Of a stretch of 64,000 nt of DNA, positions 1 through 64,000 are shown in pieces (position 1 is the first letter of the stretch; each line of letters opens with the position of its first letter). Made by a program: the position numbers and the translations under genes. The DNA is taken from contig JAFGMM010000257.1 of the NCBI GenBank assembly GCA_016927535.1, positions 1,761 through 65,760 of the forward strand. Direction: 5' to 3'. Source of the stretch: Anaerolineae bacterium. Its GTDB lineage: Bacteria > Chloroflexota > Anaerolineae > Aggregatilineales > JAFGMM01. The notes beneath the pieces are model-generated. The model worked only from the letters and a program-made list of their open reading frames with translations. It had not been told where the DNA came from and did not search any database.

Positions 1-106
1 AGACCTTGAAGCCGCGCGATTTGAGCACCCGCCCAATCGCCGCCGCCGTGACGCCTTTGCCGACCGAACTCACCACCCCGCCGGTGCAGAAAATATATTT
101 AGGCAT
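1..106 (-). CDS. pyrG: CTP synthase, N-terminal fragment (gene runs off the window start)
   Basis: Reverse-strand translation from the ATG at 106-104 reads [35 protein letters not shown]. This is the conserved CTP synthase N-terminus (GGVVSSxGKG). A GGGAGG Shine-Dalgarno lies about 7 nt upstream. The ORF is absent from the ORF track because it is truncated. Confidence 0.8.
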
Positions 107-182
107 ATGCACCTCCCTGACCAGACACAAATTACTAACCGACAGAAGACCAATATACTAAAAATTTTCTTTTCAAATGCAG

Positions 183-221
183 CGGCGGGGAGGCAGGCCC
201 TTTCGGGCATCTTCCCCGCCG
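183..221 (-). terminator. Candidate stem-loop downstream of the Roadblock gene
   Basis: CGGCGGGGA (183-191) pairs perfectly with TCCCCGCCG (213-221). An inner GCCC/GGGC pair is also present. On the minus strand the hairpin is followed by an A/T-rich run, but not by an immediate U-tract. Confidence 0.25.
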
Positions 222-265
222 AATGCATGATTGATCTAATTCAGCTTCAATACTGCCGGACGCTG

Positions 266-637
266 CTAGACAAGTTTTTCGAGGTCATCCGCAGCGCGCC
301 GCATGTCCAAGAAAATCAAGCCGAGCTTAGCGTTCTCGCGGACCAGTGATGTCAAGACAGCTTCTTCGCCGACGGACATCAAAATGACGTAACCGTTGTC
401 GCCACGAATATAAACCTGGTCCAGCAAACCGCGCCCAAGCTCGCTTGCGATTCGCTCACCCAGCGAAAGCATGGCCGCCGACATCGCTGACACGCGGTCC
501 TCCTCGATGCCTGCCGGCAAGGACGAAGCCATGATAAGACCGTCAACGCTGACGACCGCCGACGCCTCAATATCGGGCGTGCCGGCCTGCAAGTCGCGCA
601 AGCGATCTACCATAAGCTCGGTTCGCGATTTTGCCAT
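266..637 (-). CDS. Roadblock/LC7 (MglB-like) domain protein
   Basis: The 123-aa ORF has the typical Roadblock/LC7 layout: L..L....p.i.aavvvs.DGL.ia.s......d..sAm.aa.lslg. Its size and pattern match the family. Confidence 0.7.
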   Translation of the reverse strand: MAKSRTELMVDRLRDLQAGTPDIEASAVVSVDGLIMASSLPAGIEEDRVSAMSAAMLSLGERIASELGRGLLDQVYIRGDNGYVILMSVGEEAVLTSLVRENAKLGLIFLDMRRAADDLEKLV

Positions 638-776
638 AGGTGCTGCTCCTTTCTACCGTCGCTGTACCGGCGTGGCGTGACTAACCGGTGACCTAGAATC
701 CCAAATCCAAGATTGCCAAAAAGGACCACTGCATAATAGCATGGGGCAGTGCCAAAGTCAAACATTGGTAGTTACC

Positions 777-806
777 TTGTCTCAATTTTAACCCTTAGGC
801 TATAAT
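777..806 (+). promoter_or_regulatory. Candidate sigma70-type promoter for the MoxR-DUF58 pair
   Basis: TTGTCT (777-782), an 18-nt spacer, then TATAAT (801-806). An AAGGAG RBS sits at 824-829, ahead of the ATG at 841. Confidence 0.3.
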
Positions 807-840
807 TCGCCAATCGGTTGCTTAAGGAGTAGTTTGCTTT

Positions 841-1794
841 ATGCCTTTGGTCCGCGAGATTGTCCAACGTATCACGGCGAACGTCAGTACTGTTATCATC
901 GGTAAACAACGTGAGATTCAACTGACCATCATCGGCCTGCTGTGCCGGGGCCACATTCTCATTGAAGATGTGCCCGGCGTGGGCAAGACCATGATGGCGA
1001 AAGCCCTGGCCCGCTCGATGGGCTGCACCTTCAGCCGCATCCAGTTTACGCCCGATATGCTCCCCTCGGATGTGACCGGCGCGACGATCTATAACCAGAA
1101 CACCGGTAAATTCGAGTTCCGGCGCGGCCCGGTCTTTGCGCAGATCGTGCTCACCGACGAGATTAACCGCGCTACGCCCAAGACCCAATCGGCGCTGCTG
1201 GAGGCGATGGAGGAGCGCCAGGTCACGGTAGACGGCGCTACCTATGACATGCCGCAGCCCTTCCTTGTCCTCGCCACGCAGAATCCCATCGAATACGAGG
1301 GCACCTTCCCCCTCCCGGAAGCGCAGCTCGACCGCTTTCTGCTGCGCATCCAGCTTGGCTACCCCGGCCCGGCGGACGAAATCGCCATGCTCGACACCCA
1401 GCAGTACGCGCACCCGCTCGACGTGCTGGCGCAGGTGGTCAGCGCTGGCGAACTGCAAGAGGTGCAGGAGGCCATCAAAGACGTGTTCGTCGCGCCGGAA
1501 CTGAAGACCTACATGGTGGAACTGGTCAACGCCACCCGCCGCCACCCGGAGGTCTACCTCGGCGCGTCGCCGCGCGGTACGCTGGCGCTGCGCCGCTGCG
1601 CCCAGGCGAGCGCCGCCGCGCAGGGCCGCGACTACGTGATGCCCGACGACGTAAAAGCGCTGGCGACCGCCGTGCTCGCGCACCGCATCATCGTCAGCCC
1701 GGATGCGCGCATCCGCGACATCACCGCGCGCTCTATCGTGCGCAGCATCCTGAGCGCCCTGCCGGTGCCCGGCGCGGCGGTCGGCGCACGCTGA
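841..1794 (+). CDS. MoxR-family AAA+ ATPase
   Basis: Walker A GVPGVGKT and Walker [10 protein letters not shown] are present. The MoxR/AAA_3 signature [17 protein letters not shown] and the FLVLATQNP segment are also present. Length is 317 aa. Confidence 0.9.
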
Positions 1795-1810
1795 GCGCGC
1801 GACACCTACC

Positions 1811-3028
1811 ATGCCGGAACGCCGCCTCACCTTATACCTGATCTTAATCGGCGCGGTGCTCCTGGGGATCATCACCGGCGAGCCGCTGTTCTTCACCCTG
1901 GCATACTTTGCCCTGGGCACGCTGATCCTCGCCGTGCTGTGGGCCTGGACGGGCCTGGCGGGCCTGCGCTTCGAGCGCCGCGCCCTCTCGCAGCGCGGTC
2001 AGGTCGGCCAGAGCTACGAGGAAACCCTCGCCGTCCACAACCGCAGCATCCTGCCCCGGCTGTGGCTGGAGGTGCGCGACGAATCGACCCTGCCCGGCCA
2101 CATTGCGAGCCGGGTCGTCTTCCACATCCCCCGGCGCGGCGCGCAGACCTGGACGGTCCGCACCAACTGCACGCGCCGGGGCCGCTACCGTCTGGGGCCG
2201 GTAACGCTGGTCAGCGGCGACCCCTTCGGTTTCTTTGAGCAGCGGCGCGCCGTCGCCGAGACGGGCGAAGTGCTGGTCTACCCGGCCACCTTTCCCATCC
2301 ACGGCTTCGACCCGGCGGTCGGCATCCTGCCCGGCGGCGAATCGGTGAGCCTGCGCACCCACGCCATCACGCCCAACGCCGCCGGCGTCCGCGACTACGT
2401 GACCGGCGATAGCCTGCGCCAGATTCACTGGCTCTCGTCGGCGCGGCGCGCCCGGCTGACGGTCAAAGAGTTCGAGATGGACCCGCTGGCCGATTTCTGG
2501 ATCGTGCTGGATAACCATGCCGAGGCGCACGTGCCCGGCAGCAGCCATCACCCGCTTGGCTCCACCGAGGAATACGGCGTCTCCATCGCGGCGTCGCTCG
2601 CCGAGCACTTCTTGCAGAAGCAGCGCGCGGTCGGCCTGGTGACCTACGCGCCTAACCGCGCCTGGATCATGGCAGACCGGGGGCCGCGCCAGATTCGTAA
2701 GATACTGGAACTGCTCGCCGTCACCGAGGCGACCGGGCAGATGTCGCTGGGGAACTTGCTGCGCCTGGAGGGCGAGAAGTTCGCGCGGACGACGACGCTG
2801 CTCATCGTGACGCCGTCGCTCGACCCGGCGTGGCTGGCGTCGGTGCGCTGGCTGAAGCTGCGGCGCGTCAAGGTGGCAGTGGTGCACATCGACCCGGAGA
2901 CGTTCGGCGGGGCGTTCGGCGCGTCGAATATTTATCGCGCGGCGGGCATCGAGGGTGTGCCGGTGTACCCGGTGCGGAGAGGGGATAGTTTGAGCGCGGC
3001 GCTGAGCAGGCGGGGGAATGGGTGGTAG
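1811..3028 (+). CDS. DUF58 family protein (vWA-like, usual MoxR partner)
   Basis: Two N-terminal TM helices are followed by the DUF58 core motif GVRDYVTGDSLRQIHWLSSARRARLTVKEFE. The gene lies immediately downstream of MoxR, the canonical arrangement. Confidence 0.85.
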   Translation: MPERRLTLYLILIGAVLLGIITGEPLFFTLAYFALGTLILAVLWAWTGLAGLRFERRALSQRGQVGQSYEETLAVHNRSILPRLWLEVRDESTLPGHIASRVVFHIPRRGAQTWTVRTNCTRRGRYRLGPVTLVSGDPFGFFEQRRAVAETGEVLVYPATFPIHGFDPAVGILPGGESVSLRTHAITPNAAGVRDYVTGDSLRQIHWLSSARRARLTVKEFEMDPLADFWIVLDNHAEAHVPGSSHHPLGSTEEYGVSIAASLAEHFLQKQRAVGLVTYAPNRAWIMADRGPRQIRKILELLAVTEATGQMSLGNLLRLEGEKFARTTTLLIVTPSLDPAWLASVRWLKLRRVKVAVVHIDPETFGGAFGASNIYRAAGIEGVPVYPVRRGDSLSAALSRRGNGW

Positions 3029-3139
3029 GCGCGCCGGGAGGAAGTGTAGTAAAATGCTAACTGGATCACATGCACCAAATACAAGTTACGAGTATACTTT
3101 TTGCAAATACTTAGAGCCACATCCTTGAAAGGTTGAGTA

Positions 3140-5041
3140 GTGATGCCATTAGACCGTGAAACCTTAAATGAGCTTGTAGACATATTAACGCCGCTCATGA
3201 AAGACGAACTATCGCGCCGTGCATTATTGACGCGGGCCTTCATCGGTAACCCCATACTAGATCAAATTAACTATAGCGGTTCATCGCGGACCTTTGCCAC
3301 AGAACTCATTTCACAATTAGTAAATTATGGCGAGATTGCACCCGGCAAATCGGCGCTTTGGGCACTGCTAGAAGTTGTCTATTCTAATGTAGGTTTAGAC
3401 AAACGGGCACGCATTGAGGCATTAGACGATAAAGTCAATGTGCCATCAGAACCGATCGAGCCTATTGCTAAAACAGGTATGGGTGCTCAGGCAATTACCT
3501 GGCTACATCTTTCAGATTTTCACTTTCGCGAGTCAACCGCGTATGATGCTGACGTAGTGTTAAGTGCCTTACTAGATGACATTAATAATCGAATCAGAGA
3601 AGATCAAGTACGACCCGACTTCATATTGTTCAGCGGTGACATTGCCTTTTCAGGCCAACCTACTGAATATCGAATAGCAAGACAGTTTTTCGACAGCTTG
3701 CTACAGACCACTAATTTGAACAAGAGTGCTTTGTTTATCGTCCCAGGCAATCACGACGTGAACCGCAAAGAAATCAACTTTGGAGCACAAGCTATTGCCG
3801 ACACTATCAGCAATCAAGGCGATAAAGAAGCGTTTCGTACCGTGACACGAAGTGCATTAGATGATCCAGCAACTCGATCATTGCTTTTCAAGAGACTTCA
3901 AAATTATGGGGATTTCGTAAATCAATATTTTGAAGGTCACCTCAAACACGACCCAGAAAACTATTTTTATACACGAGTTGTCAGACATGAGCAGACTGGC
4001 CAGCAGATCGCCATTCTTGGCCTGAATTCAGCTTGGCTGTGTGGTAGCGACAAAGACAAGAATCGTATCCTGCTGGGAGAAAGGCAAGTCCGAGAAGCAT
4101 TGGTACAAGCCAAAGGTGCAGACATAAAAATTGCCCTGCTTCATCATCCATTTAGCTGGCTTCATGAGCTGGATACCTGGGATGTAGAACCTATGCTCAC
4201 AGATCAGTGTAATTTCATTTTGTGTGGACACACCCATTGGACAAGCCTTACACAATTGACAGATCCGGTAAATTCTGCGATGCGTCTTGTCGCTGGAGCC
4301 GGGTATGAAAGACGCAGTAAAGGTAATAGATATAACTATGTCAAGTTGAATCTTGAAAAGAAAGAAGGAACAGTTTTTTTAAGAATGTATAGTGATGCAA
4401 GAGGAGGTTTCTGGACTGAAGATGTGGTCACATATCCCAATACTCCAGGAGGAAAGTATACCTTTAAGCTCACCCTTACCAAGCGGCCTTCTGCTCAGAG
4501 CGCGATTCCCATTCCTGCTCCTCAAGGTATAGTTGTTATTCCCGCGCCCGCATCGGCTGGAGCCAGTGCCCATATAGGCGGCGTTTCAATAAGTGGAGAG
4601 CCACGATCATCTCAAACTTCCACTTCTCAAGTCACTCTGACTACTTTTTTTGAATCTCTTATTAGACAAATAGATTACTGTGAAAAACTATTTACCAAAC
4701 ATGCTCAAACAGAAACAAGTGAGTTAATTTATGGATTAAGGGAAATTGATTATGAGTCGCGTGAATGGTTGTCACTTTTAAGTCAACTTGACGACAAGGA
4801 AGATACTCTCTTGCCAACAACTGATTTCAAGTCTATCACAAATATTATCATAAATTTTCAAGTTAAGATTACCGCTATCCAATCTTATCTGGAGAGAGAA
4901 GAAGATAAAGCAAAAGCCAGAATAAGTGATCAATGGTGTAAAATGGTGATAGAGATTCTTGATTTTACTCGTGACCAAAAGAAGCTGGTTCGCCAGCTGC
5001 AAAAGCATCTGACCCAGAGTAACACGCCTGCGGTCAGCTAA
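3140..5041 (+). CDS. Adaptor-domain (effector-associated-domain-like) protein fused to a calcineurin-like metallophosphoesterase, with a C-terminal domain of unknown function
   Basis: Metallophosphoesterase motifs appear in order: LHLSDFHF (DxH), FSGDIAF (GD), VPGNHD (GNHD), LLHHP and CGHTHW (GHxH). The N-terminal ~91 aa are paralogous to those of the next gene. The gene has low GC. The true start may be the ATG at 3143. Confidence 0.8.
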   Translation: MMPLDRETLNELVDILTPLMKDELSRRALLTRAFIGNPILDQINYSGSSRTFATELISQLVNYGEIAPGKSALWALLEVVYSNVGLDKRARIEALDDKVNVPSEPIEPIAKTGMGAQAITWLHLSDFHFRESTAYDADVVLSALLDDINNRIREDQVRPDFILFSGDIAFSGQPTEYRIARQFFDSLLQTTNLNKSALFIVPGNHDVNRKEINFGAQAIADTISNQGDKEAFRTVTRSALDDPATRSLLFKRLQNYGDFVNQYFEGHLKHDPENYFYTRVVRHEQTGQQIAILGLNSAWLCGSDKDKNRILLGERQVREALVQAKGADIKIALLHHPFSWLHELDTWDVEPMLTDQCNFILCGHTHWTSLTQLTDPVNSAMRLVAGAGYERRSKGNRYNYVKLNLEKKEGTVFLRMYSDARGGFWTEDVVTYPNTPGGKYTFKLTLTKRPSAQSAIPIPAPQGIVVIPAPASAGASAHIGGVSISGEPRSSQTSTSQVTLTTFFESLIRQIDYCEKLFTKHAQTETSELIYGLREIDYESREWLSLLSQLDDKEDTLLPTTDFKSITNIIINFQVKITAIQSYLEREEDKAKARISDQWCKMVIEILDFTRDQKKLVRQLQKHLTQSNTPAVS

Positions 5042-5078
5042 GCTTACTTGGTTCATCTCTCTTACTTAGGAAGGTTGA

Positions 5079-6020
5079 ATGATGCAACTAAGTACTAATA
5101 CCCTCGGCGAAATTGTCGAATTACTTAAGCCCATTACACAATCGGAGCAAGACCGCCAAGGGTTGCTCCTGCAAGCGCTCGAAGGTGAACCCATTCTAGA
5201 TCAAATCATCTACAGCGGCTCAAATGCGACCTTCATCCTCAACATGGCAGGTCGAGTTGCGGCTTATGGCACGACACGCTCAGGCGAGCAGGCAATTGTG
5301 GCCGTCTTGAAAGCAGCGCGCACGCGCATAGGTGAAGATCAAAAAGATCGAATGGACCTGGTTATTAAAAACCTCGATCCTACCTGGAATCCATCTCAAT
5401 CAGGACCAGGACAAAATGCGACTGCTCAAGACGACAAATTGATAATCCTCGTCCTTGCATCGAACCCCAGAGACACGACAGCGCTCCGCCTTACCGAGGA
5501 AGTCGATGCGATTAGGGCGCAGTTGTTTGACACCGACTTCGGCGACCAGTTCAAGCTCGAGCATGAGCGCGCAGTCGGACCTTCTGAACTACGACGGGCC
5601 TTGCTGAAACGCAAGCCGCGCATTGTGCATTTTTCAGGTCACGGCGAGGCGGGCGCAATCGCCCTCGAAAATAAGCAGGGGAAGTCTCACCTTGTTCCCG
5701 GCGAAACGCTCGCGCGGCTGTTCCGTGTGCTCAGAGACAGCGTTCGCTGTGTGGTATTGAATGCTTGCTGGTCGGCAGAACAGGCGGATGCAATCGCTAA
5801 AGAAATCGACTGCGTGGTTGGCATGACAAAACCCATCGGCGATAGGGCCGCCATCGACTTCTCCAGCGGTTTTTATCAAGCGCTGGGGTTTGGTCGCAGT
5901 GTGCGGGATGCTTTCGATTGGGGTTGCTCGGCAATTGACCTGGACAATATCCCGGAGGAGGACACGCCGAAGCTCATCACCAAGCCCGGCGTCAACGCGG
6001 CGGACATCAAATTCGTATAA
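5079..6020 (+). CDS. Adaptor-domain (effector-associated-domain-like) protein fused to a CHAT/caspase-like peptidase domain
   Basis: The N-terminal ~91 aa are paralogous to the 3140 gene. The C-terminal part carries a caspase-fold dyad context: IVHFSGHG (His) and VVLNACWS (Cys). This is typical of short CHAT domains. Confidence 0.7.
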   Translation: MMQLSTNTLGEIVELLKPITQSEQDRQGLLLQALEGEPILDQIIYSGSNATFILNMAGRVAAYGTTRSGEQAIVAVLKAARTRIGEDQKDRMDLVIKNLDPTWNPSQSGPGQNATAQDDKLIILVLASNPRDTTALRLTEEVDAIRAQLFDTDFGDQFKLEHERAVGPSELRRALLKRKPRIVHFSGHGEAGAIALENKQGKSHLVPGETLARLFRVLRDSVRCVVLNACWSAEQADAIAKEIDCVVGMTKPIGDRAAIDFSSGFYQALGFGRSVRDAFDWGCSAIDLDNIPEEDTPKLITKPGVNAADIKFV

Positions 6021-6043
6021 TTCCCGACGCCCCACCGCGCCCA

Positions 6044-7336
6044 TCACCGCACCTCCGACGACCCCTCCGGCATGGAGCGCGGCACTTCGCCGTCAACCGC
6101 CGGCCCCAGCCGGTACTCGCCGGGATGCACCTTCTCGTCCTCCGGGCAAGGTTCCTCTGCGCTCGCCTGAGTCATCTGCGCAGCGATGGCTTGCAGCTGC
6201 TCCGGCGTCATATTCTCGAAGAACGCCGCCGACGCCGGCCCCATCATCTTACGGATGGCTTCCAGTTCGGCCTCCGGGATGCCGCTGACCGGCGAGGCGT
6301 TCTGCGAGGACAACCCTTTGAACAACCCCCGCCCCGCGAGGCTCGCCAGGTTGGGCAGGCGCATCGCCCGCACGTCGGCGCCGTCCGGCACGTCTTGCCG
6401 GGTGCGCACCAGCGACATGCTGCCGACCATCAGCACCGCGCCGACCCACTGCGCCGGCTCCAGGCGCTCGCCGAGCAGCACCAGCGCCGCCGTCAGCGAT
6501 ACCGCGATCTCCGCAACGCCCAGCAGCACGGTTTGCAGCGGGCCGAGGTTCTTCACGCCGGTGAACATCAGCAGCCGCGACATCGCCGTGGTGAACGCCA
6601 GGCCGGTGATCGGGATCATGCTCGCGGTGGTGGGCAGCACGAGCGGCATCCCGAAGACAATCACACCGAGGCGCGCGACGGTGACGACCGTCGCCATCGT
6701 CGTGATCACGTACAGCGTGAAGGTTTGCGGCGGCATCTCGTAAAGCACGCGCTGGCCCATCACCACGTGCCCGGCGAACATAATCGCGTTGCCGACCATG
6801 AAGCCCACGCCCAACCAGTCGATGGTCGCCGCCTCCGGCGCGGTGAGCAGCGCCACCGCCGCACACGCCAGGATCACGCGCAGCTTGGTGCGCCGGCTCA
6901 TCTTGGTGCCGCCGATGCGCGCAAGAACAACCACAAAAACCAGATAAGTCCCGTTGAGCAACTGCGCGACCGAAGCGTCGAGGCGCGCCAGGCCGGCATA
7001 ATAAAAGATCGAGCCGATGCCGTTGACCAAACCGACCAATACACAGCCCAACAAGCCCGCCGCGAAAATATAGATATATTTGCGCCAGAAGAGCAGGTAA
7101 GTAATCCATAAAATCAGCGCAGCGATGAGAGTGCGAACCGCCGCTACCATGAGCGGGTCGGCGCCGGAGTTGGTCGCCAGCTTGCCGAAGATGGGCGACG
7201 CGCCCAAGAAGAGGGGAGAGAGCAGGGCTGCCAGCCACGCACGTTTTTGTTTGTCGTATCTGTGCTTAAAGACCCAATTGACCAGCGGTGCGAATATCCC
7301 TCCTACCCGGCGCGGCCTGTTTACTGTTTTATCCAT
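6044..7336 (-). CDS. EamA/DMT-family transporter with a ~110-aa cytoplasmic C-terminal extension
   Basis: The product has about 10 hydrophobic helices and a duplicated EamA-like pattern. The start was moved to MDKTVN (ATG at 7336-7334). That start overlaps the upstream stop by 16 nt. Confidence 0.75.
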   Translation of the reverse strand: MDKTVNRPRRVGGIFAPLVNWVFKHRYDKQKRAWLAALLSPLFLGASPIFGKLATNSGADPLMVAAVRTLIAALILWITYLLFWRKYIYIFAAGLLGCVLVGLVNGIGSIFYYAGLARLDASVAQLLNGTYLVFVVVLARIGGTKMSRRTKLRVILACAAVALLTAPEAATIDWLGVGFMVGNAIMFAGHVVMGQRVLYEMPPQTFTLYVITTMATVVTVARLGVIVFGMPLVLPTTASMIPITGLAFTTAMSRLLMFTGVKNLGPLQTVLLGVAEIAVSLTAALVLLGERLEPAQWVGAVLMVGSMSLVRTRQDVPDGADVRAMRLPNLASLAGRGLFKGLSSQNASPVSGIPEAELEAIRKMMGPASAAFFENMTPEQLQAIAAQMTQASAEEPCPEDEKVHPGEYRLGPAVDGEVPRSMPEGSSEVR

Positions 7337-8610
7337 GCATTCTTGGCCTTCACTAACGGCGCACTGGTTGTCGTACACACTTTAGGGAGGCGCAGGAAAA
7401 ACGTACTGCCGGGTAAGGTTTCTTCGTCACGGCCGGCGCTCTCTACCCAGATTTTGCCGCCGTGCTGCTCAACCACCGACCGCGCAATCGACAGCCCTAC
7501 GCCCAGCCCGCCGCCCCGGAAAGCGGTCTTGCTGGTCGAGTGAAGCTGCGTATCGCCGGCGGTGTAGAAGCGCTCAAAAATGCGCGTCTGTTCTTCCGGG
7601 TCGATGCCGATGCCGGTGTCGTGGACGGCAAGCTGAATCTGGTCGTCCATGTCCTGCACCATAAAGGTCACGGTCCCACCATTCGGCGTGTATTTAATCG
7701 CATTGCTCAAGATACCGGAGACCGCCATCGCCAGCAGTGCGCCGTCCACTCGCAGCGTGATGCGCTGTTCCAGGCATGGGCGCACCACCGTGATCGTCCG
7801 GTCCCGGCACGCCTGCGCATACTGCGATATCGCCTTCTCAAGAATCTCGTCCAGGCCAATCGGACCGACGCTCAACTCGACCCGATCCGCCATGAACCGC
7901 GAGACCATCACCAACTCCGAGATCACCGCCCCCATCCGCTCGATGCTCTGGGTCAACCCCTGCATGATGCTCGCCACATCGGGGTAAGTCTCGGCGATGC
8001 GGTCTACCGCGCCCGAATCGCGCAGCAGTTGTTCGTAGCCCTGGATGACGGTCAGCGGCGTGCGCAGTTCGTGCGCGGTCAACTGGATGAATTTCTCTTT
8101 CGCCCGGTCGAGCCGGCGCAGATCTGAGTTCACCTGCTCCAGTTCGCGGATTTTGCTCTCCAGCCGCGCGACCAATTCTTGGTGGTAGACGGCGCCGAAC
8201 TCCTGCGCCACCTCCGGCGTGAGCGTCTCAAACTGGCCGCTCAAGAACCCCGCCACCTGCGCCGGTAGTTTGTCGATGTCAATCGGTTTCGTCAGATAGC
8301 CGTTTGCGCCGGCCACCAGCGCTTTTTCGCGCTCGCCGGTGTGGCTTTGCGCCGTCAGCGCCACGATAGGCACCTCGTCGAAGCCCGGCAGCGCGCGCAG
8401 CCGCGTCGTGACCTCGCGCCCGCTCAGGTCGGGCAGGTTAATATCCATCAGAATCAAATCGGGCCGCTCCCCGCGCGCCAAGTCAATGCCTTCGATGCCG
8501 CGTGAAGCGACCAAGACTCGATAATCGGCAAACTGTAAGGTCCGCTGTACGAGCCGTTGGCTGCTCGGATCATCCTCGATATACAAAATCGTCGCCTTTA
8601 TGTCCTTCAT
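7321..8610 (-). CDS. Response-regulator receiver / histidine kinase hybrid (REC-HisKA-HATPase)
   Basis: The N-terminal REC has IEDD, LILMDINLP, ALTA and TKP. The H-box is LTAHELRTPL. The N box is LSNAIKYT, and G boxes are HDTGIGI and GGGLGVGLSI. Confidence 0.9.
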   Translation of the reverse strand: MKDIKATILYIEDDPSSQRLVQRTLQFADYRVLVASRGIEGIDLARGERPDLILMDINLPDLSGREVTTRLRALPGFDEVPIVALTAQSHTGEREKALVAGANGYLTKPIDIDKLPAQVAGFLSGQFETLTPEVAQEFGAVYHQELVARLESKIRELEQVNSDLRRLDRAKEKFIQLTAHELRTPLTVIQGYEQLLRDSGAVDRIAETYPDVASIMQGLTQSIERMGAVISELVMVSRFMADRVELSVGPIGLDEILEKAISQYAQACRDRTITVVRPCLEQRITLRVDGALLAMAVSGILSNAIKYTPNGGTVTFMVQDMDDQIQLAVHDTGIGIDPEEQTRIFERFYTAGDTQLHSTSKTAFRGGGLGVGLSIARSVVEQHGGKIWVESAGRDEETLPGSTFFLRLPKVCTTTSAPLVKAKNAWIKQ

Positions 8611-8837
8611 TATACTATTAACCAGTATCCATCATTTTCCAATATCTGGCAAAAAAATCAATACATCTGTGGCCTCACGCTTACAGCCGTCCCATCGCGC
8701 CGGGAACAGCCGCCGTGCCCACTTCCAGGGGGTTCTTCAGGAATTCGCGGGGTAGACAGACGACCTGCGCGGAGTTCGCATTTTATGCGCGATTCCCTGG
8801 GTGGGTTTCACGCTGCGCAGCCGCCGCGATTCGTAGG

Positions 8838-8858
8838 GGCAGGTCTCAGACCTGCCCA
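8838..8858. repeat. Perfect 9-bp hairpin of the GGGCRGGT..ACCYGCCCCTAC type
   Basis: GGGCAGGTC (8838-8846) pairs with GACCTGCCC (8850-8858) around a 3-nt loop. A related element lies at 52205-52234 in the same orientation. Confidence 0.6.
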
Positions 8859-8964
8859 ACACCCCACGAATTCCGAGAGAGCCTTCCAGGGCTTCCGGGT
8901 GGGCCGGTAGCCCGCCCGGCGAATCCGCTCCATTTCGTCAGAGGCATCCCGGCAGAACGCCCCT

Positions 8965-10653
8965 TCAGTCCAACGAATCGACGATACTTTGCAACAACTC
9001 CTCGTCCATCGCCGAACCCTTCTGCAACAGGGTGGCGATCTGCCCGCTCAGCCGGTCGCGCTCGCGCGGGGTCAGTTCCTTCGCCGTCAGAACGATCACC
9101 GGGATACCGGCCAATTCCTCATCCGCCTTGATCGTCTCGATGACCTGGAAGCCGTCCACTTCGGGCATCATCAAATCGGTAATCACCAAGTCGGGCTTTA
9201 GCTCGCGCACCATCACGATGCCGGCGCGCCCGTCGGTAGCCGTGTGCACCTGGTAACCGCCGCGCGCCTGCAAGATCCGCGCGATCAGGCGGGCGGCGTC
9301 CGGCGTGTCTTCGATCACGACGATCTTGCGCACCGCCGTGTCGATGTGATCCAGCGCCGAAAGCAGGCCCTCCTCCGGCAGCGAAATCTGCCCGCCGGCC
9401 TTGCTCGCATCCACTCGGCGCTCCCACTCTTCGCCTAATACCTGCTTTTCCACCGGGAAGGTGTGGCCCGAACAATTTACTACGACGATATCGTCGGGTT
9501 TAAAAACGCCCTTACGCACCATCTTAAATAGCCCGGCGAAGGTGACCGCCGTCGCCGGCTCCACCGAAAGCCCCTCCATACGTGCCAGCACGCGCGTCGC
9601 CGCGAAGGCTTCCTCGTCGGTGGCGGCCTGGAAGTACCCGCCGTGATCCTGGATGCAATCCCAGAGCAGTTGGTAGGCGCGTCCGGGGTCGCCGGTGGCA
9701 AGCGTGGCGATGAGCGTCTGAGGGACGGTGACCGGCGTCGCAACCGACTGTCCCGCCTCGAAGGCGTGAACCATCGGTGCACACCCCGCCGACTGCACAC
9801 AGGCCAGCGCCGGCATTTTGCTCACCATCCCCATATTCATTAACTCCTTAAACCCTTTCGACACGCCAATCGGCCCCATCCCGCCGCTGACGCCCTGCAC
9901 GTACCAATCAGGCGTACACCAGGGCGTGTCACAGCCCCGGTTCGCCAAGCCATACTCGTCTGCCAGTTGCTCGGCGATTTCGTAGGCCAGCGTGGTCATA
10001 CTCTCCACGGCGGCGATGCTCTTAATGCCCCGGTCAACATAGATATCCCGGCTCTTGGCAAAGCGCGCCGCGACCGCCTTCGTCTCGTCGTAGGTGCCGG
10101 TGACCTTAATCACCTCGGTGCCGTAAAGCGCCATCTCGCGCATCTTATCGCCCGGCACCAGGCTGGTGACAAAAGCCCACAGTTTGATCCCGGCCCGTGC
10201 ACAGTAGGCCGAATACGCAATCGCTACGTTGCCGGTGGAGGCTACCACCATCTCCTCGATGCCAAGCTCTTTCAGCACCGAGACCGCCACCGACGCCTGC
10301 CGGTCTTTAAACGAGCCGGTCGGCCCCTGCCGCTCGTCTTTAATATACAGGTTCTTGAGGCCAAGCATCATGCCCAGCCGCCGCGCGTGCAGCAGGGGCG
10401 TGCCGCCTTCGCCCATCGTAACAATGTTGTTATGGTCGTGCAGCGGTAGAAGCTCGCGGTAGCGCCACAAGCCGAATGGACGCGACCGGATCATCTCCTG
10501 CCAGTTCGATTCCTTGAGCGCCTGCCAGTCGTACTCGACTTCTATGATGGTTTCGCCGCATTCCGGGCACTTGACTAAAGGACGTATATAAGGCTCCCGA
10601 TAACCGCAATAGGTACATCGTAAATGAACGTTTCCGCGTGGCTGTATACTCAT
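8965..10653 (-). CDS. Threonine-synthase-like PLP enzyme with an N-terminal zinc ribbon and a C-terminal receiver (REC) domain
   Basis: CxxC..CxxC ribbon (CTYCGY...CPECG). The PLP-lysine motif is GSFKDRQAS. The fold-type II PLP body is present. The last 121 aa (8968-9330) form an intact REC: IED, VITDLMMP, VLTA, LQKG. Confidence 0.85.
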   Translation of the reverse strand: MSIQPRGNVHLRCTYCGYREPYIRPLVKCPECGETIIEVEYDWQALKESNWQEMIRSRPFGLWRYRELLPLHDHNNIVTMGEGGTPLLHARRLGMMLGLKNLYIKDERQGPTGSFKDRQASVAVSVLKELGIEEMVVASTGNVAIAYSAYCARAGIKLWAFVTSLVPGDKMREMALYGTEVIKVTGTYDETKAVAARFAKSRDIYVDRGIKSIAAVESMTTLAYEIAEQLADEYGLANRGCDTPWCTPDWYVQGVSGGMGPIGVSKGFKELMNMGMVSKMPALACVQSAGCAPMVHAFEAGQSVATPVTVPQTLIATLATGDPGRAYQLLWDCIQDHGGYFQAATDEEAFAATRVLARMEGLSVEPATAVTFAGLFKMVRKGVFKPDDIVVVNCSGHTFPVEKQVLGEEWERRVDASKAGGQISLPEEGLLSALDHIDTAVRKIVVIEDTPDAARLIARILQARGGYQVHTATDGRAGIVMVRELKPDLVITDLMMPEVDGFQVIETIKADEELAGIPVIVLTAKELTPRERDRLSGQIATLLQKGSAMDEELLQSIVDSLD

Positions 10654-10668
10654 TAAAATTCTCCAAGA

Positions 10669-13600
10669 TTATGCATCCTTTTTCCTAAGCAAATCTAATT
10701 CTACACGCCTAACGGCCTGAACCAAATCTTGCTCGGAGAAAGGTTTTGTCAGAACCCGCGTTGCGCCCATCGCTAAGCCACGCTCCGCCTCATCCAGGAT
10801 TGTACACACCATAACCGGGGTATCCTGGGTTTCGCTGTCCTCCTTCAACTGCCTCAGCACATCCCAGCCGTCCATCTCCGAGCCGGGGATGACCACATCC
10901 AGCAGCACGACAATCGGTTTGAACTGCTTGACCATGTTCACCAGGTTGTCCGGGCTGGTGGTGCCCAACACCTCGTAGCCACCGCCCAGCAGATAGCGCC
11001 GGTATAGGTTGATCGTATCCCACTCGTCGTCCAGCGCGATGACCACCTTTGGCCGATCCGACCGCGCCAGTCTTGCCGCTACACTCGGCAGCGCCGGCTC
11101 GGTGTCGATTCCTACTTCCACGTCCTCTGCCGCCGCCGCGCGCCGCTCGACCTCACTCACCGCCTTGATCAACTGCTCTTCCAGGAACGGCTTCACCAGG
11201 AACCCGGCTGCGCCCGACGCCTGCGCGCGCTTTTCCTCATCTAGGATCGTGCATATAATCACCGGGATATCCTGAGTCGCCGGCTCGGCCTTCAACTGTT
11301 CCAGAATGGCCCAACCGTCGATATCGTGCGCCGGGAAAACCAGATCCAGCAGCACGATCACCGGCTTGAACTGCTTCACCATGTTGAGCATATTGTCCGG
11401 GCTGGCCGTGCCCAGCACCTCGTAGCCCGCGCCGAGCAAATAGCGCCGGTACAGGTTAATCACTTCCCATTCGTCGTCCAGCGCGATAATCATCTTAGGC
11501 GGCGCCGGCTCGACCGGCTCGACCGCCTCCACCGCTTCGACGCTTTCCGCGCGCTCGACCGTCTCGACCGGCGCGGCGTCGCCGGCAACGCTCAACTCAT
11601 CCAGTTGCCCGTGGTCGATCTGCCGTACCACGGTTACCAGGTCCGCTTCGGCGAACGGCTTTATCAAATGCGCCGCCGCGCCCGCCTCCAGCGTGCGCTC
11701 GGTATCCTTCGTGACGCTGCACATCACCACCGGGATATCCTGGGTCTCCGGGTCGGCCTTCAACTGCTCCAAAACATCCACGCCGTCAAGCTCCGAGTCC
11801 GGGATCACGACATCCAGCAGCACCACGAACGGCCTGAACTGTTTGACCATGTTAATCAGGTTTTCCGGGCTGGTGGTGCCTAGCACCTCGTAGCCGCCGC
11901 CCACCAGGTAACGCCGGTACAGGTTGATCGTGTCCCATTGATCGTCGAGCACCATCACAACCTTCGGCTGCAGCGGCGCTTCCGGCGGCACATCCTCCGG
12001 CTCCGGCGCGGGCGCTTCGTCCTGAACTTCGACGACGGGTACCGCGATCGCGCGCCCTTCAAGCGCCTGCACCGCTTGCACCAACTCGTCCTCCAGGAAC
12101 GGCTTCACCAGATACTTGGCCGCGCCCATCTCATACCCGCGCTCCGGCTCGTCTACGATGGTGCATACGATCACCGGAACGCCGGCAGTTCTGGGGTCGG
12201 CTTTCAACTCGCGCAGCACGTCCCAACCATTGATATCCGACTCCGGCAGCACCACGTCGAGCAGCACGACCGACGGCTTGAAATCGAGCACCATCTGCTT
12301 GAGGCTTTCGGGATTGGTGGTGCCCAGCACCTCGTAGCCGCCGCCGACCAGGTAGCGCCGGTACATGTTGATGACGCCCCATTCGTCATCCAGCGCCAGC
12401 ACCACCTTAGGCTCCAGCTTGATCTCGCCCGATTCGCGCGGCTTCCTGTCAAAGGAAATAGCGATGAGGCCGCTCAAGCGCGAGGATTCCGGCTCACCCT
12501 CCTTGAAATCGTCAAAGGAAATCGCCGCCGGACCCTCAGCAGGCTCTTCCTTGCCCGCTCGCTCGCCCCTCCGACCTTCATCTTCTTCATCGCCGAAAGA
12601 AATCGCTATCGGTCCCTTGACCTCGGTCGATCCAGGCTCCTCCTCGTCGAAGGATATCGTGATCGGGCCTTTAACCTCAGCCTCTTTGGCCGGCGCATCC
12701 TCCGCTTCTCCCTCCACTTCCGGCGGCTCCAAGGAGATGCTGAAGATAAAGGTCGAGCCTTTGCCCAACTCGCTTTCGACCCAAATCTTGCCGCCCTGCA
12801 ACTCGACCAGGGCCTTCGTGATGGGCAGGCCCAGGCCGGTGCCGCCGTACTTGCGCGTGGTGGTATTGTCCACCTGCCGGAACGCCTCGAACAGCTTGTA
12901 ATGATCCTCCGGCGCAATGCCGATACCGGTGTCGGTCACAGCCACATGAATGATCTTGCGCCCGCTGATCTCGGTCTTCAAGTCAGCCGCAACCGTCACG
13001 CTGCCGATTTCGGTGAACTTGATTGCGTTGTTCACCAGATTGATCAGAATCTGGCGGGTACGGAACTCATCGCCCCACACCTGCGGCAGCCCTTCTCCCA
13101 CCTGCTCCACCAACTCAACCGGCTTCTCGCTCACCTGCACCGAAACCGTCGATATCACCTCGTGAATCACTGACGCGATGTCGAAGTACTCGAAGCTCAA
13201 TTCCATCTGCCCGGCTTCGATCTTGCTTTGATCCAAGATGTCGTTAATCAGCGTCAGAAGATGCTGGCCGCTGTTGTGGATAGTTTGCAAGTCGGTCCGC
13301 TGCAAGTTGTTCAGCGGTCCATCAATCTCCTTGAGCAACACACGGCTGAAGCCGATGATCGAGTTCAGCGGCGTGCGCAGCTCGTGGCTGGTGCTCGCCA
13401 GGAACTCGCTCTTGAGCCGGTTCAACTCGCCCAGGCGGGCGTTGGCCTCCTGAACATCTCGGAGCAGTTGAATGTTTTGAATGACCGCGTGCAGCGAGTT
13501 GCTCATCGTCTGGAGCAGCCGCAAAACCTGGTCGTCGTAGCCGCCGCGCCGCAAGCTCTGAATCTGGAGCACGCCGCTAAGCTCGCGTCCGGCGGCAATC

Positions 13601-16600
13601 GGGATCACCAGCGCCGACCGGGTTTCCTCGGCAAAATCGTTAAAACGCCGGTCGGACGCCATATCCTCGATGATGAGCGGCTCGACGTGCCGCGCCACCC
13701 AGCCCACCGAAGTCCCCCGGTACGGCACCAACTGCCCTACGTCTGTGTCGTGAGTACAAACCATCCGGCGCAGCGCCTTTTCATTTGGCACCGGGACCAG
13801 GATGTCGATCTCATAAGCCTGCAAGAAGTCGTCGATGACCTCGACCACGCCGCCCAGCGCCGCCTCCAGATCCTCGGCGCCGCCGGATGTCGCCGCCTGC
13901 GTGACCCGGAACAGGAAGCCCATCTCCTCGGCGCGGCGCGTCGAGTAGGTGATGAGACGCTGGTTATCCAACACCACGGCGGCCTGTTCGGCGACGGTGC
14001 GGAAGTTCTGTACCTCGCGCTCCTCAAATTTATGCACCCGGTCGATTGTTCCGACCAGCAGCCAGCCGAAAACCCGCCCGCCGGTCGCAATGGGTACCAT
14101 AGCCGCCGAGCGCACATCCATCTGCCGGAAGATCGCGCGCATCGCATCATCGATGCCGGCGTCAGGATCGTCGAGGTCATCCGCCACCAGCGGCGCACTG
14201 CTCGCCGCGCCGGAGGGGACCGGCATGGACGTAAAGCGGTTGCCCAGGTGGGCCGCCTCGTCGCCGGCCCGGTCCCACATCGCGCGCACCTCGATTACCC
14301 ACTCCGACGGGTGCGCATCCAGGTTCTCGATAATCAACACCAGCGCGCGGTCGAACGCCGGCGCCTGGGCATAATCCAGCATGGCCGCAAGCACACTATC
14401 GGTGTCCGTCGCCGAAGCCAGCGCCGAACTGGTGCGATAGAGTGCAGCGGTCTCCTCCAACGACGCCTCGGTCTGGCGGAGCAGTTGGATGTTGTCCAGC
14501 GCGACCGACGCCTGGTCAGCCACGGTGGTCACCAGGCGCTTATCGCGCTCGGAGAACTCATCCAGCGGCGCGACAGAAGCAAAGGTCAGTATCCCCGTTA
14601 CCTGGCCGCGCGCGCTCAGCCGCGCCGAGACCCCGCCCCGGTTGCCGGAGGCGCGCAGATTCGCGCGGATGCGGCTGGGCATCTCAATGTCCAGGTTCTC
14701 GATATCGACGTAGAGGATGAGATCATCCAGGCTAGAAGCCAACAACATCACACGCATTTCGTCGTCAAACGCAATCCCTTCGAACCGGCGCACCGACTGC
14801 GTTTCGCCTCCCAACCGGAGGCTATAGACATCCATCAGCGCCGGCGTACCGTCTGCGCTGCGCCGGGTGAAGACGTGCAGACCGACATAACCCATCTGCA
14901 TGAAGGTCGCAAGCTCGGCGGCGCCCTCCAAGATAGTCTCGATGGTCTGCGCATTGCCGATGATCCGGCTGGTCCGGTACAGCAGGTCGGTCTCGGCCAG
15001 GCTGATCTGCGTCTGCTCGAACAGGCGCGCCGCCTCAAGCGCCTGCGCCACCTGGTCCGACACTTCGCGGATCAGCGCCAAGTCCTCGGACGAGAGCGGG
15101 TTGAGCGGGTCGTTATACACACCCAGCGCGCCGATCACTTCGCCGCCGCGCAGCGACAGCGGCGCTACCGTCGCGCCGTTTCCGCCCTCGACGCCGGGCG
15201 CTACCAACGCGTTCTGCCGGGTCGCCTGCTCCATCTCCGGCAGCCAGAGACCCTCGGCGGATTTCAATTCGCGGTGTTCGAACAGGTAGCCGGGCGGCAG
15301 AGTCTTCACCTCACGATAGCTCTGCCAGCCTTCCTGGCTCATCGCGCGGTAAAGCGCATCCAGTTCGCGCAGGCGCTCCTCCATCTCGGCCTCGGCGTCC
15401 TTCTGCGCCGTGATATCGGTGACGATATCGGCCAGGTAAAGCGGATTATTATCCTCGTCCCGGATCAAGAAGAAATTCTCGATTGTCGGGATGATCCTGC
15501 CGGTTCGAGAGACCAGGGCCAACTCGCCCGTCCACTGCCCTTCTGCCATCACCGTCGGCAGAATCTCGGTCGGGAGGCGCCGGCGGAGCGCATCCGGGTA
15601 ATAGTCCCCAAGCGGCTTGTTGAGCATCGCATCCGGGCTGGTCTCGTCCAGCAGCCCGGAGAGCGTGGGATTCGCATAAATAATGATCCCTTCCAGCGTC
15701 GCCATGCCCAGACCTTGCCCCGACGCATCGGCCAAGCGGCGGAACAGCCGGAACGACTCCTCGGCCTGCTTGCGCGCCGTGATATCGGTAATGGCATTCG
15801 CCAGGTACTGCGGCTGGCCGCGCTCGTCGTAGATCGTAAAGATGTTCTGGATCGTATCCAGCACGCTGCCGTCGAGCGCCACACACGGCAGTTCGCCCGA
15901 CCACTGGCCCTGCTCCCGGACGATGGTCATGATCTCACCCCGGACCGACCGCGCGACGTCTTCGGGGAAGAAGCTATAGACCTTCTCGCCTATCAACCTG
16001 TCTGCGCTCTCGGCGCCGAGGAAGCGCGTCAGAGTCGGGTTGACGTAGATGAAACTGCCTTCCAGATCGGCCATACCCAGGCCCTGGCCGGAGGCTTCCG
16101 CAAACTGGCGGAAGATGTTCGCCTCTTCCAGCAACCGCATCGCATTGATGGCGATGGCAATCTGGCCGCACAACCCTTCCAGCAAAACCCAATCTTCCTG
16201 GGTCAGCGCGCCGGCGACGTTGCTCTGCACATCCAGGATGCCCAGCACCTCGCCGCGCCACTTAATCGGCACCGCCAGCTCGCCGCGCGTCTCCGGCAGG
16301 TCAGGGTTCGGTATCCAGTAGGGGTCTTCACGGACGTCGCTCGCCAGCACCGGGCCGCCGGTCGCCAGCGAAGTCCCCACAATGCCGGTTCCTATTTCTA
16401 CTCTATGATGCCGCGCCAACATACGCGCACCCGGCTCGCCGTAGCCGGTCATCAGCACCATCGCGTTTTGCGCCGGTTCGTAGCGGAAGATTTGCGCATG
16501 GTAGTAATTGAAGCGCTCCTTGACCAGAGTCACGACGCGCTCGTAAAGCGTCGCGATATCGGTAGCCGCCGCGATTTCCTGCGCCACCTCGGTGCTGATG

Positions 16601-19026
16601 CGCACCTGCACCGCGCGGCGCTGCGCCAAGCGCTGCAAATCTTCCTCGCGCGCCTTCGCCAGCCGGGTGCTCTCCTCCTCCAGCACCGCCGTGCGGATCA
16701 CCAGCGAGGTCGCGCCCGCCATACTCTCCAGGAAAGCATCATCTTCCGGCGCGAAGGGCTGCTTGCCGAACAGCGCAAAGACGCCCAATACCTCGCCGTC
16801 CGGCGTGTTGAGCTTGTAACCGGCGAAGGACTCCAGCCCAAGCGCGCGCGCCCACGCAAAGTCTTCTTCGTGCGCCGGGTCGCTCAAGTCGTTGGTCAGG
16901 AAACGCGCCTCGCTGCCCGCCGCGATCTCCCCGATAATCGAAACCCCCAACGGGATCCGGCCAAGCTCGCCCTCGTCCGGCTGCTCCTGCCCCGAACCGG
17001 CCTGGAGGTACAAAAACTTCTGCCCATCCTCCCGCTGAACCGTCCAGATGCGGCAGAAAGCGACCCCCATCTGCTCGACAATCCAGTCGGTCACCTTGCC
17101 TAACTTGGCGGTTAGCGGCATCGGCGACAGCAGTCTCACCAGCAGGTTGCTGAACTGCCCATACAACTGGGCGCGCCGCACCTGCGCTAACTCTAATTCT
17201 TTGCGGTCGGTGATGTCTACCGAAAGGCCCAACACCCGGCGCGCCACACCATCGGCGTCGATCAACGGGCGCTTGACCGTTTGCATCCAGCGCGTTTTGC
17301 CGTCGGGATAGGTAATTAACTCCTCCGGGACAACCCTCACTTGCCGGGTTTCCATCACCTCCCGGTCTTCCTGGGCGATGCGCGCCAGGAAACCGGCGTC
17401 CGGTCTGAAATCGGCGTCGGTCTTGCCGGTGATTTCGGCGCTGGTCGTGCCATAAGCCGAAGCAAGCGCCTGGTTCGCCAGCAAGAAGCGCCCTTCGCGG
17501 TCGCGCACGAAGATGAAGTAAGGGCTGCTGTCGATCACTTGGCGCAGGAATTCGCGCTGCTCGTCGATCTCCTGGCGCGCCTGCACACGTTCGGTGACAT
17601 CGCGGATCAGGATAATGAACCGGATATCCGAGTCGTCGGGCGCCTCTTTCATGGCAATCGAAAGCTCGTACCACTCGGCGCCCCCCGGCCCCTCCAGCGA
17701 ATAGACCGCGCCGGTGTCGCGCTTCGTATCAATCGCGCGCGCGATGGCAGCCATGATCGTCTCGGCGGCGGACGGCGGCATAACCTCCGTGACCGTCTTG
17801 CCCAGAAAGGACTCCGGCGGCGCGAGTAACCGTCCGGGATCGGTGGCATAGGTCTGGCGGAAGCGCCCTTCGCAGTCCATCTCGAACAGCAGATCAGGCA
17901 GCGTGCTGAGCGTGGCGCGGAACTGCGCGTTTGCCTCGCGCAGCGCCGCCTCGGCCTGCACGCGCCCGGTGATATCGCGCACCACCGCTTGCACGACCCG
18001 GCGTCCGCGCAGGGTCATGGCGGTCAGCAGCACTTCGGCGGGGAACTCGGTCCCGTCCAGCCGGCTGTGACGCCACTCGAACAGGCATTGTCCCTCTTCC
18101 AATGCGGTGTTAATCCGCTCGGCGGCTAAACTGAGCGAATCCTCGCCGCCCGGCTGGTACTGCGGCGAAAACGCCGACGGGTGCTTGCCGATGAACTGGT
18201 CGTAACGCTCACAGCCGAACACCCGCAGTGTAGCCGGGTTGCAGGCGAAGAATCCTTCCCCGTCCAGCAGCATCACCGCATCGCCGGTCGCCTCGTACAG
18301 CGTGCGGAACTCATCCTCGGAGTCCTTCAGGCGCTGCTCGGCGCGCTTGTGCTCGGTGATATCGCACCACACCATGTGGAGAATCGGCCGGCCCTCCACC
18401 TCGACCGCCGTCAGCGTCACCTCCGCCCAGAACTCCTCGCCATCCAGCCGGCGGCACACCCATTCGAAGCGGTGCGTGCCCTGTTCCAGCGCAGCCTGGA
18501 TCATCGCCTGCGCCTTCTCCGGCGAGCGTTGGCCGTCCGGCTGGCATTCCGGCGAGAACGTATCCAGCGACCTGTCGATGACCTGCGCCTTCGAGTCGGC
18601 GCCCAGCATCGCCAGCGCCGCCTGGTTCATCTCGACGAAACGCCCACCTTCCAGCATCAGAATTGCGTTGGCGGAGCGCTCGAAAAACACGCGGGAGCGC
18701 GCTGCGCCCTCAATCAGCCCCGCCAGCTTCGCTTCAGAAGCGCGCCGTGCGGCTTCGACGGCGCCGGCGCGCAGCGCCCGGTAGAGCAAGGCCACATCTT
18801 CGACCGTCGGCGCCAACGGCTGCAAGACCGTCTCCAGCGCGTCGAAGGTTTGCACGGTCGCCGGGATCGCATCAACCGACGCCGCCGCGCCGCTCTCCAG
18901 GCTGTCGGCGACCCAAGCCAGGGCGCCGCGCGCTACATCCAGCCGGTCCGGCTGCGCCAGTTCTTTAGCGCAGGCTTCGGTCAGATCGTCCAGGCGTTCT
19001 CGAATAATTGATGCGAGTGTTGGCAT
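10669..19026 (-). CDS. Giant hybrid sensor histidine kinase (about 6 PAS, 5 GAF, one short GAF-like module, HisKA-HATPase, four tandem REC domains)
   Basis: H-box STSHELRTPLNSI. ATPase boxes NLVNNAIKFT, TDTGIGI and GGTGLGLPI place the kinase core at about 12676-13446. Four REC units occupy 10672-12411. The start was moved to MPTLASII (ATG at 19026-19024), 1 nt after the upstream stop. Confidence 0.9.
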   Translation of the reverse strand: MPTLASIIRERLDDLTEACAKELAQPDRLDVARGALAWVADSLESGAAASVDAIPATVQTFDALETVLQPLAPTVEDVALLYRALRAGAVEAARRASEAKLAGLIEGAARSRVFFERSANAILMLEGGRFVEMNQAALAMLGADSKAQVIDRSLDTFSPECQPDGQRSPEKAQAMIQAALEQGTHRFEWVCRRLDGEEFWAEVTLTAVEVEGRPILHMVWCDITEHKRAEQRLKDSEDEFRTLYEATGDAVMLLDGEGFFACNPATLRVFGCERYDQFIGKHPSAFSPQYQPGGEDSLSLAAERINTALEEGQCLFEWRHSRLDGTEFPAEVLLTAMTLRGRRVVQAVVRDITGRVQAEAALREANAQFRATLSTLPDLLFEMDCEGRFRQTYATDPGRLLAPPESFLGKTVTEVMPPSAAETIMAAIARAIDTKRDTGAVYSLEGPGGAEWYELSIAMKEAPDDSDIRFIILIRDVTERVQARQEIDEQREFLRQVIDSSPYFIFVRDREGRFLLANQALASAYGTTSAEITGKTDADFRPDAGFLARIAQEDREVMETRQVRVVPEELITYPDGKTRWMQTVKRPLIDADGVARRVLGLSVDITDRKELELAQVRRAQLYGQFSNLLVRLLSPMPLTAKLGKVTDWIVEQMGVAFCRIWTVQREDGQKFLYLQAGSGQEQPDEGELGRIPLGVSIIGEIAAGSEARFLTNDLSDPAHEEDFAWARALGLESFAGYKLNTPDGEVLGVFALFGKQPFAPEDDAFLESMAGATSLVIRTAVLEEESTRLAKAREEDLQRLAQRRAVQVRISTEVAQEIAAATDIATLYERVVTLVKERFNYYHAQIFRYEPAQNAMVLMTGYGEPGARMLARHHRVEIGTGIVGTSLATGGPVLASDVREDPYWIPNPDLPETRGELAVPIKWRGEVLGILDVQSNVAGALTQEDWVLLEGLCGQIAIAINAMRLLEEANIFRQFAEASGQGLGMADLEGSFIYVNPTLTRFLGAESADRLIGEKVYSFFPEDVARSVRGEIMTIVREQGQWSGELPCVALDGSVLDTIQNIFTIYDERGQPQYLANAITDITARKQAEESFRLFRRLADASGQGLGMATLEGIIIYANPTLSGLLDETSPDAMLNKPLGDYYPDALRRRLPTEILPTVMAEGQWTGELALVSRTGRIIPTIENFFLIRDEDNNPLYLADIVTDITAQKDAEAEMEERLRELDALYRAMSQEGWQSYREVKTLPPGYLFEHRELKSAEGLWLPEMEQATRQNALVAPGVEGGNGATVAPLSLRGGEVIGALGVYNDPLNPLSSEDLALIREVSDQVAQALEAARLFEQTQISLAETDLLYRTSRIIGNAQTIETILEGAAELATFMQMGYVGLHVFTRRSADGTPALMDVYSLRLGGETQSVRRFEGIAFDDEMRVMLLASSLDDLILYVDIENLDIEMPSRIRANLRASGNRGGVSARLSARGQVTGILTFASVAPLDEFSERDKRLVTTVADQASVALDNIQLLRQTEASLEETAALYRTSSALASATDTDSVLAAMLDYAQAPAFDRALVLIIENLDAHPSEWVIEVRAMWDRAGDEAAHLGNRFTSMPVPSGAASSAPLVADDLDDPDAGIDDAMRAIFRQMDVRSAAMVPIATGGRVFGWLLVGTIDRVHKFEEREVQNFRTVAEQAAVVLDNQRLITYSTRRAEEMGFLFRVTQAATSGGAEDLEAALGGVVEVIDDFLQAYEIDILVPVPNEKALRRMVCTHDTDVGQLVPYRGTSVGWVARHVEPLIIEDMASDRRFNDFAEETRSALVIPIAAGRELSGVLQIQSLRRGGYDDQVLRLLQTMSNSLHAVIQNIQLLRDVQEANARLGELNRLKSEFLASTSHELRTPLNSIIGFSRVLLKEIDGPLNNLQRTDLQTIHNSGQHLLTLINDILDQSKIEAGQMELSFEYFDIASVIHEVISTVSVQVSEKPVELVEQVGEGLPQVWGDEFRTRQILINLVNNAIKFTEIGSVTVAADLKTEISGRKIIHVAVTDTGIGIAPEDHYKLFEAFRQVDNTTTRKYGGTGLGLPITKALVELQGGKIWVESELGKGSTFIFSISLEPPEVEGEAEDAPAKEAEVKGPITISFDEEEPGSTEVKGPIAISFGDEEDEGRRGERAGKEEPAEGPAAISFDDFKEGEPESSRLSGLIAISFDRKPRESGEIKLEPKVVLALDDEWGVINMYRRYLVGGGYEVLGTTNPESLKQMVLDFKPSVVLLDVVLPESDINGWDVLRELKADPRTAGVPVIVCTIVDEPERGYEMGAAKYLVKPFLEDELVQAVQALEGRAIAVPVVEVQDEAPAPEPEDVPPEAPLQPKVVMVLDDQWDTINLYRRYLVGGGYEVLGTTSPENLINMVKQFRPFVVLLDVVIPDSELDGVDVLEQLKADPETQDIPVVMCSVTKDTERTLEAGAAAHLIKPFAEADLVTVVRQIDHGQLDELSVAGDAAPVETVERAESVEAVEAVEPVEPAPPKMIIALDDEWEVINLYRRYLLGAGYEVLGTASPDNMLNMVKQFKPVIVLLDLVFPAHDIDGWAILEQLKAEPATQDIPVIICTILDEEKRAQASGAAGFLVKPFLEEQLIKAVSEVERRAAAAEDVEVGIDTEPALPSVAARLARSDRPKVVIALDDEWDTINLYRRYLLGGGYEVLGTTSPDNLVNMVKQFKPIVVLLDVVIPGSEMDGWDVLRQLKEDSETQDTPVMVCTILDEAERGLAMGATRVLTKPFSEQDLVQAVRRVELDLLRKKDA
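10672..12411 (-). repeat. Four tandem receiver-domain repeat units inside the hybrid kinase gene
   Basis: The units lie at 11968-12411, 11500-11967, 11053-11499 and 10672-11052. Each begins PK[VM][VI].[AV]LDD.W..IN.YRRYL.G.GYEVLGT. Each keeps the DD pair, the LLD acceptor, T/S and K. Similarity is also visible at the DNA level through shadow ORFs. Confidence 0.85.
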
Positions 19027-19027
19027 T

Positions 19028-22000
19028 CTACTCGCCTCCTTGCTCGGTTTGTTGATCGACGCCGGCCTCAGCGCCGTGTTTCCCATCGCCATTGGCAGGC
19101 TGTGAGCAGGCAAGCTCGGCAGCGCTGCCCAGACGGACAAACGTAGGCCGTCCCAACGCCGCGCCCAGTTCGCGCACCGCCGCGCGCACAATAGCATCGG
19201 GGTCGGTCGCGCCGCGCACCCGCGAGGTGATCTGGCGCAGCGTGCGCTCACGCAGCGCGCGCGCCTCGGTCTCCTGCTGCAAGCGCCGCCCGTCGATGGC
19301 GACCGCAGCTTGGTCGCGCAGCGTGCGATAGATGCGCTCGTCGCGCTCGGTGAAGTTCTGCGGCTCCGCCCAATTGTAGATCACCACACCGATCCAGCGC
19401 CCGCCGGAGCGCAGCGGCAAAACCACCGTCGCGCGCACGTTCTGGCGCCGTAGGCTCTCCAGCGCCGCCCCGGTCATCTGAGTATTGCGGGTCACATCCC
19501 CGACGAGCATGGGGTTATCAGAGTCTTCCAACCAGATATCCGCAAACGGATAGTCCGCCAGCGCAAAACGTGCGCCGACCATATTGCTCATCTCGCGCTC
19601 GCCGGTGTCGCTCTGCGCCATCACGTGCCCCCATTCAGGCCGGCCGGCTTCGCCCAGTTCCAGGTACACCAGCATCACCGCCTGCGCGCCCGCCTCAAGC
19701 CCGTAGCCGGCTACCGCGTCGAGCAAGCCCTGCGTGCTGCTCGCCGTCACGAGCGCCTGGCTGGCCTTATACAGCACCGAGGTCTCTTGCAAGACCTCCT
19801 CGGTCTGCTGCTGGCTCAAGAGACTTTGCACGGCGATGGCCGCCTGCGAGCCGATCGTCATCAAACGCCGCAGATCCATCTCATCATATTCGGTGGGCTG
19901 GTCGTTAAAAGCGTTGATATAGCCGATCCACTGCCCGCCGGCCACCAGCGGGATAAAGATCACACTGCGCGCACCGATGCGCTCGTAGGCCGCGCGTGTC
20001 TTGGCGTCCATACGTGGGTCAGATGCCACATCACAGGCATAAAGCGGCTCGTCGCGTGAAGCGGCCTGCACAAAGGAATAGTCGCTCAGATCCATGGGCC
20101 GGTTCAACATCCTGGACTGCGCAACCTCGTCCGTACCCCACATCGCCACCGGGATAATCTGTTCTGGCACCCGGTCGTCAATCGAAGGCCGGTTAAACAG
20201 CGCCAAGCCGGCCATGTCCATCTGCCCGATCAACGTGCTGTGCCGGATGGCATCTAAGATGCCGTCGAATGACCGGGCCGCGTTGATGCGCGCGCTGCCG
20301 TCGTAGAGCGCGCGCGTCTCAGCCAGCGTGGCCTGGGTCTGTTCGAAGAGGTTCTGGTTATCGATACGGGTCGCCATCTGCCGCGCCAGCGAGAGATAAG
20401 GCTGCATTTCCTCGTCGGTAAACTCGTGCTCTTCCTCGCTTTGCAGCATCAAAATCCCCAGTTGGCGCACCCCCACCCACAGCGGCAGCACCGCTGCCGC
20501 ACAGATATTCTGCCCGGCGAACACCGCGCGCGACCCGGTGTCGATGCGCGCGTCGTGGCGGATATCGGCAAAGAACAGCGGGTCTGGGCTAAGCAGACGG
20601 TGGAACAGCGGGAACGTCTGTGATGAATACTGCGTGCCAGGCGGCGCTGGCGGTGTGCCCGCACCGCTGTACCAGTTCGCCGCCACGATCATCGTCCCTG
20701 GCTCACTGCCGCCGCCCGGCTCGAAGAGCGCCAACACCGCCCGGTTGATCCCGGCCACCGGCACCTCTTCCAGCGCCGCCGCCACAATCGCCGGCAGGTC
20801 GGCGGCCTCGTTGATACGGCGGCCAGCGTTATAGAGACTCTGGTTAAGCGCCAGGTTCGCCTGAGTCTGGCGATAAAGCTGCTGGCTGCGCAGCGCCACC
20901 GCCGCCTGCGCGGTCATCGTCAGCAGTTGCCGCGCCTCGTGCTCGGCCGGCGCAAAGGGCCGGGGACTGTTCACCTCCACAAAGCCCACCCACTCCGCGC
21001 CGATCACCAGCTTGACGATCAGCGCACAATTAAAGGTGAGCAACTGCCGGTATGCCGGGCCGATGCGCGCATCGCCGGCCGCGTCGTTGCTGATAAAAAT
21101 CTCTTCCTCGCGCAGCCGCGCCACATTGGGCAGCATCCCCATTGCGAAGCGCTCCGGTACGTCGAGGAACTGGCCTTCGTGCCAGTAAGCCGCCGGCTGG
21201 AACCACTCCGGCGCGTCATCGCTCACCCACGGATGGTTAAAGAGCTGGATGGCAACCGACTCGCGCTCGCCTACGACAGTGCTCTGGCGCAGCGCTTCCA
21301 ACACCTGCCGGAACGTCCCGGCCCGGTTAATCAACTCAGCGCCTTCGTAGAGCGCGCGCGTCTCGGCCAGGGTAGCCTGGGTCTGCTCGAACAACTGGGC
21401 GCGCTGGATGGCGACCGACGCCTGAGTAACGACCGCTTGGAACAACTGCGCGTCGCGCTCGGTGATGTCCGGCGCATGGGGCGGGCGGGTTGCAGCGATG
21501 ACCCCGGCGACCCGGCTGCTGACGAAGACCGGCGCCTCGATGATCTTGCCCATAAGCGCCTTCAGCGACGGCAGCAAGCCGGTGATATCGGTATTGGTGC
21601 CGGCGTCGTTCAGCGTGACGGTCCGGCGCTCCTTTACCGCGATCACGGCAGGGTTGCGTGTGTCGCTAAGCGGCGTCGTGGTAAAGATCGTCGCGTCGGT
21701 TGCATTGACCCCCGCGCCCGCCACGCCTTGGAGCGTCTGCGCATCCTCGTCCAACACAGCAATCCAAGAATCGGCATAGCCCAACTCCTCCACCAATGCG
21801 CGCGTAATCGCGCCGTAGACGAGCTGCAAATCTGTCACGCCGCTGACGACCTCGGTAAACTGGTAAAGCGCCTGGGCCTCGCGCAGCGCGTTCTGCGTCG
21901 CCTGGAAGCGTAGTTGGCTTTGAAGCGCCACCGCCGCCTGTCCGGCCAGCGCCATCAGCCGGCGCACCCCGGCCTCCGGGATGTCGGTCGCCTCGCGCAT

Positions 22001-25000
22001 CCCTGCCGTCACCAGCCCGATCCACTGACCGCCCGCCACCAGGGGCGCGATCACCGAACTCCGAATATTCGCCTGCAAGGTCACCGCACGCGAGGCTTCA
22101 TCCAATCGGGCATCGGTCGCCACATCTCTCATGACCAGCGGCTCATCGGGACGGAGGACGTGCACGCTGGGGAAAACGCTCATCGGGACGGTTTGGCCGG
22201 TGCGCAGCAAGCCGCCCGACTCATCGACGTGCCATGACGCCATCACATATCCAGAGTCGGGCATGTCGCCGCCCGCCCAGGGCCGGTCGAACAACGTGAT
22301 GGCGGTGCCGTCGGCCTGGCCCAGGAAGGTGCTCTGGCGCAGCGCATCCAAGATCTCGGATGCCGTCCCGGCGGCGTTGATGCGCGCGCTGCCGTCGTAG
22401 AGCGTGCGGGTTTCGGCCAGCGCGGTCTGGGTTTGTTGCAGCCGGTTGATCGCCTGGATCGCCACCGCCGCCTGCCCGGCCATCGTCATCACACGGCGCC
22501 GGTACGTCTCGTCGAAGGCGACCGCCCGGCTCATCATCAGGTTAAACGTACCGATCCACTGGCCGGCGGCGACCAACGGTACGAAGAGCGCGCTCTTAGC
22601 CTGGAAAAACGTCTTGTACTGGGTGCGCGTCGCCGCATCAAGCCGGTGATCGGCATCCACGTCTCCGATGACGAGCGGCTCGTCCGGCTTGAGCAGCAGG
22701 CCGATGATCGACTGGTCCATGCTGAAACGCATCCCCGCCTGCACAACCGGATCGTCGTCACGCTCATCCCACGCCGCCGCGCTGTCGAAGTATTCGGGCA
22801 TGTCGTGGCCTAACCACGGGCGGTTAAACAGCGCGATCATCGCGCGGCTGGCAAACGGAAACTCGACGCCGGCGAGCATCGCCCCCAATACCTCGTCGAG
22901 TGTAGTAGCCGTATTGATCTGGGCGCTCGCTTGGTAAAGCGACTCGGTTTCTTTCAAAGACTCCTGGGTCTGTTTCAGACGCCGGATCGCCTCGATTGCT
23001 ACCGCCGCCTGCCCGGCCAGCGCAGTCAACCGCCGGAGCAGGGTATCGCCAAACTCGACCGGCTGGCTCGTGTTGAGGTTGAAGTTGCCGATCCACTGTT
23101 CGCCGGCCACCAACGGCACAAACGCCACCCCGCGCGCCTGGAGCGTTTCCCTCAAGAAGAGCACCCCCTCCGGCGCCAGGTAGCGCGGCGGATTCTCCAA
23201 ATCACCGACCAGGAGCGGCACGTCGCGCCCCAGGTGCGCCATGACCGGGAAGTCCTCCAGCCGCATCCGCATCCCCACCTCCACAGCCGGCTGCCCGGCG
23301 CGCACACCCCAGGCGGCGACGACCTCCTGGTATTGGGGCATCGCGTTATCTGACCAGGCGCGGTCGTAGAGCCAAATCATGGCATGCGCCAGGCCCGGCA
23401 GGCCGATGCCCTCCAGCATGGCGTGCAGCACCTCGTCCGGCGTCGTGGCCCGGTTAATCAGGCCGCTGGCGCTGTACAGCGCGGAGGTCTCCTGCAAGGC
23501 TACCTCGGTCTGTTGCAGCAGACGCCGGTTCTCGATCACGGTGCCGGCCTGATCGGTCAGGCTGACGATGCGGCGCACCTCCATCTCGCTCAACGCTACC
23601 GCTTCGGCGGACTGCCCGCTGACCAGCCCTACCCATTGCTCATTGACCACAATCGGGAAGAGCGCCACGCTCCGGAGTCCCATTTGCCGGTGCAGGTATT
23701 CACGCACCTGAGCATCGACCCGTTCATCGGCAGCGATATCTTCGACGACAAACGGCTTATCGGGCGCGAACAAATCCACCATCGGGAACTGGGCAAGATC
23801 AAGGTCAGCGCCAATCGGGATCGCCGGGCCGCCGGAGCGCTGCCAGAGCGCCGCAAGCGACACGGTTTCAGGGCGTGTCTCGACCCACGGGCGGTTAAAC
23901 AGTAGGATGCTGGCGCTGTCCAAGCGCTGCAAGGCGGTCGAGACCACCAGGGCATGCAACACCTCATCGACGGTGGTCGCGCGCACCACCTGGCCGCTGC
24001 CGACATAAAGCGCCTCGTTCTCGGCCAACGCGCGCTGCGTCTGCTCATCCAGCCGGCGGTTCTCCACCGCCAGCGCCAGCCGCTCGGCCACCGCTTCGAA
24101 CAGCAGTACCTCGTCCTCCGTCCAGTGACGCGACCGGTCGGCGTGGACACCCAGCGCGCCGACCGGCATCCCGGCCACCGTAATCGGCGCTACGAGCGCC
24201 GCATGGCCGCCGTCGCCCGGCATCGCCAGGCGCTGCCGGGAGGCTATCGCCTGCCGAATCTCCGTCTGGGCCGGCGCGTCGAAGTCCCCCACGTAACAAG
24301 ACATCGTCGCCTCGGCAGTCTTGGGATACTCCTCCCATGCCTCGCGCAACAGACGCCGTTCGGCGGCCTGCGCCTCGGCCAGCGCTGCCCTGGTCTGGCG
24401 CAGCGCTTCCTGGGTCTCGGCGAAAAGCTCGGCCCCCCGGATCGCGCCGGCCACTTGGTCGGCAATCGTCTGCAAAACCGCTACGTCCTCGTCGTCGAAA
24501 GCGCCCGGCTGCGTGCTCTGCACCGTCATCGCACCGATCACCTCGCCGCGCGCCCGCAGCGGCAGCGCCAATTCGGAGCGCGTATCGGGCAGGTGAGGGT
24601 TTTTAAAGTGAATCCGCTCCTGCCGCACATCGACGGTCGTCACAGGCCGGTTCTGCGCCGTGCACTGGCCGATCATCGACGTACCGCCCACCTCCAACCG
24701 GTGCCCATCCGCCAACATACGCCGGCCGGCCTCGCCGGTGCCGGCGCGCAGCACGGCGAACCGGCGCAAATCGTCGAGCAAGAACAGCCCCACATAATAC
24801 AGACCCAGGTGGTCGCGGGTCATCTCGACGACCTGCTGCATCAAAAACAGCGGGTCGGCGACGCCGGTCGTCGCCTGCGAGACCTGGGCCGCCGTCAGCA
24901 AGCCGCGCGTGCGCGCCGCAACGCGCTGCTCCAACATCCCCAACGACTCCACCACTTTATCGGCCAGCAGGTTGAACACCTCCGCCATCTCGCCGGTTTC

Positions 25001-26203
25001 ATCGCCGCGATTCACCAAAGCGCGGGCGCGCATATCCCCGGCGGCGAACTGGCGCGCGACCGCCAGTAAGCGCGAAATCGGCGAAACAATTACGCGGGAT
25101 AGAAACAACGACACCGCCGCGGCGAACAAGCCAAACAGCACCGTAACAATAATCGATGTCTGGCGCACATTTTCGATCAACTCATGAGCTTCGACCTGCG
25201 GCTGGTACACATAAAGCACCCAGTCCAGGCCGTGGATCACCCGGCGCTCCTCCGCATGCTCGATCATGGCGGTATCGATGGTAGCATAACCCACCACCAC
25301 CGGTTCACCGGTATAGTCGAGTAGTTGGGCGGATCCCTGCTTGGCCGCCTGGTACGTCGCTCCATACCAGGTTTGGGGCAGCATCGTCCCCACCCGGTTC
25401 AGGTCCTTCTCGGCCAGGATGACACCACCCTGGCGCGCCAGCGCCGCGCCTCCGGTCCGGCCAACCTGAAGCTGCGTCACGGCCAGCGCGACGCTATCCA
25501 GGCGAAAAGTGCTCTGCACCACCCCCACAACCGCGCGGCCGGCGCTGTAAATCGGTACCGCGATCTTCAAGTCGGTATACGCGCCGCCGGATTCCGGCAC
25601 GGCGCTGTCTAGGTAAAGCGCCCCCTTGCCGTCTTTATACGTCTTCAACCACCAATCCGCATCGGCATAGTAATAATGCGCCGGGCGGTCGGTGGCGGCG
25701 ACCAGCGCACCGAACTTGTCGGTCACCAAGATTTCCACGTGGTCCGGGAAGCTCTGCTGGTACTGGAGCAGTTGGGCGGTGGTGGCATTGCGCTCTGGAT
25801 CAATGACCTTCTGAACCAGGCTCGCGTCGTCGTCCCTTTCTTGCCACTGCGCTTCCATCGTCTCCAGGTCCATCTTGATGACATCCGGCCCGGCAGTGTA
25901 GAGATTATTCTCCTGCTCAACGGCGCGTTGGATGCCATCAACAAGCGCGATCCCGCGCACCACCGATAGCTGCTCGGCGAGCATATCGGCCAGGTAATTG
26001 ATCTGCGAGCCGGCCAACTCCTCGAAGTGCAAGCCGATAGAGGCGCTAAACCCGGCGACTGCCCGCGCACTATTGAGAAGACCGGCGCAAATCAACGCAA
26101 TCACGACCATCGACACGACGCCCACCAACACCTTGGCCTCGATAGACCAATCGGCGGGGCGCCAGAAACGGCGGCGTCTGCGCTCAAGCGATTGTGATGC
26201 CAT
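19028..26203 (-). CDS. Giant membrane sensor: TM, double-Cache-like ectodomain, TM, HAMP, ~10 GAF modules, family C-terminal module; no output domain
   Basis: TM helices lie near aa 22-45 and 348-372. HAMP is at aa 373-430 (nt 24914-25087; AAGDMRARA...GEMAEVFNLLA). A canonical GAF carries NPHLPDTRSELALPL. Eight ~180-aa LFNRPW-type GAF repeats occupy nt 19268-24040. Confidence 0.9.
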   Translation of the reverse strand: MASQSLERRRRRFWRPADWSIEAKVLVGVVSMVVIALICAGLLNSARAVAGFSASIGLHFEELAGSQINYLADMLAEQLSVVRGIALVDGIQRAVEQENNLYTAGPDVIKMDLETMEAQWQERDDDASLVQKVIDPERNATTAQLLQYQQSFPDHVEILVTDKFGALVAATDRPAHYYYADADWWLKTYKDGKGALYLDSAVPESGGAYTDLKIAVPIYSAGRAVVGVVQSTFRLDSVALAVTQLQVGRTGGAALARQGGVILAEKDLNRVGTMLPQTWYGATYQAAKQGSAQLLDYTGEPVVVGYATIDTAMIEHAEERRVIHGLDWVLYVYQPQVEAHELIENVRQTSIIVTVLFGLFAAAVSLFLSRVIVSPISRLLAVARQFAAGDMRARALVNRGDETGEMAEVFNLLADKVVESLGMLEQRVAARTRGLLTAAQVSQATTGVADPLFLMQQVVEMTRDHLGLYYVGLFLLDDLRRFAVLRAGTGEAGRRMLADGHRLEVGGTSMIGQCTAQNRPVTTVDVRQERIHFKNPHLPDTRSELALPLRARGEVIGAMTVQSTQPGAFDDEDVAVLQTIADQVAGAIRGAELFAETQEALRQTRAALAEAQAAERRLLREAWEEYPKTAEATMSCYVGDFDAPAQTEIRQAIASRQRLAMPGDGGHAALVAPITVAGMPVGALGVHADRSRHWTEDEVLLFEAVAERLALAVENRRLDEQTQRALAENEALYVGSGQVVRATTVDEVLHALVVSTALQRLDSASILLFNRPWVETRPETVSLAALWQRSGGPAIPIGADLDLAQFPMVDLFAPDKPFVVEDIAADERVDAQVREYLHRQMGLRSVALFPIVVNEQWVGLVSGQSAEAVALSEMEVRRIVSLTDQAGTVIENRRLLQQTEVALQETSALYSASGLINRATTPDEVLHAMLEGIGLPGLAHAMIWLYDRAWSDNAMPQYQEVVAAWGVRAGQPAVEVGMRMRLEDFPVMAHLGRDVPLLVGDLENPPRYLAPEGVLFLRETLQARGVAFVPLVAGEQWIGNFNLNTSQPVEFGDTLLRRLTALAGQAAVAIEAIRRLKQTQESLKETESLYQASAQINTATTLDEVLGAMLAGVEFPFASRAMIALFNRPWLGHDMPEYFDSAAAWDERDDDPVVQAGMRFSMDQSIIGLLLKPDEPLVIGDVDADHRLDAATRTQYKTFFQAKSALFVPLVAAGQWIGTFNLMMSRAVAFDETYRRRVMTMAGQAAVAIQAINRLQQTQTALAETRTLYDGSARINAAGTASEILDALRQSTFLGQADGTAITLFDRPWAGGDMPDSGYVMASWHVDESGGLLRTGQTVPMSVFPSVHVLRPDEPLVMRDVATDARLDEASRAVTLQANIRSSVIAPLVAGGQWIGLVTAGMREATDIPEAGVRRLMALAGQAAVALQSQLRFQATQNALREAQALYQFTEVVSGVTDLQLVYGAITRALVEELGYADSWIAVLDEDAQTLQGVAGAGVNATDATIFTTTPLSDTRNPAVIAVKERRTVTLNDAGTNTDITGLLPSLKALMGKIIEAPVFVSSRVAGVIAATRPPHAPDITERDAQLFQAVVTQASVAIQRAQLFEQTQATLAETRALYEGAELINRAGTFRQVLEALRQSTVVGERESVAIQLFNHPWVSDDAPEWFQPAAYWHEGQFLDVPERFAMGMLPNVARLREEEIFISNDAAGDARIGPAYRQLLTFNCALIVKLVIGAEWVGFVEVNSPRPFAPAEHEARQLLTMTAQAAVALRSQQLYRQTQANLALNQSLYNAGRRINEAADLPAIVAAALEEVPVAGINRAVLALFEPGGGSEPGTMIVAANWYSGAGTPPAPPGTQYSSQTFPLFHRLLSPDPLFFADIRHDARIDTGSRAVFAGQNICAAAVLPLWVGVRQLGILMLQSEEEHEFTDEEMQPYLSLARQMATRIDNQNLFEQTQATLAETRALYDGSARINAARSFDGILDAIRHSTLIGQMDMAGLALFNRPSIDDRVPEQIIPVAMWGTDEVAQSRMLNRPMDLSDYSFVQAASRDEPLYACDVASDPRMDAKTRAAYERIGARSVIFIPLVAGGQWIGYINAFNDQPTEYDEMDLRRLMTIGSQAAIAVQSLLSQQQTEEVLQETSVLYKASQALVTASSTQGLLDAVAGYGLEAGAQAVMLVYLELGEAGRPEWGHVMAQSDTGEREMSNMVGARFALADYPFADIWLEDSDNPMLVGDVTRNTQMTGAALESLRRQNVRATVVLPLRSGGRWIGVVIYNWAEPQNFTERDERIYRTLRDQAAVAIDGRRLQQETEARALRERTLRQITSRVRGATDPDAIVRAAVRELGAALGRPTFVRLGSAAELACSQPANGDGKHGAEAGVDQQTEQGGE

Positions 26204-26209
26204 AAGTCT

Positions 26210-28612
26210 CTAACCTTCTAAACCGGTTTCGTCCTTGTCGTTTTTAACTTCATCGTCATTTTCATTTTCTTCATCGAGCGCCGCGCCTAGATGCACATAC
26301 GCCCGCGAGCCTTTGAGGACATCGGTGAGCATCTCGGCGGTCACCCGCATCAGCGCTTGTACATCGCGCGCTTGCTGCATCTTATCGGAAATCTCGCGCA
26401 GCGTTTGCTCGCGCTCGGCGCGTGCACGGGTCTGTAAGAGCAGTTGGCGGTTCTCGGCCACCAGTGCCATCCGCCCCAGGATATCCTCGAACAACGCAAT
26501 CTCGTCGTCCGTCCACTTCCGCGTGTGGTTCTGGTCATACACACCCAGCGCGCCGATCACCTCGCCATGCAGCATCACCGGCCCCACCAGCGCGACATGT
26601 TCGGCGCCGGGGTCACGGATCGCGACCACCCGTTGATCTTCCAAAGCCTGCTTGATTTCCGCCGGCTCGATCACACCGCGCGGCGGCACACCCGGCTGGC
26701 GCGCCTCATAGCGCATCACCTGGTCGGTCTGGCGCCACGCCGGGCGCGCGCCGTCCGCCGGGCGCTCGGCCTCGGCTCGAGCAAGCGCAGCCTCGGTGGC
26801 GGCGAACAGCCGCGCATTGTCAATCGCAGCAGCCACCTGGTCGGCCATCGTCTGCATCACCTGGACATTCACCTCGTCGAACGCGGCCACATCCTCGCCC
26901 TGGATCGTCATTGCCCCGATTACGCGCCCGCGCGAGCGCAGCGGCAGCGCCATCTCGGCGCGCGTTTTGGGCAGCAAGGGATTGCGGAAATGGAGCTTGT
27001 CCTGGCCGATATCACGCTCGACCAGCGCATCCGCCTTGGCGACCGCCTGCCCAATCAGCGACGCGCCGCCCACCTCCAGCTTGTAGCCCTGCACAATCAT
27101 TTGCTGCCCGGCCTGGCCCGTCCCGGCCTGCAAAACCGCATAACGCCCCGCCTCATCAACCAGGAACACGCCGACATAATAAAGGCCGAATCGCTCGCGC
27201 ACCATGTCTACCACCCGGTACATCAACTCCTGCGGGTCTAGGATCAGCGTCGTAGCGCGCGAGACCTCGGCGGCGGCCTGCAAGCTGTGGGTGCGCTCGG
27301 CTACGCGCGCTTCCAGCGCAACAATCGACATGCGTAGCTCGCCCGCCATCTGGTTAAGCGCGCCGGCCAATGCCCCGATTTCATCCTGCGTGACCACCTC
27401 CACCTGCTGCGAAAAATCACCCGCAGCGACGCGCGACGCTACCTGCGTCAACTGGTGGAGAGACCGGGTAATCTGACGGTTCACCAGGACCGTCGCACCG
27501 ACCAGCACCGCCAGCACCACACCGTCCACCAGCGCCAGCCCGACGAGCAAGTTCTGCGCCGGCCGGAATGCCTCGGCCTGGTCGATCTCGGCGATGAGCG
27601 CCCATGTGACCCCGGCGCTGCGATCAGGCGGTTGCAACACGACCGGCTGCCATGCACTTAACACCGGCACACCCCGGTAATCGGTGATGAGGGCAGCACC
27701 GGCATGACCTTCGCTAAAAGCCGAAAGGCTGGCGACCGTATCGACTTTATAATCGGGATTCAGAATCGTACTGGGCATATCCGGCGTCCGGAAGCGCGAA
27801 TCGTTGCGGAACAGCCCATCGTCGCCCACCACATAGGTCTCGTCGGTCTCGCCCAGGCCCTCACGCCCATTAAGAATTTCATTAAGGGCATTGGCGGGTA
27901 CCTGGAAAATCAACACGCCGACAAACTGGGTGCCGTCGATAATCGGCGCTCCAATGAACGCTGCCGGCCCATCAGATGGCTGGTAATACTCGAAGTCGGT
28001 CATGACCGAGGCCCGCTTGGTCTGCCGGATATATTCGAAAGCCTGCGCGATGTTGGTATCGTAGTAAGGACCATCGACCAAGTTGGTGCCGAAATCATCC
28101 TCTTTGACCACCGTGAACAAAACATCGCCGTCGGGCGAGACGATAAAGACATCATAATATCCGTGGCGGTCGAGGTAGGCGCGCAAAATCGGATAAAGTA
28201 CCCGGTGCGAGCGACTGTAGGCTGAGCCGTCGTCGGCGTCGATCAACTGCGGCTTGTCCAGATAGCGCCCACGGAGTGTGTCCAGCCTAGCCGCCATCGT
28301 CTCGCCCAGGCTGGCGTCGCGCTTGACGGCCCCTTGCAGCTCCCGCACATACTGGCGGAGCAGCACATCGGCTGCCAGGGTTTCGATATCGAGGCGGCGT
28401 TCGCCGGACCACTGCTCCAGGGCGGCGGCGCGGTCCGCGCGCACGGCCACCAAGCTGGCGAGGGTTTGCATCTGCAAAGCGCTGCGCACACCGATATACG
28501 CTATCGCGCCGACCACCAGCATCAACATCACGCCGAGCGCAATAAACCCGATCAGCAGCTTGGCGCGGATCGTGCGCGCCTGCCAGAACCGCCAACGTAC
28601 CTGTGTCTGCAT
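26210..28612 (-). CDS. Cache-HAMP-GAF membrane sensor without output domain (800 aa)
   Basis: An N-terminal TM helix is followed by a double-Cache-like ectodomain (GETDETYVVG motif). A second TM helix and HAMP (AAGDFSQQV...IGALAGALNQMA) come next. The GAF carries NPLLPKTRAEMALPL. A short GAF-like module and the family C-terminal module complete the protein. Confidence 0.9.
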   Translation of the reverse strand: MQTQVRWRFWQARTIRAKLLIGFIALGVMLMLVVGAIAYIGVRSALQMQTLASLVAVRADRAAALEQWSGERRLDIETLAADVLLRQYVRELQGAVKRDASLGETMAARLDTLRGRYLDKPQLIDADDGSAYSRSHRVLYPILRAYLDRHGYYDVFIVSPDGDVLFTVVKEDDFGTNLVDGPYYDTNIAQAFEYIRQTKRASVMTDFEYYQPSDGPAAFIGAPIIDGTQFVGVLIFQVPANALNEILNGREGLGETDETYVVGDDGLFRNDSRFRTPDMPSTILNPDYKVDTVASLSAFSEGHAGAALITDYRGVPVLSAWQPVVLQPPDRSAGVTWALIAEIDQAEAFRPAQNLLVGLALVDGVVLAVLVGATVLVNRQITRSLHQLTQVASRVAAGDFSQQVEVVTQDEIGALAGALNQMAGELRMSIVALEARVAERTHSLQAAAEVSRATTLILDPQELMYRVVDMVRERFGLYYVGVFLVDEAGRYAVLQAGTGQAGQQMIVQGYKLEVGGASLIGQAVAKADALVERDIGQDKLHFRNPLLPKTRAEMALPLRSRGRVIGAMTIQGEDVAAFDEVNVQVMQTMADQVAAAIDNARLFAATEAALARAEAERPADGARPAWRQTDQVMRYEARQPGVPPRGVIEPAEIKQALEDQRVVAIRDPGAEHVALVGPVMLHGEVIGALGVYDQNHTRKWTDDEIALFEDILGRMALVAENRQLLLQTRARAEREQTLREISDKMQQARDVQALMRVTAEMLTDVLKGSRAYVHLGAALDEENENDDEVKNDKDETGLEG

Positions 28613-28615
28613 CCT

Positions 28616-30973
28616 TTACTTCACCCCTCTAACGCCGTCCTGCCCGTTCAGCAGCGCCGCCGCATCGCCCATATGCACCAGGGTTTGCGACCCTTCCAAC
28701 GCGCGGTTGAGCTCCTCGGCAGTGATGCGCATCAACTCGTCCATGTCGATGGCGCTCTGCATCCGGTCCGAGATGGCGCGCAGCACCCGCTCGCGCTCGG
28801 CGCGTTTCTGCGTCTCCTGCAAACGAAGCTGGCTTTGGATCGAGACCGCCGCCTGCGCACACAGCGCCTCCAGGCGCCGGAGTTCGGCGCCGGTATACGC
28901 CGTCGGCTCGTAGCGCATCACGTTCACCCAACCGATCCACCGCCCGCCCACCGTCAGCGGAGCAAAGAGCACGCCCCGCACCTCAAACGCCTGACGGTAA
29001 AGCGCGCGCAGCCTCGCATCCAACGCCGGGTGCGTTTCGATATCTTCTATCACATAGACCGCGTCGCGCGGCAATGCGCTCATCGACGGGAAATCGGCTA
29101 TGGTATAGCGATGGTCGCCGGGACGCAGCGTCACGCCGGGGCGCGCCCAGAACGCGACCATCTCCACCCAGTCCGGCGCCGCATCGCCCACCCACGGGCG
29201 GTCGAAGAGCGCCAGGGCCGCAGCATCGGCGCTCCCTACCACCGAACCCTGGCGCAGCGCCTCCAGAATCTCGTCAAAAGCCTGCGCCGCATTGATGCGC
29301 GCGCTCCCCTCATACAACTGCGCGTTCTCTCGCAGTGCGGCCTGGGTGTTCTGAAACAGCCGTGCGTTTTCAATCGCCAAGCCCAAGCGCTCGGCCACCG
29401 CCTGCACCACAGCAGTCTCATCAGCGCTAAACGTCTGCTCCGGGCGCGAAGCCTGCAACACGCCGACGACCTCGCCGCTGCCCAACCGCACCGGGATGCT
29501 GATCTCTGCACTGCCCGTCAAAGCGTCCGCACGAACCGGAATCACATCGCTCAGGTTATAGCGATAGCTCAGTTCGCCCTCCGGCGCGTAGGTATCTATG
29601 AACTCACCCCACTCCCGGCGCGCAAGCTGGCTGCGCAGACGCTCAAGCTCACGCTCCTGGCCCTCGGCACGGGCCTGCAAGCGGATGACGGTAATGGCAG
29701 CGGCGAGCTGGTCGGCCAGGGTCTCGAAGATATTCATCGCTTGCTCATCGCAAGGCTCGGCATCGCGGCTGTGCAAATCCAGCACACCTAGTATCTTCTT
29801 CTCAACACGCAACGGTAGCGCGATCTGTGCCCGCGTCTCCGGCATCGTAGGGTCGGGTTTGAGGCCGGTGGTCAACGCGGTCTCTTCGGTGGCGATAACC
29901 GCCTGGCCGGCGGCGGCGGCGTGACCGACCGGCGTCGGCGAACCGACCCGGACCTTATGCCCCTGCGCCAGCAGATAGCGCCCCATATCGCCAGTGCTGG
30001 CGCGCAGCATCGCGTAAGCGTCCACATCGTCCAGGAGAAAAATCTGGGCATGGTAGAAGCCCAGACGGTCGCGCGCCAGGCTGACCACCCGCCCGAACAG
30101 CCGATCCAGGTCACGCAGGCCGGCCGTCTCGCGCCCTACCTCCGCCACCGTTTCGAGCGCGCGGGTGCGCTCGGTCACCCGCGCCTCCAGCGATCCCACC
30201 AATTCGACAATCCGGTCGGCCATCTCGTTAAAAGCTACCGCCAGCGCCGTGATCTCGTCGCGCCCCTCCGCCGCGACGCGCCGGGTCAAATCGCCCCCGG
30301 CGATCACCTGCGCCTCGTGCTCCATGCTCTTGAGCGGGGCGGTCAGACTGGTCATCAAAAGGTGGAAGGCTACGACCATCGCCAGCACCAGCATCGCGCC
30401 GGCCACCCACAGCCCATATTCGATCGGCATACTCTGCTCTACGAAACCCCGGTTCTCGTCGCGGTATGCCTGGTCAACGGCCCGGCTCACGATGTCAATA
30501 TCATGCTCGAGCGTGAGCAACTGGGTCTGTACCGTGTGCAGCTTTGGGCCAGGGTTAAAACGGCTCTCGTTCTGTGCGCTGGTCACCAAGTCCTGGAGCA
30601 GGTCACGATACTTCGCCGCCGTATCGACCAACGAGTCCAGTTGTTCATTCTGGCCGATCTCGCGGACCTGCAAAGCCTGCCGGTACACCGCCTCCGCCAT
30701 CTCGACCAGAATCTCACCCTCCGCGCCGGTAGGCAGTACGTTGTTAAGCTGGTATTCCTCCAGCTTTCTGTGGATGCCCCGGAACAACTCCGACAACTCG
30801 TGCATCTCAAGCTGCGTACCCAGGTATTCGTTTACCAGATCGTCCAGCCGGGCAAGCGTGCGATTTAGCCCATACCCATAGAAAACCCCAAAAGCGCCCA
30901 CCAGCACCACCCCCACAACAAACACCAGGGTCAGACGCCGCGATATGCTCACGCGCCGGATAATCCGCTGCAC
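28616..30973 (-). CDS. Helical-bundle-HAMP-GAF membrane sensor without output domain (~786 aa)
   Basis: A TM helix is followed by a ~180-aa helical periplasmic region and a second TM helix. HAMP reads AGGDLTRRV...ITALAVAFNEMA. Then come a GAF, a short GAF-like module, one LFDRPW-type GAF and the C-terminal module. The proposed start is GTG at 30973-30971, 1 nt after the upstream stop; the long ORF back to 31096 would overlap the upstream gene by 122 nt. Confidence 0.8.
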   Translation of the reverse strand: MQRIIRRVSISRRLTLVFVVGVVLVGAFGVFYGYGLNRTLARLDDLVNEYLGTQLEMHELSELFRGIHRKLEEYQLNNVLPTGAEGEILVEMAEAVYRQALQVREIGQNEQLDSLVDTAAKYRDLLQDLVTSAQNESRFNPGPKLHTVQTQLLTLEHDIDIVSRAVDQAYRDENRGFVEQSMPIEYGLWVAGAMLVLAMVVAFHLLMTSLTAPLKSMEHEAQVIAGGDLTRRVAAEGRDEITALAVAFNEMADRIVELVGSLEARVTERTRALETVAEVGRETAGLRDLDRLFGRVVSLARDRLGFYHAQIFLLDDVDAYAMLRASTGDMGRYLLAQGHKVRVGSPTPVGHAAAAGQAVIATEETALTTGLKPDPTMPETRAQIALPLRVEKKILGVLDLHSRDAEPCDEQAMNIFETLADQLAAAITVIRLQARAEGQERELERLRSQLARREWGEFIDTYAPEGELSYRYNLSDVIPVRADALTGSAEISIPVRLGSGEVVGVLQASRPEQTFSADETAVVQAVAERLGLAIENARLFQNTQAALRENAQLYEGSARINAAQAFDEILEALRQGSVVGSADAAALALFDRPWVGDAAPDWVEMVAFWARPGVTLRPGDHRYTIADFPSMSALPRDAVYVIEDIETHPALDARLRALYRQAFEVRGVLFAPLTVGGRWIGWVNVMRYEPTAYTGAELRRLEALCAQAAVSIQSQLRLQETQKRAERERVLRAISDRMQSAIDMDELMRITAEELNRALEGSQTLVHMGDAAALLNGQDGVRGVK

Positions 30974-30974
30974 C

Positions 30975-33794
30975 TCACACCTCCTGCGAGGGCTGGCCCG
31001 CGCCGCCGTTCTCGCCCACATCCACCAGCCGGATCGTCGTCTCAGGCAGCCGAAGCGCCCGGCCCAGTTCACGGATTGCCGTCTGGAGCAGGTCACGCAT
31101 GTCGGTTTTGCCGGTCAACCGGCCTGACACCTCGTTCACCAGGCGCTCGCGCTGGGCCAGACGCTGCGACTGCTCGAACAGCCGGACATTCTCCAGGTTC
31201 AGCGCCAGCCGGTCGGCGAGCGCCTGGGCCAATTCCAGCGTCTCCGGGTTGAGCGCCTCGCCCTCCACATCAAACTCCAGCACGCCCACACACACATCGC
31301 GGAACGCCACCGGCACCGCGACCGTCATCACTTCCTCACCCGGTTTCACAACCACCTCGGTCTTCTCAAGCACCTCGACCATAGGATCGGTCAATAGAAC
31401 GTCGCGGGTCACCCGCTGTCCATCGGCCACCGCGCCGAATGCCGCGACCCCGCGCTGGCGCAAGTAGTCGCGCCAGACCTCACCGATCAGGCGGCGGTTG
31501 AGCGCGTCGATCTCGCGCAGGCGCACCTCCGACTGCTGAATCAGCCGCGCGTTGTCGATGGCAATCGCCAGTTGGTCGGCCAGCAGCCCGAAGACCCGCA
31601 CACTCGATTCGTCGAATACATGGGGCGCGAGGCTCTGCACATCCAGCACCCCGATCACCCGCGGTCCCACCGCCAGCGGCAGCGCCATCTCCGAGCGCGT
31701 GTTCGGCAGCAGCGGGTTAGGCCGGTGCATAGCAGTCGGGTCTTTCGTGTCGTGCACGATGTAGGGCTGATCACGCTCGACCACCTGCCCGATCACACTG
31801 GACGATCCCGCCGCCAGCCGGTGCCCGGCCTCCAGCAAACGCCGCCCGGCCTCGCCGGTGCTGGCGCGCAGCACCGCGTACTCGTTCACCTCGTCCAGCA
31901 AGAAAATCTGCACATGATAGTGCCCGGTGCGCTGCTGGATGAGATTCACGGCATAAGGCAGCAGCGTATCCAGGTCGCGCATACCGGTCACCATACGGCC
32001 CAACTCGGCGGTAATCTCCAGGTCGCTGGTGCGCTCTTCCACGCGGCGCTCCAGGTTGTCGATCAAATCGTGCAGTCGCGCCGTCATAATATTGAACGCC
32101 TGCGCCAGCTCACCGATCTCATCCTGCCGCGCCACCCTGGCCGTCACATCTAATTCACCGCCGGCGATTCGCGTCGCGGTCCGCACAAGCTCGCCGAGCG
32201 GGTTGGCAATACCGCGCGTAACCAGCAACGAAGCCAGGATCGCCACACCGGCTGCGCCAAGCGTGAGCAGCAGGTTCACATCGCGCATCTGGCTCGTCGG
32301 CGCCAGCGCCTCACTAAGCTCCTGCTCCGCGACCAGCACAACCCAAAACTGCGACACCCAGCGGTAGACTCCGATCACATCCGCACCCCGGTAGCTCCGG
32401 TAAATGCCGGTGCCCCGGTCCTTTGCCTCCAACGCCCGGCTCACCATCTCGGTATCGATATAGACGCCGGCGTCGCCCTGGCGCCAGTCGGGATACCGGT
32501 CGAAGCCAAAGCGCGATTCGGTCAGCAGCGCTTTGTTTGCGCCCACCAGGTAGGTTTCGCCGGTGCTGCCCAGGCCGGTCTGCTCGACCATAATCTCGTT
32601 CAACGCCTTCAAATCGGCGCGCCCGGCCATCACACCGATCACCACACCCTCCTGGTTATATACCGGTTCCGAAAACACAATCGACACTTGGCCCTGCGCC
32701 TGGTAATAAGTCGGCGGCTGGATGTAGGCGCCGGTGCGCCCCACCTGGAAGAACGGTTGAGTATTAAAAAGCTTGTTTTCCTGGATCGGGTCGGTCGAGA
32801 GCACGACTTCGCCGTCCGTGTTCAGTAAAAACAATTCGTCGAAGCGCTCGGCGCGCCTGACCGTCTGGGAAAAGTGCTCTTTGAGCTTGTCATAGGCAAA
32901 CAACTGGCTGGCCGGAAGGGACGAATCGGAAAGCAAGTTCTGAACCTGTGTGATCGATTCGGGGTCCGAAAGCACGTTGGACAGGTCGATCTTGAGCATC
33001 CCGATCCAAGTCGTGATCTCTTCACCCTTCAGCGCCGCCACCGACTCAAGCTGCCGGGTGACCTGCGCTTGGCCGGCTTCCAGGCTCAACTGCGCCGACA
33101 CAATAACGACCAGGCCGAGCGGGGCAACGACCACTCCCAGAAACGCCACACTCAGCCGATTGCGGATCGCGCCGATGCTCAACCTGCGCAGCACCTCTAA
33201 AGCCAATAACAGCCCGGCTGCCAGCGCCGTCCCCGGCAGCAAAAAACTCAGTTCCGCCGACCGGGACAGCGGGTAGCGATCCAGGGATTCGGCGCCCAGT
33301 TCGACGACGACCAAGAATCCGGCCAACAGCGCCGCTATCCCGATCCAGACCGGCCAGCGGTGTGGGATCAGGATGCGTCCGACCAGCAGCACCAGCAGCA
33401 CACCGCCGACCACCACGGCGCCGCCTATCCCTGACAGGGACAGAGCGATGACCACATACGAGACGACCACCGCCAAGACCACCATATAGCCCGCCGCGTC
33501 TAGCCGGTCTCGGACGACGAACCGGTAGCCGATCACCGTCAGCCCGATTCCCACCCAGAACGCCGCCATCATATTGAGCACCTGCGGCACCGGCGACCGG
33601 AAGTAGATATAGCCGTAAACGACGACCGCCAACGCTGCCAGCCCGAACAAGACGTAAAACAAGCGCTTGATATACGTCGTCCGATTGACATCGATCGGCG
33701 GCGTGATCTGCGACCGGCGCAACTGCGCCAGCAGCCGCGACGCCTCCGACTCCCGTGACGGCGGTCTCTGATTATCGTTCTTCGCTTCAGACAT
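30975..33794 (-). CDS. Multi-TM-Cache-HAMP-GAF membrane sensor without output domain (939 aa)
   Basis: About 6 N-terminal TM helices precede a Cache-like ectodomain (GSTGETYLVG). HAMP reads AGGELDVTARV...IGELAQAFNIMT. The GAF carries NPLLPNTRSEMALPL. A short GAF-like module and the C-terminal module follow. Confidence 0.9.
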   Translation of the reverse strand: MSEAKNDNQRPPSRESEASRLLAQLRRSQITPPIDVNRTTYIKRLFYVLFGLAALAVVVYGYIYFRSPVPQVLNMMAAFWVGIGLTVIGYRFVVRDRLDAAGYMVVLAVVVSYVVIALSLSGIGGAVVVGGVLLVLLVGRILIPHRWPVWIGIAALLAGFLVVVELGAESLDRYPLSRSAELSFLLPGTALAAGLLLALEVLRRLSIGAIRNRLSVAFLGVVVAPLGLVVIVSAQLSLEAGQAQVTRQLESVAALKGEEITTWIGMLKIDLSNVLSDPESITQVQNLLSDSSLPASQLFAYDKLKEHFSQTVRRAERFDELFLLNTDGEVVLSTDPIQENKLFNTQPFFQVGRTGAYIQPPTYYQAQGQVSIVFSEPVYNQEGVVIGVMAGRADLKALNEIMVEQTGLGSTGETYLVGANKALLTESRFGFDRYPDWRQGDAGVYIDTEMVSRALEAKDRGTGIYRSYRGADVIGVYRWVSQFWVVLVAEQELSEALAPTSQMRDVNLLLTLGAAGVAILASLLVTRGIANPLGELVRTATRIAGGELDVTARVARQDEIGELAQAFNIMTARLHDLIDNLERRVEERTSDLEITAELGRMVTGMRDLDTLLPYAVNLIQQRTGHYHVQIFLLDEVNEYAVLRASTGEAGRRLLEAGHRLAAGSSSVIGQVVERDQPYIVHDTKDPTAMHRPNPLLPNTRSEMALPLAVGPRVIGVLDVQSLAPHVFDESSVRVFGLLADQLAIAIDNARLIQQSEVRLREIDALNRRLIGEVWRDYLRQRGVAAFGAVADGQRVTRDVLLTDPMVEVLEKTEVVVKPGEEVMTVAVPVAFRDVCVGVLEFDVEGEALNPETLELAQALADRLALNLENVRLFEQSQRLAQRERLVNEVSGRLTGKTDMRDLLQTAIRELGRALRLPETTIRLVDVGENGGAGQPSQEV

Positions 33795-33808
33795 ACTGTC
33801 TCCCGCGT

Positions 33809-35941
33809 TTACTGACTAAACTCGGCGTCACCGTGCAAATCCACGCGAATAGCCGCGCGCCGCGCCTGGAGCGCGCGCCGGATTTCGTCGGCTGCCACTT
33901 CCAACAGATCCTCGATCTCGGTCTTCTCTTGCAGGCGCGCCGTGACTTGGTTCACCTGCTGCTCGCGCGCCGCCAAGCGCTGCGCCTGCTCAAACACCCG
34001 CGCCGTCTCCAGCGAAACCGTCACGCGCTCCAGCAGCGCCCCGGCCAGATCGGGAAGATCCTCGCGCCACTCGTCCGGGTCAAGCTCGAACTCAAACGCG
34101 CCCACGGGCGCCCCACCGCGCGTAACAATCGGTAGCGACAGGAAGCGCCCTTCCGCACTCTCCTTAACGACCATCTCGCCCAGCGCCGCCTGCCGTAGCG
34201 TCTCGGTCCACGTCCGGTCCTCGCGCACGTCGGCGCCATAAGCCGTATAGCCGATGGTGTCGGTGCGGCGCAAGCTCACCGCCTCGGCATATGCCTCGCC
34301 CATCAACACACGGTTGAGCTGGCGGGCGGCGCGCAGTTGTTCGCTAAGCGCCTGCGCCTGCTGAGCATTGTCGATGGCGCTGGCAAGCTGGTCGGCAAGC
34401 GTCTGGAAAAGCTCGACATCCCGCTGGGTGAAGGCATTAGGCGCCAGGCTTTGGACATCGAGCGCTCCCATCAGCCGCGACCCGACCCGCAGCGGCAACG
34501 CCATCTCCGAGCGCGTATCGGGCAGCAGCGGATTAGGCCGGTGCACGACCATTGCATCTTCGGTATCGAGCGCGATCACCGATTGGCCGGTCTCGGCGAC
34601 CCGGCCAATCACACTCTCTGAGCCGACTGCCAGCCGGTGCCCGGCTTCCAGCAGCAGGCGGCCGGCCTCGCCGGTGCTGGCGCGCAGCACGGCATATTCG
34701 CCGTCGTCGTCGATGAGAAAAATCTGCACATGGTAGAAATCGGTGTGACGCTGGATCACCTGGACCGCGTAAGGCAGCAAGACGCTCATATCGCGCTGCG
34801 CCGTAAGCAGGCGCCCAAGCTCCGAGATGGCCGCCAGGTCGCGGGTGCGCTCGGCCACGCGCCGCTCCAGGTTGGCAACTAGGTCTTGCAAGTTGATCGC
34901 CATTGTGTTGAAGGCCCCGGCCAGGATGCCCAACTCGTTCTTGACTTTCACCGTCACCCGGTGCGACAAATCGCCCTGGCGCAGCGCCTCGACGCTGCCC
35001 CGGAACACCGCCAGCGGCTGCGCAACCTGGAGCCGGATAAACCGCACAACCGCGTACAGCCCGACATCCAAGAGGGCAAACGTGACGAACAAGACGAAAA
35101 CGTGCAGCGCGACGGTCGTCAGCAGCCCGGCCAACGGCATCTCGATCACGGCGCGCCATTCCGCCACATCCAGCACCGCCGCGCGCCCTACCGCGATCTC
35201 GCCGTCCAGGCCCACATAGATCGTCGCCGCCGCACTCACGGCTTCTAGGGTCGCGCTCGTCCGCCGGGCAAAGCGGTTGCCCTCTGCGCCGCGCGCCACG
35301 CCGTCGTCACGATCCGACATCAGCCGGCCCTGGTTGTCTACAATATAGGCATATCCCAGGCCGGCCAGGTCGATGTCCTTCACGGCGTCGGCCAGCGCGC
35401 CGTCAAGCTCGACCACCGCCGCCAGGTAGTCCGTCACTTGGCCGTCAGCATCCCGGACCGGCGCGGCGATCTCGACGATCGGCTCGCCGTCGGCCCGGAA
35501 AGTCACCGGCCCGACTTCGAACCTGTCGGCGTCGCCCCCCAGCAGCCACATCACCGATTGACCCATGCTGGTCATCTCGCCGGCCCGGCGGCTTTCCATC
35601 ACAACCTGCCCCAGGTCATTCACCAACAGCAGCTTCACCATCGTGCGATGGCGGCTGCGGGCGCGGTCCAGAAGCGCCTCTGTCGGGCCGCCCGCCATAC
35701 CGACCACATCGCCGGTCGCCCACAGGTCGTCGCCGATCTCGTGCAAAAAATCATCCACATAACGCGCCATCACCCGGCTGTCGGTGTCGAGTTGGCGGCG
35801 CACCCGGCCGGGGATATCCACCACCGAAATCGCCAACCCCAACACCAGCCCGGCAATCGCAATAAAGCCGAGCACACCGATGCGCCATGTCAATCCCCGG
35901 CTCAAGATATCCGGCTGTTCAAAGTCGCGCAGTCTTTCCAT
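33809..35941 (-). CDS. Cache-like-HAMP-GAF membrane sensor without output domain (710 aa)
   Basis: Layout is TM, ectodomain, TM, then HAMP (RQGDLSHRV...LGILAGAFNTMA). The GAF carries NPLLPDTRSEMALPL. A short GAF-like module and the C-terminal module follow. Confidence 0.9.
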   Translation of the reverse strand: MERLRDFEQPDILSRGLTWRIGVLGFIAIAGLVLGLAISVVDIPGRVRRQLDTDSRVMARYVDDFLHEIGDDLWATGDVVGMAGGPTEALLDRARSRHRTMVKLLLVNDLGQVVMESRRAGEMTSMGQSVMWLLGGDADRFEVGPVTFRADGEPIVEIAAPVRDADGQVTDYLAAVVELDGALADAVKDIDLAGLGYAYIVDNQGRLMSDRDDGVARGAEGNRFARRTSATLEAVSAAATIYVGLDGEIAVGRAAVLDVAEWRAVIEMPLAGLLTTVALHVFVLFVTFALLDVGLYAVVRFIRLQVAQPLAVFRGSVEALRQGDLSHRVTVKVKNELGILAGAFNTMAINLQDLVANLERRVAERTRDLAAISELGRLLTAQRDMSVLLPYAVQVIQRHTDFYHVQIFLIDDDGEYAVLRASTGEAGRLLLEAGHRLAVGSESVIGRVAETGQSVIALDTEDAMVVHRPNPLLPDTRSEMALPLRVGSRLMGALDVQSLAPNAFTQRDVELFQTLADQLASAIDNAQQAQALSEQLRAARQLNRVLMGEAYAEAVSLRRTDTIGYTAYGADVREDRTWTETLRQAALGEMVVKESAEGRFLSLPIVTRGGAPVGAFEFELDPDEWREDLPDLAGALLERVTVSLETARVFEQAQRLAAREQQVNQVTARLQEKTEIEDLLEVAADEIRRALQARRAAIRVDLHGDAEFSQ

Positions 35942-38082
35942 TACTCACCTTCCGCACCGTCGCCGGGCGACGCGACGCCCAGCCGCACCGACGAGCGCCG
36001 CGCGCCCAGCGCACGCCCGATCTCCGCCACCGCCGCACTCAGCACACCCTCGATGCTCGATTGAGCTTGCAGCATCCCGCTGATCCCGCTGAGCATCTGC
36101 TCGCGTCGGGTCTGCTCGCGGGTCATCTCGAACAGGCGGGTGCTGTCAGCACTGTCGCCTAAGAGCACCGCGAGCATCTGTGCCAGCGCCATCGTCTCGT
36201 CGGTCAAAGCGTCTTTATCCATCTCAAATTCCAACACCCCGATCACCGAACCACGGAACCGGACCGGCACCGCGGCGGTAGCCATCTCCTCGTGGGTATA
36301 AACAATCGGCTTGCCGCTGTACAAGGCGCGCGTTTGCTCGCCCGACAACTCCACCGCCCGGTGAACCCCGGTCGCATCTGCCGTGAAGCCTAAGGTCTGG
36401 TCCGGATAGTTGCGCAAGTACTGCCGCCATGACTCGCCGACCATCTCCAAATTCAGCTTCTCGACCTCCTTCAGGCGCCGCTGCGATTCGTGTAGGAGCC
36501 GCGAATTGTGAATGGCGATAGCGATTTGATCGGCCATCCCCTGGAAAACATCTAATCCCTGCGCCTCAAAGGCATCCGGCGCGATGCTCTGAATCACCAA
36601 CACGCCGATGAGCTTGCCGCCGATTCGCAGGGGAACACCCATTTCCGAGCGCGCGTCGAGCAGCAGCGGGTTGGCGCGGTACGCAGCCGTTTCGCGGTAC
36701 ACATCCGGCACGACCACCAGTTCGCCGCTCGCCGCCACCCGCGCCACGACCGAATGACCAGTCACCGGCACCGTGTGGCCCGGTGCGACAAACCGCTCTC
36801 CCACCTCGCCGGTCGCCGCCGCGAGCACCGCCTCGCGCGCCATCTCATCTAGCAAAAACACCTGGACCTGGTAAAAGCTAAAGCGCGCTCTCAGCAAGTT
36901 CACCACGTGATTCAGCAACCGCTTCTGGTCGTCAATCTGGGCGGCGACGCGCCCCACCTCCACAATTGCCATCAGGTCACGGGTGCGCTCGGTCACGCGC
37001 TTCTCCAACTGGCCGATCAGCCCGCGAAGCTGGTCGGTCATGCTGTTGAAAGCCCGCGCCAGCGTCGCAATCTCATCGCCGCCGACAATCCGGACGCGCC
37101 GTGTGAAGTCGCCCTCGCTGATCGCGCCCGCCGCCTTCGCCAGGTCTTCAATCGGCTTCACGACCTGGTTCACCGCCACCATCGCCAGCACGGTCGCGCC
37201 GACAAGAGTCACCAGCACCGCGACAATCGTGACCGAAAGGGTGCGGTTAACCAACTGAAGGGCATAGACGGTATCCTGCTGGGCAAGCACATAAAACATC
37301 TCTTGGTAGAGATCCGCGCCCAACTCAACCGTTTCGACCGCCGTAAGCGTCTCGGTCTCGCCGTCCAGGCCGGGATAAAGACCGTCCTTCGCCGGCACAT
37401 CATAAAGCTCACCCACCTTCGAACGGTTGTTGTGTGCGACGACGCGACCGGTCTCATCCAACACAAGAACCGACTGACCCTCGCCAATATCCTGAGCGAT
37501 CAATTCCCAGAACACTTTGAACCGGACATCGCCGACCAACACATACGCCAGTTCATTGGTGCGCAAGTCAAACAGCGGAATCGCGATGGTCGTCACCGGC
37601 TCGTTCAGGTCGGTAGGGAAATAAACCGAGCTGTAGTAGGTTTGGCCGGTCATCGCCGGCGCGCGAAACACCTCATCCCCTGAGCGGTCCTGGAGATCGG
37701 CCTGGGCGACCACCGCACGGCGCGAGACCCGCACCACCTCGCGGCCCGCGCCGTCGAGCAGCGCCAACTCGTCATAAACAGCCACCGGGTCATCGTAAAC
37801 ACTGCGGTAAGCGAGCAGCCCCGATAGCACACTTTCCTGCGCGTCGCGGTCCAGGCGGCCCAACCCGCGCACCCGACCGACCAGGGTCAGCTCATTCTCG
37901 CGCGCCCGGATAAAATCGGTGAACTGCGCGACGACAAGACCCGCCAAGTTACGCTGAGCGCCGAGCGCCTGCTCGCGCATCGTGTCGGCGTTCGGATACA
38001 AGATCGCCCCAACCGCCAACAACGGCCCCACGGCCAGGCCGATGAAGAAAAACACAAACCGGGTTCTCAAACTCCAACGCAT
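35941..38082 (-). CDS. Cache-like-HAMP-GAF membrane sensor without output domain (713 aa)
   Basis: Layout is TM, ectodomain, TM, then HAMP (SEGDFTRRV...IATLARAFNSMT), a GAF, a short GAF-like module and the C-terminal module. Its stop overlaps the next gene's start by 1 nt. Confidence 0.9.
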   Translation of the reverse strand: MRWSLRTRFVFFFIGLAVGPLLAVGAILYPNADTMREQALGAQRNLAGLVVAQFTDFIRARENELTLVGRVRGLGRLDRDAQESVLSGLLAYRSVYDDPVAVYDELALLDGAGREVVRVSRRAVVAQADLQDRSGDEVFRAPAMTGQTYYSSVYFPTDLNEPVTTIAIPLFDLRTNELAYVLVGDVRFKVFWELIAQDIGEGQSVLVLDETGRVVAHNNRSKVGELYDVPAKDGLYPGLDGETETLTAVETVELGADLYQEMFYVLAQQDTVYALQLVNRTLSVTIVAVLVTLVGATVLAMVAVNQVVKPIEDLAKAAGAISEGDFTRRVRIVGGDEIATLARAFNSMTDQLRGLIGQLEKRVTERTRDLMAIVEVGRVAAQIDDQKRLLNHVVNLLRARFSFYQVQVFLLDEMAREAVLAAATGEVGERFVAPGHTVPVTGHSVVARVAASGELVVVPDVYRETAAYRANPLLLDARSEMGVPLRIGGKLIGVLVIQSIAPDAFEAQGLDVFQGMADQIAIAIHNSRLLHESQRRLKEVEKLNLEMVGESWRQYLRNYPDQTLGFTADATGVHRAVELSGEQTRALYSGKPIVYTHEEMATAAVPVRFRGSVIGVLEFEMDKDALTDETMALAQMLAVLLGDSADSTRLFEMTREQTRREQMLSGISGMLQAQSSIEGVLSAAVAEIGRALGARRSSVRLGVASPGDGAEGE

Positions 38083-38095
38083 ACGTCACTCACCC

Positions 38096-39100
38096 TTACT
38101 CTTCGGCGCGCAGGATCGTCGAGGCCGCCTCCAACACGTCATCAGGCACCTCAATCCCCAACGCATCCGCCGCCTTCAAGTTAACGGTCAGGAACATCTC
38201 CGGCGCTTCTACCGGCAGCGAACCGGGATCGGCGCCCTCCAGCACCAGGTCGGCCAGGCGGGCCATCTGCGCGCCTATTACCGCCGAATCGGGGCCGAAA
38301 GCCAGCAGCACGCCGTCATCAATCAAGTTGACGCTGTTCACGGCCACGGGCACCTTGCGCTCGTAGGCCAGCGCGAACAAATCGGCCCGGCCTGTCGTGA
38401 ACGCCCGCCCGCCGATGTACAGCATCGCGTCGATATCCTCCGGGACCGCGCTCAGCAGCGCCACGACATCCTCCTCCGCGTTCACCTCTGCCAGCACAAG
38501 CTCGACCCCCAACGCCTGCGCGGTATTCTCCAATGCAGACAGAATGGCAGGCATGTTTCCCGACTGGCCGAAAGGCACCAAGACGCGCTCCGTGCCCGGC
38601 GCCGCCTTAACCAGCCAATCTAGCCGCTGGGCCACCGCGACGTCGGCAAAACCCGTGCTCACGCCGGTAAGGTTGCCGCCCGGCTTCTGCAAGCTCTCTA
38701 CCAGGCCGCTCGCATCAGGATCGATCACCGTACCGAACACAACCGGGATCGGGTCGCCGCCGGCCTCGTTCGTCACCGCTTTGGCAATAGTAGTCGGCGA
38801 GTTAATGAGCGAAACCATCAAATCCACTTCCTTATCGACGTAATCCTCTGCCGTCGCCCGGAGCGCATCCTCGTCTTGGACGGCGCCTTCGTAGAAATAG
38901 GTCACGTTCCGGCCTTCGACATAGCCCAGCCCGGTCATCGTCTCCTTAAAGGCATCAATCGTCACATCGACCGTCGATACCGAGTTCAAAATCCCGACGG
39001 TAAATTGCCTTTCTTGCGGTTCGGGCGTCCCGTTGTTACACGCACTCGCCAGGAACACCACCGCTATCCCAAGCGCCAGGCGACAAAACCTCTCGCACAT
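38096..39100 (-). CDS. Lipoprotein solute-binding protein of the ABC_sub_bind (COG2984-like) type, orphan
   Basis: Signal peptide with a probable lipobox (VVFLASAC). Family-typical motifs are GGNLTGVS and LTVNLKAADALGIEVPDDVL. The start was moved to MCERFC (39100), which removes an arginine-rich overlap with the upstream gene. No permease or ATPase gene is nearby. Confidence 0.75.
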   Translation of the reverse strand: MCERFCRLALGIAVVFLASACNNGTPEPQERQFTVGILNSVSTVDVTIDAFKETMTGLGYVEGRNVTYFYEGAVQDEDALRATAEDYVDKEVDLMVSLINSPTTIAKAVTNEAGGDPIPVVFGTVIDPDASGLVESLQKPGGNLTGVSTGFADVAVAQRLDWLVKAAPGTERVLVPFGQSGNMPAILSALENTAQALGVELVLAEVNAEEDVVALLSAVPEDIDAMLYIGGRAFTTGRADLFALAYERKVPVAVNSVNLIDDGVLLAFGPDSAVIGAQMARLADLVLEGADPGSLPVEAPEMFLTVNLKAADALGIEVPDDVLEAASTILRAEE

Positions 39101-39164
39101 CCGGCTTCTCCCTCTCAAAACAAAACCTTGAACCCTCGCCGACGCCCTCATGACTCCTCGCCTA

Positions 39165-40844
39165 TCACTCAGCCCCATGCCCATTCCCCAACCCGCCGGC
39201 CTGCCCATCCACGCCGCCGAACCGCACCGTCACCGCGCGCGCCTTCAACGCCTGCCGGATCTCCTGGGCGGCCAGCGCCAGCATACCCGGCATATCAGAA
39301 GCGCCTTGCAGCCGCGCCGTCACCTCGTTCATCAGGCGCTCGCGCTCGGCCAGGCGCTGCGAATCCTCGAACAGACGCGCACTATCCAGCGCAATCGCCA
39401 GGCGGTTGACCACCTCCTGCGCCAACTCCTGGGCGTTCTGGTCCCAGTTCACCCCGTCGCCGGAAAGTTCCACCGCGCCCAGCGCGGTATCCCGCAAGAC
39501 AATCGGCAGCGCCAACACCTGCCGGTCGCCCTCCCGGCGCAGCGACATCTCCCGCGTGCCCATCACCGCGCTCAGGCCCGATGACCAGACGTGCCGCTCG
39601 TGCAGTTCGCCCGCCTCCCAATCGAAGCCCACCGTCTCCTCGCCGCGCCCGCTCAGGTAACCCTGCCAGGCCTGCCCGGTGAGCCGGCGGTTCAGGCGCT
39701 CAACCTCCGCCAGGCGCGCTTGGGTCTCGGTCAGCAGCCGCTCGCGCTCATCTAGGTGGCGCTGCGTCTCCTCCAGCGAATGGATGCGCCCGACCGTAAC
39801 CGCGAGTTGGTTCGCCAGTGTTTGCAGCCCGGTAATATCCTCCGGCGTGAAAGCATCCCTGTCCGTACTCTGCACATCCAACACACCGATCAACGACTCG
39901 CCGGTCTGCAAAGGCAGCGCCAACTCGGTACGAGTGTCGGGCAGCAGCGGGTTAGGCTGGTAGATTGGGTCGGTAGAGTCGGCCAACACGGCCTCGTTCA
40001 GCGCCGCCGCGCGCCCAACCACGCTCCGCGAGCCGACGCCCAACCGGTGCCCGGCAGTCAGCAAGCGCCGTCCCACGCGCCCGGTGCTGGCCCGCAGCGC
40101 TGCATACGCCCTCTCATCGTCCAACAAAAACACCTGCACATGGTAAAAGCCAAACTGCTCGCGGATCATCGCAACCGTCCGGCGCAGCAGTTCGTCCAAC
40201 GGGCGCGGCTCCCCGATCGCTTTGCTCACCTCGGCAGTCGCGCGCAGCCGCGCCGCCGTGTTCACCGAGCGCCGCAGACTCTGCTCCAGGCCGCCGGAGA
40301 AAAGCCGCTGGAACAGCATAGACACCACCAACATGCCCACGACAAAAATCGGCTGCGTTTCCATCTTGAAGCTCGACTGCATCAGCAGGACACCCCGGGC
40401 CTCCAGGACCGCACCGACGACGAACAACGCGACGCCTATCGCCGTCGTGAGCGCCGCTTCCGCGCGCCCCAGCAGCGCCGCCGCCGCCATAATCGCCAGC
40501 GCCGCCGCCAGCGCCGCCGTGGCGCCGCGCCCCAACCCGAATATGTTGACCGACGCGCTGACAATCAGAAAACCGACGATCAAATAGCTCGCCAGGCGCA
40601 GCCTGCCGGTCTGCACCAGGACGATGTTCAGACCGACCAGGACATAGAACACACCGATGATCGATGCAATGACCGGCGGGAGGAGGTTCAAAAACGCGCC
40701 GACGACGACAAATACAATAGTCAGCATCGCACACAACACAACATTAATAGACAGTACCCACTGCGCTCGCTGCCGGTCCACCGGGTCTCGATATAAGTAA
40801 TGCACCTGATAAGGGTGAAATTGAAACCGCTTCATAACAGCCAT
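39165..40844 (-). CDS. 6TM-GAF membrane sensor without output domain (559 aa), paralog 3 of 3
   Basis: About 6 N-terminal TM helices with no HAMP. The GAF carries FYHVQVFLLDD and NPLLPDTRTELALPL. A short GAF-like module and the C-terminal module follow. Confidence 0.9.
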   Translation of the reverse strand: MAVMKRFQFHPYQVHYLYRDPVDRQRAQWVLSINVVLCAMLTIVFVVVGAFLNLLPPVIASIIGVFYVLVGLNIVLVQTGRLRLASYLIVGFLIVSASVNIFGLGRGATAALAAALAIMAAAALLGRAEAALTTAIGVALFVVGAVLEARGVLLMQSSFKMETQPIFVVGMLVVSMLFQRLFSGGLEQSLRRSVNTAARLRATAEVSKAIGEPRPLDELLRRTVAMIREQFGFYHVQVFLLDDERAYAALRASTGRVGRRLLTAGHRLGVGSRSVVGRAAALNEAVLADSTDPIYQPNPLLPDTRTELALPLQTGESLIGVLDVQSTDRDAFTPEDITGLQTLANQLAVTVGRIHSLEETQRHLDERERLLTETQARLAEVERLNRRLTGQAWQGYLSGRGEETVGFDWEAGELHERHVWSSGLSAVMGTREMSLRREGDRQVLALPIVLRDTALGAVELSGDGVNWDQNAQELAQEVVNRLAIALDSARLFEDSQRLAERERLMNEVTARLQGASDMPGMLALAAQEIRQALKARAVTVRFGGVDGQAGGLGNGHGAE

Positions 40845-40846
40845 CC

Positions 40847-42526
40847 TTAACGCTCCGCTCCCTCGGCCTGGCGCAGCCCCAGGCGAATCGAGGCCCGATC
40901 TGCACCCAGCAGGCGGACCAGTTCGCTCACCGCCGTCGAGAGCATCTCATCGACCGCAGTCTGCTGCTGCAACGCCGCCGCAACCTCGCTGACCTGGAAC
41001 TCGCGGTCGGCCAAGCGCTGCGAGCGCTCCACCAGCCGCACATTCTCCACCGTCACCGCCAGCCGGTCGGCCACCGCCTGCGCCACCTCCAGCGCATCGT
41101 CGTCGTGCAGCCCCACCTCGCCCTCGACCTCAATCGCACCGATGACCGTATTCCGCAAGACAACCGGCACCGCGACTATCAGCCGCTCGCCCTCGATATC
41201 GGCGGTCGGCTGCGCTTCGCGCGCCGCGCGGAGCATCATCGGCGTCCAAACCGTATCGACGCCGGGCCGGTTCTCTTGGAAAGTAATCCCCACCACCCCC
41301 TGCCCGCGCGCCTGCAAATACTCCGACCACGCCCGGCGTGTAAGCTGGCGGTTCAGGCGCTCGATCTCGCGCAGGTTTGTTTCGGTCTCGCGCAGCAGCA
41401 CTTCGCTCTCGACGGCGCGTTGCGCCTGCCCGGTAAACAACCGGGCATTCTCAATCGCCGCCGCCAACTGGTTCGCCATCACCAGGAACACTTCGATGTC
41501 CTGCTCGCCAAAGGCATACGGCTTCCGGCTCTGTAAATCCAACGCGCCGATGACTCGTTCGCCCCGGCGAACCGGCACGGCCAGCTCGGTGCGGGTGTCG
41601 GGCAAAAACTCGTTCTTCCGGTGCACTTCATCGACATCGGTGTCTGCCGCCAACACCGGCTCACCGGTCACCGTCACCTGGCCGATCACACTCCGGGAGC
41701 CGACCGCCAGCCGGTGCCCCCGGTCCAGCAAACGCTGCCCGGCCTCGCCCGTGCTGGCATGCAGCACCGCGTATTCTCCCGCCTCGTCGATCAAGAAAAC
41801 CTGCACGTGATACAGCGCAAACTCGCCGCGAATCTGATCGACAACTTGGTCGAGCATGGTCGCCAAATCCAACGTGGACATAGCAGTCTGGCTCACCAGG
41901 GCGGCGACGCGCAGCCGGCGCCCGGCCTGCTGCGCATCTCGCAGCGAGACGTCCCGGTCATACAAGAAGTACCAGAGGATCATCCCATCCGCGAACAGAA
42001 TCAGCGCGCCAAACAGGATCGGATCGTACTCGTAGGTGCTGGAGATGAATAACCCCGCCCGTTGAAGCAGATGAATCACGACAATGCTCGCCAGCACCGC
42101 CAGGACCGAGGCGGCCAGCCCACCGACGCCCAGCAGGCTCGAAGCCAGCAGCACCACCAGCGAATACATCAGGACGGAGGACCGGTCCAGGCCCGATGAG
42201 CGCACGAAAAGCACACTGAACACGAACAGGACGGCGATGAGGGAAACACTGGCGATGTGCCAGCGCCCGGTCTGCGCCAGCAGGTAAATGCCCCCCAGTA
42301 TCGGGACAATATAAACCGCCCGAGATAAAACCACTCCGAGCCAGACATCCCAATCGGGTAGGATGTCCGGGACCGACACCGACGCCATGCCGACAAGCGC
42401 AAGCGCCAACAGCACACTGCTGAACCAGATCAGGAAGCGCGCCCGGCGCGCCTCGATGGGATCATCGTAGTGATAGCGAAGCGTCACCAGCCGGCGGAGC
42501 GGCGCAAGCCAACGATTCCAACTCAT
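40847..42526 (-). CDS. 6TM-GAF membrane sensor without output domain (559 aa), paralog 2 of 3
   Basis: Same architecture as 39165..40844. The GAF carries LYHVQVFLIDE and FLPDTRTELAVPV. The start overlaps the upstream stop by 4 nt (ATGA). Confidence 0.9.
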   Translation of the reverse strand: MSWNRWLAPLRRLVTLRYHYDDPIEARRARFLIWFSSVLLALALVGMASVSVPDILPDWDVWLGVVLSRAVYIVPILGGIYLLAQTGRWHIASVSLIAVLFVFSVLFVRSSGLDRSSVLMYSLVVLLASSLLGVGGLAASVLAVLASIVVIHLLQRAGLFISSTYEYDPILFGALILFADGMILWYFLYDRDVSLRDAQQAGRRLRVAALVSQTAMSTLDLATMLDQVVDQIRGEFALYHVQVFLIDEAGEYAVLHASTGEAGQRLLDRGHRLAVGSRSVIGQVTVTGEPVLAADTDVDEVHRKNEFLPDTRTELAVPVRRGERVIGALDLQSRKPYAFGEQDIEVFLVMANQLAAAIENARLFTGQAQRAVESEVLLRETETNLREIERLNRQLTRRAWSEYLQARGQGVVGITFQENRPGVDTVWTPMMLRAAREAQPTADIEGERLIVAVPVVLRNTVIGAIEVEGEVGLHDDDALEVAQAVADRLAVTVENVRLVERSQRLADREFQVSEVAAALQQQTAVDEMLSTAVSELVRLLGADRASIRLGLRQAEGAER

Positions 42527-44226
42527 CCCTCACCTCCCTCGTCCGGCGGCGGTTCGGGCAGCCACCCTTCCGGTAGACCAATCCGCACCGAGACGCGCGG
42601 CGCGCGCAACACCTGGCTCAGGCCCTTCGCAGCCGTCACCAGCGCCGAATCCACGTCGTTGTGCGCCGATTGGAGGCGCGCACCGATGGCGTTGACCATC
42701 ACTTCGCGCGCAGCGATGCGCTGCACTTCGGCAAACAGGCGTGTGCTGTCCGCCGCCAAGCCCAGGCGTTCCCCCACCTGGCGCGCCATCTCACGCTGCT
42801 GCGCCGAGGGAAGCGAATCCAGCTCAAACTCCATCGCGCCGACGACTTGCCCCGCGACCCGGATCGGCACCCCTACCACCGGGCCGGCCGGCCCTTCCAC
42901 CGCCACCACATCGCCCTGCGTCACCGCCTGCTCAAGCGCCGGCGTCCACTGCTTATCGCGCCAAACATTCTGGTCTTCCAGATTCAGCACCAAGCTCTCG
43001 TCCATATCCAGATCGCGCAGATACGCCTCCCATGCCTGGCCCGTCCGCAGCGCTTCGGCCTGCTGAAGACGCGCCAGCCGCATCTTCAACTCGCCGATCT
43101 CGCGCGCGCCGGCATCCAGGCGTTCCTGCATCAACCGGAACTGCCGGGCCCGCTCGGCAGCCGCCGTGACCAGGTTCGCCATCGTCTGGAGACCTTCAAC
43201 CAGGTCCAGCGTCAGATCGTCGGGCCGGCTGCTTTGCAACTCCATCACTCCGAACAGCGCCTCGCCCACCATCATCGGCAGCACCAAGTAAGATCGCGTA
43301 CCGGCCAGGAGTTGGTCGTCCGGCAAGTCCTCACCCTGCGACATATCGCTCACCAGCGCAAACTGCCCGGAGAGCGCCACCCGCCCGATTTTGTGCGCTT
43401 GGTCCGCCGGCCAAGTCTTCGCGCTCTGCACGGCGTCTATATCCACCGCGTCGCTGCTGGCGACCAGAGTCAGCGTCTCTGCCTCGCGGTCCAGCGAATA
43501 GATGCGAATCAACTCAATTTGGCCGTAAGTATCCATGACGACATCGAATGCCCGGTCGAAAAGCTGCCTGACATCGGGAGCTGCCGCCAAACGTTCGCCC
43601 AGCCGGTATAACAGGCCGGCGCTTGCCAGACGGCCCTCGGCGCGCTCGGTCACTTGGTTCAGATTCCCGATCAACGCCCCCGCCGTCCCCAAAATCAGGA
43701 AACAAAAAATTGGGAGCATAAGCGCGACGACGGCCATGCGCGGCCCGGCCTCGGTCAGGGCCGGGGTTAAAAGGCCGGCGCTTTCGGCCCAGATCGCAAA
43801 GAGCGTATAAAACACGACGGCGAGCGTGTAGAACAGCGCGCCCTGCCATTCGGCGATGATGACCACAAACAGCACCGTGATCGGGATGATAGCACCCAGG
43901 GCACTGGTCACCCCGTAGGGCCACAGGGTAACCGCCGTGGTGATAAAGCCGCCGAACAAGAAGACATTAACCGCCAGGCCAAGCCTTCCCTGGCGCAGCA
44001 GAAGCGCCGACAAGCCGCTCACCGCCACCAACCACACCATGCCCAGCACCCCGGCAGCCGGCACCGGCGCCCAGTTTGTTACATATACAACCAGGTCGAT
44101 CCCCAGCAAGGCAATCCCGACGACCGGCAACACCACCAACAGCACGCCGAAGCGCCGGCCCCGTTCCTGGTCCAGGCGCGACGGGTACTGGTCAAGATCA
44201 AACCATCGGGTCAGGCGTGTATTCAT
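42523..44226 (-). CDS. 6TM-GAF membrane sensor without output domain (567 aa), paralog 1 of 3
   Basis: Multi-TM N-terminus, a more divergent GAF, a short GAF-like module and the C-terminal module. The start overlaps the upstream stop by 4 nt. Confidence 0.85.
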   Translation of the reverse strand: MNTRLTRWFDLDQYPSRLDQERGRRFGVLLVVLPVVGIALLGIDLVVYVTNWAPVPAAGVLGMVWLVAVSGLSALLLRQGRLGLAVNVFLFGGFITTAVTLWPYGVTSALGAIIPITVLFVVIIAEWQGALFYTLAVVFYTLFAIWAESAGLLTPALTEAGPRMAVVALMLPIFCFLILGTAGALIGNLNQVTERAEGRLASAGLLYRLGERLAAAPDVRQLFDRAFDVVMDTYGQIELIRIYSLDREAETLTLVASSDAVDIDAVQSAKTWPADQAHKIGRVALSGQFALVSDMSQGEDLPDDQLLAGTRSYLVLPMMVGEALFGVMELQSSRPDDLTLDLVEGLQTMANLVTAAAERARQFRLMQERLDAGAREIGELKMRLARLQQAEALRTGQAWEAYLRDLDMDESLVLNLEDQNVWRDKQWTPALEQAVTQGDVVAVEGPAGPVVGVPIRVAGQVVGAMEFELDSLPSAQQREMARQVGERLGLAADSTRLFAEVQRIAAREVMVNAIGARLQSAHNDVDSALVTAAKGLSQVLRAPRVSVRIGLPEGWLPEPPPDEGGEG

Positions 44227-47200
44227 GACTGTTCTTCGCCCCCATTCGCGCTGCGCTGCCCAAGCCGCATCCGCACTCGCGCCCGCTTCGCGCCCAGCGC
44301 CACGCCTAGCTCGCGCAGCGTCGTTTCCAGCATCGTCTCGACATCGGTGCGCTCGGTCAATTGAGTCGAGACCCGGCTCACGGTCCGCTCGCGCTCGGCG
44401 CGGTCGCGCACCTCGGTAAAGAGCCGCGCGTTCTCCATCGCCACCGCCACCTGCCGGGCCGCCTGCGCCATCAGCGCCCGGTCGTCCTCGGAAAAGGCGC
44501 GCTCCTGCCGGCTGGCGACGTTAATCGTACCCAGCGTTTGTCCGCCGGCGATCAACGGGACCACCAGCGACGCACGAAGGCCCTGCCGGGCAAGCGCCTG
44601 TTCATCCAGGCGCACCGAATCGGTTACATCGTCGGTGATGGACGGCTCGCCGCTGATGAAGACCTGGCCTACCACACTGCCCGCGACCGGCACCGGCTGG
44701 CCGGCGTCCAACTCGATACGCGATCCTTCCAGCGCGACGATGCGCAGGGTTTGGCCGTCGGGGTTGGGCAGGCACAGACTCGCCCGGTCCACATCCAGCA
44801 GCGCGGTCACCTCCCGACTCACCACCTGGATAATCTCCCGCATCTCCAGCGATGCGCTGAGCAGCTGTGACAACCGGTTCAACAGCGCCAAACGGCTGGT
44901 CTGGCGCTGAGTCTGGGCGAGGAGTTCCTGGTTTTCCAGCCGCGTCACAATCTGCCCGGCGACAGTCTGGCCGATGCGCGTCTCGCGCGCATCGAAGGCA
45001 TACGGGGTCGTGTGCGAGATGATTAACATGCCCTGATCCTCACGGCGCGCCACCATCGGAAAGGCAGCAAACGCCGCGATCCCCTGGCGGCGGAGTGCAT
45101 CAGCATCCCGCGCCAGGATCAACGGGTGATCAGCAACATCACTCACCGACACCGGCTGCCGGTCGTCGATCACCGGGCGCATGACCGCGAGAACCGGCAT
45201 CACCCGGTCGATAGCGTCGATATCGTGCGAAGACAACCGGGCCAGCACACGCATCCCGGTGATCGCGCCCACCGGGTCGCGCTCGTAGCGCGAGATCAGC
45301 GCACCGTCCAGGTGCGGGAATGCGTGCGCCAGCACGGCGGTAGCCAGATCGACCGGGGAGACTGCGCGCAGCACCGCCTGCCCGGTATCGAACAGCGCCC
45401 GGCTTTCTTGCAGCGCGGCCTGGGTTTGGTCAAACAACTGTTGGTTTTGATACGTCACCGCCATCTGGCCGGCCAGCGTCGAAAGCGCGCGCACCTGGGT
45501 TGGCGAGAAGACATGCGGACGGCTCACGCCCAGCATCACAAAGCCGAGCACTCGCCCGCCAATCTCCATCGGCAAGTTCACCATCGCGCGGATGCCGCGC
45601 TCGACAAAGAAGGCCACGCCGTCCAGGTCGAAGAGATCGGAGGCCTCGACGTTCTCCACCACGACCGGCTCGCCCTTCAACACTTCCTGGTAAAGCGGCG
45701 CCAGCGGATCGCCGTATAGCGGCTGCTTCAAATCGAGCCGCTTCGCCTCATCGCCGCTCACCGCCACCGGCGTATGGGCCGACTCGATGCTCCCGGTATC
45801 GGGATCATAGTCAAACAACACGATCATCGAGGCATGCACCAAGCCGGCGGTGAAGTGGCATATCGCCAGCAGCATCTCGGCCAAGTCGGTCGCGTCGGTA
45901 ATGCGGCGGGCCGCCTCATACTGGCGAAGCGCTTCCTCAAGCGCGCTCCAGGTTTGCTCGACCAGGCGTTGATTACGGATCACCACCGCCGCCTGCCCGG
46001 ATAGCGACTGGTAAGCGCGGTGTTCTTCCGGCGCCATAGCGCGCGGCTCGCAGTACATCACCACCAGCACGCCGATGCGCTCGGCGCCGATGGTGATGGG
46101 GAACACCGCAAACGACCGGGCGTCGAAGCCGGCGCGGATGGCCTCGGCGATGCGCGAGGCCATCCGCGCCGCCGGCGGCGGGTTATCCAGGTCTTTGACG
46201 ACCAGCGCCGGCGCTCCGTTGACGCCGAACAAGCGGCCCAAGTAAACCAGATAGGGATGGTCGCGCCCGAATGCTTCACCGGGCCGGTCGTTCTCGCCGG
46301 CGGTGCGATCCCAGTAATCCGCGATCTCGATGTATTCGGTGCCGTCGGCGTCCGCCTGCCACAGCCCCAACGCCATCCGGTCAGCGTCGTGCTGCTCGCC
46401 ATACTCGACCAGCCCGTCGAACATCGCCTTGATATCGCTGCCACCGGTGATCTTCCGGCTCGCTTCATAGAGCGTCTCGGCCTCCATAAGAGCCTGCTGG
46501 GTCGTTTCGATCAAACGCTCGCGCTCGACGGCGGCCTCTTTCTGCGCCGTGATGTCGCGGCCCATCCCCACCAACCCTATGATGTTACCCATTTGGTCGC
46601 GGAGCGGAATCTTAGAAGTCGAAAACCAGATCTCCGTGCCGGTTGTCATGTTGAACGTTCGCTCTTCGATGTCGAGCAGCGCCTCGCCGTCCTCGATCAC
46701 ACGCCGCTCGTCCTCGCGGTACTGCCGGCTCAGGTCTTCGGGGAAGAAATCGAAGTCAGTCTTGCCCAGCGCCGCCTCGAAGTCATCGACCCCCAGCGAA
46801 CGCATCGTGGGCAGGTTGTAGAGCAGGAAACGGCCTTCGCAGTCCTTGACATAAACATTGTCCGGGAGGTTATCGATCATCGTGCGCAGCAGGTTGCGCT
46901 CGTCGGCCAGCGCCGTCTGCGCTTCCTGGATGTCCTCGATCACGGCCTGCATCCGCGCCAGGAGCCGCCGGTTGTCCACCGCGACCGAAACCTGGTCGCG
47001 CAGCGACGCATAGATGCGCTCGTCGCGCCCTTCGAACGCCTGCGGCGCGGTCCAGTGCAGATGCAGCAGCCCGACCCAACGCCGCCCCGCCGTCAGCGGC
47101 AAGACGATCACCGCGTGCTGGCCCAGTTCAGCCAAGCGCTGCCGGGTCGCCGCATCAATACGTTCATCTTGCTGCGCATCGCCGAACAAGTACGGCTGGT

Positions 47201-50200
47201 CGGGATTCTCCCGCCACACATCGGCCAGCGGCAAATCCGCCGCATCGTAGCACGCGCCAGGCTCGATAAACGCCGGCCCGGTGTCCTCGGCAAGCCAGGT
47301 CGCCACCACCCACGCCTCTTCGAGCCGGCCTTCGGCGTCCGTATCCAGGTACAACAGCGAAGCCGAAGCCGCGCCCCGGTCGATGGCATAGCGCGCCGTC
47401 GCCATCAGCAGCCCGTGCTCATCCTCGGCGCGGCCCATCGCCTGGCCCGCCGCGTACAGCGCCTCGGCCTCGGCCAGGCTCTCGCGCACCTGTTCCAGCC
47501 GCCGGATGCTCGTGATCGCAACCGCCGCTTGCCCGACCAAGCTCATCAGCCGGCGCAGATCTATCTCGGCAAACGCCGTCGGGCGGGCATAGATCGCATT
47601 GATGTAGCCGATCCACTGCCCGGTCACGACCATCGGCAAGAACACCGTGGCCGCTGCGCCGAAGCGATCCCGGTAGAGCGCGCGCGTCCGTTCGTCCAGC
47701 CGGGGATCATTCGCCACGTCCGAGATAACCAGCGGCTCGTCCGGCTTCAGCAGGCGCGCAGCCGGAAAGGCGCGCAGCGGATACCGATCCTGGGCAGCCC
47801 CGGCAGCCATCCGCGACCAACGCGCCACCGGGGTACTCCACTCCGGCACGTCATCGTCTATCCAGGGGCGATTATAGAGATTGACACTGATATTCAAATC
47901 GGCGCGCCCCAGGATCGTGTAGGTCTGCAACAGTTCGATCACTTCGTCGTAAGTATCGACCGCGTTAAGCTGCGCGATGGCCTGGTAAAGCGCCTCGGTT
48001 TCGTCCAGCGCATCCTGAGTCTGCTCGATCAGGTTGCGATTCTCCAGCACTATCGCCGCCTGGTTGACCAAGCCGGTTACAGCGTCCACGTCCTCGTTCG
48101 AGAAGCGACGCGGGCCGCGCGTCTCCTCCACAAAAAGCACGCCCTCCGACTTACTGCCGGCGACCAGCGGCAGGAGCACGAAAGCCGTCACGCCCTGCGC
48201 GCGAACCGTCGCATAAGCCGGGTCGTCCTGGGGCACCTCCGCCTGGATGATCGGCTTCTGCGTGCTCAGGACGCGCCGGGCGAAGGGCGTCTGCTCCAAC
48301 GGCGTGCGCGAATCCGCCAGCCGCTCGGCGAACGCGCCACAGCCGGCCCGCCAGACCAGCGCATCGTCCACCTGATCATGGGCAAAGACATGCGCCTCCG
48401 GCACATCGAGCAGCCGGGCAGCATACTCCGCCGCCGCCTGGAAGATCGCGCCCGGGTCAACCGCCCGGTTGAGCGCGACGCCCGCCTCAAGCTGGGTGTT
48501 CCGGCGGCGCGCGCGCTGCTGAATTTCCTCGAACAGGCGGGCATTCTCGACCGCATTGGCGACCTGGTTGCCCAGGGTTTGCAACACGGTGATGTCTTCG
48601 GCAGAGAACGCCGCCTCACGGGTGCTCTGGATGCTAAGTGCGCCAGTCACCTGCCCGCGCGAGACCAGCGGCAGCGCCAGCTCGGAGCGGGTGTCGGGTA
48701 GCAGCGGATTATCAAAACGGTGCGCTTCGGCGCCCACATCCAGCGCGACCTGTGCCTCGGCGAAAGCAATCGCCTGGCCGATCATCGACGCGCCGCCGAT
48801 CTCCAACCGATGCCCACGCGCCAGCATCGCCCGGCCGGCCTCACCCGTCCCGGCGCGCAGCACTGCCCAGGTCCACGGCTCGCCGGTCCAGCGCCCGTCG
48901 AGATCGACCAGGAACAACCCGACGTAATACAAATCGAAGCGCTCACAGATCAGATCCACCACGCGCTGTTGGAGATCGTCCAGGTCCAAGATGGAACTGG
49001 CCGCCCCTGACACTTCCGAAGCGGTCTGCAACTGGGCATTGCGCTGCCCAATCGTCGCCAGCAGCCTCTCGCGCTCGGTCACCTCGCGGACAAAGCCCAA
49101 CACCCCCCACACCTGCCCGTCGGCGTCGCGCAGCGGCAGCTTAATCGTATCGAAGATGCGCATCTCGCCGTCGAGGAGCGTCGGGTCGGCAGGATTCGCG
49201 ATTCTACGTCCCTCCAGCACCGCCGCATCATCGGCGCGATAGCCCCGGATACCCTGCTCCGGGTCGCCGAAAACCTGTTCTTTCGAAAAGCCCAACTCCA
49301 GGTCATCCTTACCGACGACATCCTCCGGCGCCAAATGGAGCGCGCCGGCATAGCCCCGGTTCGCCAACACGTAGCGGAAGTCACGATCTTTAATGAAAAT
49401 CCAGTCCGGCGTCGCGTCGACCACCGACCGGAACAACGCCAAATTGCGCTGGGCTTCGGCGGCCAGGCGCTCGCGCTCCTGGGCGGCCTGCTTCTGCGCG
49501 GTCACATCCCGGGAAACGCCCACGATACCGACCACATTGCCCTCGCCGTCCAGGAGCGGCACCTTTGTTACCGAAGCCCAGGTCACCTTGCCGGAGGGAT
49601 AGCGGGCATCCACTTCTTTATCGATCACCGGTTTCAGCGACTCGATGATGTTGCGCTCATCGGCGTAATATTGCTCGGCCTGCTCGACGGGGAAGATGTC
49701 GAAGTCGGTTTTGCCCAGCGCGTCTTCTTGAGCCGCCATACCCATCGCTGCCAGGTGCGCGGCGTTGTTAATAATGAAGCGGCTTTCTGTATCTTTAGCA
49801 TAAATGTGGTCGGGCAGCGTGTCGATCACCGTGCGCAGCAGATTGCGCTCCTCAACGAAAGCGTGTTCGGCCTCGCGCACCTCCGCCAGCGCGGCCTGGG
49901 TCTGTTCAAACAGACGCGCATTCTCGATCACATTGGCGAGCTGGTTTGCCAGGGTCTGCAAGATGTTGACATCCTCCTCGGAGAAAGCCGCCTCCTGCGT
50001 GCTCTGGATGGTCAACGCGCCCACCCTCTCGCCGCGCGTCGCCAACGGCAGCGCCATCTCAGAGCGCGTCTCCGGCAGCAGCGGGTTGTCGAAGCGCCGC
50101 GCCTGCGCGCCCACGTCCAGCGCAATCTGCGCCTTCGCCCTGGCAATGCACTCGCCGATCATCGACGCGCCGCCAATCTCCAGCTTGTGCCCGGCGTTCA

Positions 50201-52148
50201 ACATCTTGCGCCCGGCCTCGCCGGTCCCGGCGCGCAGCACCGCCCAGCGGCCCGGCTCGCCCGTCCACTCGCCCGCCCGGTCGATCAGGAACAGGCCGAC
50301 ATAATATAGATTGAAGCGCTCGCGGACCAAGTTGACCACGCGCTGCTGAAGGAAATCCAGGTCCAGGATCTCGCTGGCGGCAGCGGAGACCTCGGAGGCA
50401 GTCCGCAGTTGGGCGTTGCGTTTTTGCAGCGCCTGGCTTAGCTCGCGCAGCCGCTGCTCCGATTGGCGGCGCTCGGTAATATCCTCGTAGGTGCCCAGCA
50501 CACCGATGACGTGACCATCGGCGTCGTGCAGCGGGATTTTGCTCTCGCTGAGCCAGCGCCCGGCCTGATCCACCCGCTCGATGCGGAACCGGGGCGCATC
50601 CGACTCCATCACCGCGCGGTCGCCGGCCTCGTGCTGGTCGGCGTGCTCGGCCCAGGGCATGGCGTGCGCGGTCTTGCCGATCACCCGATCCGGCGACTCG
50701 AACCCGGCATCCCGCGCAAAACGGCGGTTGGCGCCCAGATAAACCAGATTGCGGTCCTTCCAATAGACCGCCTGGGGGATGTTATCCATCACCAAGCGCA
50801 GCAGTTGCTCCGACTGCCGGCGCTGGGTGATATCGCGCGCGATCATCAAGACGGCCTCCTGGCCGTTGTAGTCGATCACCTGGCTGTTCACCTCAACCGG
50901 GATCGTGCTGCCATCGCGCCGTACATGCGCCGTTTCGAAGACATGGCGCCCGCGCTCAAACACCTGCGCGATGCTTTCCTCGGCATGCGCCGCGAACTCC
51001 GGCACGCTGATGTCTTGCAGCGCAAGCTGGAACATTTCGGCGCGCGAGTAGCCCAGCCGCTCACACGCGACCAAGTTCACCTCCAGGAACTTGCCCGCCC
51101 GGTCGTAAATCAAAATCGCGTCGGCGGCGCTGTCGAAGAGCGTTTGATAGCGCGCCTCCGAGCGGCGCAGCGCCTCCTCGACACGCCGCTGGTTGGTAAT
51201 ATCCACCACCAGCCCGCGATAGCCGATCACAACGCCGTCGGCGTCGCGCTCCACGCGCGTATAATCGATCACCCAGCGCACCTCGCCCGCCGCCGTAAGA
51301 ATGCGATACTGCTGCTCGTAAATATCCAGCCCGGCTTCGATGTGCTGCTGCGCGCCCTGCTCGACACGCTCGCGGTCGTCGGGGTGGATAATATCGCCGT
51401 AATCAATCAACCCGTCGTAAAAAGCTTCGGGGCAGTAGCCGAACTGCTCGACATTGCCGGAGACATATTCGACCGCCCACCGGTCATCCTCACCGTGCGG
51501 CCAGATGAACGCCACCGCCGGGCTGTGCTGAATCACCTCATCCAGGTTGCGCAGCGCCTCCTGGGTCTGCTTCTGCTCGGTAATATCGACGCCAAAGCCT
51601 ACCAGTCCGACAATCTCACCCGCGTCGTTACGCACGGGCACCTTCGTCGTCGAAATCCAGCTCGTCTCACCGGTTGTCTGGTCGGTGACCTGTTCCTCGC
51701 GGTTCAACAACGGCCGGCCGGTCTGAAAAATCGCCTGCTCGTCGGTGTAGTAGCCGTCGGCCAGTTCCGGCGGGAAGAAATCGAAGTCACACCGACCGAG
51801 CGCATCCTCCGGCCCGTCCACACCCAGCGCGCGCAGGTGAGAAGCGTTGCTGAGGGTAAACCGGCTTTCGGTATCTTTGGCATAAATTAAGATGGGAAGA
51901 TTATCGACAAGGGTGCGCAGCAGATAGTGTTCCCTGGCGGGCACCGGCCTGACATCGCCTCTAAGACGCGCCACAGCCGCATCGAACGCGCCGGCCAACT
52001 TTTCGCCCAACGGCGAACGCTCCTCACCATCACCGCCGGCGCCCAGGTCCAGCCGCCGGTCAAGATCACCTGCCCCGATGTCCGCCAGCGCATCCACCAC
52101 CTCGGTCAGCAAACGTTCCAACTCAGCACGTGTCGGGCGTTTCGTCAT
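44223..52148 (-). CDS. Giant cytoplasmic multi-PAS/multi-GAF protein (2641 aa; about 7 PAS, 9 GAF) without output domain
   Basis: No TM segment. The N-terminus has a HAMP-like motif (GAGDLDRRL...LAGAFDAAVARL). PAS units recur (DNLPILIYAKDTESRF, DTLPDHIYAKDTESRF, DNLPDNVYVKDCEGRF). GAF units include NPLLPETRSEMALPL. The protein ends in the family C-terminal module. Confidence 0.9.
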   Translation of the reverse strand: MTKRPTRAELERLLTEVVDALADIGAGDLDRRLDLGAGGDGEERSPLGEKLAGAFDAAVARLRGDVRPVPAREHYLLRTLVDNLPILIYAKDTESRFTLSNASHLRALGVDGPEDALGRCDFDFFPPELADGYYTDEQAIFQTGRPLLNREEQVTDQTTGETSWISTTKVPVRNDAGEIVGLVGFGVDITEQKQTQEALRNLDEVIQHSPAVAFIWPHGEDDRWAVEYVSGNVEQFGYCPEAFYDGLIDYGDIIHPDDRERVEQGAQQHIEAGLDIYEQQYRILTAAGEVRWVIDYTRVERDADGVVIGYRGLVVDITNQRRVEEALRRSEARYQTLFDSAADAILIYDRAGKFLEVNLVACERLGYSRAEMFQLALQDISVPEFAAHAEESIAQVFERGRHVFETAHVRRDGSTIPVEVNSQVIDYNGQEAVLMIARDITQRRQSEQLLRLVMDNIPQAVYWKDRNLVYLGANRRFARDAGFESPDRVIGKTAHAMPWAEHADQHEAGDRAVMESDAPRFRIERVDQAGRWLSESKIPLHDADGHVIGVLGTYEDITERRQSEQRLRELSQALQKRNAQLRTASEVSAAASEILDLDFLQQRVVNLVRERFNLYYVGLFLIDRAGEWTGEPGRWAVLRAGTGEAGRKMLNAGHKLEIGGASMIGECIARAKAQIALDVGAQARRFDNPLLPETRSEMALPLATRGERVGALTIQSTQEAAFSEEDVNILQTLANQLANVIENARLFEQTQAALAEVREAEHAFVEERNLLRTVIDTLPDHIYAKDTESRFIINNAAHLAAMGMAAQEDALGKTDFDIFPVEQAEQYYADERNIIESLKPVIDKEVDARYPSGKVTWASVTKVPLLDGEGNVVGIVGVSRDVTAQKQAAQERERLAAEAQRNLALFRSVVDATPDWIFIKDRDFRYVLANRGYAGALHLAPEDVVGKDDLELGFSKEQVFGDPEQGIRGYRADDAAVLEGRRIANPADPTLLDGEMRIFDTIKLPLRDADGQVWGVLGFVREVTERERLLATIGQRNAQLQTASEVSGAASSILDLDDLQQRVVDLICERFDLYYVGLFLVDLDGRWTGEPWTWAVLRAGTGEAGRAMLARGHRLEIGGASMIGQAIAFAEAQVALDVGAEAHRFDNPLLPDTRSELALPLVSRGQVTGALSIQSTREAAFSAEDITVLQTLGNQVANAVENARLFEEIQQRARRRNTQLEAGVALNRAVDPGAIFQAAAEYAARLLDVPEAHVFAHDQVDDALVWRAGCGAFAERLADSRTPLEQTPFARRVLSTQKPIIQAEVPQDDPAYATVRAQGVTAFVLLPLVAGSKSEGVLFVEETRGPRRFSNEDVDAVTGLVNQAAIVLENRNLIEQTQDALDETEALYQAIAQLNAVDTYDEVIELLQTYTILGRADLNISVNLYNRPWIDDDVPEWSTPVARWSRMAAGAAQDRYPLRAFPAARLLKPDEPLVISDVANDPRLDERTRALYRDRFGAAATVFLPMVVTGQWIGYINAIYARPTAFAEIDLRRLMSLVGQAAVAITSIRRLEQVRESLAEAEALYAAGQAMGRAEDEHGLLMATARYAIDRGAASASLLYLDTDAEGRLEEAWVVATWLAEDTGPAFIEPGACYDAADLPLADVWRENPDQPYLFGDAQQDERIDAATRQRLAELGQHAVIVLPLTAGRRWVGLLHLHWTAPQAFEGRDERIYASLRDQVSVAVDNRRLLARMQAVIEDIQEAQTALADERNLLRTMIDNLPDNVYVKDCEGRFLLYNLPTMRSLGVDDFEAALGKTDFDFFPEDLSRQYREDERRVIEDGEALLDIEERTFNMTTGTEIWFSTSKIPLRDQMGNIIGLVGMGRDITAQKEAAVERERLIETTQQALMEAETLYEASRKITGGSDIKAMFDGLVEYGEQHDADRMALGLWQADADGTEYIEIADYWDRTAGENDRPGEAFGRDHPYLVYLGRLFGVNGAPALVVKDLDNPPPAARMASRIAEAIRAGFDARSFAVFPITIGAERIGVLVVMYCEPRAMAPEEHRAYQSLSGQAAVVIRNQRLVEQTWSALEEALRQYEAARRITDATDLAEMLLAICHFTAGLVHASMIVLFDYDPDTGSIESAHTPVAVSGDEAKRLDLKQPLYGDPLAPLYQEVLKGEPVVVENVEASDLFDLDGVAFFVERGIRAMVNLPMEIGGRVLGFVMLGVSRPHVFSPTQVRALSTLAGQMAVTYQNQQLFDQTQAALQESRALFDTGQAVLRAVSPVDLATAVLAHAFPHLDGALISRYERDPVGAITGMRVLARLSSHDIDAIDRVMPVLAVMRPVIDDRQPVSVSDVADHPLILARDADALRRQGIAAFAAFPMVARREDQGMLIISHTTPYAFDARETRIGQTVAGQIVTRLENQELLAQTQRQTSRLALLNRLSQLLSASLEMREIIQVVSREVTALLDVDRASLCLPNPDGQTLRIVALEGSRIELDAGQPVPVAGSVVGQVFISGEPSITDDVTDSVRLDEQALARQGLRASLVVPLIAGGQTLGTINVASRQERAFSEDDRALMAQAARQVAVAMENARLFTEVRDRAERERTVSRVSTQLTERTDVETMLETTLRELGVALGAKRARVRMRLGQRSANGGEEQS

Positions 52149-52204
52149 ACCATCTCTACTCCACTACTCAGCCACGGCCGGCGCCGCAGCCCTTCTTTGC
52201 AGTA

Positions 52205-52234
52205 GGGGCGGGTCGCCTTCGTCGCACCCGCCCC
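52205..52234. repeat. Hairpin of the GGGCRGGT..ACCYGCCCCTAC type in the RR-sensor spacer
   Basis: GGGGCGGGT (52205-52213) pairs with ACCCGCCCC (52226-52234) around a 12-nt loop. It lies 8 nt downstream of the RR2 stop. On the minus strand it ends in CCCCTAC, as the 8838 copy does. Confidence 0.55.
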
Positions 52235-52242
52235 CTTGTGCT

Positions 52243-52680
52243 CTACTTCCACTCCCAGACCGCGTCCCCCGCCAGGATGCGACGGATCTGTTCTGGAAAG
52301 CGATCTGGGTCGAGCGGCTTGCCGAGAAACCCGTCAAAGCCGGCTTTCGTGGCTTTTCGCATTTGCTCCTCGCTGGCCTCGGCGGTCACGGCGACCACGA
52401 GGGTATCCTTGAGGCGTGGGCTGGCGCGCACCTTCTGCAAAGCCTGGTAGCCGTCTTCATAGGGCAGCCGGATGTCCATCAAGATCAGGTCAATCCGGGG
52501 CAGCGTATCGGCAAACTGCACCACCTGCCACCCAGACGTCTTCCACTCACAGCGCTGCACCCCCATAAAAGCCAGCATACGCGCGATCAGCACAAAGTTT
52601 GGCACATTGTCCTCGACCACCAGCACATGAGCTTCGCTGGGATCGACTGGCTCGCGCTTAAGTCGGGTCTCCTCAGCCAT
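52243..52680 (-). CDS. Single-domain CheY-like response regulator
   Basis: VVED, LILMDIRLP, AVTA and GKP receiver signature. There is no output domain. The start overlaps the upstream stop (TAATG). Confidence 0.9.
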   Translation of the reverse strand: MAEETRLKREPVDPSEAHVLVVEDNVPNFVLIARMLAFMGVQRCEWKTSGWQVVQFADTLPRIDLILMDIRLPYEDGYQALQKVRASPRLKDTLVVAVTAEASEEQMRKATKAGFDGFLGKPLDPDRFPEQIRRILAGDAVWEWK

Positions 52681-53057
52681 TAGCCTCTACTCCTCAAGTG
52701 TTTTTTAATTTCGCGAGGTAGTACATCGATATCAATCGGCTTACCTATGAAGCCATTGCACCCGGCAGCCCGCGCCTTTTCAATATCTTCTTTCATTACA
52801 TTCGCCGTCAGAGCAATAATCGGCACATCTTTAAGCGAATCAATCGCGCGCAGGTGCCGGGTCGCCGTCAGGCCGTCCATGGAGGGCAGTTGGAGGTCCA
52901 TCAAAATCAGGTCGGGTTTTTCGCGCATCGCCAGATCGATCCCGATCATGGCATCTTCCGCCTCAACGACTTCGATATCCTCTGCCAGCAACACTCTCTG
53001 CACAAGCATACGATTGGCGGGATTATCCTCTATATATAGAATACGTGGTGAACTCAT
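52680..53057 (-). CDS. Single-domain CheY-like response regulator (first gene of the array)
   Basis: YIEDN, LILMDLQLP, ALTA and GKP receiver signature. Length is 125 aa. Confidence 0.9.
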   Translation of the reverse strand: MSSPRILYIEDNPANRMLVQRVLLAEDIEVVEAEDAMIGIDLAMREKPDLILMDLQLPSMDGLTATRHLRAIDSLKDVPIIALTANVMKEDIEKARAAGCNGFIGKPIDIDVLPREIKKHLRSRG

Positions 53058-53180
53058 GTATCTTACTCCTTCACCTACAATAAGAAGGTTCTATCGGCCT
53101 GTGCGGACCGCGCTGCCTGCCGTTCAGAGTTTAGCATAAAAAACCTCTCGGTTCGGTTAAGGTTTTGTAACATTAAAAAT

Positions 53181-53210
53181 ATTATAAACACGTTAACCCA
53201 TCATTTCTAA
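53181..53210 (-). promoter_or_regulatory. Candidate promoter for the 44-kb sensor array
   Basis: On the minus strand: TTAGAA (53210-53205), an 18-nt spacer, then TATAAT (53186-53181). It lies ~125 nt upstream of the first RR start, in a locally AT-rich spacer. The -35 match is weak. Confidence 0.25.
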
Positions 53211-53229
53211 ATGGTTCACACCTACACCG

Positions 53230-53258
53230 TTGGAGGGTTGCGAACGATGTGTTACAAT
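53230..53258 (+). promoter_or_regulatory. Candidate promoter for the PIG-L deacetylase gene
   Basis: TTGGAG (53230-53235), a 17-nt spacer, then TACAAT (53253-53258). It lies ~135 nt upstream of the ATG at 53393. Confidence 0.25.
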
Positions 53259-53392
53259 GCGCCGTCGTGCATCTAAGGACAATTTTTCAAATCATACGAA
53301 TCATATGCGAAAAGCCGATTCCGTGCAATCAACCCCACCTTAATTCATTGTCAAGATTATAAACGGAATCAAGCTTTCCGACAGTCATACAA

Positions 53393-54235
53393 ATGGACTA
53401 TACCATGAGCGAAACGCCTGCATCCTATATCCCTAAACGTGTCCTGGCCGTCGTCGCCCACCCAGACGATATCGAGTTCAGCTTCGCCGGCACCATCGCC
53501 AAGTGGACCCAAGCCGGGGCCACGGCCTGCTACGTGCTCTGCACCGATGGCGACGCCGGCTTCACCCAGCCCGGCATCACCCGCCGGCAGGCCGCCGAAA
53601 TCCGCCGCATCGAACAAACCGCCGCCGCCAAAGTCTTAGGCGTCCGGGAAGTCGTTTTCCTCGGCTACCCCGATGGTTTGTTGGTCAACAACCTGGAACT
53701 GCGTAAACACCTGGTCCGCCAGATCCGCCGCTTCAAACCCGACACGCTCGTCACTCTGCATCCCACCGTCGTCTTCGTCGGCGATGGCTACATTAACCAC
53801 CCGGATCACCGCGCCTGCGGTCAAGCAGCGCTCGACGCTACCTTCCCCGCCGCTGCCATGCGTCTAGTCTTCCCTGAACTGGAAGGCGAGGGCCTGGAGC
53901 CGCACCGCGTCCGGCACGTCTACGTCTCCACCTGGCACGAAGCCAACACCTATATTGATATCACCGACACCATCGACTTGAAAATCTGCGCGTTGAAGGA
54001 GCATAAAAGCCAGGTCAACCGCCACGACATCGGCGAGCGCCTGCGCCAGTGGGCCGCCGAGCGCGGCAAAGCGGTCGGGTTGACCTACGCCGAGAGCTTC
54101 CGCTACATCGCGCTGCCGGCCGGCGAGGCCGAAAAACACGCCCCGCCCGAAGAAGAATTGGAAGAAGAACCTTGCGAAGAAGTACCTGGACCTGAAGCCG
54201 GCCCTGCCGTCATACGGATAGCCGGTAGCAATTAG
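53393..54235 (+). CDS. PIG-L/LmbE-family N-acetylglucosaminyl deacetylase
   Basis: VVAHPDDIEF and INHPDHRA metal-binding motifs, with an acidic C-terminal tail. Confidence 0.85.
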   Translation: MDYTMSETPASYIPKRVLAVVAHPDDIEFSFAGTIAKWTQAGATACYVLCTDGDAGFTQPGITRRQAAEIRRIEQTAAAKVLGVREVVFLGYPDGLLVNNLELRKHLVRQIRRFKPDTLVTLHPTVVFVGDGYINHPDHRACGQAALDATFPAAAMRLVFPELEGEGLEPHRVRHVYVSTWHEANTYIDITDTIDLKICALKEHKSQVNRHDIGERLRQWAAERGKAVGLTYAESFRYIALPAGEAEKHAPPEEELEEEPCEEVPGPEAGPAVIRIAGSN

Positions 54236-54309
54236 CGGTTAGCTTGTAGCGACTAGCTTTTAGCGGTTAGGGGTTGGCAAAAAGCTAACCACCAACTGCG
54301 GTCAGCCTC

Positions 54310-55170
54310 TCACCCCAACGCCAGCGCCGCCACGCCAAAAATCGCCGCCGGCTCGTCCTGCGGCGGCGCGGCATCGCCCCAGATCATGCGCGTATTAAAG
54401 CGGACCACGCGCAGCGCGCGGTCCGCCAGAATCGATGTCGCCGCCGGGTTGCGGTCCGGTAGATCCAACGACACCACCTGCCCGCGCACCGCGCCCAGCG
54501 CCGTATTCAGCAAAATCGTCGCACCCCACGGCGAATCGTGCAGCCACGGCCCAATCGACACCCGCTCGCCCATGCGCCGCGCCAGGATGTAGCCGTGCAC
54601 CCGCCCGCCGGCGTCCCGGTCGATCCAACCCAGCCGGGGAAACTCGGCCTGTAAGCGCAGCAGCACCTTTCCCCTAGACACGCCGAACCGCGCCTCGTCG
54701 AACCCAATCACCGCGCCCATATCCGCCGCCTCAATGCGACGGAACCGCCGCCCGAAGAACTCGGTCGCCGGCCCCTCCCAACGCTGCACCCGGTGCAGCG
54801 CCCGGAATCCCAGCCGTTCGTACAGCGGTCGCCCCATCTCCGAGGCGTCGAGCATCACACGCTGCACCCGTTCGGCGCGCAAATGCCCCAGACATGTTTC
54901 CATCAGAGCTGATGCGACTCCCTTGCGCCGGTGGTCGATATCGACCAGCATCATCCCGATCCACGCCAACGCCTGCCCGTAAAGCACCGAGGTCACCGTG
55001 CCGACGAGCGCGCCGGCGCGCGCCGCACAAAAACAACTCGACGGCCCCAGGTCGATCAGGCGGCGCCACTCCGGTTCGCCGTGCGGCCAGCCCTGTCGCT
55101 GCGTAAACGCCGCCAACGCCGGCGCATCGTCAGGCGTTAGCCGGCGGATCTCCCAATTCTGCTTGGTCAT
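54310..55170 (-). CDS. GNAT-family N-acetyltransferase (two-lobed, ~286 aa)
   Basis: Acetyl-CoA motif HRRKGVASALM followed by PLYERLGF. The start was moved to MTKQNWEIRRL (ATG at 55170). Confidence 0.8.
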   Translation of the reverse strand: MTKQNWEIRRLTPDDAPALAAFTQRQGWPHGEPEWRRLIDLGPSSCFCAARAGALVGTVTSVLYGQALAWIGMMLVDIDHRRKGVASALMETCLGHLRAERVQRVMLDASEMGRPLYERLGFRALHRVQRWEGPATEFFGRRFRRIEAADMGAVIGFDEARFGVSRGKVLLRLQAEFPRLGWIDRDAGGRVHGYILARRMGERVSIGPWLHDSPWGATILLNTALGAVRGQVVSLDLPDRNPAATSILADRALRVVRFNTRMIWGDAAPPQDEPAAIFGVAALALG

Positions 55171-55253
55171 CTGTCGCCATCCCCCGCAAGCTGTGACACA
55201 CCCACGCCGAACAGTCTGCCCCCGCGTCGCCGAGAAAGGGAGCAAGTTTTTTT

Positions 55254-55336
55254 ACCACAGCGACACAGAGGGCGCGGAGAAAAGAAGAAAGCGGAGAGAG
55301 ATGTGGAAAGCTCTGTGATCTCTGTGTCTCTGTGGT
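55254..55336. repeat. Miniature palindromic element (ACCACAGMGACACAGAG arms)
   Basis: Left arm ACCACAGCGACACAGAG (55254-55270). The right arm CTCTGTGTCTCTGTGGT (55320-55336) is its reverse complement with 1 mismatch. The spacer is 49 nt. Confidence 0.6.
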
Positions 55337-55359
55337 GAACGCTCTTCCCCAGAATGCGT

Positions 55360-56814
55360 CTACGGTTTGCGCAAAAACGCCAGGTAAATGATCCCGCCCA
55401 GCACCGTCATCGCCAGCATCGCGCCCGCCGCGCCCAGCGTCGCCAAGCCCAGACGTCGCACCGTCGGCGCCGGCAGCCCGGTTCGCGGCGCAGCGCTTGC
55501 CGCCAACTCATCACCCGCGCCCGCCGTCAACGACACCGCGCCGTGCTCCACCCGGACCGTCTGGCCGGCCGGCACCGCCAGCCGCACATTGGCCGGCGAA
55601 ACCGACGCCAGGTCCGGGCCGGCGAACGACAGATCATAGTTATCTGGCGCCAGCCCCATAAAACAGTACGGCTCGTTGGGGCTGATTCCCGTCGTCGTAT
55701 AACTCACCGGGCTGACCGGTCCGCTCAGTGTAATCCGCGCGCCGGCCAGCAGCCCTTCGCCGGGATCGCGCGAGCCGTTACGGTTGCGGTCATCGAAAAC
55801 CAGAACACACAAGTTGCCGGTCGCCGCCTCCGCGCCCGCCGCCGCGATAGCCTCCGGCGGCACGGTAGGCAGGGCCGGCGCATCCGGCGAAGGCGGCGCG
55901 CCGCCTTCGCCGCCCGCGTTACCTTCTTCGCCTTCACCCTCGCCCTCGCCTTCACCGCCGCCCGCGCCCTCTGCCGGGATAACGAGCAGTTCCTGCCCGG
56001 TGTAAATAATGTTGCTGGTCAGCCCGTTAAGCTCTTTAATCTGCTGGATCGTCACGCCGTAAGTCCCTGCGATCAGGTTGAGGTACTGGTTCGGCTGCAC
56101 CACGTGCACCACCGACCCATCGGCGCGCGGCGGCGCCTTCTCGATGGAGACGTTCTGCACCGGCGGCGACGTAGGCGCCGCCGCGCCGCCGCTCGTGCTG
56201 CCCTGTCCGGCCACCACCAGGGAGGCATTATCGAAGAAGGTCGTATTCTCGGCGTTGCAGTAAAACGGGCGCGAATAGAGAAACACCGTCACCGAGCTGT
56301 TCTGCGCAGTGGCGTCCACCGAGAACAACTGGTAGCCGCCGGTTGCGCTGATCGTCCCGGACCACACCACCGTCCCGGCCTGCGGGTTCGAGCCGCCCGT
56401 CGGATCGATGCCGATCTTCATCTCGACGCCCGCGTTCGGGTTCGATACGGTCGTCCCCACCGTGTCGCCCGAAACGATGCGCCCGTAAGCCGTAAAGCGA
56501 AGGTTGTTTCCCGGCGTCACATTCACCGTCTGGCGCAGGCCGGCCGTGTAAGTATGCCAGTTGATGAAGAACATCGCCGCCGCGCTGCCCTCTTGCGCCT
56601 GCGCGCCGTGCGAATAGACCGGCTTATAATTGTTGCAATCGCTTGGCGCGTCGATGTACCAGGGCTGCCAGCCGTTCGGCACGCCGTTCCCATCAAACCC
56701 GCCCTCCATATTGCCGTTCGCCAGCAGGTTCGTCTGGGCCAACGCCGGCATCACCACCAGTAAGGCCAGCACGGTCAAGACCATGACCACGCTCTTGCTT
56801 TTCAGATTGCCCAT
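55360..56814 (-). CDS. Secreted, C-terminally anchored CBM-like / LysM / SdrD-B-like protein (484 aa)
   Basis: Signal peptide ending ALAQ. The jelly-roll CBM4_9-like start is NLLANGNMEGG. The LysM segment is HVVQPNQYLNLIAGTYGVTIQQIKELNGL. A G/E-rich linker follows. The FDDRNRNGSRD motif marks an SdrD B-like domain. There is a C-terminal TM helix. Confidence 0.8.
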   Translation of the reverse strand: MGNLKSKSVVMVLTVLALLVVMPALAQTNLLANGNMEGGFDGNGVPNGWQPWYIDAPSDCNNYKPVYSHGAQAQEGSAAAMFFINWHTYTAGLRQTVNVTPGNNLRFTAYGRIVSGDTVGTTVSNPNAGVEMKIGIDPTGGSNPQAGTVVWSGTISATGGYQLFSVDATAQNSSVTVFLYSRPFYCNAENTTFFDNASLVVAGQGSTSGGAAAPTSPPVQNVSIEKAPPRADGSVVHVVQPNQYLNLIAGTYGVTIQQIKELNGLTSNIIYTGQELLVIPAEGAGGGEGEGEGEGEEGNAGGEGGAPPSPDAPALPTVPPEAIAAAGAEAATGNLCVLVFDDRNRNGSRDPGEGLLAGARITLSGPVSPVSYTTTGISPNEPYCFMGLAPDNYDLSFAGPDLASVSPANVRLAVPAGQTVRVEHGAVSLTAGAGDELAASAAPRTGLPAPTVRRLGLATLGAAGAMLAMTVLGGIIYLAFLRKP

Positions 56815-56874
56815 ATCTCGGTTTCCTGTCTTCTTTTTCCGTCATTCACAACACGACTAAAGCGGGAAAGAGGC

Positions 56875-56953
56875 TTAACCACGAATACGCACCAATCGAC
56901 ACAAATTAAAGAAAAAGCTCTCGTTCGTGCTTATTCGTGCTATTCGCGGTTAA
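56875..56953. repeat. Miniature palindromic element (TTAACCACGAATA arms)
   Basis: TTAACCACGAATA (56875-56887) faces TATTCGCGGTTAA (56941-56953), a reverse complement with 1 mismatch. A related copy lies at 60864-60950. Confidence 0.6.
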
Positions 56954-56966
56954 AAATCTTTCTCTC

Positions 56967-58652
56967 TCACCGGCTGCGCACCAACCGCCACATCACCCAG
57001 AACATGACGGCTACCACGCAAAGCCCCAGCACAATCAACCCAGCCCAGCGCGAAAGGAAGTCGCCGAAGCCACCGGTTGCCGGCGCGCCCGTCACGTCGG
57101 GAGCTACCGCATCGGCGGCGCCTTGTTCTGCGCTCGCGCCGACATCGCCGCCTGCACTCGCCGCCGCCACACCGCGCGCCGCGCCGAACGCTACGTTATG
57201 TTCTGCGCCTGCCGTCACGTTCACAGCCAACTGCGGCGACCGCGTAAAGCCGTAGCCTTCCGGCGCCGTCGCCGACACGGTATACATCCCCGGCGCAAGC
57301 TGGCCGAAGCAGCGCGGCGGGCCGCCGTCCGGCGTGTAGCGGCCGGCAGATTGTCCATCTCTTAACAAGACTATCTCGCCGCCGCTTAGCATCACCTCGT
57401 CCGAATCGTGCATACCGTTCTCGTTGGCGTCCTCGAACAGCGAGGTACAGATCATACCCGTAGTCGGCATAGGCGTCGGCGTCGCTGCCGGACTGAGCGG
57501 CGGTGCACTGCCGCCGTCCCCGGCCCTATCGCTGGCCTGGCCCGGCTCAGACGGCGGCGCTGCGTCGCCGGTAACAACGGGACCATCAGCCCCGGCGCCG
57601 GTATCAATAACCGCCGCGCCGGTCTCACCGGCCGCCGACGCTTCACCCTCGCCCGCACCCTCAGCCTCGTCCGTGCCCGCGCCCTCCACCTCGCCGATGT
57701 AGAGTTGGTCGCCGGCGCGGATGATGCGGCAGCCCGGCGGAAGCTGCGGATTCTGCGCGCACAGCGTCGTCGCGTCGGGCAAGCCATAGGCATACGCGAT
57801 GCCGCCCAATGTCTCGCCGCTGCGCACCGTATGGATGATTTTTCCATCCGCCTGTGGCTCATAGGTCGCGACTTCCGCCACCCCGACCCAGTTCGAGGCC
57901 GGCGCAGCGCCGCCGCCCGTTGATCCATCGGTCGTCCGCAGCACCGCCGCATCCCAGTAAGCATCCTGATTCTCGGCGGGCCAGTCCTGCGTAGCATACA
58001 GGAACACGGTCACTTTATCCGCCGCCGCCGTCGCCGTCACGCGGAACTGGATGTACTGGTCCAGCGCGGAAGTCTCGCCGGACCAGACGATGTTACCGCT
58101 CATCGGGTCGGTGCCGCCATACGGGTCGATGCCGATCTTTAGATGAATACCCTGCGCGTTGCTGGTAGACCACACGCGCGGCGGCAGCCCCGAACGCGGC
58201 TCGTTGCAATCGGCGAACTTCACGCACGACCACGCCTGCCCCCAGGCCGTGAACTCCAGCGGCGTCCCCGCCGCGACGCTCACCGTCTGGTAAGCGCCGG
58301 CGATAAACGTCGCGTAGCCTTTGAAGTAGCGCATCGCGCGGTTGCCATCTTTGACGCGCTCGGTGTAGCCGGAGGACGCCTCAGATGTGCTCCATTCCGG
58401 GCGAACGTTCGCCCAATCATAAGCGCCGCCGCCCTGGACCCACCAGGCCCGCCAGCCGCTCGGCATTTGAAGCTGCGGGATGCCATCTTGAGCAGAATAC
58501 TGGCCCTCCATGCTGCCGTTGGTCAGCAGATTATCCTGCGCCGACGCCGGCGGCGTCGCCATACCCAGCGCAGCCGCTGCCAGCCAGAAGGCGACAAAGC
58601 CGGACACCAAAAAGCGACTGTATAATTTTTCGGTTCTTTGCTTGCTGTGCAT
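56967..58652 (-). CDS. Secreted, C-terminally anchored CBM-like / LysM / SdrD-B-like protein (561 aa), paralog of 55360..56814
   Basis: Same order of modules: signal peptide, NLLTNGSMEGQ jelly roll, LysM (HTVRSGETLGGIAYAYGL), acidic/Gly linker, FEDANENGMHD motif and a C-terminal TM helix. Confidence 0.8.
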   Translation of the reverse strand: MHSKQRTEKLYSRFLVSGFVAFWLAAAALGMATPPASAQDNLLTNGSMEGQYSAQDGIPQLQMPSGWRAWWVQGGGAYDWANVRPEWSTSEASSGYTERVKDGNRAMRYFKGYATFIAGAYQTVSVAAGTPLEFTAWGQAWSCVKFADCNEPRSGLPPRVWSTSNAQGIHLKIGIDPYGGTDPMSGNIVWSGETSALDQYIQFRVTATAAADKVTVFLYATQDWPAENQDAYWDAAVLRTTDGSTGGGAAPASNWVGVAEVATYEPQADGKIIHTVRSGETLGGIAYAYGLPDATTLCAQNPQLPPGCRIIRAGDQLYIGEVEGAGTDEAEGAGEGEASAAGETGAAVIDTGAGADGPVVTGDAAPPSEPGQASDRAGDGGSAPPLSPAATPTPMPTTGMICTSLFEDANENGMHDSDEVMLSGGEIVLLRDGQSAGRYTPDGGPPRCFGQLAPGMYTVSATAPEGYGFTRSPQLAVNVTAGAEHNVAFGAARGVAAASAGGDVGASAEQGAADAVAPDVTGAPATGGFGDFLSRWAGLIVLGLCVVAVMFWVMWRLVRSR

Positions 58653-58696
58653 GAATCTCCCCTTGCAAAACCTGGTAGTGGTAAACTTTTAACTGA

Positions 58697-58808
58697 TACC
58701 TCACCCCCCGCCCCCCTCTCCATTGCATGGAGAGGGGGAGAAGACCGCGATCCGACGCTTCTGATCCCCCCTCTCCACGGTGTGGAGAGGGGGTAAGGGG
58801 GTGAGGTA
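58697..58808. repeat. 112-nt composite palindromic element with two internal CCCCTCTCC hairpins
   Basis: Terminal inverted repeats are TACCTCACCCCC (58697-58708) and GGGGGTGAGGTA (58797-58808). The two inner 12-bp hairpins pair 58712-58723 with 58727-58738, and 58766-58778 with 58782-58793. Confidence 0.7.
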
Positions 58809-58870
58809 AACCAAGTCATCAGTCAACATGTCGCCACTACCCAAAATCTCAGGTATGGCCCGCCATACCC

Positions 58871-60769
58871 CTACGGTGCAATAAGCACGGTATGATCTTC
58901 CCCCCGGCTCGCCGGCCCGCGCACACTCAGCACCGGCAGGCGCGCACCGCTAACCCCATTATACAACCCCAGCGTCAAAGGCGAACGGCTGTCCCGGCAG
59001 AGTTCGCCGGCACCAATCGCCTGCACCATCACGTCGCCGGGCCGCCAGTGATCGGTCGGGTAGGCCCAGGCGCCGGGCGGCGCATCATAGGCCGCGCCAT
59101 CCGCCGCGTGAACCAGCGCCGTATAAGCCGCCGAAGGCGGCGCGCTCGCCCGCCAATACAACATAAATGCCGGGTCACACCCGACCTCAAGCAGCGCCAT
59201 ACCGTCCTCGAACACGACCAGCGGTTCTTCATTCGCCTCGTCCGCCGGTCCCGCGCGGTACGCCACATATAAATGGAACGGCGGCGCATCCGGGTCATAG
59301 ACCGCCGGCGGGCCGGTCGTCACGGCCAGCACGACGGGCGGCGCCGGCAAAAGCTGCGTCAGGCGCTCCTGCGGCTCGTAGGGCCAGGCCGCCAGCAGCG
59401 CCGGCAGATGCACCTCCGGCGCCGGCTGGTCGTCGTAATAAACCTGTACGTCCGGGTGACTCGCCGTCAAATACTGCACGGACGGGTAGCGCTCCCAGAT
59501 GCGCCAATCGACCACCGCGTGCGCACTTGCATTGACCTCCGCCGCCAGCGCCGCCGCCGCGTCATCGAAAGTCAACGCGGTTTCTTCGGCGCGCACATAC
59601 ACACCGAAGTAATCGTAAACCGTCCACCCCAGGCTCACCGCGACCACCACAAACGCCGCGCCCGCCGGCCGCACGCGCGCCAGCGCATACGCCGCCGGCA
59701 GCACCGCCACCGGCAGCACCCCCACCGCGCGCAGAAAGTGCGGCGCGTCCTCGGCCAAAATAGTCGGCAGCAGCATTGTCCCTATCCATAAGACGACCGC
59801 CGCCGCCGCAAGGTTCCGCTTGAATTCGACCAGCAGCAGCGCCAATCCCGCCAGCCCGGCCAGCGCTGCCAGTGGATCGAAGACCGGGCGGCCCGGCGGG
59901 TTGTGCCGCGCGATGGTATCGCCTCGCACGCCAAACATGCCCAGCGCCGCCAGCGTATGGCGAACCAATGTCCCCGGCAGGTCACCGCCGTTGACCGCCG
60001 GCGACCAGATCGCCACCTGGTCGCTGCGACCGAGCACCAACGCCGGCTCGCGCAGCGTAAGCACGACCAGCGGCGCAAGCACCGCCGCCGCCGTGAGCAG
60101 CATCAGCGCCAGACCGCGCCAGTGTGCGCGCAGCGCCGCGTAGTGCCACGCCAGCGCGCACAGCCCGATCAGCGCCAATGCCAGCGGCATAAAACGCGCC
60201 GGCAGATAGGCATAAAACGCCAGCCCGCCGCACCCGCCGCCCATCACCAGCGCCCAACGCCGGCCGCTCTTCAAACCATGCACGCCCGCCGCCAATGCCA
60301 GCGCCATCAACAGCGGCAGCGCCGCCGCGCGGAACGCAATATGACTCAAATGCACATGCCACAGCATCACCGCCAGCAGCGCCGCTGCCAGCAGCCCCAC
60401 ACGCCGATCAAACCACGCGCGCCCCAGCGCATACGTCGCCGGCACGGTCAGCACGCCCAGCAGCGCCGCCGGCAGCCGCAGCGCAAGCGCGCTTGGTCCC
60501 AGGATTCGATTACTCAACGCCGCCAGGTAGATGTACAATGGCTCACGCCCGTTGTTGGCCGGGAAGTAAAGCGGCGTATAGCCCTTCAGCACGGCGAGCG
60601 CGTCCAGGCCGTTGATCGCTTCGTCCTGGTACAGGCCGGGCGGCGCGTCGCCCAGCGCGGCGAATCGCAAAAGCGCCGCCACGCCGAGAATGACGATCAA
60701 CGACAATCCGGCAGGAAAGGTGCGCGCGTCCTTTTCTATACGGTAGGGAGATGCCTTTAAGTTTCGCAA
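58871..60769 (-). CDS. GT39/ArnT-like membrane glycosyltransferase (PMT_2 type)
   Basis: A multi-TM 632-aa protein. The family-typical N-terminal loop is LYQDEAINGLDALAVL...GREPLYIYL. A soluble C-terminal domain follows. Confidence 0.75.
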   Translation of the reverse strand: MRNLKASPYRIEKDARTFPAGLSLIVILGVAALLRFAALGDAPPGLYQDEAINGLDALAVLKGYTPLYFPANNGREPLYIYLAALSNRILGPSALALRLPAALLGVLTVPATYALGRAWFDRRVGLLAAALLAVMLWHVHLSHIAFRAAALPLLMALALAAGVHGLKSGRRWALVMGGGCGGLAFYAYLPARFMPLALALIGLCALAWHYAALRAHWRGLALMLLTAAAVLAPLVVLTLREPALVLGRSDQVAIWSPAVNGGDLPGTLVRHTLAALGMFGVRGDTIARHNPPGRPVFDPLAALAGLAGLALLLVEFKRNLAAAAVVLWIGTMLLPTILAEDAPHFLRAVGVLPVAVLPAAYALARVRPAGAAFVVVAVSLGWTVYDYFGVYVRAEETALTFDDAAAALAAEVNASAHAVVDWRIWERYPSVQYLTASHPDVQVYYDDQPAPEVHLPALLAAWPYEPQERLTQLLPAPPVVLAVTTGPPAVYDPDAPPFHLYVAYRAGPADEANEEPLVVFEDGMALLEVGCDPAFMLYWRASAPPSAAYTALVHAADGAAYDAPPGAWAYPTDHWRPGDVMVQAIGAGELCRDSRSPLTLGLYNGVSGARLPVLSVRGPASRGEDHTVLIAP

Positions 60770-60863
60770 AGCGCCGGGATTTTAACATACGGCGGGGCAG
60801 TGTCAACCGGCGGGTTATCGGATTATCAGATCATCACTACGGAGTACACAGAGAGAAGATTTC

Positions 60864-60950
60864 TAACCACGAATAGCACGAATAATCACAAATCATTACG
60901 AATGAAAGCATTTTCTCTATTTCGCGCTGATTTGTGTCTATTCGTGGTTA
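60864..60950. repeat. Miniature palindromic element (TAACCACGAATAGCACGAATAATCACAAATCA arms)
   Basis: The left arm (60864-60895) and right arm TGATTTGTGTCTATTCGTGGTTA (60928-60950) are imperfect reverse complements. The TAACCACGAATA terminus is shared with 56875-56953. Confidence 0.6.
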
Positions 60951-60974
60951 ATGATACCATTGGCAAACTTGCTC

Positions 60975-61088
60975 CCCCTCTCCCCCTAACCCCCTCTCCC
61001 ACAAGGGGCGAGGGGGAATCAGAGCCGCCGCGCGACGATTCTGGCCCCCTTTCCCCCCTTGTGGGGGAAAGGGTTGGGGATAGAGGGG
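60975..61088. repeat. 114-nt composite palindromic element of the CCCCTCTCC family
   Basis: Imperfect terminal inverted repeats match at 15 of 18 positions. The inner hairpins pair 60991-61000 with 61005-61015 (imperfect) and 61047-61057 with 61063-61073 (perfect 11 bp). Loops ACAA and CTTGT are in mutually inverted orientation. Confidence 0.65.
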
Positions 61089-61185
61089 AATTCGCCAACA
61101 ACATCGTTAATTCTCTTCCCCCTCTTCCGGGTAGAGCCAAAAACCTCCGTGTTCTCCGTGGTCAACAAATCTTCTGGAGGTTCAC

Positions 61186-62403
61186 TTGCGCGTACTCATG
61201 GTCTCAAAAGCCTGCCTGGTAGGAACCTACCAGCGCAAGCTCGAAGAAATCGCCCGGTTCGACGATATCGAACTCACCGTCGTCACGCCGCCGGCCTGGC
61301 GCGACGCGCGCGGCAAAATCAAACTAGAGCGCGCCCACCTGCGCGGCTACACGCTCGCTGTGGAGCCGCTGGCGCTGAACGGGCATTTTCACCTGCATTT
61401 CTATCCCACGCTTGGCAGGATCATTAAGCGCGTGCGGCCCGATATCGTGCACATCGACGAGGAGCCGTACAACCTGGCGACCTGGCACGCGCTTTGGCTG
61501 GCGAAGCGCGCCGGCGCAAAGGCGCTCTTCTTTACCTGGCAGAACATCGCGCGCCGCTACCCGCCTCCGTTCGACCGGGGCGAGGCGTGGGTACTGCGCC
61601 GCGCCGATTACGGCATCGCCGGGACGCAGGACGCGGCGCAGGTCTGGCGCGCGAAGGGCTACGCCGGCCCGCTCGCCGTCATCCCACAGTTCGGCGTCGA
61701 TATGGATCTCTTCTCGCCCTCATCCCCGGCCCTTCTCCCACAAGGGGAGAAGGGAGCCGGAGCACGCTCCGAAAGTCCCCTCTCCTCTTGTGGGAGAGGG
61801 GATTTAGGGGAGAGGGAGAGCCGGTCACAACCGCGCACGGCGCGGCGCGAAGGGGAATTCATCATCGGCTACGCGGGGCGGCTGGTGCCGGAGAAGGGCG
61901 TCGATCTGCTGCTCGACGCGGCGGCGGGACTGCCCGGCGACTGGCGCATCGAGATTCTGGGCAGCGGCCCGGAAGAAGCGGCGCTGAAAGCGCAGGCGGC
62001 GCGCCTGGGCATCGCCGGGCGCGTGAGCTTCACCGCGTGGGCGCCCAGCGACCAAATGCCTGATTTCTACCGCCGCATCGATGCGCTGGCGCTGCCTTCG
62101 CGCACCCGGTCCAACTGGAAAGAACAGTTCGGGCGCGTCCTCATCGAGGCGATGGCGTGCGGCGCGCCGGTCGTCGGCTCAGACAGCGGCGCTATCCCGG
62201 AGGTGATCGCTTACGCCGGCATGATCTTCCCCGAAGGCGACGCCGGCGCGCTGCGCGAGCGGCTGGCGCTCCTGATGAACGATGCGAAAGTGTGGGCGGA
62301 GCTTTCGCAGTTGGGGCCGGCGCGGGTGGGCGTGCGCTTCACTCACCAGAAAATCGCGGCGGATACTGTGAACGTGTATTACGAAATGATGGAAAGCGGG
62401 TAG
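61186..62403 (+). CDS. GT4-family (group 1) glycosyltransferase carrying an internal repeat-derived insert
   Basis: TTG start with GGAGG 5 nt upstream. The C-terminal Rossmann signature is GRLVPEKGVD...EQFGRVLIEAMACGAPVVGSDSGAIPEVI. A Pro/Gly/Ser/Glu-rich segment sits at the interdomain linker. Confidence 0.85.
   Translation: MRVLMVSKACLVGTYQRKLEEIARFDDIELTVVTPPAWRDARGKIKLERAHLRGYTLAVEPLALNGHFHLHFYPTLGRIIKRVRPDIVHIDEEPYNLATWHALWLAKRAGAKALFFTWQNIARRYPPPFDRGEAWVLRRADYGIAGTQDAAQVWRAKGYAGPLAVIPQFGVDMDLFSPSSPALLPQGEKGAGARSESPLSSCGRGDLGERESRSQPRTARREGEFIIGYAGRLVPEKGVDLLLDAAAGLPGDWRIEILGSGPEEAALKAQAARLGIAGRVSFTAWAPSDQMPDFYRRIDALALPSRTRSNWKEQFGRVLIEAMACGAPVVGSDSGAIPEVIAYAGMIFPEGDAGALRERLALLMNDAKVWAELSQLGPARVGVRFTHQKIAADTVNVYYEMMESG
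61717..61822 (+). repeat. CCCCTCTCC-family double-hairpin element located inside the GT4 coding sequence
   Basis: Hairpin CCCTTCTCCC (61730-61739) pairs with GGGAGAAGGG (61745-61754) around loop ACAAG. Hairpin CCCCTCTCC (61777-61785) pairs with GGAGAGGGG (61793-61801) around loop TCTTGTG. The layout matches 60975-61088. Outer boundaries are approximate. Confidence 0.55.
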
Positions 62404-62442
62404 AATTGAGTCCACGCCCTACAGTACCCAGGAGAACCGATA

Positions 62443-63543
62443 GTGCCGATCACGCTTAACCCTGAAGGCAAAAAAGCCGTCCTGAGCATCGACGCCGGCG
62501 GCGCGCGCGGCATCCTTCCCGTGATGTCGCTGGTCAAGCTGGAAGAAGCCACCGGCCAAAAGTGTCACGACCTGTTCGATTTCGTCGCCGGCACCAGCGT
62601 CGGCGCGATGATCGCCGGCGCGGTCGCGGTCGGCGATCTGGCGGCCGGCGAGATGGTCGAACTCTACGACCGCTTCGTCAGCACCATCTTGAAGATCGAC
62701 TACTTCGCGCTGGTCTTCCGGCACATGTTCCGCTTTCTGTTCGACAAAGCCAAACTGCGCGAACTGCTGTATCACTACTTCGGCGATGTCACGCTGGGCC
62801 AGCTTGACAGAGCCATTCTCATCCCGGTGAAGGACATGCACCGCGCCGAGACGATTTTCTTCGTCAACCGTGGCCCCGGCGCGCCCATTTGCGACGACTT
62901 CCCGCTCGCGCAGGTCGTCGAGGCCAGCATCTCGGCCCCGGTCTTCTTCGAGCCATACGGCGACGCGGTAGACGGCGGCGTGGGCACCTTCGGCAACGTG
63001 TGCTATACCGCCACGGTCGAGGCGATGGAATACCTGCGCTACGACGATCTTAACTGGAAAGACGACAACATCCTACACCTCTCGTTCGGCACCGGCATGT
63101 CGTCTAAGAGCCTGCCGCGCGGCGCCGTGCGCTACTGGCTGCCGTGGCAGTGGCCGCTGTGGCTGCTCAACGAAGCGATGGAGGAGGCCAGCGATACCAG
63201 CATCCGGCTCACCCTGCGCCACTACCGCGACCGGATGGACTTCCGCCGCTACCAGGTTTCGCTGAGCGACGACGTGGTGAAAAGCGAACTCGGCGTAGAG
63301 ATTCCGCCCGGCCTCAGCTCGAACAAGCTGCGGCTCAGCTCCTCCAAGCCGGAGCAGGTGAAGTTGATGAAAGATATCGGCGCTGCCTTCGCCAAGAACC
63401 TGGATTTCGCCCTGACCGGCGAGCAGCTTATCCAGAACCCGCCGCCCGGCTACGGCGGCTGCCCGTACCCGTCGCGTTTGCCGCCGCTGGACACGCAGCG
63501 CTTAAAGGATATGTTCGCCGGGGAAGATACGACGGGCGGGTAG
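62443..63543 (+). CDS. Patatin-like phospholipase
   Basis: GTG start with AGGAG 8 nt upstream. Oxyanion motif DAGGARG, nucleophile elbow GTSVG and catalytic Asp context VDGGVG are present. Confidence 0.85.
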   Translation: MPITLNPEGKKAVLSIDAGGARGILPVMSLVKLEEATGQKCHDLFDFVAGTSVGAMIAGAVAVGDLAAGEMVELYDRFVSTILKIDYFALVFRHMFRFLFDKAKLRELLYHYFGDVTLGQLDRAILIPVKDMHRAETIFFVNRGPGAPICDDFPLAQVVEASISAPVFFEPYGDAVDGGVGTFGNVCYTATVEAMEYLRYDDLNWKDDNILHLSFGTGMSSKSLPRGAVRYWLPWQWPLWLLNEAMEEASDTSIRLTLRHYRDRMDFRRYQVSLSDDVVKSELGVEIPPGLSSNKLRLSSSKPEQVKLMKDIGAAFAKNLDFALTGEQLIQNPPPGYGGCPYPSRLPPLDTQRLKDMFAGEDTTGG

Positions 63544-63552
63544 GGTGCGCCC

Positions 63553-63909
63553 CTATTCGCTGCGCGCCCGGCCTCTGGTAAGGAACTTCCACGCAAACCA
63601 TACGACCAGCGCCAGCACGCTCACCGGGATGACCACGTTCCACAGCGCGCCCAGCGCCAGGCGCAGCACGATGCCCAGCAGTTGCAGCACGGTCAGCGCT
63701 GCGAACACCCCGCCGAAACCCCAGGTCAAGAGGTGCACATCCCAGCCGCGCGCACGCTGGTACGAGGCCGAACCCAGCAGCAGCACGGCGGTCGCAAACG
63801 AGAAGAGCAGCCAGCTTACCCACGGCGTGAGGATGGTCAGACCAAACAGCACCAGGATGCTGCCAAACGTCAGGGTTTCTATCGCGCGTTCGACACTGCT
63901 TTTTGCCAT
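63553..63909 (-). CDS. Small integral membrane protein (4 predicted TM helices), function unknown
   Basis: 118-aa ORF made almost entirely of hydrophobic helices with short basic termini. No recognisable motif. Confidence 0.55.
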   Translation of the reverse strand: MAKSSVERAIETLTFGSILVLFGLTILTPWVSWLLFSFATAVLLLGSASYQRARGWDVHLLTWGFGGVFAALTVLQLLGIVLRLALGALWNVVIPVSVLALVVWFAWKFLTRGRARSE

Positions 63910-63943
63910 TTCGTAACATACCTGCCTTTACATTAAGGGATCA

Positions 63944-63974
63944 AAAAAGGGATCGCCCAGACTGCGATCCCTTT
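63944..63974 (-). terminator. Rho-independent terminator for a minus-strand gene lying beyond the window end
   Basis: A perfect 10-bp stem pairs AAGGGATCGC (63948-63957) with GCGATCCCTT (63965-63974) around a 7-nt loop. On the minus strand it is followed directly by a T6 run (63949-63944). Confidence 0.6.
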
Positions 63975-64000
63975 GCGCGGCGTTAGCGTTCTCTGAGGTT

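Follow-up and report, generated by a model that had tools for sequence, protein, structure and literature searches.

Ten sensor proteins encoded in a 64-kb stretch of Anaerolineae DNA (the whole of which is referred to below as the window) form a single, previously unannotated family, in which each member lacks an output domain and ends in the same module of about 46 amino acids, here called the GAF-stub. Their genes lie in a tightly packed signalling operon of 15–17 genes that is conserved across Anaerolineae (Chloroflexota), and which also encodes a giant hybrid histidine kinase (g14) and a threonine-synthase-like enzyme fused to a receiver domain (g15). The reading we favour, at somewhat short of an even chance, is that of one conserved operon whose kinase-less sensors act through their shared stub on g14, controlling g15. 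No description of either the GAF-stub family or the locus was found in the literature; an earlier note on this DNA had likewise known of no described system with this organisation.

All 15 genes from g1 to g15 lie on the minus strand, between positions 8965 and 53057 of the window. Three starts were corrected (g7 to ATG 39100, g11 to GTG 30973 and g14 to ATG 19026), and AGGAGG precedes the corrected starts of g11 and g14. With these corrections, neighbouring genes either overlap by 1–4 nt or are 1–15 nt apart, except at two larger spacers of 94 nt (52149-52242) and 64 nt (39101-39164), and the non-coding total is 213 nt in 44,093 nt, so that the region is about 99.5% coding. The earlier note had already given the single strand, the same overlaps and spacers and a coding fraction of about 99%, and all of these hold up against the corrected layout. 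The packing is operon-like, with Shine-Dalgarno sequences in front of starts, and counts for the one-operon explanation. The conserved unit also runs beyond position 8965, across a gap of 354 nt between g15 and g16, through g16 (REC-kinase) and g17 (EamA) to about 6044, because the gene order including the REC-kinase and EamA genes recurs in Chloroflexota genomes. A promoter-like site, TAGAAA-17-TATAAT (53181..53209, minus strand), is found about 125 nt upstream of g1, and is weak evidence; the number of such sites in the promoter scan was not above shuffle expectation. A GC-rich hairpin read from the sequence of the g15/g16 gap, GGGCAGGTC-TGA-GACCTGCCC (8837..8857, minus strand), is possibly the end of the main transcript. 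No T-run follows it and it was not reported by the terminator scan, which gave nothing above chance, while an Rfam scan of the window returned no match.

Domains were counted with Pfam models and with HMMs iterated on the window. The products of g1–g15 hold 43 GAF domains (34 full and about nine short), 13 PAS domains (seven in g3 and six in g14), six HAMP domains, seven receivers and a single HisKA/HATPase core, and the gene that follows (7321-8610) brings an eighth receiver and a second kinase core. These figures bear out those of the earlier note almost exactly (about 33 full and ten short GAF modules, and otherwise the same, including the eighth receiver and second kinase core at 7321-8610). 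It had also counted ten pure-input proteins, which is correct, and had put their combined length at about 10,900 aa, where the recount gives 10,664 aa. Its claim that the receptors lack outputs withstood annotation with Pfam and NCBIfam, which revealed no Hpt, GGDEF/EAL, cyclase, MCP-signal or DNA-binding domain in any array product. Every segment of the ten output-less proteins was accounted for by Pfam, NCBIfam or window HMMs, AlphaFold models of g6 and g9 contain no extra globular domain, and 65 diverse relatives of the stub proteins consist of input domains only, likewise without output. What did not survive is the extension of this claim to the system as a whole, in which the ThrC-like-REC protein, the REC-kinase, the EamA protein and the two regulators are a candidate output. 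Nor is the array composed entirely of PAS/GAF/HAMP sensors, as had been supposed, g7 being instead an ABC_sub_bind (PF04392) solute-binding protein; and extracytoplasmic dCache_1 domains in g8, g9, g10, g12 and g13 had been missed. The single C-terminal module common to all ten output-less proteins had likewise escaped attention.

That module is detected by the stub HMM with 58–71 bits at each of the ten C-termini, and with less than 5 bits elsewhere in the window's proteins; there is one stub per protein, and it is C-terminal in 10/10. The alignment shows an invariant R-E and L, with the motif A-x-R-E, and in Pfam there is neither a match nor a model. Judged from its sequence, the GAF-stub is best described as a truncated GAF start, comprising the linker helix, α1 and β1 with the rest of the GAF absent: hhalign gave a probability of 97.6% against GAF-GAF junctions and of 3% against DHp, and the best PDB match in a profile search is the GAF start of 6OAP (residues 139-181, E 9e-10). 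In the monomer AlphaFold models of g6 and g9, β1 is modelled as coil, at a pLDDT of some 60-85. Beyond the stub there are short, disordered, acidic tails of low complexity (G/E/D/N-rich, median 15 aa), in which a conserved terminal peptide like the NWETF of MCPs was sought and not found, the tail end not being fixed. Other identities considered for the stub were rejected. That it is a degenerate DHp domain, as in a pseudo-kinase, is contradicted by the hhalign values and by the PDB profile matches to GAF N-termini. Circular permutation, with the stub completing the preceding short GAF, is contradicted as a general rule by g3, which has nine full GAFs and no short GAF and yet bears a stub, by g11 and g13, in which a full GAF precedes the stub, and by the models of g6 and g9, in which the first strands of the short module are its own. 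For this last reason there is also no support for a daisy chain, in which each stub would complete the short GAF of the next protein with the kinase as the end.

The stub profile matches 8,075 protein clusters (50% identity). In a sample of 269 collected proteins, 200 stub-terminated and 69 stub-less, a kinase core or REC is present in 0/200 of the former and a kinase core in 14/69 of the latter: stub and kinase core are mutually exclusive. A GAF-stub sensor is defined here as a protein that ends in a single stub, preceded by a GAF domain and carrying A-x-R-E, and that has no kinase core or REC. This combination is found in all ten window proteins, in 200 of the 269 collected proteins, and in 117 of 120 homologues of g6, the remaining three being kinases or partial sequences that lack the stub. 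The GAF-stub is the best candidate for the contact surface between receptors and kinase that the earlier note had postulated.

The operon opens with two single-domain response regulators, g1 (52680..53057, 125 aa, Response_reg 92.6 bits), which keeps the Asp57-equivalent, the acidic pocket, Thr and Lys, and g2 (52243..52680, 145 aa, 69.7 bits), which overlaps g1 by 1 nt and also retains its phospho-acceptor residues. There follow the stub proteins, of which g3 is soluble and the other nine are membrane-anchored (coordinates here are all on the minus strand). The output-less g3 (44223..52148, 2641 aa) contains seven PAS and nine GAF domains, with a PAS-PAS-GAF block in internal duplicate, before its stub (44256-44411; residues 2584-2629, 61.5 bits). 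The triplet g4, g5 and g6 (42523..44226, 567 aa; 40847..42526, 559 aa; and 39165..40844, 559 aa; triplet positions 1 to 3) shares a plan of 5-6 TM segments, GAF, short GAF and stub, the stubs lying at 42568-42726, 40868-41023 and 39207..39362, respectively. The AlphaFold model of g6 (pLDDT 89.8) predicts a TM bundle, a GAF, a 66-residue helix, a small five-stranded GAF-like module and then a helix-loop-helix stub and disordered tail, with no further domain, and Foldseek matched it only to GAF folds in the PDB. The plan dCache-HAMP-GAF-short GAF-stub is common to g8 (35941..38082, 713 aa; stub 35965-36123), g9 (33809..35941, 710 aa; stub 33827-33985) and g12 (26210..28612, 800 aa; stub 26273-26431), and the model of g9 (pLDDT 80.6) has the same cytoplasmic plan as that of g6. 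In g10 (30975..33794, 939 aa; stub 31014-31169) six TM segments and a dCache precede TM-HAMP-GAF-short GAF-stub; g11 (28616..30973, 785 aa from the corrected GTG; stub 28655-28813) has two TM segments, HAMP and three GAFs; and g13 (19028..26203, 2391 aa; stub 19115-19270) has dCache, HAMP and 11 GAFs. Paralogous receptors share 34-49% identity in their cytoplasmic modules, and their sensor parts are mostly unalignable, the same pattern of similar cytoplasmic and divergent sensor parts as in chemoreceptor families. The exception within the run is g7 (38096..39100, 334 aa, PF04392 119 bits), a periplasmic protein with a signal-peptide-like N-terminus, which scores 106 bits, under the cut-off, with a TrpX-like model. 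Among related loci a homologue was found only in L001 and L002, and g7 is an accessory gene restricted to the closest relatives.

The soluble hybrid kinase g14 (10669..19026, minus strand, 2785 aa) combines six PAS and six GAF domains with a HisKA dimerisation and phospho-acceptor domain (Pfam, 69.8 bits; H-box SHELRTPL), a HATPase_c domain (96.4 bits) and four REC domains, as expected of a hybrid kinase, and lacks a stub. The sequence ...STSHELRTPLNSIIGF... is nearly identical among its orthologues. Each of its four REC domains keeps D12/13, D57, T/S87 and K109, and phospho-acceptor residues are retained in all eight receivers of g1–g16. In 54/74 related loci the gene next after the last stub gene is that of a multi-GAF kinase. 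The division into membrane receptors and a soluble kinase, which holds in the window itself, was rejected as a general rule: 51/53 related kinase candidates have TM-like segments before the first GAF, and TM and periplasmic parts were present in the four N-termini that were read. In most related loci the kinase thus appears to carry TM and periplasmic sensor parts of its own, and the kinase therefore needs no receptors for outside signals.

Directly downstream, g15 (8965..10653, minus strand, 562 aa) consists of a Zn-ribbon, a threonine-synthase-like PLP enzyme (PALP 227 bits) and a C-terminal REC (Response_reg). Its nearest PDB relatives are threonine synthases, and a PLP-binding Lys motif S-F-K-D-R could be read in the translation, GPTGSFKDRQAS. 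It falls just under the cut-offs of the threonine-synthase models PRK08197 (269.9 bits, cut-off 303) and TIGR00260 (156, cut-off 167.1), the latter being exceeded by the orthologue in L080 (174.1). All of the best 119 homologues listed, at 62-84% identity and with the protein itself left out, keep PALP together with REC. In all 12 related loci where the ThrC-REC gene was detected it stands directly after the kinase gene, as it does in L080 and L081. Many Anaerolineae MAGs label this fusion simply 'threonine synthase', and no description of it was found in the literature. From its sequence g15 is a candidate output and a putative threonine synthase. The kinase g16 (7321..8610, minus strand, 429 aa; REC-HisKA-HATPase in Pfam), beyond the 354-nt gap, has counterparts following ThrC-REC in L080, L081, L070 and L074. 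The conserved last gene of the unit, g17 (6044..7378, minus strand), encodes an EamA-family transporter (77.7 bits) with an uncertain start, GTG 7378 or ATG 7336, and EamA follows likewise in L080, L081, L072 and L026.

About 76 species-level genomes of Chloroflexota share one gene order, and the genes thus behave as a single unit. That order is two response regulators, a PAS/GAF-stub protein, three TM-GAF-stub proteins and HAMP-GAF-stub proteins, followed by the multi-GAF hybrid kinase, ThrC-REC, REC-kinase and EamA. At least two stub genes are present in 68/76 loci. This phylogenetic profile, with related genes clustered in fixed order, is of the kind that the earlier note had called for, and the synteny supports its proposal of one multi-input machine as far as a conserved unit is concerned; its further claim, that the receptors must act on the kinase by contact, is still a proposal. 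The alternative that the stub genes are decayed fragments of kinase genes or mis-assembled repetitive GAF DNA, for which the resemblance of the stub to a GAF cut after its first strand might speak, is scarcely credible, and effectively refuted by conservation, given intact ORFs of up to 2641 aa, a g6–g10 stretch identical in an independent SRA assembly, orthologues in conserved order in the approximately 76 species genomes and a stub with invariant R-E in thousands of clusters.

We infer a contact between receptors and kinase, routes of phosphotransfer and a metabolic output along the following lines. The sensors would form coiled-coil GAF rods, nine of them membrane sensors with differing sensing parts (multi-TM, dCache or other periplasmic domains) and with similar cytoplasmic parts, (HAMP)-GAF-short GAF or a longer GAF chain, then stub and tail. 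With this common GAF/stub end they would make contact with g14, at its paralogous GAF rod, and so modulate the autophosphorylation of the kinase; a precedent is the NreA/NreB pair, in which a protein made up of GAF alone controls its kinase through contact (PMC12423327). Since no Hpt match, the mark of a multi-step phosphorelay, was found among the window products, the proposed phosphotransfer is direct, with the kinase His as donor and the receivers of g1, g2, g16 and g15 as acceptors. The end effect would be control of the threonine-synthase-like PLP enzyme and probably also of the adjacent EamA exporter. Against this reading stand the coil state of β1 in the monomer models, the sensor parts that the kinase appears to carry in most related loci, loci such as L073 and L079 where no kinase lies within 10 kb of the stub genes, the scores of g15 under the threonine-synthase cut-offs, and the gap with its hairpin ahead of g16. 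A further proposal, that the GAF-stub proteins are the receptors of an unrecognised GAF-based array parallel to those of chemoreceptors, whose stubs dock on the giant kinase and so switch the ThrC-like-REC enzyme and EamA exporter, we regard as doubtful.

Much the same observations could be turned to a model resembling that of RetS acting on GacS. The GAF1-type and short-GAF-type modules of the stub proteins recur in g14, and the GAF-to-helix junctions are similar, so stub proteins might pair with kinase monomers into heterodimers along the GAF coiled coil, as dominant-negative paralogues that titrate or silence the kinase and do not relay signals from separate receptor dimers; that stub and kinase core exclude each other would fit. 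We think this improbable, however, in that all stub proteins but g3 are anchored in the membrane and g14 is soluble, that a parallel heterodimer needs matching registers and the chains range from 2 to 11 GAFs, and that the TM-GAF triplet is kept as distinct orthologues, which suggests specific roles, not simple titration: across the 36 loci assessed, 87, 98 and 80% of best cross-genome matches of its three genes fall at the same triplet position.

It is comparably unlikely that the stub has another partner, docking g1/g2 or g16, with the receptors downstream of or parallel to the kinase and, for example, keeping phosphorylated regulators in place at the membrane or sequestering them there. A REC gene pair heads the cluster in 40/74 related loci, and the predicted stub hairpin, if dimeric, would form a four-helix bundle with the geometry of REC-binding DHp domains; the homology of the stub is nevertheless to a GAF start and not to DHp. 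There is a similarly small likelihood that the sensors are autonomous ligand binders (buffers, membrane organisers or scaffolds) clustered with two-component genes by co-regulation only. Neither an output domain nor a known interaction motif was found in them, and the loci L073 and L079 have seven to nine stub genes with no kinase within 10 kb. Against this, the same gene order, adjacent kinase included, has held across class-level divergence, and HAMP and Cache domains, which are transmembrane signalling modules, imply a downstream receiver of the signal.

Input-only sensor proteins are common in genome censuses. The present locus is a well-defined case in which to study how such proteins pass on their signals: a large stub-marked family whose module never occurs with a kinase core, a fixed neighbourhood naming one kinase and two CheY-like proteins as candidate partners, and a concrete candidate output in the ThrC-like-REC protein and exporter. 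Together these make signalling by output-less sensors directly testable. For annotation pipelines the GAF-stub is a new domain model to adopt, and the locus suggests that, in a little-studied but environmentally abundant class, an enzyme of an amino-acid pathway is controlled by phosphorylation. If the array reading is true, thousands of kinase-less transmembrane sensors would belong to a system integrating many extracellular and membrane signals, and filamentous Anaerolineae could in this way regulate how they make and export a compound of amino-acid type, which might serve as a signal between cells.

Among known systems, chemoreceptor arrays (MCP-CheW-CheA-CheY) offer a parallel in their many receptors, which join variable Cache or other sensors to HAMP and to a conserved cytoplasmic module that is non-enzymatic and has a helical hairpin at its end, and in their one kinase and CheY-like single-domain regulators. 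In contrast, the cytoplasmic module here is GAF-GAF-stub and the kinase a HisKA-type hybrid with PAS/GAF sensors of its own; no MCP signalling domain was found in g3–g13 or in the 65 relatives, and no CheA, CheW, CheR or CheB is encoded in the 64-kb window. The stressosome (RsbR paralogues/RsbS/RsbT), whose sensor paralogues assemble and control one kinase by contact, is similar in concept only, with paralogous sensors, variable N-termini and a common C-terminal module. Here the C-terminus is a GAF-stub and not STAS; the window products contain neither STAS nor an RsbT-type kinase, and the 65 relatives no STAS. The NreA-NreB-NreC system of Staphylococcus carnosus likewise has an output-less GAF protein encoded in its kinase's operon, the likeness being at the level of the GAF fold. 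NreA, which has only a GAF fold, complexes with the sensor kinase and alters its activity (PMC12423327), but it is soluble and consists of one GAF (about 150 aa), as against ten large, mostly membrane-bound receptors with a C-terminal stub. The kinase g14 itself belongs among the multi-GAF/PAS hybrid histidine kinases. The stub resembles the opening linker helix, α1 and β1 of cyanobacteriochrome and phytochrome GAFs (6OAP, 8W26), whereas in the ten proteins the last GAF breaks off after its first strand and no kinase core is present; the resemblance is limited to this N-terminal helix and strand, and the family consensus of the conserved GAF has no Cys that could serve as a bilin-binding Cys. 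Finally, g15 resembles the enzymatic response regulators CheB, PleD and RpfG in joining an enzyme domain to a receiver with intact phospho-acceptor residues, and differs from them in having a threonine-synthase-like PLP protein as its enzyme and a REC domain that is C-terminal.

The 15 consecutive minus-strand genes that the earlier note placed between 53057 and 8965 (g1 to g15) were recovered from the ORF list and Pfam scans, with three corrected starts: ATG at 39100 for g7, matching the gene call in an independent assembly, and GTG at 30973 for g11 and ATG at 19026 for g14, each with AGGAGG just upstream. The tight spacing claimed for them also stands, since after these corrections all junctions are overlaps of 1-4 nt or gaps of 1-15 nt, apart from gaps of 94 nt (g2/g3) and 64 nt (g6/g7), and the non-coding total is 213 nt of 44,093. 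HMMs refined iteratively on the proteins encoded in the window gave 43 GAF domains (34 full-length and about nine short), 13 PAS, six HAMP and seven receiver (REC) domains and one kinase core, matching the counts made earlier by eye; g16 (REC-kinase, 7321-8610) supplies one further REC and one further kinase core. The description of the whole array as PAS/GAF/HAMP sensors holds except for g7, a solute-binding protein (ABC_sub_bind, PF04392), and it omitted the dCache_1 domains that Pfam finds in g8, g9, g10, g12 and g13. Pfam and NCBIfam detected no Hpt, DNA-binding, GGDEF/EAL, cyclase or MCP-signal domain in the products of the window, so that the reported lack of output domains in the array is upheld. 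Hydropathy marks g3, g14, g15 and g16 as soluble and gives 5-6 transmembrane (TM) helices for each of g4-g6, a two-TM receptor topology for g8, g9, g11, g12 and g13, and about seven TM helices for g10. The six HAMP receptors share a cytoplasmic module at 34-49% identity, while their sensor parts are mostly unalignable. Sequence comparison also revealed that a PAS-PAS-GAF block is duplicated within g3 (about 48500-51200; residues about 323-1210), with 48% identity over 414 aligned residues; its two GAF copies are 74.5% identical, every other GAF pair in the array being far less close.

All ten output-less proteins (g3-g6 and g8-g13) have a common C-terminal end, here termed the GAF-stub, in which the last GAF helix (...ENARLFE...) continues into A-x-R-E-R-x-V-x-x-V-S-x-R-L, followed by a short loop, a second helix (L-x-x-A-x-x-E-L-x-x-A-L), the motif x-R-x-x-V-R-L-G and a Gly/acid-rich tail. 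A 46-aa HMM matches each of the ten once, always C-terminally, at 58-71 bits; high scores are expected of a model built from these same sequences, and the informative result is the background of less than 5 bits elsewhere in the 17 window proteins, internal GAF starts included. Pfam has no model for this module. Alignment by hhalign to the window's internal GAF-GAF junctions and GAF starts gave 97.6% probability (E 3.6e-12), and among solved structures the best match is to the dual-sensor kinase 6OAP, at the helix and strand with which its GAF opens (residues 139-181, E 9e-10), followed by further GAFs of the phytochrome/cyanobacteriochrome class. Because both comparisons point to GAF starts, the stub is identified as a GAF domain truncated after the linker helix, alpha1 and beta1. 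A dimerisation/phosphotransfer (DHp) identity was rejected, hhalign against the DHp of related kinases giving only 3% probability. AlphaFold models of g6 (pLDDT 89.8) and g9 (pLDDT 80.6) share one cytoplasmic plan, in which the GAF leads through a helix of ~55-65 residues to a small GAF-like module of five strands, behind which come a ~45-residue helix, a loop, another helix of 16 residues and finally coil. They contain no additional globular domain, Foldseek matches GAF folds only, and the last strand of the stub lacks a pairing partner in these monomers. The tail beyond the stub, in the ten window proteins and 163 homologs, is disordered (median 15 aa), rich in Gly, Glu, Asp, Asn and Pro, and devoid of a fixed terminal motif.

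Among the best 120 homologs of g6, mostly unnamed or annotated as 'GAF domain-containing protein' and from Anaerolineae/Chloroflexota MAGs, the stub occurs exactly once in 117, at most 40 residues from the end in 116 of those 117, and the three without it are histidine kinases or partial sequences. A search of 1.84 billion cluster representatives with the stub profile yielded 8,075 proteins with E <= 0.001, of which 792 reach E <= 1e-10; where a protein matches once, the match is nearly always C-terminal, and those with several matches are multi-GAF proteins in which the profile aligns to internal GAF starts. Of 269 proteins collected as g6 homologs or profile matches, 200 terminate in the stub and none of these has a kinase core or receiver, against a kinase core in 14 of the other 69, which lack a terminal stub. 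The missing output is a property of the whole family rather than a peculiarity of this window, since 65 diverse stub proteins hold only input-type Pfam domains (GAF in 65, HAMP in 20, dCache in 10, PAS in four, and also MASE11, 4HB_MCP, XylR_N/V4R and sCache).

Relatives at 60% and 46% identity have the same gene neighbourhood. At least 599 matches came from a scan in which each GTDB species was represented by one genome, and the best 76 loci, almost all from Chloroflexota (Anaerolineae, Aggregatilineales, Phototrophicales, Ardenticatenia), were examined by scoring their ORFs with local HMMs. Their map is strikingly uniform and nearly always confined to one strand: two REC genes, a multi-GAF-stub gene, three TM-GAF2-stub genes, at least one HAMP-GAF2-stub gene, and a large multi-GAF kinase ending in a kinase core and two REC. 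At least two stub genes are present in 68 of the 76; the kinase directly follows the last stub gene in 54 of 74 loci (the remainder being mostly contig ends), and two REC genes precede the first in 40 of 74. The three TM-GAF genes stem from an ancient triplication; when 36 loci are compared across genomes, 87, 98 and 80% of best matches share the position of the query. Against this typical locus the window is expanded, with six HAMP-class receptors where one or two are usual, the extra solute-binding protein g7, and a kinase (g14) with PAS repeats in place of the membrane sensor and four tandem REC instead of two (10669-12400; residues 2281-2853 of the long ORF; 55-69% mutual identity). As orthologous kinases of related loci carry two, the four receivers are a lineage-specific amplification. 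The typical Chloroflexota-type locus also appears on two contigs (L012 and L071) from cyanobacterial MAGs that bear the label 'uncultured Pleurocapsa sp.', probably through mis-binning and less likely through horizontal transfer.

The array is present between its reported limits of 53057 and 8965, but the conserved unit runs on through g16 and the EamA transporter gene g17 (6044-7378) to ~6044, because the order kinase, ThrC-REC, REC-kinase, EamA is retained in two more distant genomes. The ThrC-like-REC gene lies directly downstream of the kinase in all 12 related loci where it was detected. Its product g15 comprises an N-terminal Zn-ribbon, a PLP domain of threonine-synthase-like type that contains the lysine motif SFKDR, and a C-terminal receiver; it scores just below the NCBIfam ThrC cut-offs, one ortholog passes TIGR00260, and its closest relatives of solved structure are threonine synthases. 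It is far more conserved than the sensors (62-84% identity to homologs, against about 30-60%), and all 119 homologs listed are PALP+REC fusions. The phospho-acceptor Asp and its partner residues are intact in all eight receivers, and since the window encodes no Hpt, the simplest route would be direct transfer from the His of g14 to the Asp of g1, g2, g15 and g16. The EamA family includes exporters of amino acids and metabolites, and the presence of such a transporter next to a ThrC-like enzyme suggests that an amino-acid-type compound is made and exported under regulation. A distant relative, L080, has at 15154-16910, 3.5 kb downstream of ThrC-REC, a second, stand-alone ThrC-like PALP gene (417 aa, below the ThrC cut-offs) and another single-domain REC gene, which bears on whether ThrC-REC is the housekeeping threonine synthase.

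The conserved unit may be transcribed as two messages, because the 354-nt gap between g15 and g16 (8611-8964) holds a perfect 9-bp GC-rich hairpin without a T-run (8837-8857, minus strand) and a promoter-like TTGCCA-17-GATACT (8652-8624). Divergent from g1 is a PIG-L family deacetylase gene (53393-54235, plus strand), an arrangement that recurs in the 46%-identity relative L003 (1164-2003), and this gene may use a regulatory region in common with the operon. Beyond it, two paralogous LysM + SdrD_B-like genes in tandem (55360-58652, minus strand) encode products of 484 and 561 aa that are putatively located at the cell surface. At the other end, two adjacent plus-strand genes for fusions of Effector-associated domain 8 (EAD8) with a calcineurin-like phosphoesterase (3140-5041) and with a CHAT protease (5079-6020) lie in a patch of GC 0.48 against about 0.64 around it, and resemble a conflict or defence module gained by horizontal transfer, adjoining the signalling locus. 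They are preceded by a Roadblock/LC7 (MglB-like) gene (266-637, minus strand) and, on the plus strand, by genes for a MoxR AAA+ ATPase (841-1794) and for a DUF58 protein (1811-3028), which make up a typical MoxR-DUF58 pair.

The best-supported reading of these data is that the kinase-less GAF-stub receptors would modulate their cognate multi-GAF kinase through putative direct contact. It is favoured because one type of sensor rod ends in either a stub or a kinase core, because the presence of HAMP and Cache modules implies a partner downstream, because the neighbourhood is fixed over class-level divergence, and because there is a precedent in NreA/NreB, where a GAF-only protein controls a kinase by complex formation (PMC12423327). 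Counting against it, the kinases of related loci usually come with membrane sensors of their own, loci L073 and L079 hold only stub genes, and there is the unpaired final strand of the modelled stub. It is unlikely that stub proteins act instead as dominant negatives by heterodimerisation; docking of the stub onto response regulators or the REC-kinase is just as improbable, and a similarly low probability attaches to their being autonomous ligand binders. Decay or an assembly artefact is ruled out by the conservation of the locus.

The locus is built of known domain types, and its kinase is an ordinary HisKA hybrid kinase. The GAF-stub family with its mutual exclusion from kinase cores, the fixed 11-gene core locus, and the ThrC-REC fusion as its conserved companion appear to be undescribed, no account of them being found in Pfam, NCBIfam or the searchable literature. 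The nearest functional analogues are chemoreceptor arrays, whose defining MCP-signal domain, CheA and CheW are lacking here; the stressosome, whose defining STAS domain is likewise lacking; and NreA/NreB, from which this locus is very different in scale and architecture.

Follow-up and report, generated by a model that had tools for sequence, protein, structure and literature searches.

Ten sensor proteins encoded in tandem in an Anaerolineae genome share one C-terminal element, a module of about 44 residues that corresponds to the first third of a GAF domain. Profile comparison indicates that it is homologous to the α1-α2-β1 start of GAF domains of the phytochrome/cyanobacteriochrome type and to nothing beyond it. 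The module is under selection, more than coiled-coil periodicity, and thousands of relatives in Anaerolineae retain it. Tentatively, we read it as the end through which all the sensors couple to a single histidine kinase encoded with them, a role to which we assign a probability of about 0.45.

In the window (the whole 64,000-nucleotide stretch analysed), ten co-directional minus-strand genes between 19028 and 52148 each end with the module and a Gly/acid-rich tail of 9-32 residues. The module coordinates of the first-pass annotation were reproduced: minus-strand translation yields the peptides it quoted, 9-32 residues upstream of the stop codon of a long open reading frame (ORF). Its description of the tails as rich in Gly, Glu and Asp also holds, with a G+E+D fraction of 0.31-0.56 and a net charge of 0 to -9 across the ten, as does its view of the sensors as output-less, Pfam giving only transmembrane (TM), dCache, HAMP, PAS and GAF assignments in the ten proteins, with neither an enzymatic output domain nor an MCPsignal domain. 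The motif N.RLFE.[ST]Q, which it placed before the module, holds only loosely as a consensus: searched for with a permissive regular expression, it precedes the module in only four of the ten. The modules and their host genes are as follows.

44265..44396, minus strand: module 1, C-terminal α1-α2-β1 of A2641 (gene 44223-52148; 58.3 bits; 13-aa tail at 44226-44264), a cytoplasmic protein with six PAS and nine GAF domains
42577..42711, minus strand: module 2, end of B567 (gene 42523-44226; 61.4 bits; 17-aa tail), with 6 TM, GAF, coiled coil and mini-GAF
40877..41008, minus strand: module 3, end of C559 (gene 40847-42526; 64.7 bits; 9-aa tail), with 6 TM, GAF, coiled coil and mini-GAF
39216..39347, minus strand: module 4, end of D559 (gene 39165-40844; 68.4 bits; 16-aa disordered tail)
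35977..36108, minus strand: module 5, end of F713 (gene 35941-38082; 63.3 bits; 11-aa tail), with dCache, HAMP, GAF and mini-GAF
33839..33970, minus strand: module 6, end of G710 (gene 33809-35941; 62.7 bits; 9-aa tail), with dCache, HAMP, GAF and mini-GAF
31023..31154, minus strand: module 7, end of H939 (gene 30975-33794; 66.3 bits; 15-aa tail), with 7 TM, dCache, HAMP, GAF and mini-GAF
28667..28798, minus strand: module 8, end of I826 (gene 28616-31096; 67.8 bits; 16-aa tail), with TM, HAMP, GAF, mini-GAF and, directly before the module, a full GAF
26285..26416, minus strand: module 9, end of J800 (gene 26210-28612; 68.1 bits; 24-aa acidic tail), with dCache, HAMP, GAF and a mini-GAF variant
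19127..19252, minus strand: module 10, end of K2391 (gene 19028-26203; 56.6 bits; 32-aa tail), with dCache, HAMP and ten GAF domains, a full GAF preceding the module; the protein terminates in ...GGE, a subfamily trait

A profile built from these ten modules and run against the six-frame ORFs of the window returned the ten and nothing else (56-68 bits; next 4.6), and its best score against five ORF shuffles was 8.4. A non-circular profile, built from 414 module copies all taken from other genomes, recovered the same ten at 20-47 bits, with 4.3 for the next window ORF and 11.5 for the best shuffled one.

The module-bearing sensors form tightly spaced tandem arrays ahead of a single hybrid histidine kinase, within a conserved operon of two response regulators, a varying number of output-less sensors, the kinase, and a threonine-synthase-like enzyme that carries a fused receiver domain. 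Most operon junctions have a gap of -4 to +15 nt, the gene order RR-RR-sensors-kinase-PALP/REC is kept in related loci, and a ParA-like ATPase is encoded next to the kinase in most related clusters. The remaining genes of the window considered here are listed below.

52680..53057, minus strand: single-domain response regulator, the first operon gene, a position likewise filled in related loci
52243..52680, minus strand: second single-domain response regulator
38096..39208, minus strand: ABC_sub_bind (TrpX-like) periplasmic binding protein inside the sensor array, without the module
10669..19026, minus strand: hybrid histidine kinase with five PAS, GAF and mini-GAF domains, HisKA, HATPase and four REC domains
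8965..10653, minus strand: threonine-synthase-like PLP enzyme fused to a receiver, following the kinase here and in related clusters
7321..8610, minus strand: REC-HisKA-HATPase kinase, 354 nt downstream of the operon

The eleventh gene of the array (38096-39208) is thus an ABC substrate-binding protein and not a sensor; it occupies the same place in the related locus L078. The hybrid kinase likely starts at the ATG at 19026, 1 nt past the K2391 stop codon.

The homology of the module is confined to the beginning of the GAF fold. Searched against the PDB, the 44-position profile found 6OAP residues 141-181 as its best match (E=2.4e-9), and also 6BHN 3-41, 3OOV 6-39, 2LB5 14-53 and 8W26 14-53, each of them the start of a solved GAF domain. 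With hhalign, the module aligns to columns 7-46 of GAF1, the first GAF of the family itself. These matches, all limited to the GAF start, bear out the first-pass proposal that the segment is the first third of a GAF domain; conversely, an independent helical hairpin unrelated to GAF, which it had named as a refuting alternative, is at odds with a profile that specifically matches GAF starts. Individual module tails lie below every Pfam threshold. The likeness to canonical GAF N-termini (6OAP, 6BHN, 2LB5, 8W26, 3OOV) extends over about 40 homologous residues with the same helix-helix-strand order and the same internal contact topology, and the module follows the C-terminal helix of the preceding domain, as GAFs do in tandem GAF arrays. 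However, a canonical GAF continues through a central part, β2 to β4, that holds the ligand pocket, and then β5-β6-α5, to give a sheet of five or six strands closed by the C-terminal helix α5, whereas the chain of the module stops after β1 and no further folded element ever follows it in the protein. Relative to the GAF families (PF01590, PF13185, PF13492), homology covers only the first ~40 positions. With only 9-32 low-complexity residues after β1 and a helix-helix-coil in the AlphaFold model, the module is therefore a GAF fragment and not a GAF domain.

The AlphaFold model of D559 (mean pLDDT 91) ends in helix, turn, helix: a single helix (469-513) comprises the last α5 running into α1 of the tail, α2 spans 518-533, and the β1 segment (536-543) appears as unpaired coil ahead of the 16-residue disordered tail. 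Residue couplings from 596 sequences (D559 numbering) support the hairpin (512-521, 512-525, 511-528, 508-530) and place β1 on α2 (524-540, 518-542, 533-541), the pattern also found in canonical GAF N-termini. Taken together, the model and the couplings describe an antiparallel helical hairpin with the β1 segment packed back along α2, prolonging the last helix of the sensor domain. In canonical GAF domains, couplings additionally join the N-terminal to the C-terminal third directly (T223-L347, H235-D323, K208-N345).

A candidate counterpart of the module occurs in related clusters. Of 35 related kinases, 29 have an N-terminus in which a basic peptide and then a low-complexity linker precede an orphan β5-β6-α5 (hhalign E 1.3e-9); this orphan maps to the C-terminal ~54 residues of the solved GAFs named above. 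A reverse search starting from this 'socket' found tail-bearing sensors upstream on 29 of 29 informative contigs, and tail-linker-orphan-tail fusions occur naturally in P0242 and P0271. The complementary orphan on related kinases and the reverse association suggest a plug-and-socket split GAF, with two complementary fragments on separate co-encoded polypeptides in the related clusters, though not in the window. A docking or complementation role of the module, as first proposed from its retention in ten paralogues, is plausible on these sequence grounds, the support for complementation coming entirely from the clusters with an orphan β5-β6-α5 at the kinase N-terminus. That the module is half of a natural split GAF, a connector whose socket follows a flexible linker on the operon's hybrid kinase, we consider possible but rather unlikely. 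In the AlphaFold model of the fusion P0271, β1 of the first tail is a low-confidence coil, unpaired with the orphan hairpin, at a place where the alignment is two sequences deep. In the literature searched, no case turned up of one GAF domain divided over a sensor and a kinase. Membership of one operon would by itself lead plug and socket to occur together.

The window kinase itself has a helical N-terminus followed by PAS; it lacks an orphan β5-β6-α5, no N-terminal orphan was found elsewhere in the 64 kb, and the closest relative (L079) is likewise without a kinase socket. The tails of the window are nevertheless fully conserved.

An alternative that we regard as somewhat unlikely is that the module is only a structural cap, a hairpin that ends and stabilises the dimeric signalling helix and binds no other protein. 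Two hairpins would then close into a four-helix bundle, a catalytically dead stand-in for the DHp, and the sensors would act otherwise, for example through heterodimerisation via coiled coils or GAF domains, or through ligand buffering. The predicted structure, a plain hairpin prolonging α5 with β1 unpaired, agrees with this, as do the strongest module couplings, all of which are intramodule, and the missing complementary piece on the window kinase. Moreover, the module stands exactly where the kinase has its DHp; as the first-pass annotation had noted, the kinase H-box lies at the equivalent position, with HisKA (residues 1947-2014) following the last GAF helix as the module does in the sensors. 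Like a DHp, the module is a helical hairpin prolonging a signalling helix (AlphaFold 469-513, turn, 518-533) whose parallel dimer would be a four-helix bundle. The likeness is confined to shape: the module sequence is related to GAF and not to HisKA, with no conserved His in the column frequencies, no Pfam HisKA match and no HATPase_c after it. A mere cap, however, would require neither the polar residues E502 and E528, each 95% conserved, nor the full hydrophobic pattern of the GAF N-terminal third including the β1 strand, and many GAF proteins end without such an element. On that view, it would also be a coincidence that kinases in most related clusters carry the complementary orphan.

Completion in cis is disfavoured. 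Here, the tail would supply the α2-β1 missing from the preceding mini-GAF, producing one circularly permuted GAF. Consistent with this, GAF profiles align to the mini-GAF only over their second half, a tail-type α1-α2-β1 stands directly before a mini-GAF body, in canonical order, in P0172, P0193, P0217 and P0232, and the tail shows a few couplings of middle rank with the preceding α5/β6 (R481-Q513, L491-M521, G456-V540). Yet while a mini-GAF precedes the module in seven window proteins, the other three (A2641, I826, K2391) have a full GAF there, carrying its own α1-α2-β1, and further family members also have a complete GAF before the tail. The continuous α5-α1 helix (AlphaFold, pLDDT about 90) holds the hairpin away from the mini-GAF body. 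Finally, couplings between the tail and the GAF C-terminal third, measured in cis, are weak, mutually inconsistent and unenriched at canonical contacts (block correlation r=0.002, rank 378/625, in a low-power test). Overall, this arrangement is improbable.

The first-pass annotation also held that the module is not a decay product, and conservation bears this out. Mean column entropy is 2.22 bits in the module vs 2.27 in the adjacent β5-β6-α5 core, 111 of 120 homologues of one sensor retain the module, and 385 of 386 copies from 76 Anaerolineae loci in other genomes lie within 80 residues of the stop codon; the module profile matches 14,214 cluster representatives at E<=1e-3. GAF-core-like entropy, retention in homologues and C-terminal placement therefore point to selection and not decay, and the periodicity of a coiled coil lacking a counterpart in orthologous clusters, another of its proposed refutations, does not fit copies present in 76 other genomes. 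Thus, although a fragment that cannot form a complete fold and single sequences below all Pfam thresholds might suggest a non-functional remnant of truncated GAFs, or coiled-coil periodicity alone, this reading is almost certainly wrong, contradicted by conservation equal to that of the core, by retention in thousands of proteins, always C-terminally, by the specific match to GAF starts and intramodule couplings, and by internal GAF starts of the same ten proteins scoring <5 bits with the ten-module profile, from which it also follows that the modules are not recent truncations of neighbouring repeats.

Returning to the coupling role, the module is the one element common to a large family of sensors with variable inputs (6-TM, dCache, HAMP, PAS and GAF arrays). 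It would serve as their shared output end, a protein-protein coupling element in which the surface normally covered by β5-β6-α5 is left exposed for a partner to bind, and this contact would pass movements of the sensor signalling helix to the kinase. For all ten sensors, the candidate partner in common is the hybrid kinase (10669..19026). Where a socket exists, plug (α1-α2-β1) and socket (β5-β6-α5) may together restore a reduced GAF through which the helix of the sensor is linked to that of the kinase. The window kinase has no socket, and here the partner may be the tail of a second protomer or of a paralogue, giving a four-helix bundle, or alternatively another kinase surface or a socket protein whose gene lies beyond the 64 kb.

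Chemoreceptor arrays combine many receptors and variable sensor domains with one conserved tip that couples to a shared kinase, and are positioned by ParA-like ATPases in some species. The gene content of the operon resembles this logic, in that many paralogous output-less sensors share a conserved terminus and are encoded with one kinase and receiver proteins, but it is built from GAF/PAS sensors and a hybrid kinase of the two-component type; no MCP signalling domain, CheA, CheW, CheR or CheB was found in the regions scanned. RetS modulates its partner kinase GacS by direct contact as an accessory sensor, and split PH domains assemble one domain from two polypeptides. By analogy and with no homology, the former would match the proposed principle of a sensor devoid of kinase output acting by association with a kinase, and the latter the plug-and-socket reading, in which half-domains on two chains would complete one fold. 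The module also recalls the S-helix in its conserved polar motif ('A-x-R-E') within the helix leaving the sensor domain. The S-helix, set apart from inter-GAF linkers, carries an 'ERT' signature in its central heptad and lies between two signalling domains (PMC1592074), whereas the module motif is ERE[RQ] (E502, then R/Q, then L/T/A/I) and no domain follows the module.

If the split-GAF reading is true, the socket would lie elsewhere or have been replaced in lineages like that of the window, and many interchangeable inputs would compete for, or share, one kinase.

Twelve long ORFs, all on the minus strand, run from 52148 down to 10669 in the window. In the ten sensors, Pfam domains are confined to input and transmitter types (6-TM regions, dCache, HAMP, PAS and GAF); the twelfth ORF reads HisKA-HATPase-REC x4. 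Each of the ten C-terminal segments of about 44 residues delimited by the first-pass annotation translates into the peptide quoted there, is followed by a stop codon 9-32 residues downstream, and can be aligned with the others without difficulty. A 44-position profile of these copies, run against the six-frame ORFs of the window, matches ten sites only, at 56-68 bits (next best ORF 4.6; shuffled ORFs 8.4 at most). Since this profile is circular for the window, a second one was built from 414 copies from other genomes, leaving the window copies out, and it scores the ten at 20-47 bits (next ORF 4.3; best shuffle 11.5). The observation of ten modules is confirmed, as is the Gly/Glu/Asp-rich nature of the residues behind them (G+E+D fraction 0.31-0.56 and net charge 0 to -9 in the ten copies); in 215 family members, this region is rich in G, A, E, P, S and D and almost devoid of hydrophobic residues. 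The sequence N.RLFE.[ST]Q, said to precede the module, stands as a loose consensus only. In the subfamily of K2391, a window sensor, a conserved 'G[ST]AxEL' follows the module (window 19031-19126; relatives P0083, P0140, P0149, P0196 and P0215), and its proteins terminate in ...GGE, GGK or GGQ (21 of the 215 proteins, about 2 being expected from composition), an ending that may be a C-terminal short linear motif.

The description of the segment as the first third of a GAF domain is supported by database matches, structural modeling and residue covariation. A PDB-wide search with the ten-tail profile yields nothing of note other than the starts of solved GAF domains (6OAP 141-181, E 2.4e-9; 6BHN 3-41; 3OOV 6-39; 8W26 and 2LB5, both 14-53), and profile-profile comparison aligns the module with columns 7-46 of the first GAF of the family itself. 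Against the tail profile, GAF starts inside these twelve proteins stay under 5 bits; this marks the tails as a separate type rather than recent truncations of neighbouring repeats, and by sequence they are closest to phytochrome/cyanobacteriochrome-type GAF starts. An AlphaFold2 model of the window sensor D559 (559 aa, 82-sequence alignment, mean pLDDT 91) consists of a canonical first GAF, a 66-residue helix, a reduced GAF termed mini-GAF and then the tail: helix 469-513 continues unbroken from the last mini-GAF helix into tail a1, a turn leads to a2 (518-533), the b1 stretch is modeled as coil with pLDDT falling from 87 to 63, and the end is disordered. Mean-field DCA of 596 non-identical segments from b4 to the tail (effective number 434) shows strong couplings 512-521, 512-525, 511-528 and 508-530, corresponding to an antiparallel a1/a2 hairpin, and couplings 524-540, 518-542 and 533-541, corresponding to a b1 stretch folded back along a2; these proteins' canonical GAF N-terminus has the same coupling topology. 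Foldseek with the whole D559 model returns ordinary GAF matches only, driven by the first GAF. The module is a GAF-derived conserved helical hairpin with a back-folded strand, prolonging the last signalling helix of output-less sensors. As to established families, the tails alone match none in Pfam or NCBIfam; the module, being a fragment of a known fold, is not itself a GAF domain, and readings as DHp or S-helix were rejected for absence of the defining motif of each.

The gene order in the window is two single-domain response regulators, ten sensors, the hybrid kinase and an enzyme-receiver fusion (PALP-REC), with spacings of -4 to +15 nt at most junctions. In a survey of 77 genome loci, nearly all from Anaerolineae or other Chloroflexota MAGs, 386 ORFs bear the module, lying in co-directional tandem arrays with as many as nine in 20 kb. 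The same order, with a varying number of tail sensors, recurs in related loci wherever the contig is long enough. A stop codon lies at most 80 residues behind the module in 385 of the 386, and none of the modules is internal.

Features of the window outside the modules
3140-5041 and 5079-6020, plus strand: adjacent genes for EAD8-Metallophos and EAD8-CHAT proteins
8965-10653, minus strand: threonine-synthase-like PLP enzyme with a C-terminal receiver (PALP-REC), after the hybrid kinase
38096-39208, minus strand: ABC_sub_bind / TrpX-like periplasmic binding protein gene, inside the sensor array
42523-44226, 40847-42526 and 39165-40844: three paralogous sensors with an N-terminal six-helix TM domain (first ~190 codons)
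55360-56814 and 56967-58652, minus strand: two neighbouring paralogues with LysM and SdrD B-like domains

In operons of this type PALP-REC always comes after the hybrid kinase, which marks it as an enzymatic response regulator of an unusual sort; it may be the system's true output. The ABC_sub_bind gene occupies the same place in locus L078 and also lies within the arrays of L027, L057 and L073; its product may act as a ligand-binding co-sensor for the adjoining membrane sensors. The six-helix TM domain has no Pfam match in our scans and a confident AlphaFold model. Effector-associated domains such as EAD8 typically occur in conflict or defence systems. For the hybrid kinase, the ATG at 19026, 1 nt past the K2391 stop, is the most likely start codon; the kinase's mechanically called ORF begins at GTG 19251, within the K2391 coding region, and the 75 codons ahead of the ATG are Arg/Ala/Cys-rich, as in an out-of-frame reading of GC-rich sequence.

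Genome censuses list many output-less sensors, few of them with a known route of signalling. The module could be the common coupling end of the output-less sensors encoded with one kinase, and we put the probability that it has a partner-binding role at about 0.45. The closest functional analogy is with chemoreceptors, whose conserved tip feeds one kinase, with no homology behind it. A purely structural role, as a dimeric cap, seems somewhat unlikely.

The most specific version of the partner-binding role is a split-GAF connector, for which the kinases of related clusters offer a candidate socket. Among 35 array-following kinases from other genomes, 29 have an N-terminus of four elements in fixed order: a basic peptide (MPKKPKIDKRLNKLF-like), 60-100 low-complexity residues, a highly conserved 55-residue element that aligns with GAF b5-b6-a5 (hhalign E 1.3e-9), and PAS/GAF-HisKA. 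The 55-residue element matches the last ~54 residues of solved GAFs (DevS 100-153 of 153; 6BHN 123-173 of 180; 6OAP 257-308 of 316), several of which are also matched by the tail, over their first ~40 residues. Within the family's canonical GAFs, the N-third and C-third are directly coupled (T223-L347, H235-D323, K208-N345); hence tail and kinase N-terminus would make three helices on a three-stranded sheet, and sensor plug and kinase socket would rebuild a reduced GAF across two chains. A reverse search of an independent metagenome collection, with the socket as the starting point, found 58 N-terminal sockets, with at least one tail-bearing ORF upstream in all 29 contigs having more than 3.5 kb upstream, and a ParA-like ATPase gene upstream in 43 of the 44 with enough upstream sequence. 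This co-occurrence is no proof of contact, because it is expected from operon membership. Two rare natural fusions, P0242 and P0271, read tail, 14-aa linker, orphan b5-b6-a5 and second tail, and other relatives carry a tail-type segment ahead of a mini-GAF body, in canonical order; in the AlphaFold model of P0271, the b1 of the first tail is low-confidence coil, from an alignment two sequences deep over the second unit. Both fusions contain a tandemly duplicated unit [b5-b6-a5 + tail + 'GLPSGEA'] (P0242 residues 199-358; P0271 residues 413-572), whose duplication predates their divergence, as it is common to both proteins, which are 76% identical to each other.

In the window itself, the kinase opens with a helical stretch and then PAS; it has no socket, its N-terminus has no relative among the loci compared, and the 64 kb contain neither an ORF starting with an orphan b5-b6-a5 nor a ParA gene; L079, the closest relative with context, is socket-less and ParA-less like the window. 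We regard the plug-and-socket connector as unlikely and propose it tentatively. In most related clusters, the last tail sensor and the kinase are separated by a gene for a ParA/MinD-like ATPase (~265 aa, Walker A KGGVAKTT; for example L069 4363-5160 and L028 9971-10762, with kinase starts at 5123 and 10728), and the kinase behind it opens with the basic peptide MPKKPKIDKRLNKLF; the two, both absent from the window, look like a ParA-cargo pair positioning the kinase. Among the arrays' first large sensors, an N-terminal basic peptide showed no consistent pattern.

Alternatively, the tail could complete a GAF within its own chain. The mini-GAF ahead of it, recurrent in the window (D559 residues 334-499, nt 39348-39845; hybrid kinase residues ~1290-1415), comprises a long coiled-coil helix with an 'AWxxYL' motif and a reduced GAF body of ~100 aa. 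Only its last third is detected by Pfam GAF models, and a separate family model is warranted. The pre-tail mini-GAF aligns only with the second half of GAF profiles, which suggested that the tail folds back onto it as a circularly permuted GAF. Such folding back is nevertheless improbable, because in the window sensors A2641, I826 and K2391 the tail comes after a full GAF that already includes an a1-a2-b1, the continuous a5-a1 helix in the D559 model sets the hairpin apart from the mini-GAF body, and DCA couplings between the tail and the GAF before it are weak, contradict one another and show no enrichment at canonical positions. Block correlation with canonical GAF couplings gave a null result, in a low-power test that also fails on its positive control.

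Conservation speaks for selection rather than decay, as the first-pass annotation had proposed: the tail has a mean column entropy of 2.22 bits vs 2.27 in the b5-b6-a5 core next to it, conservation reaches 95% at both E502 and E528, and the module is C-terminal in all but one of the surveyed ORFs. A remnant without function is thus extremely improbable. The module is neither a hairpin unrelated to GAF domains nor mere coiled-coil periodicity lacking counterparts in orthologous clusters. It is present in 111 of the 120 homologues that D559 has in the database, at 4-42 residues from the protein end, the nine others mostly having a weaker copy or being kinases, and a profile including the preceding helix matches 14,214 cluster representatives (E<=1e-3), with the module C-terminal in 90 of the best 150.

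Databases name family members only 'GAF domain-containing protein', a label that hides both a well-delimited, separate C-terminal module and an operon type of its own; in full-text literature searches, neither the module nor a split or partial GAF nor such an operon turned up. With more than 14,000 cluster representatives sharing one conserved end and one partner set, signalling by output-less sensors becomes directly testable. If plug and socket do join, a small-molecule-sensor fold would be split between a sensor and its kinase, of which we know no earlier natural case, and sensor-kinase engineering would gain a ready-made modular connector. Docking of the tails to the kinase would make such operons a two-component counterpart of chemoreceptor arrays, feeding many inputs into one kinase.
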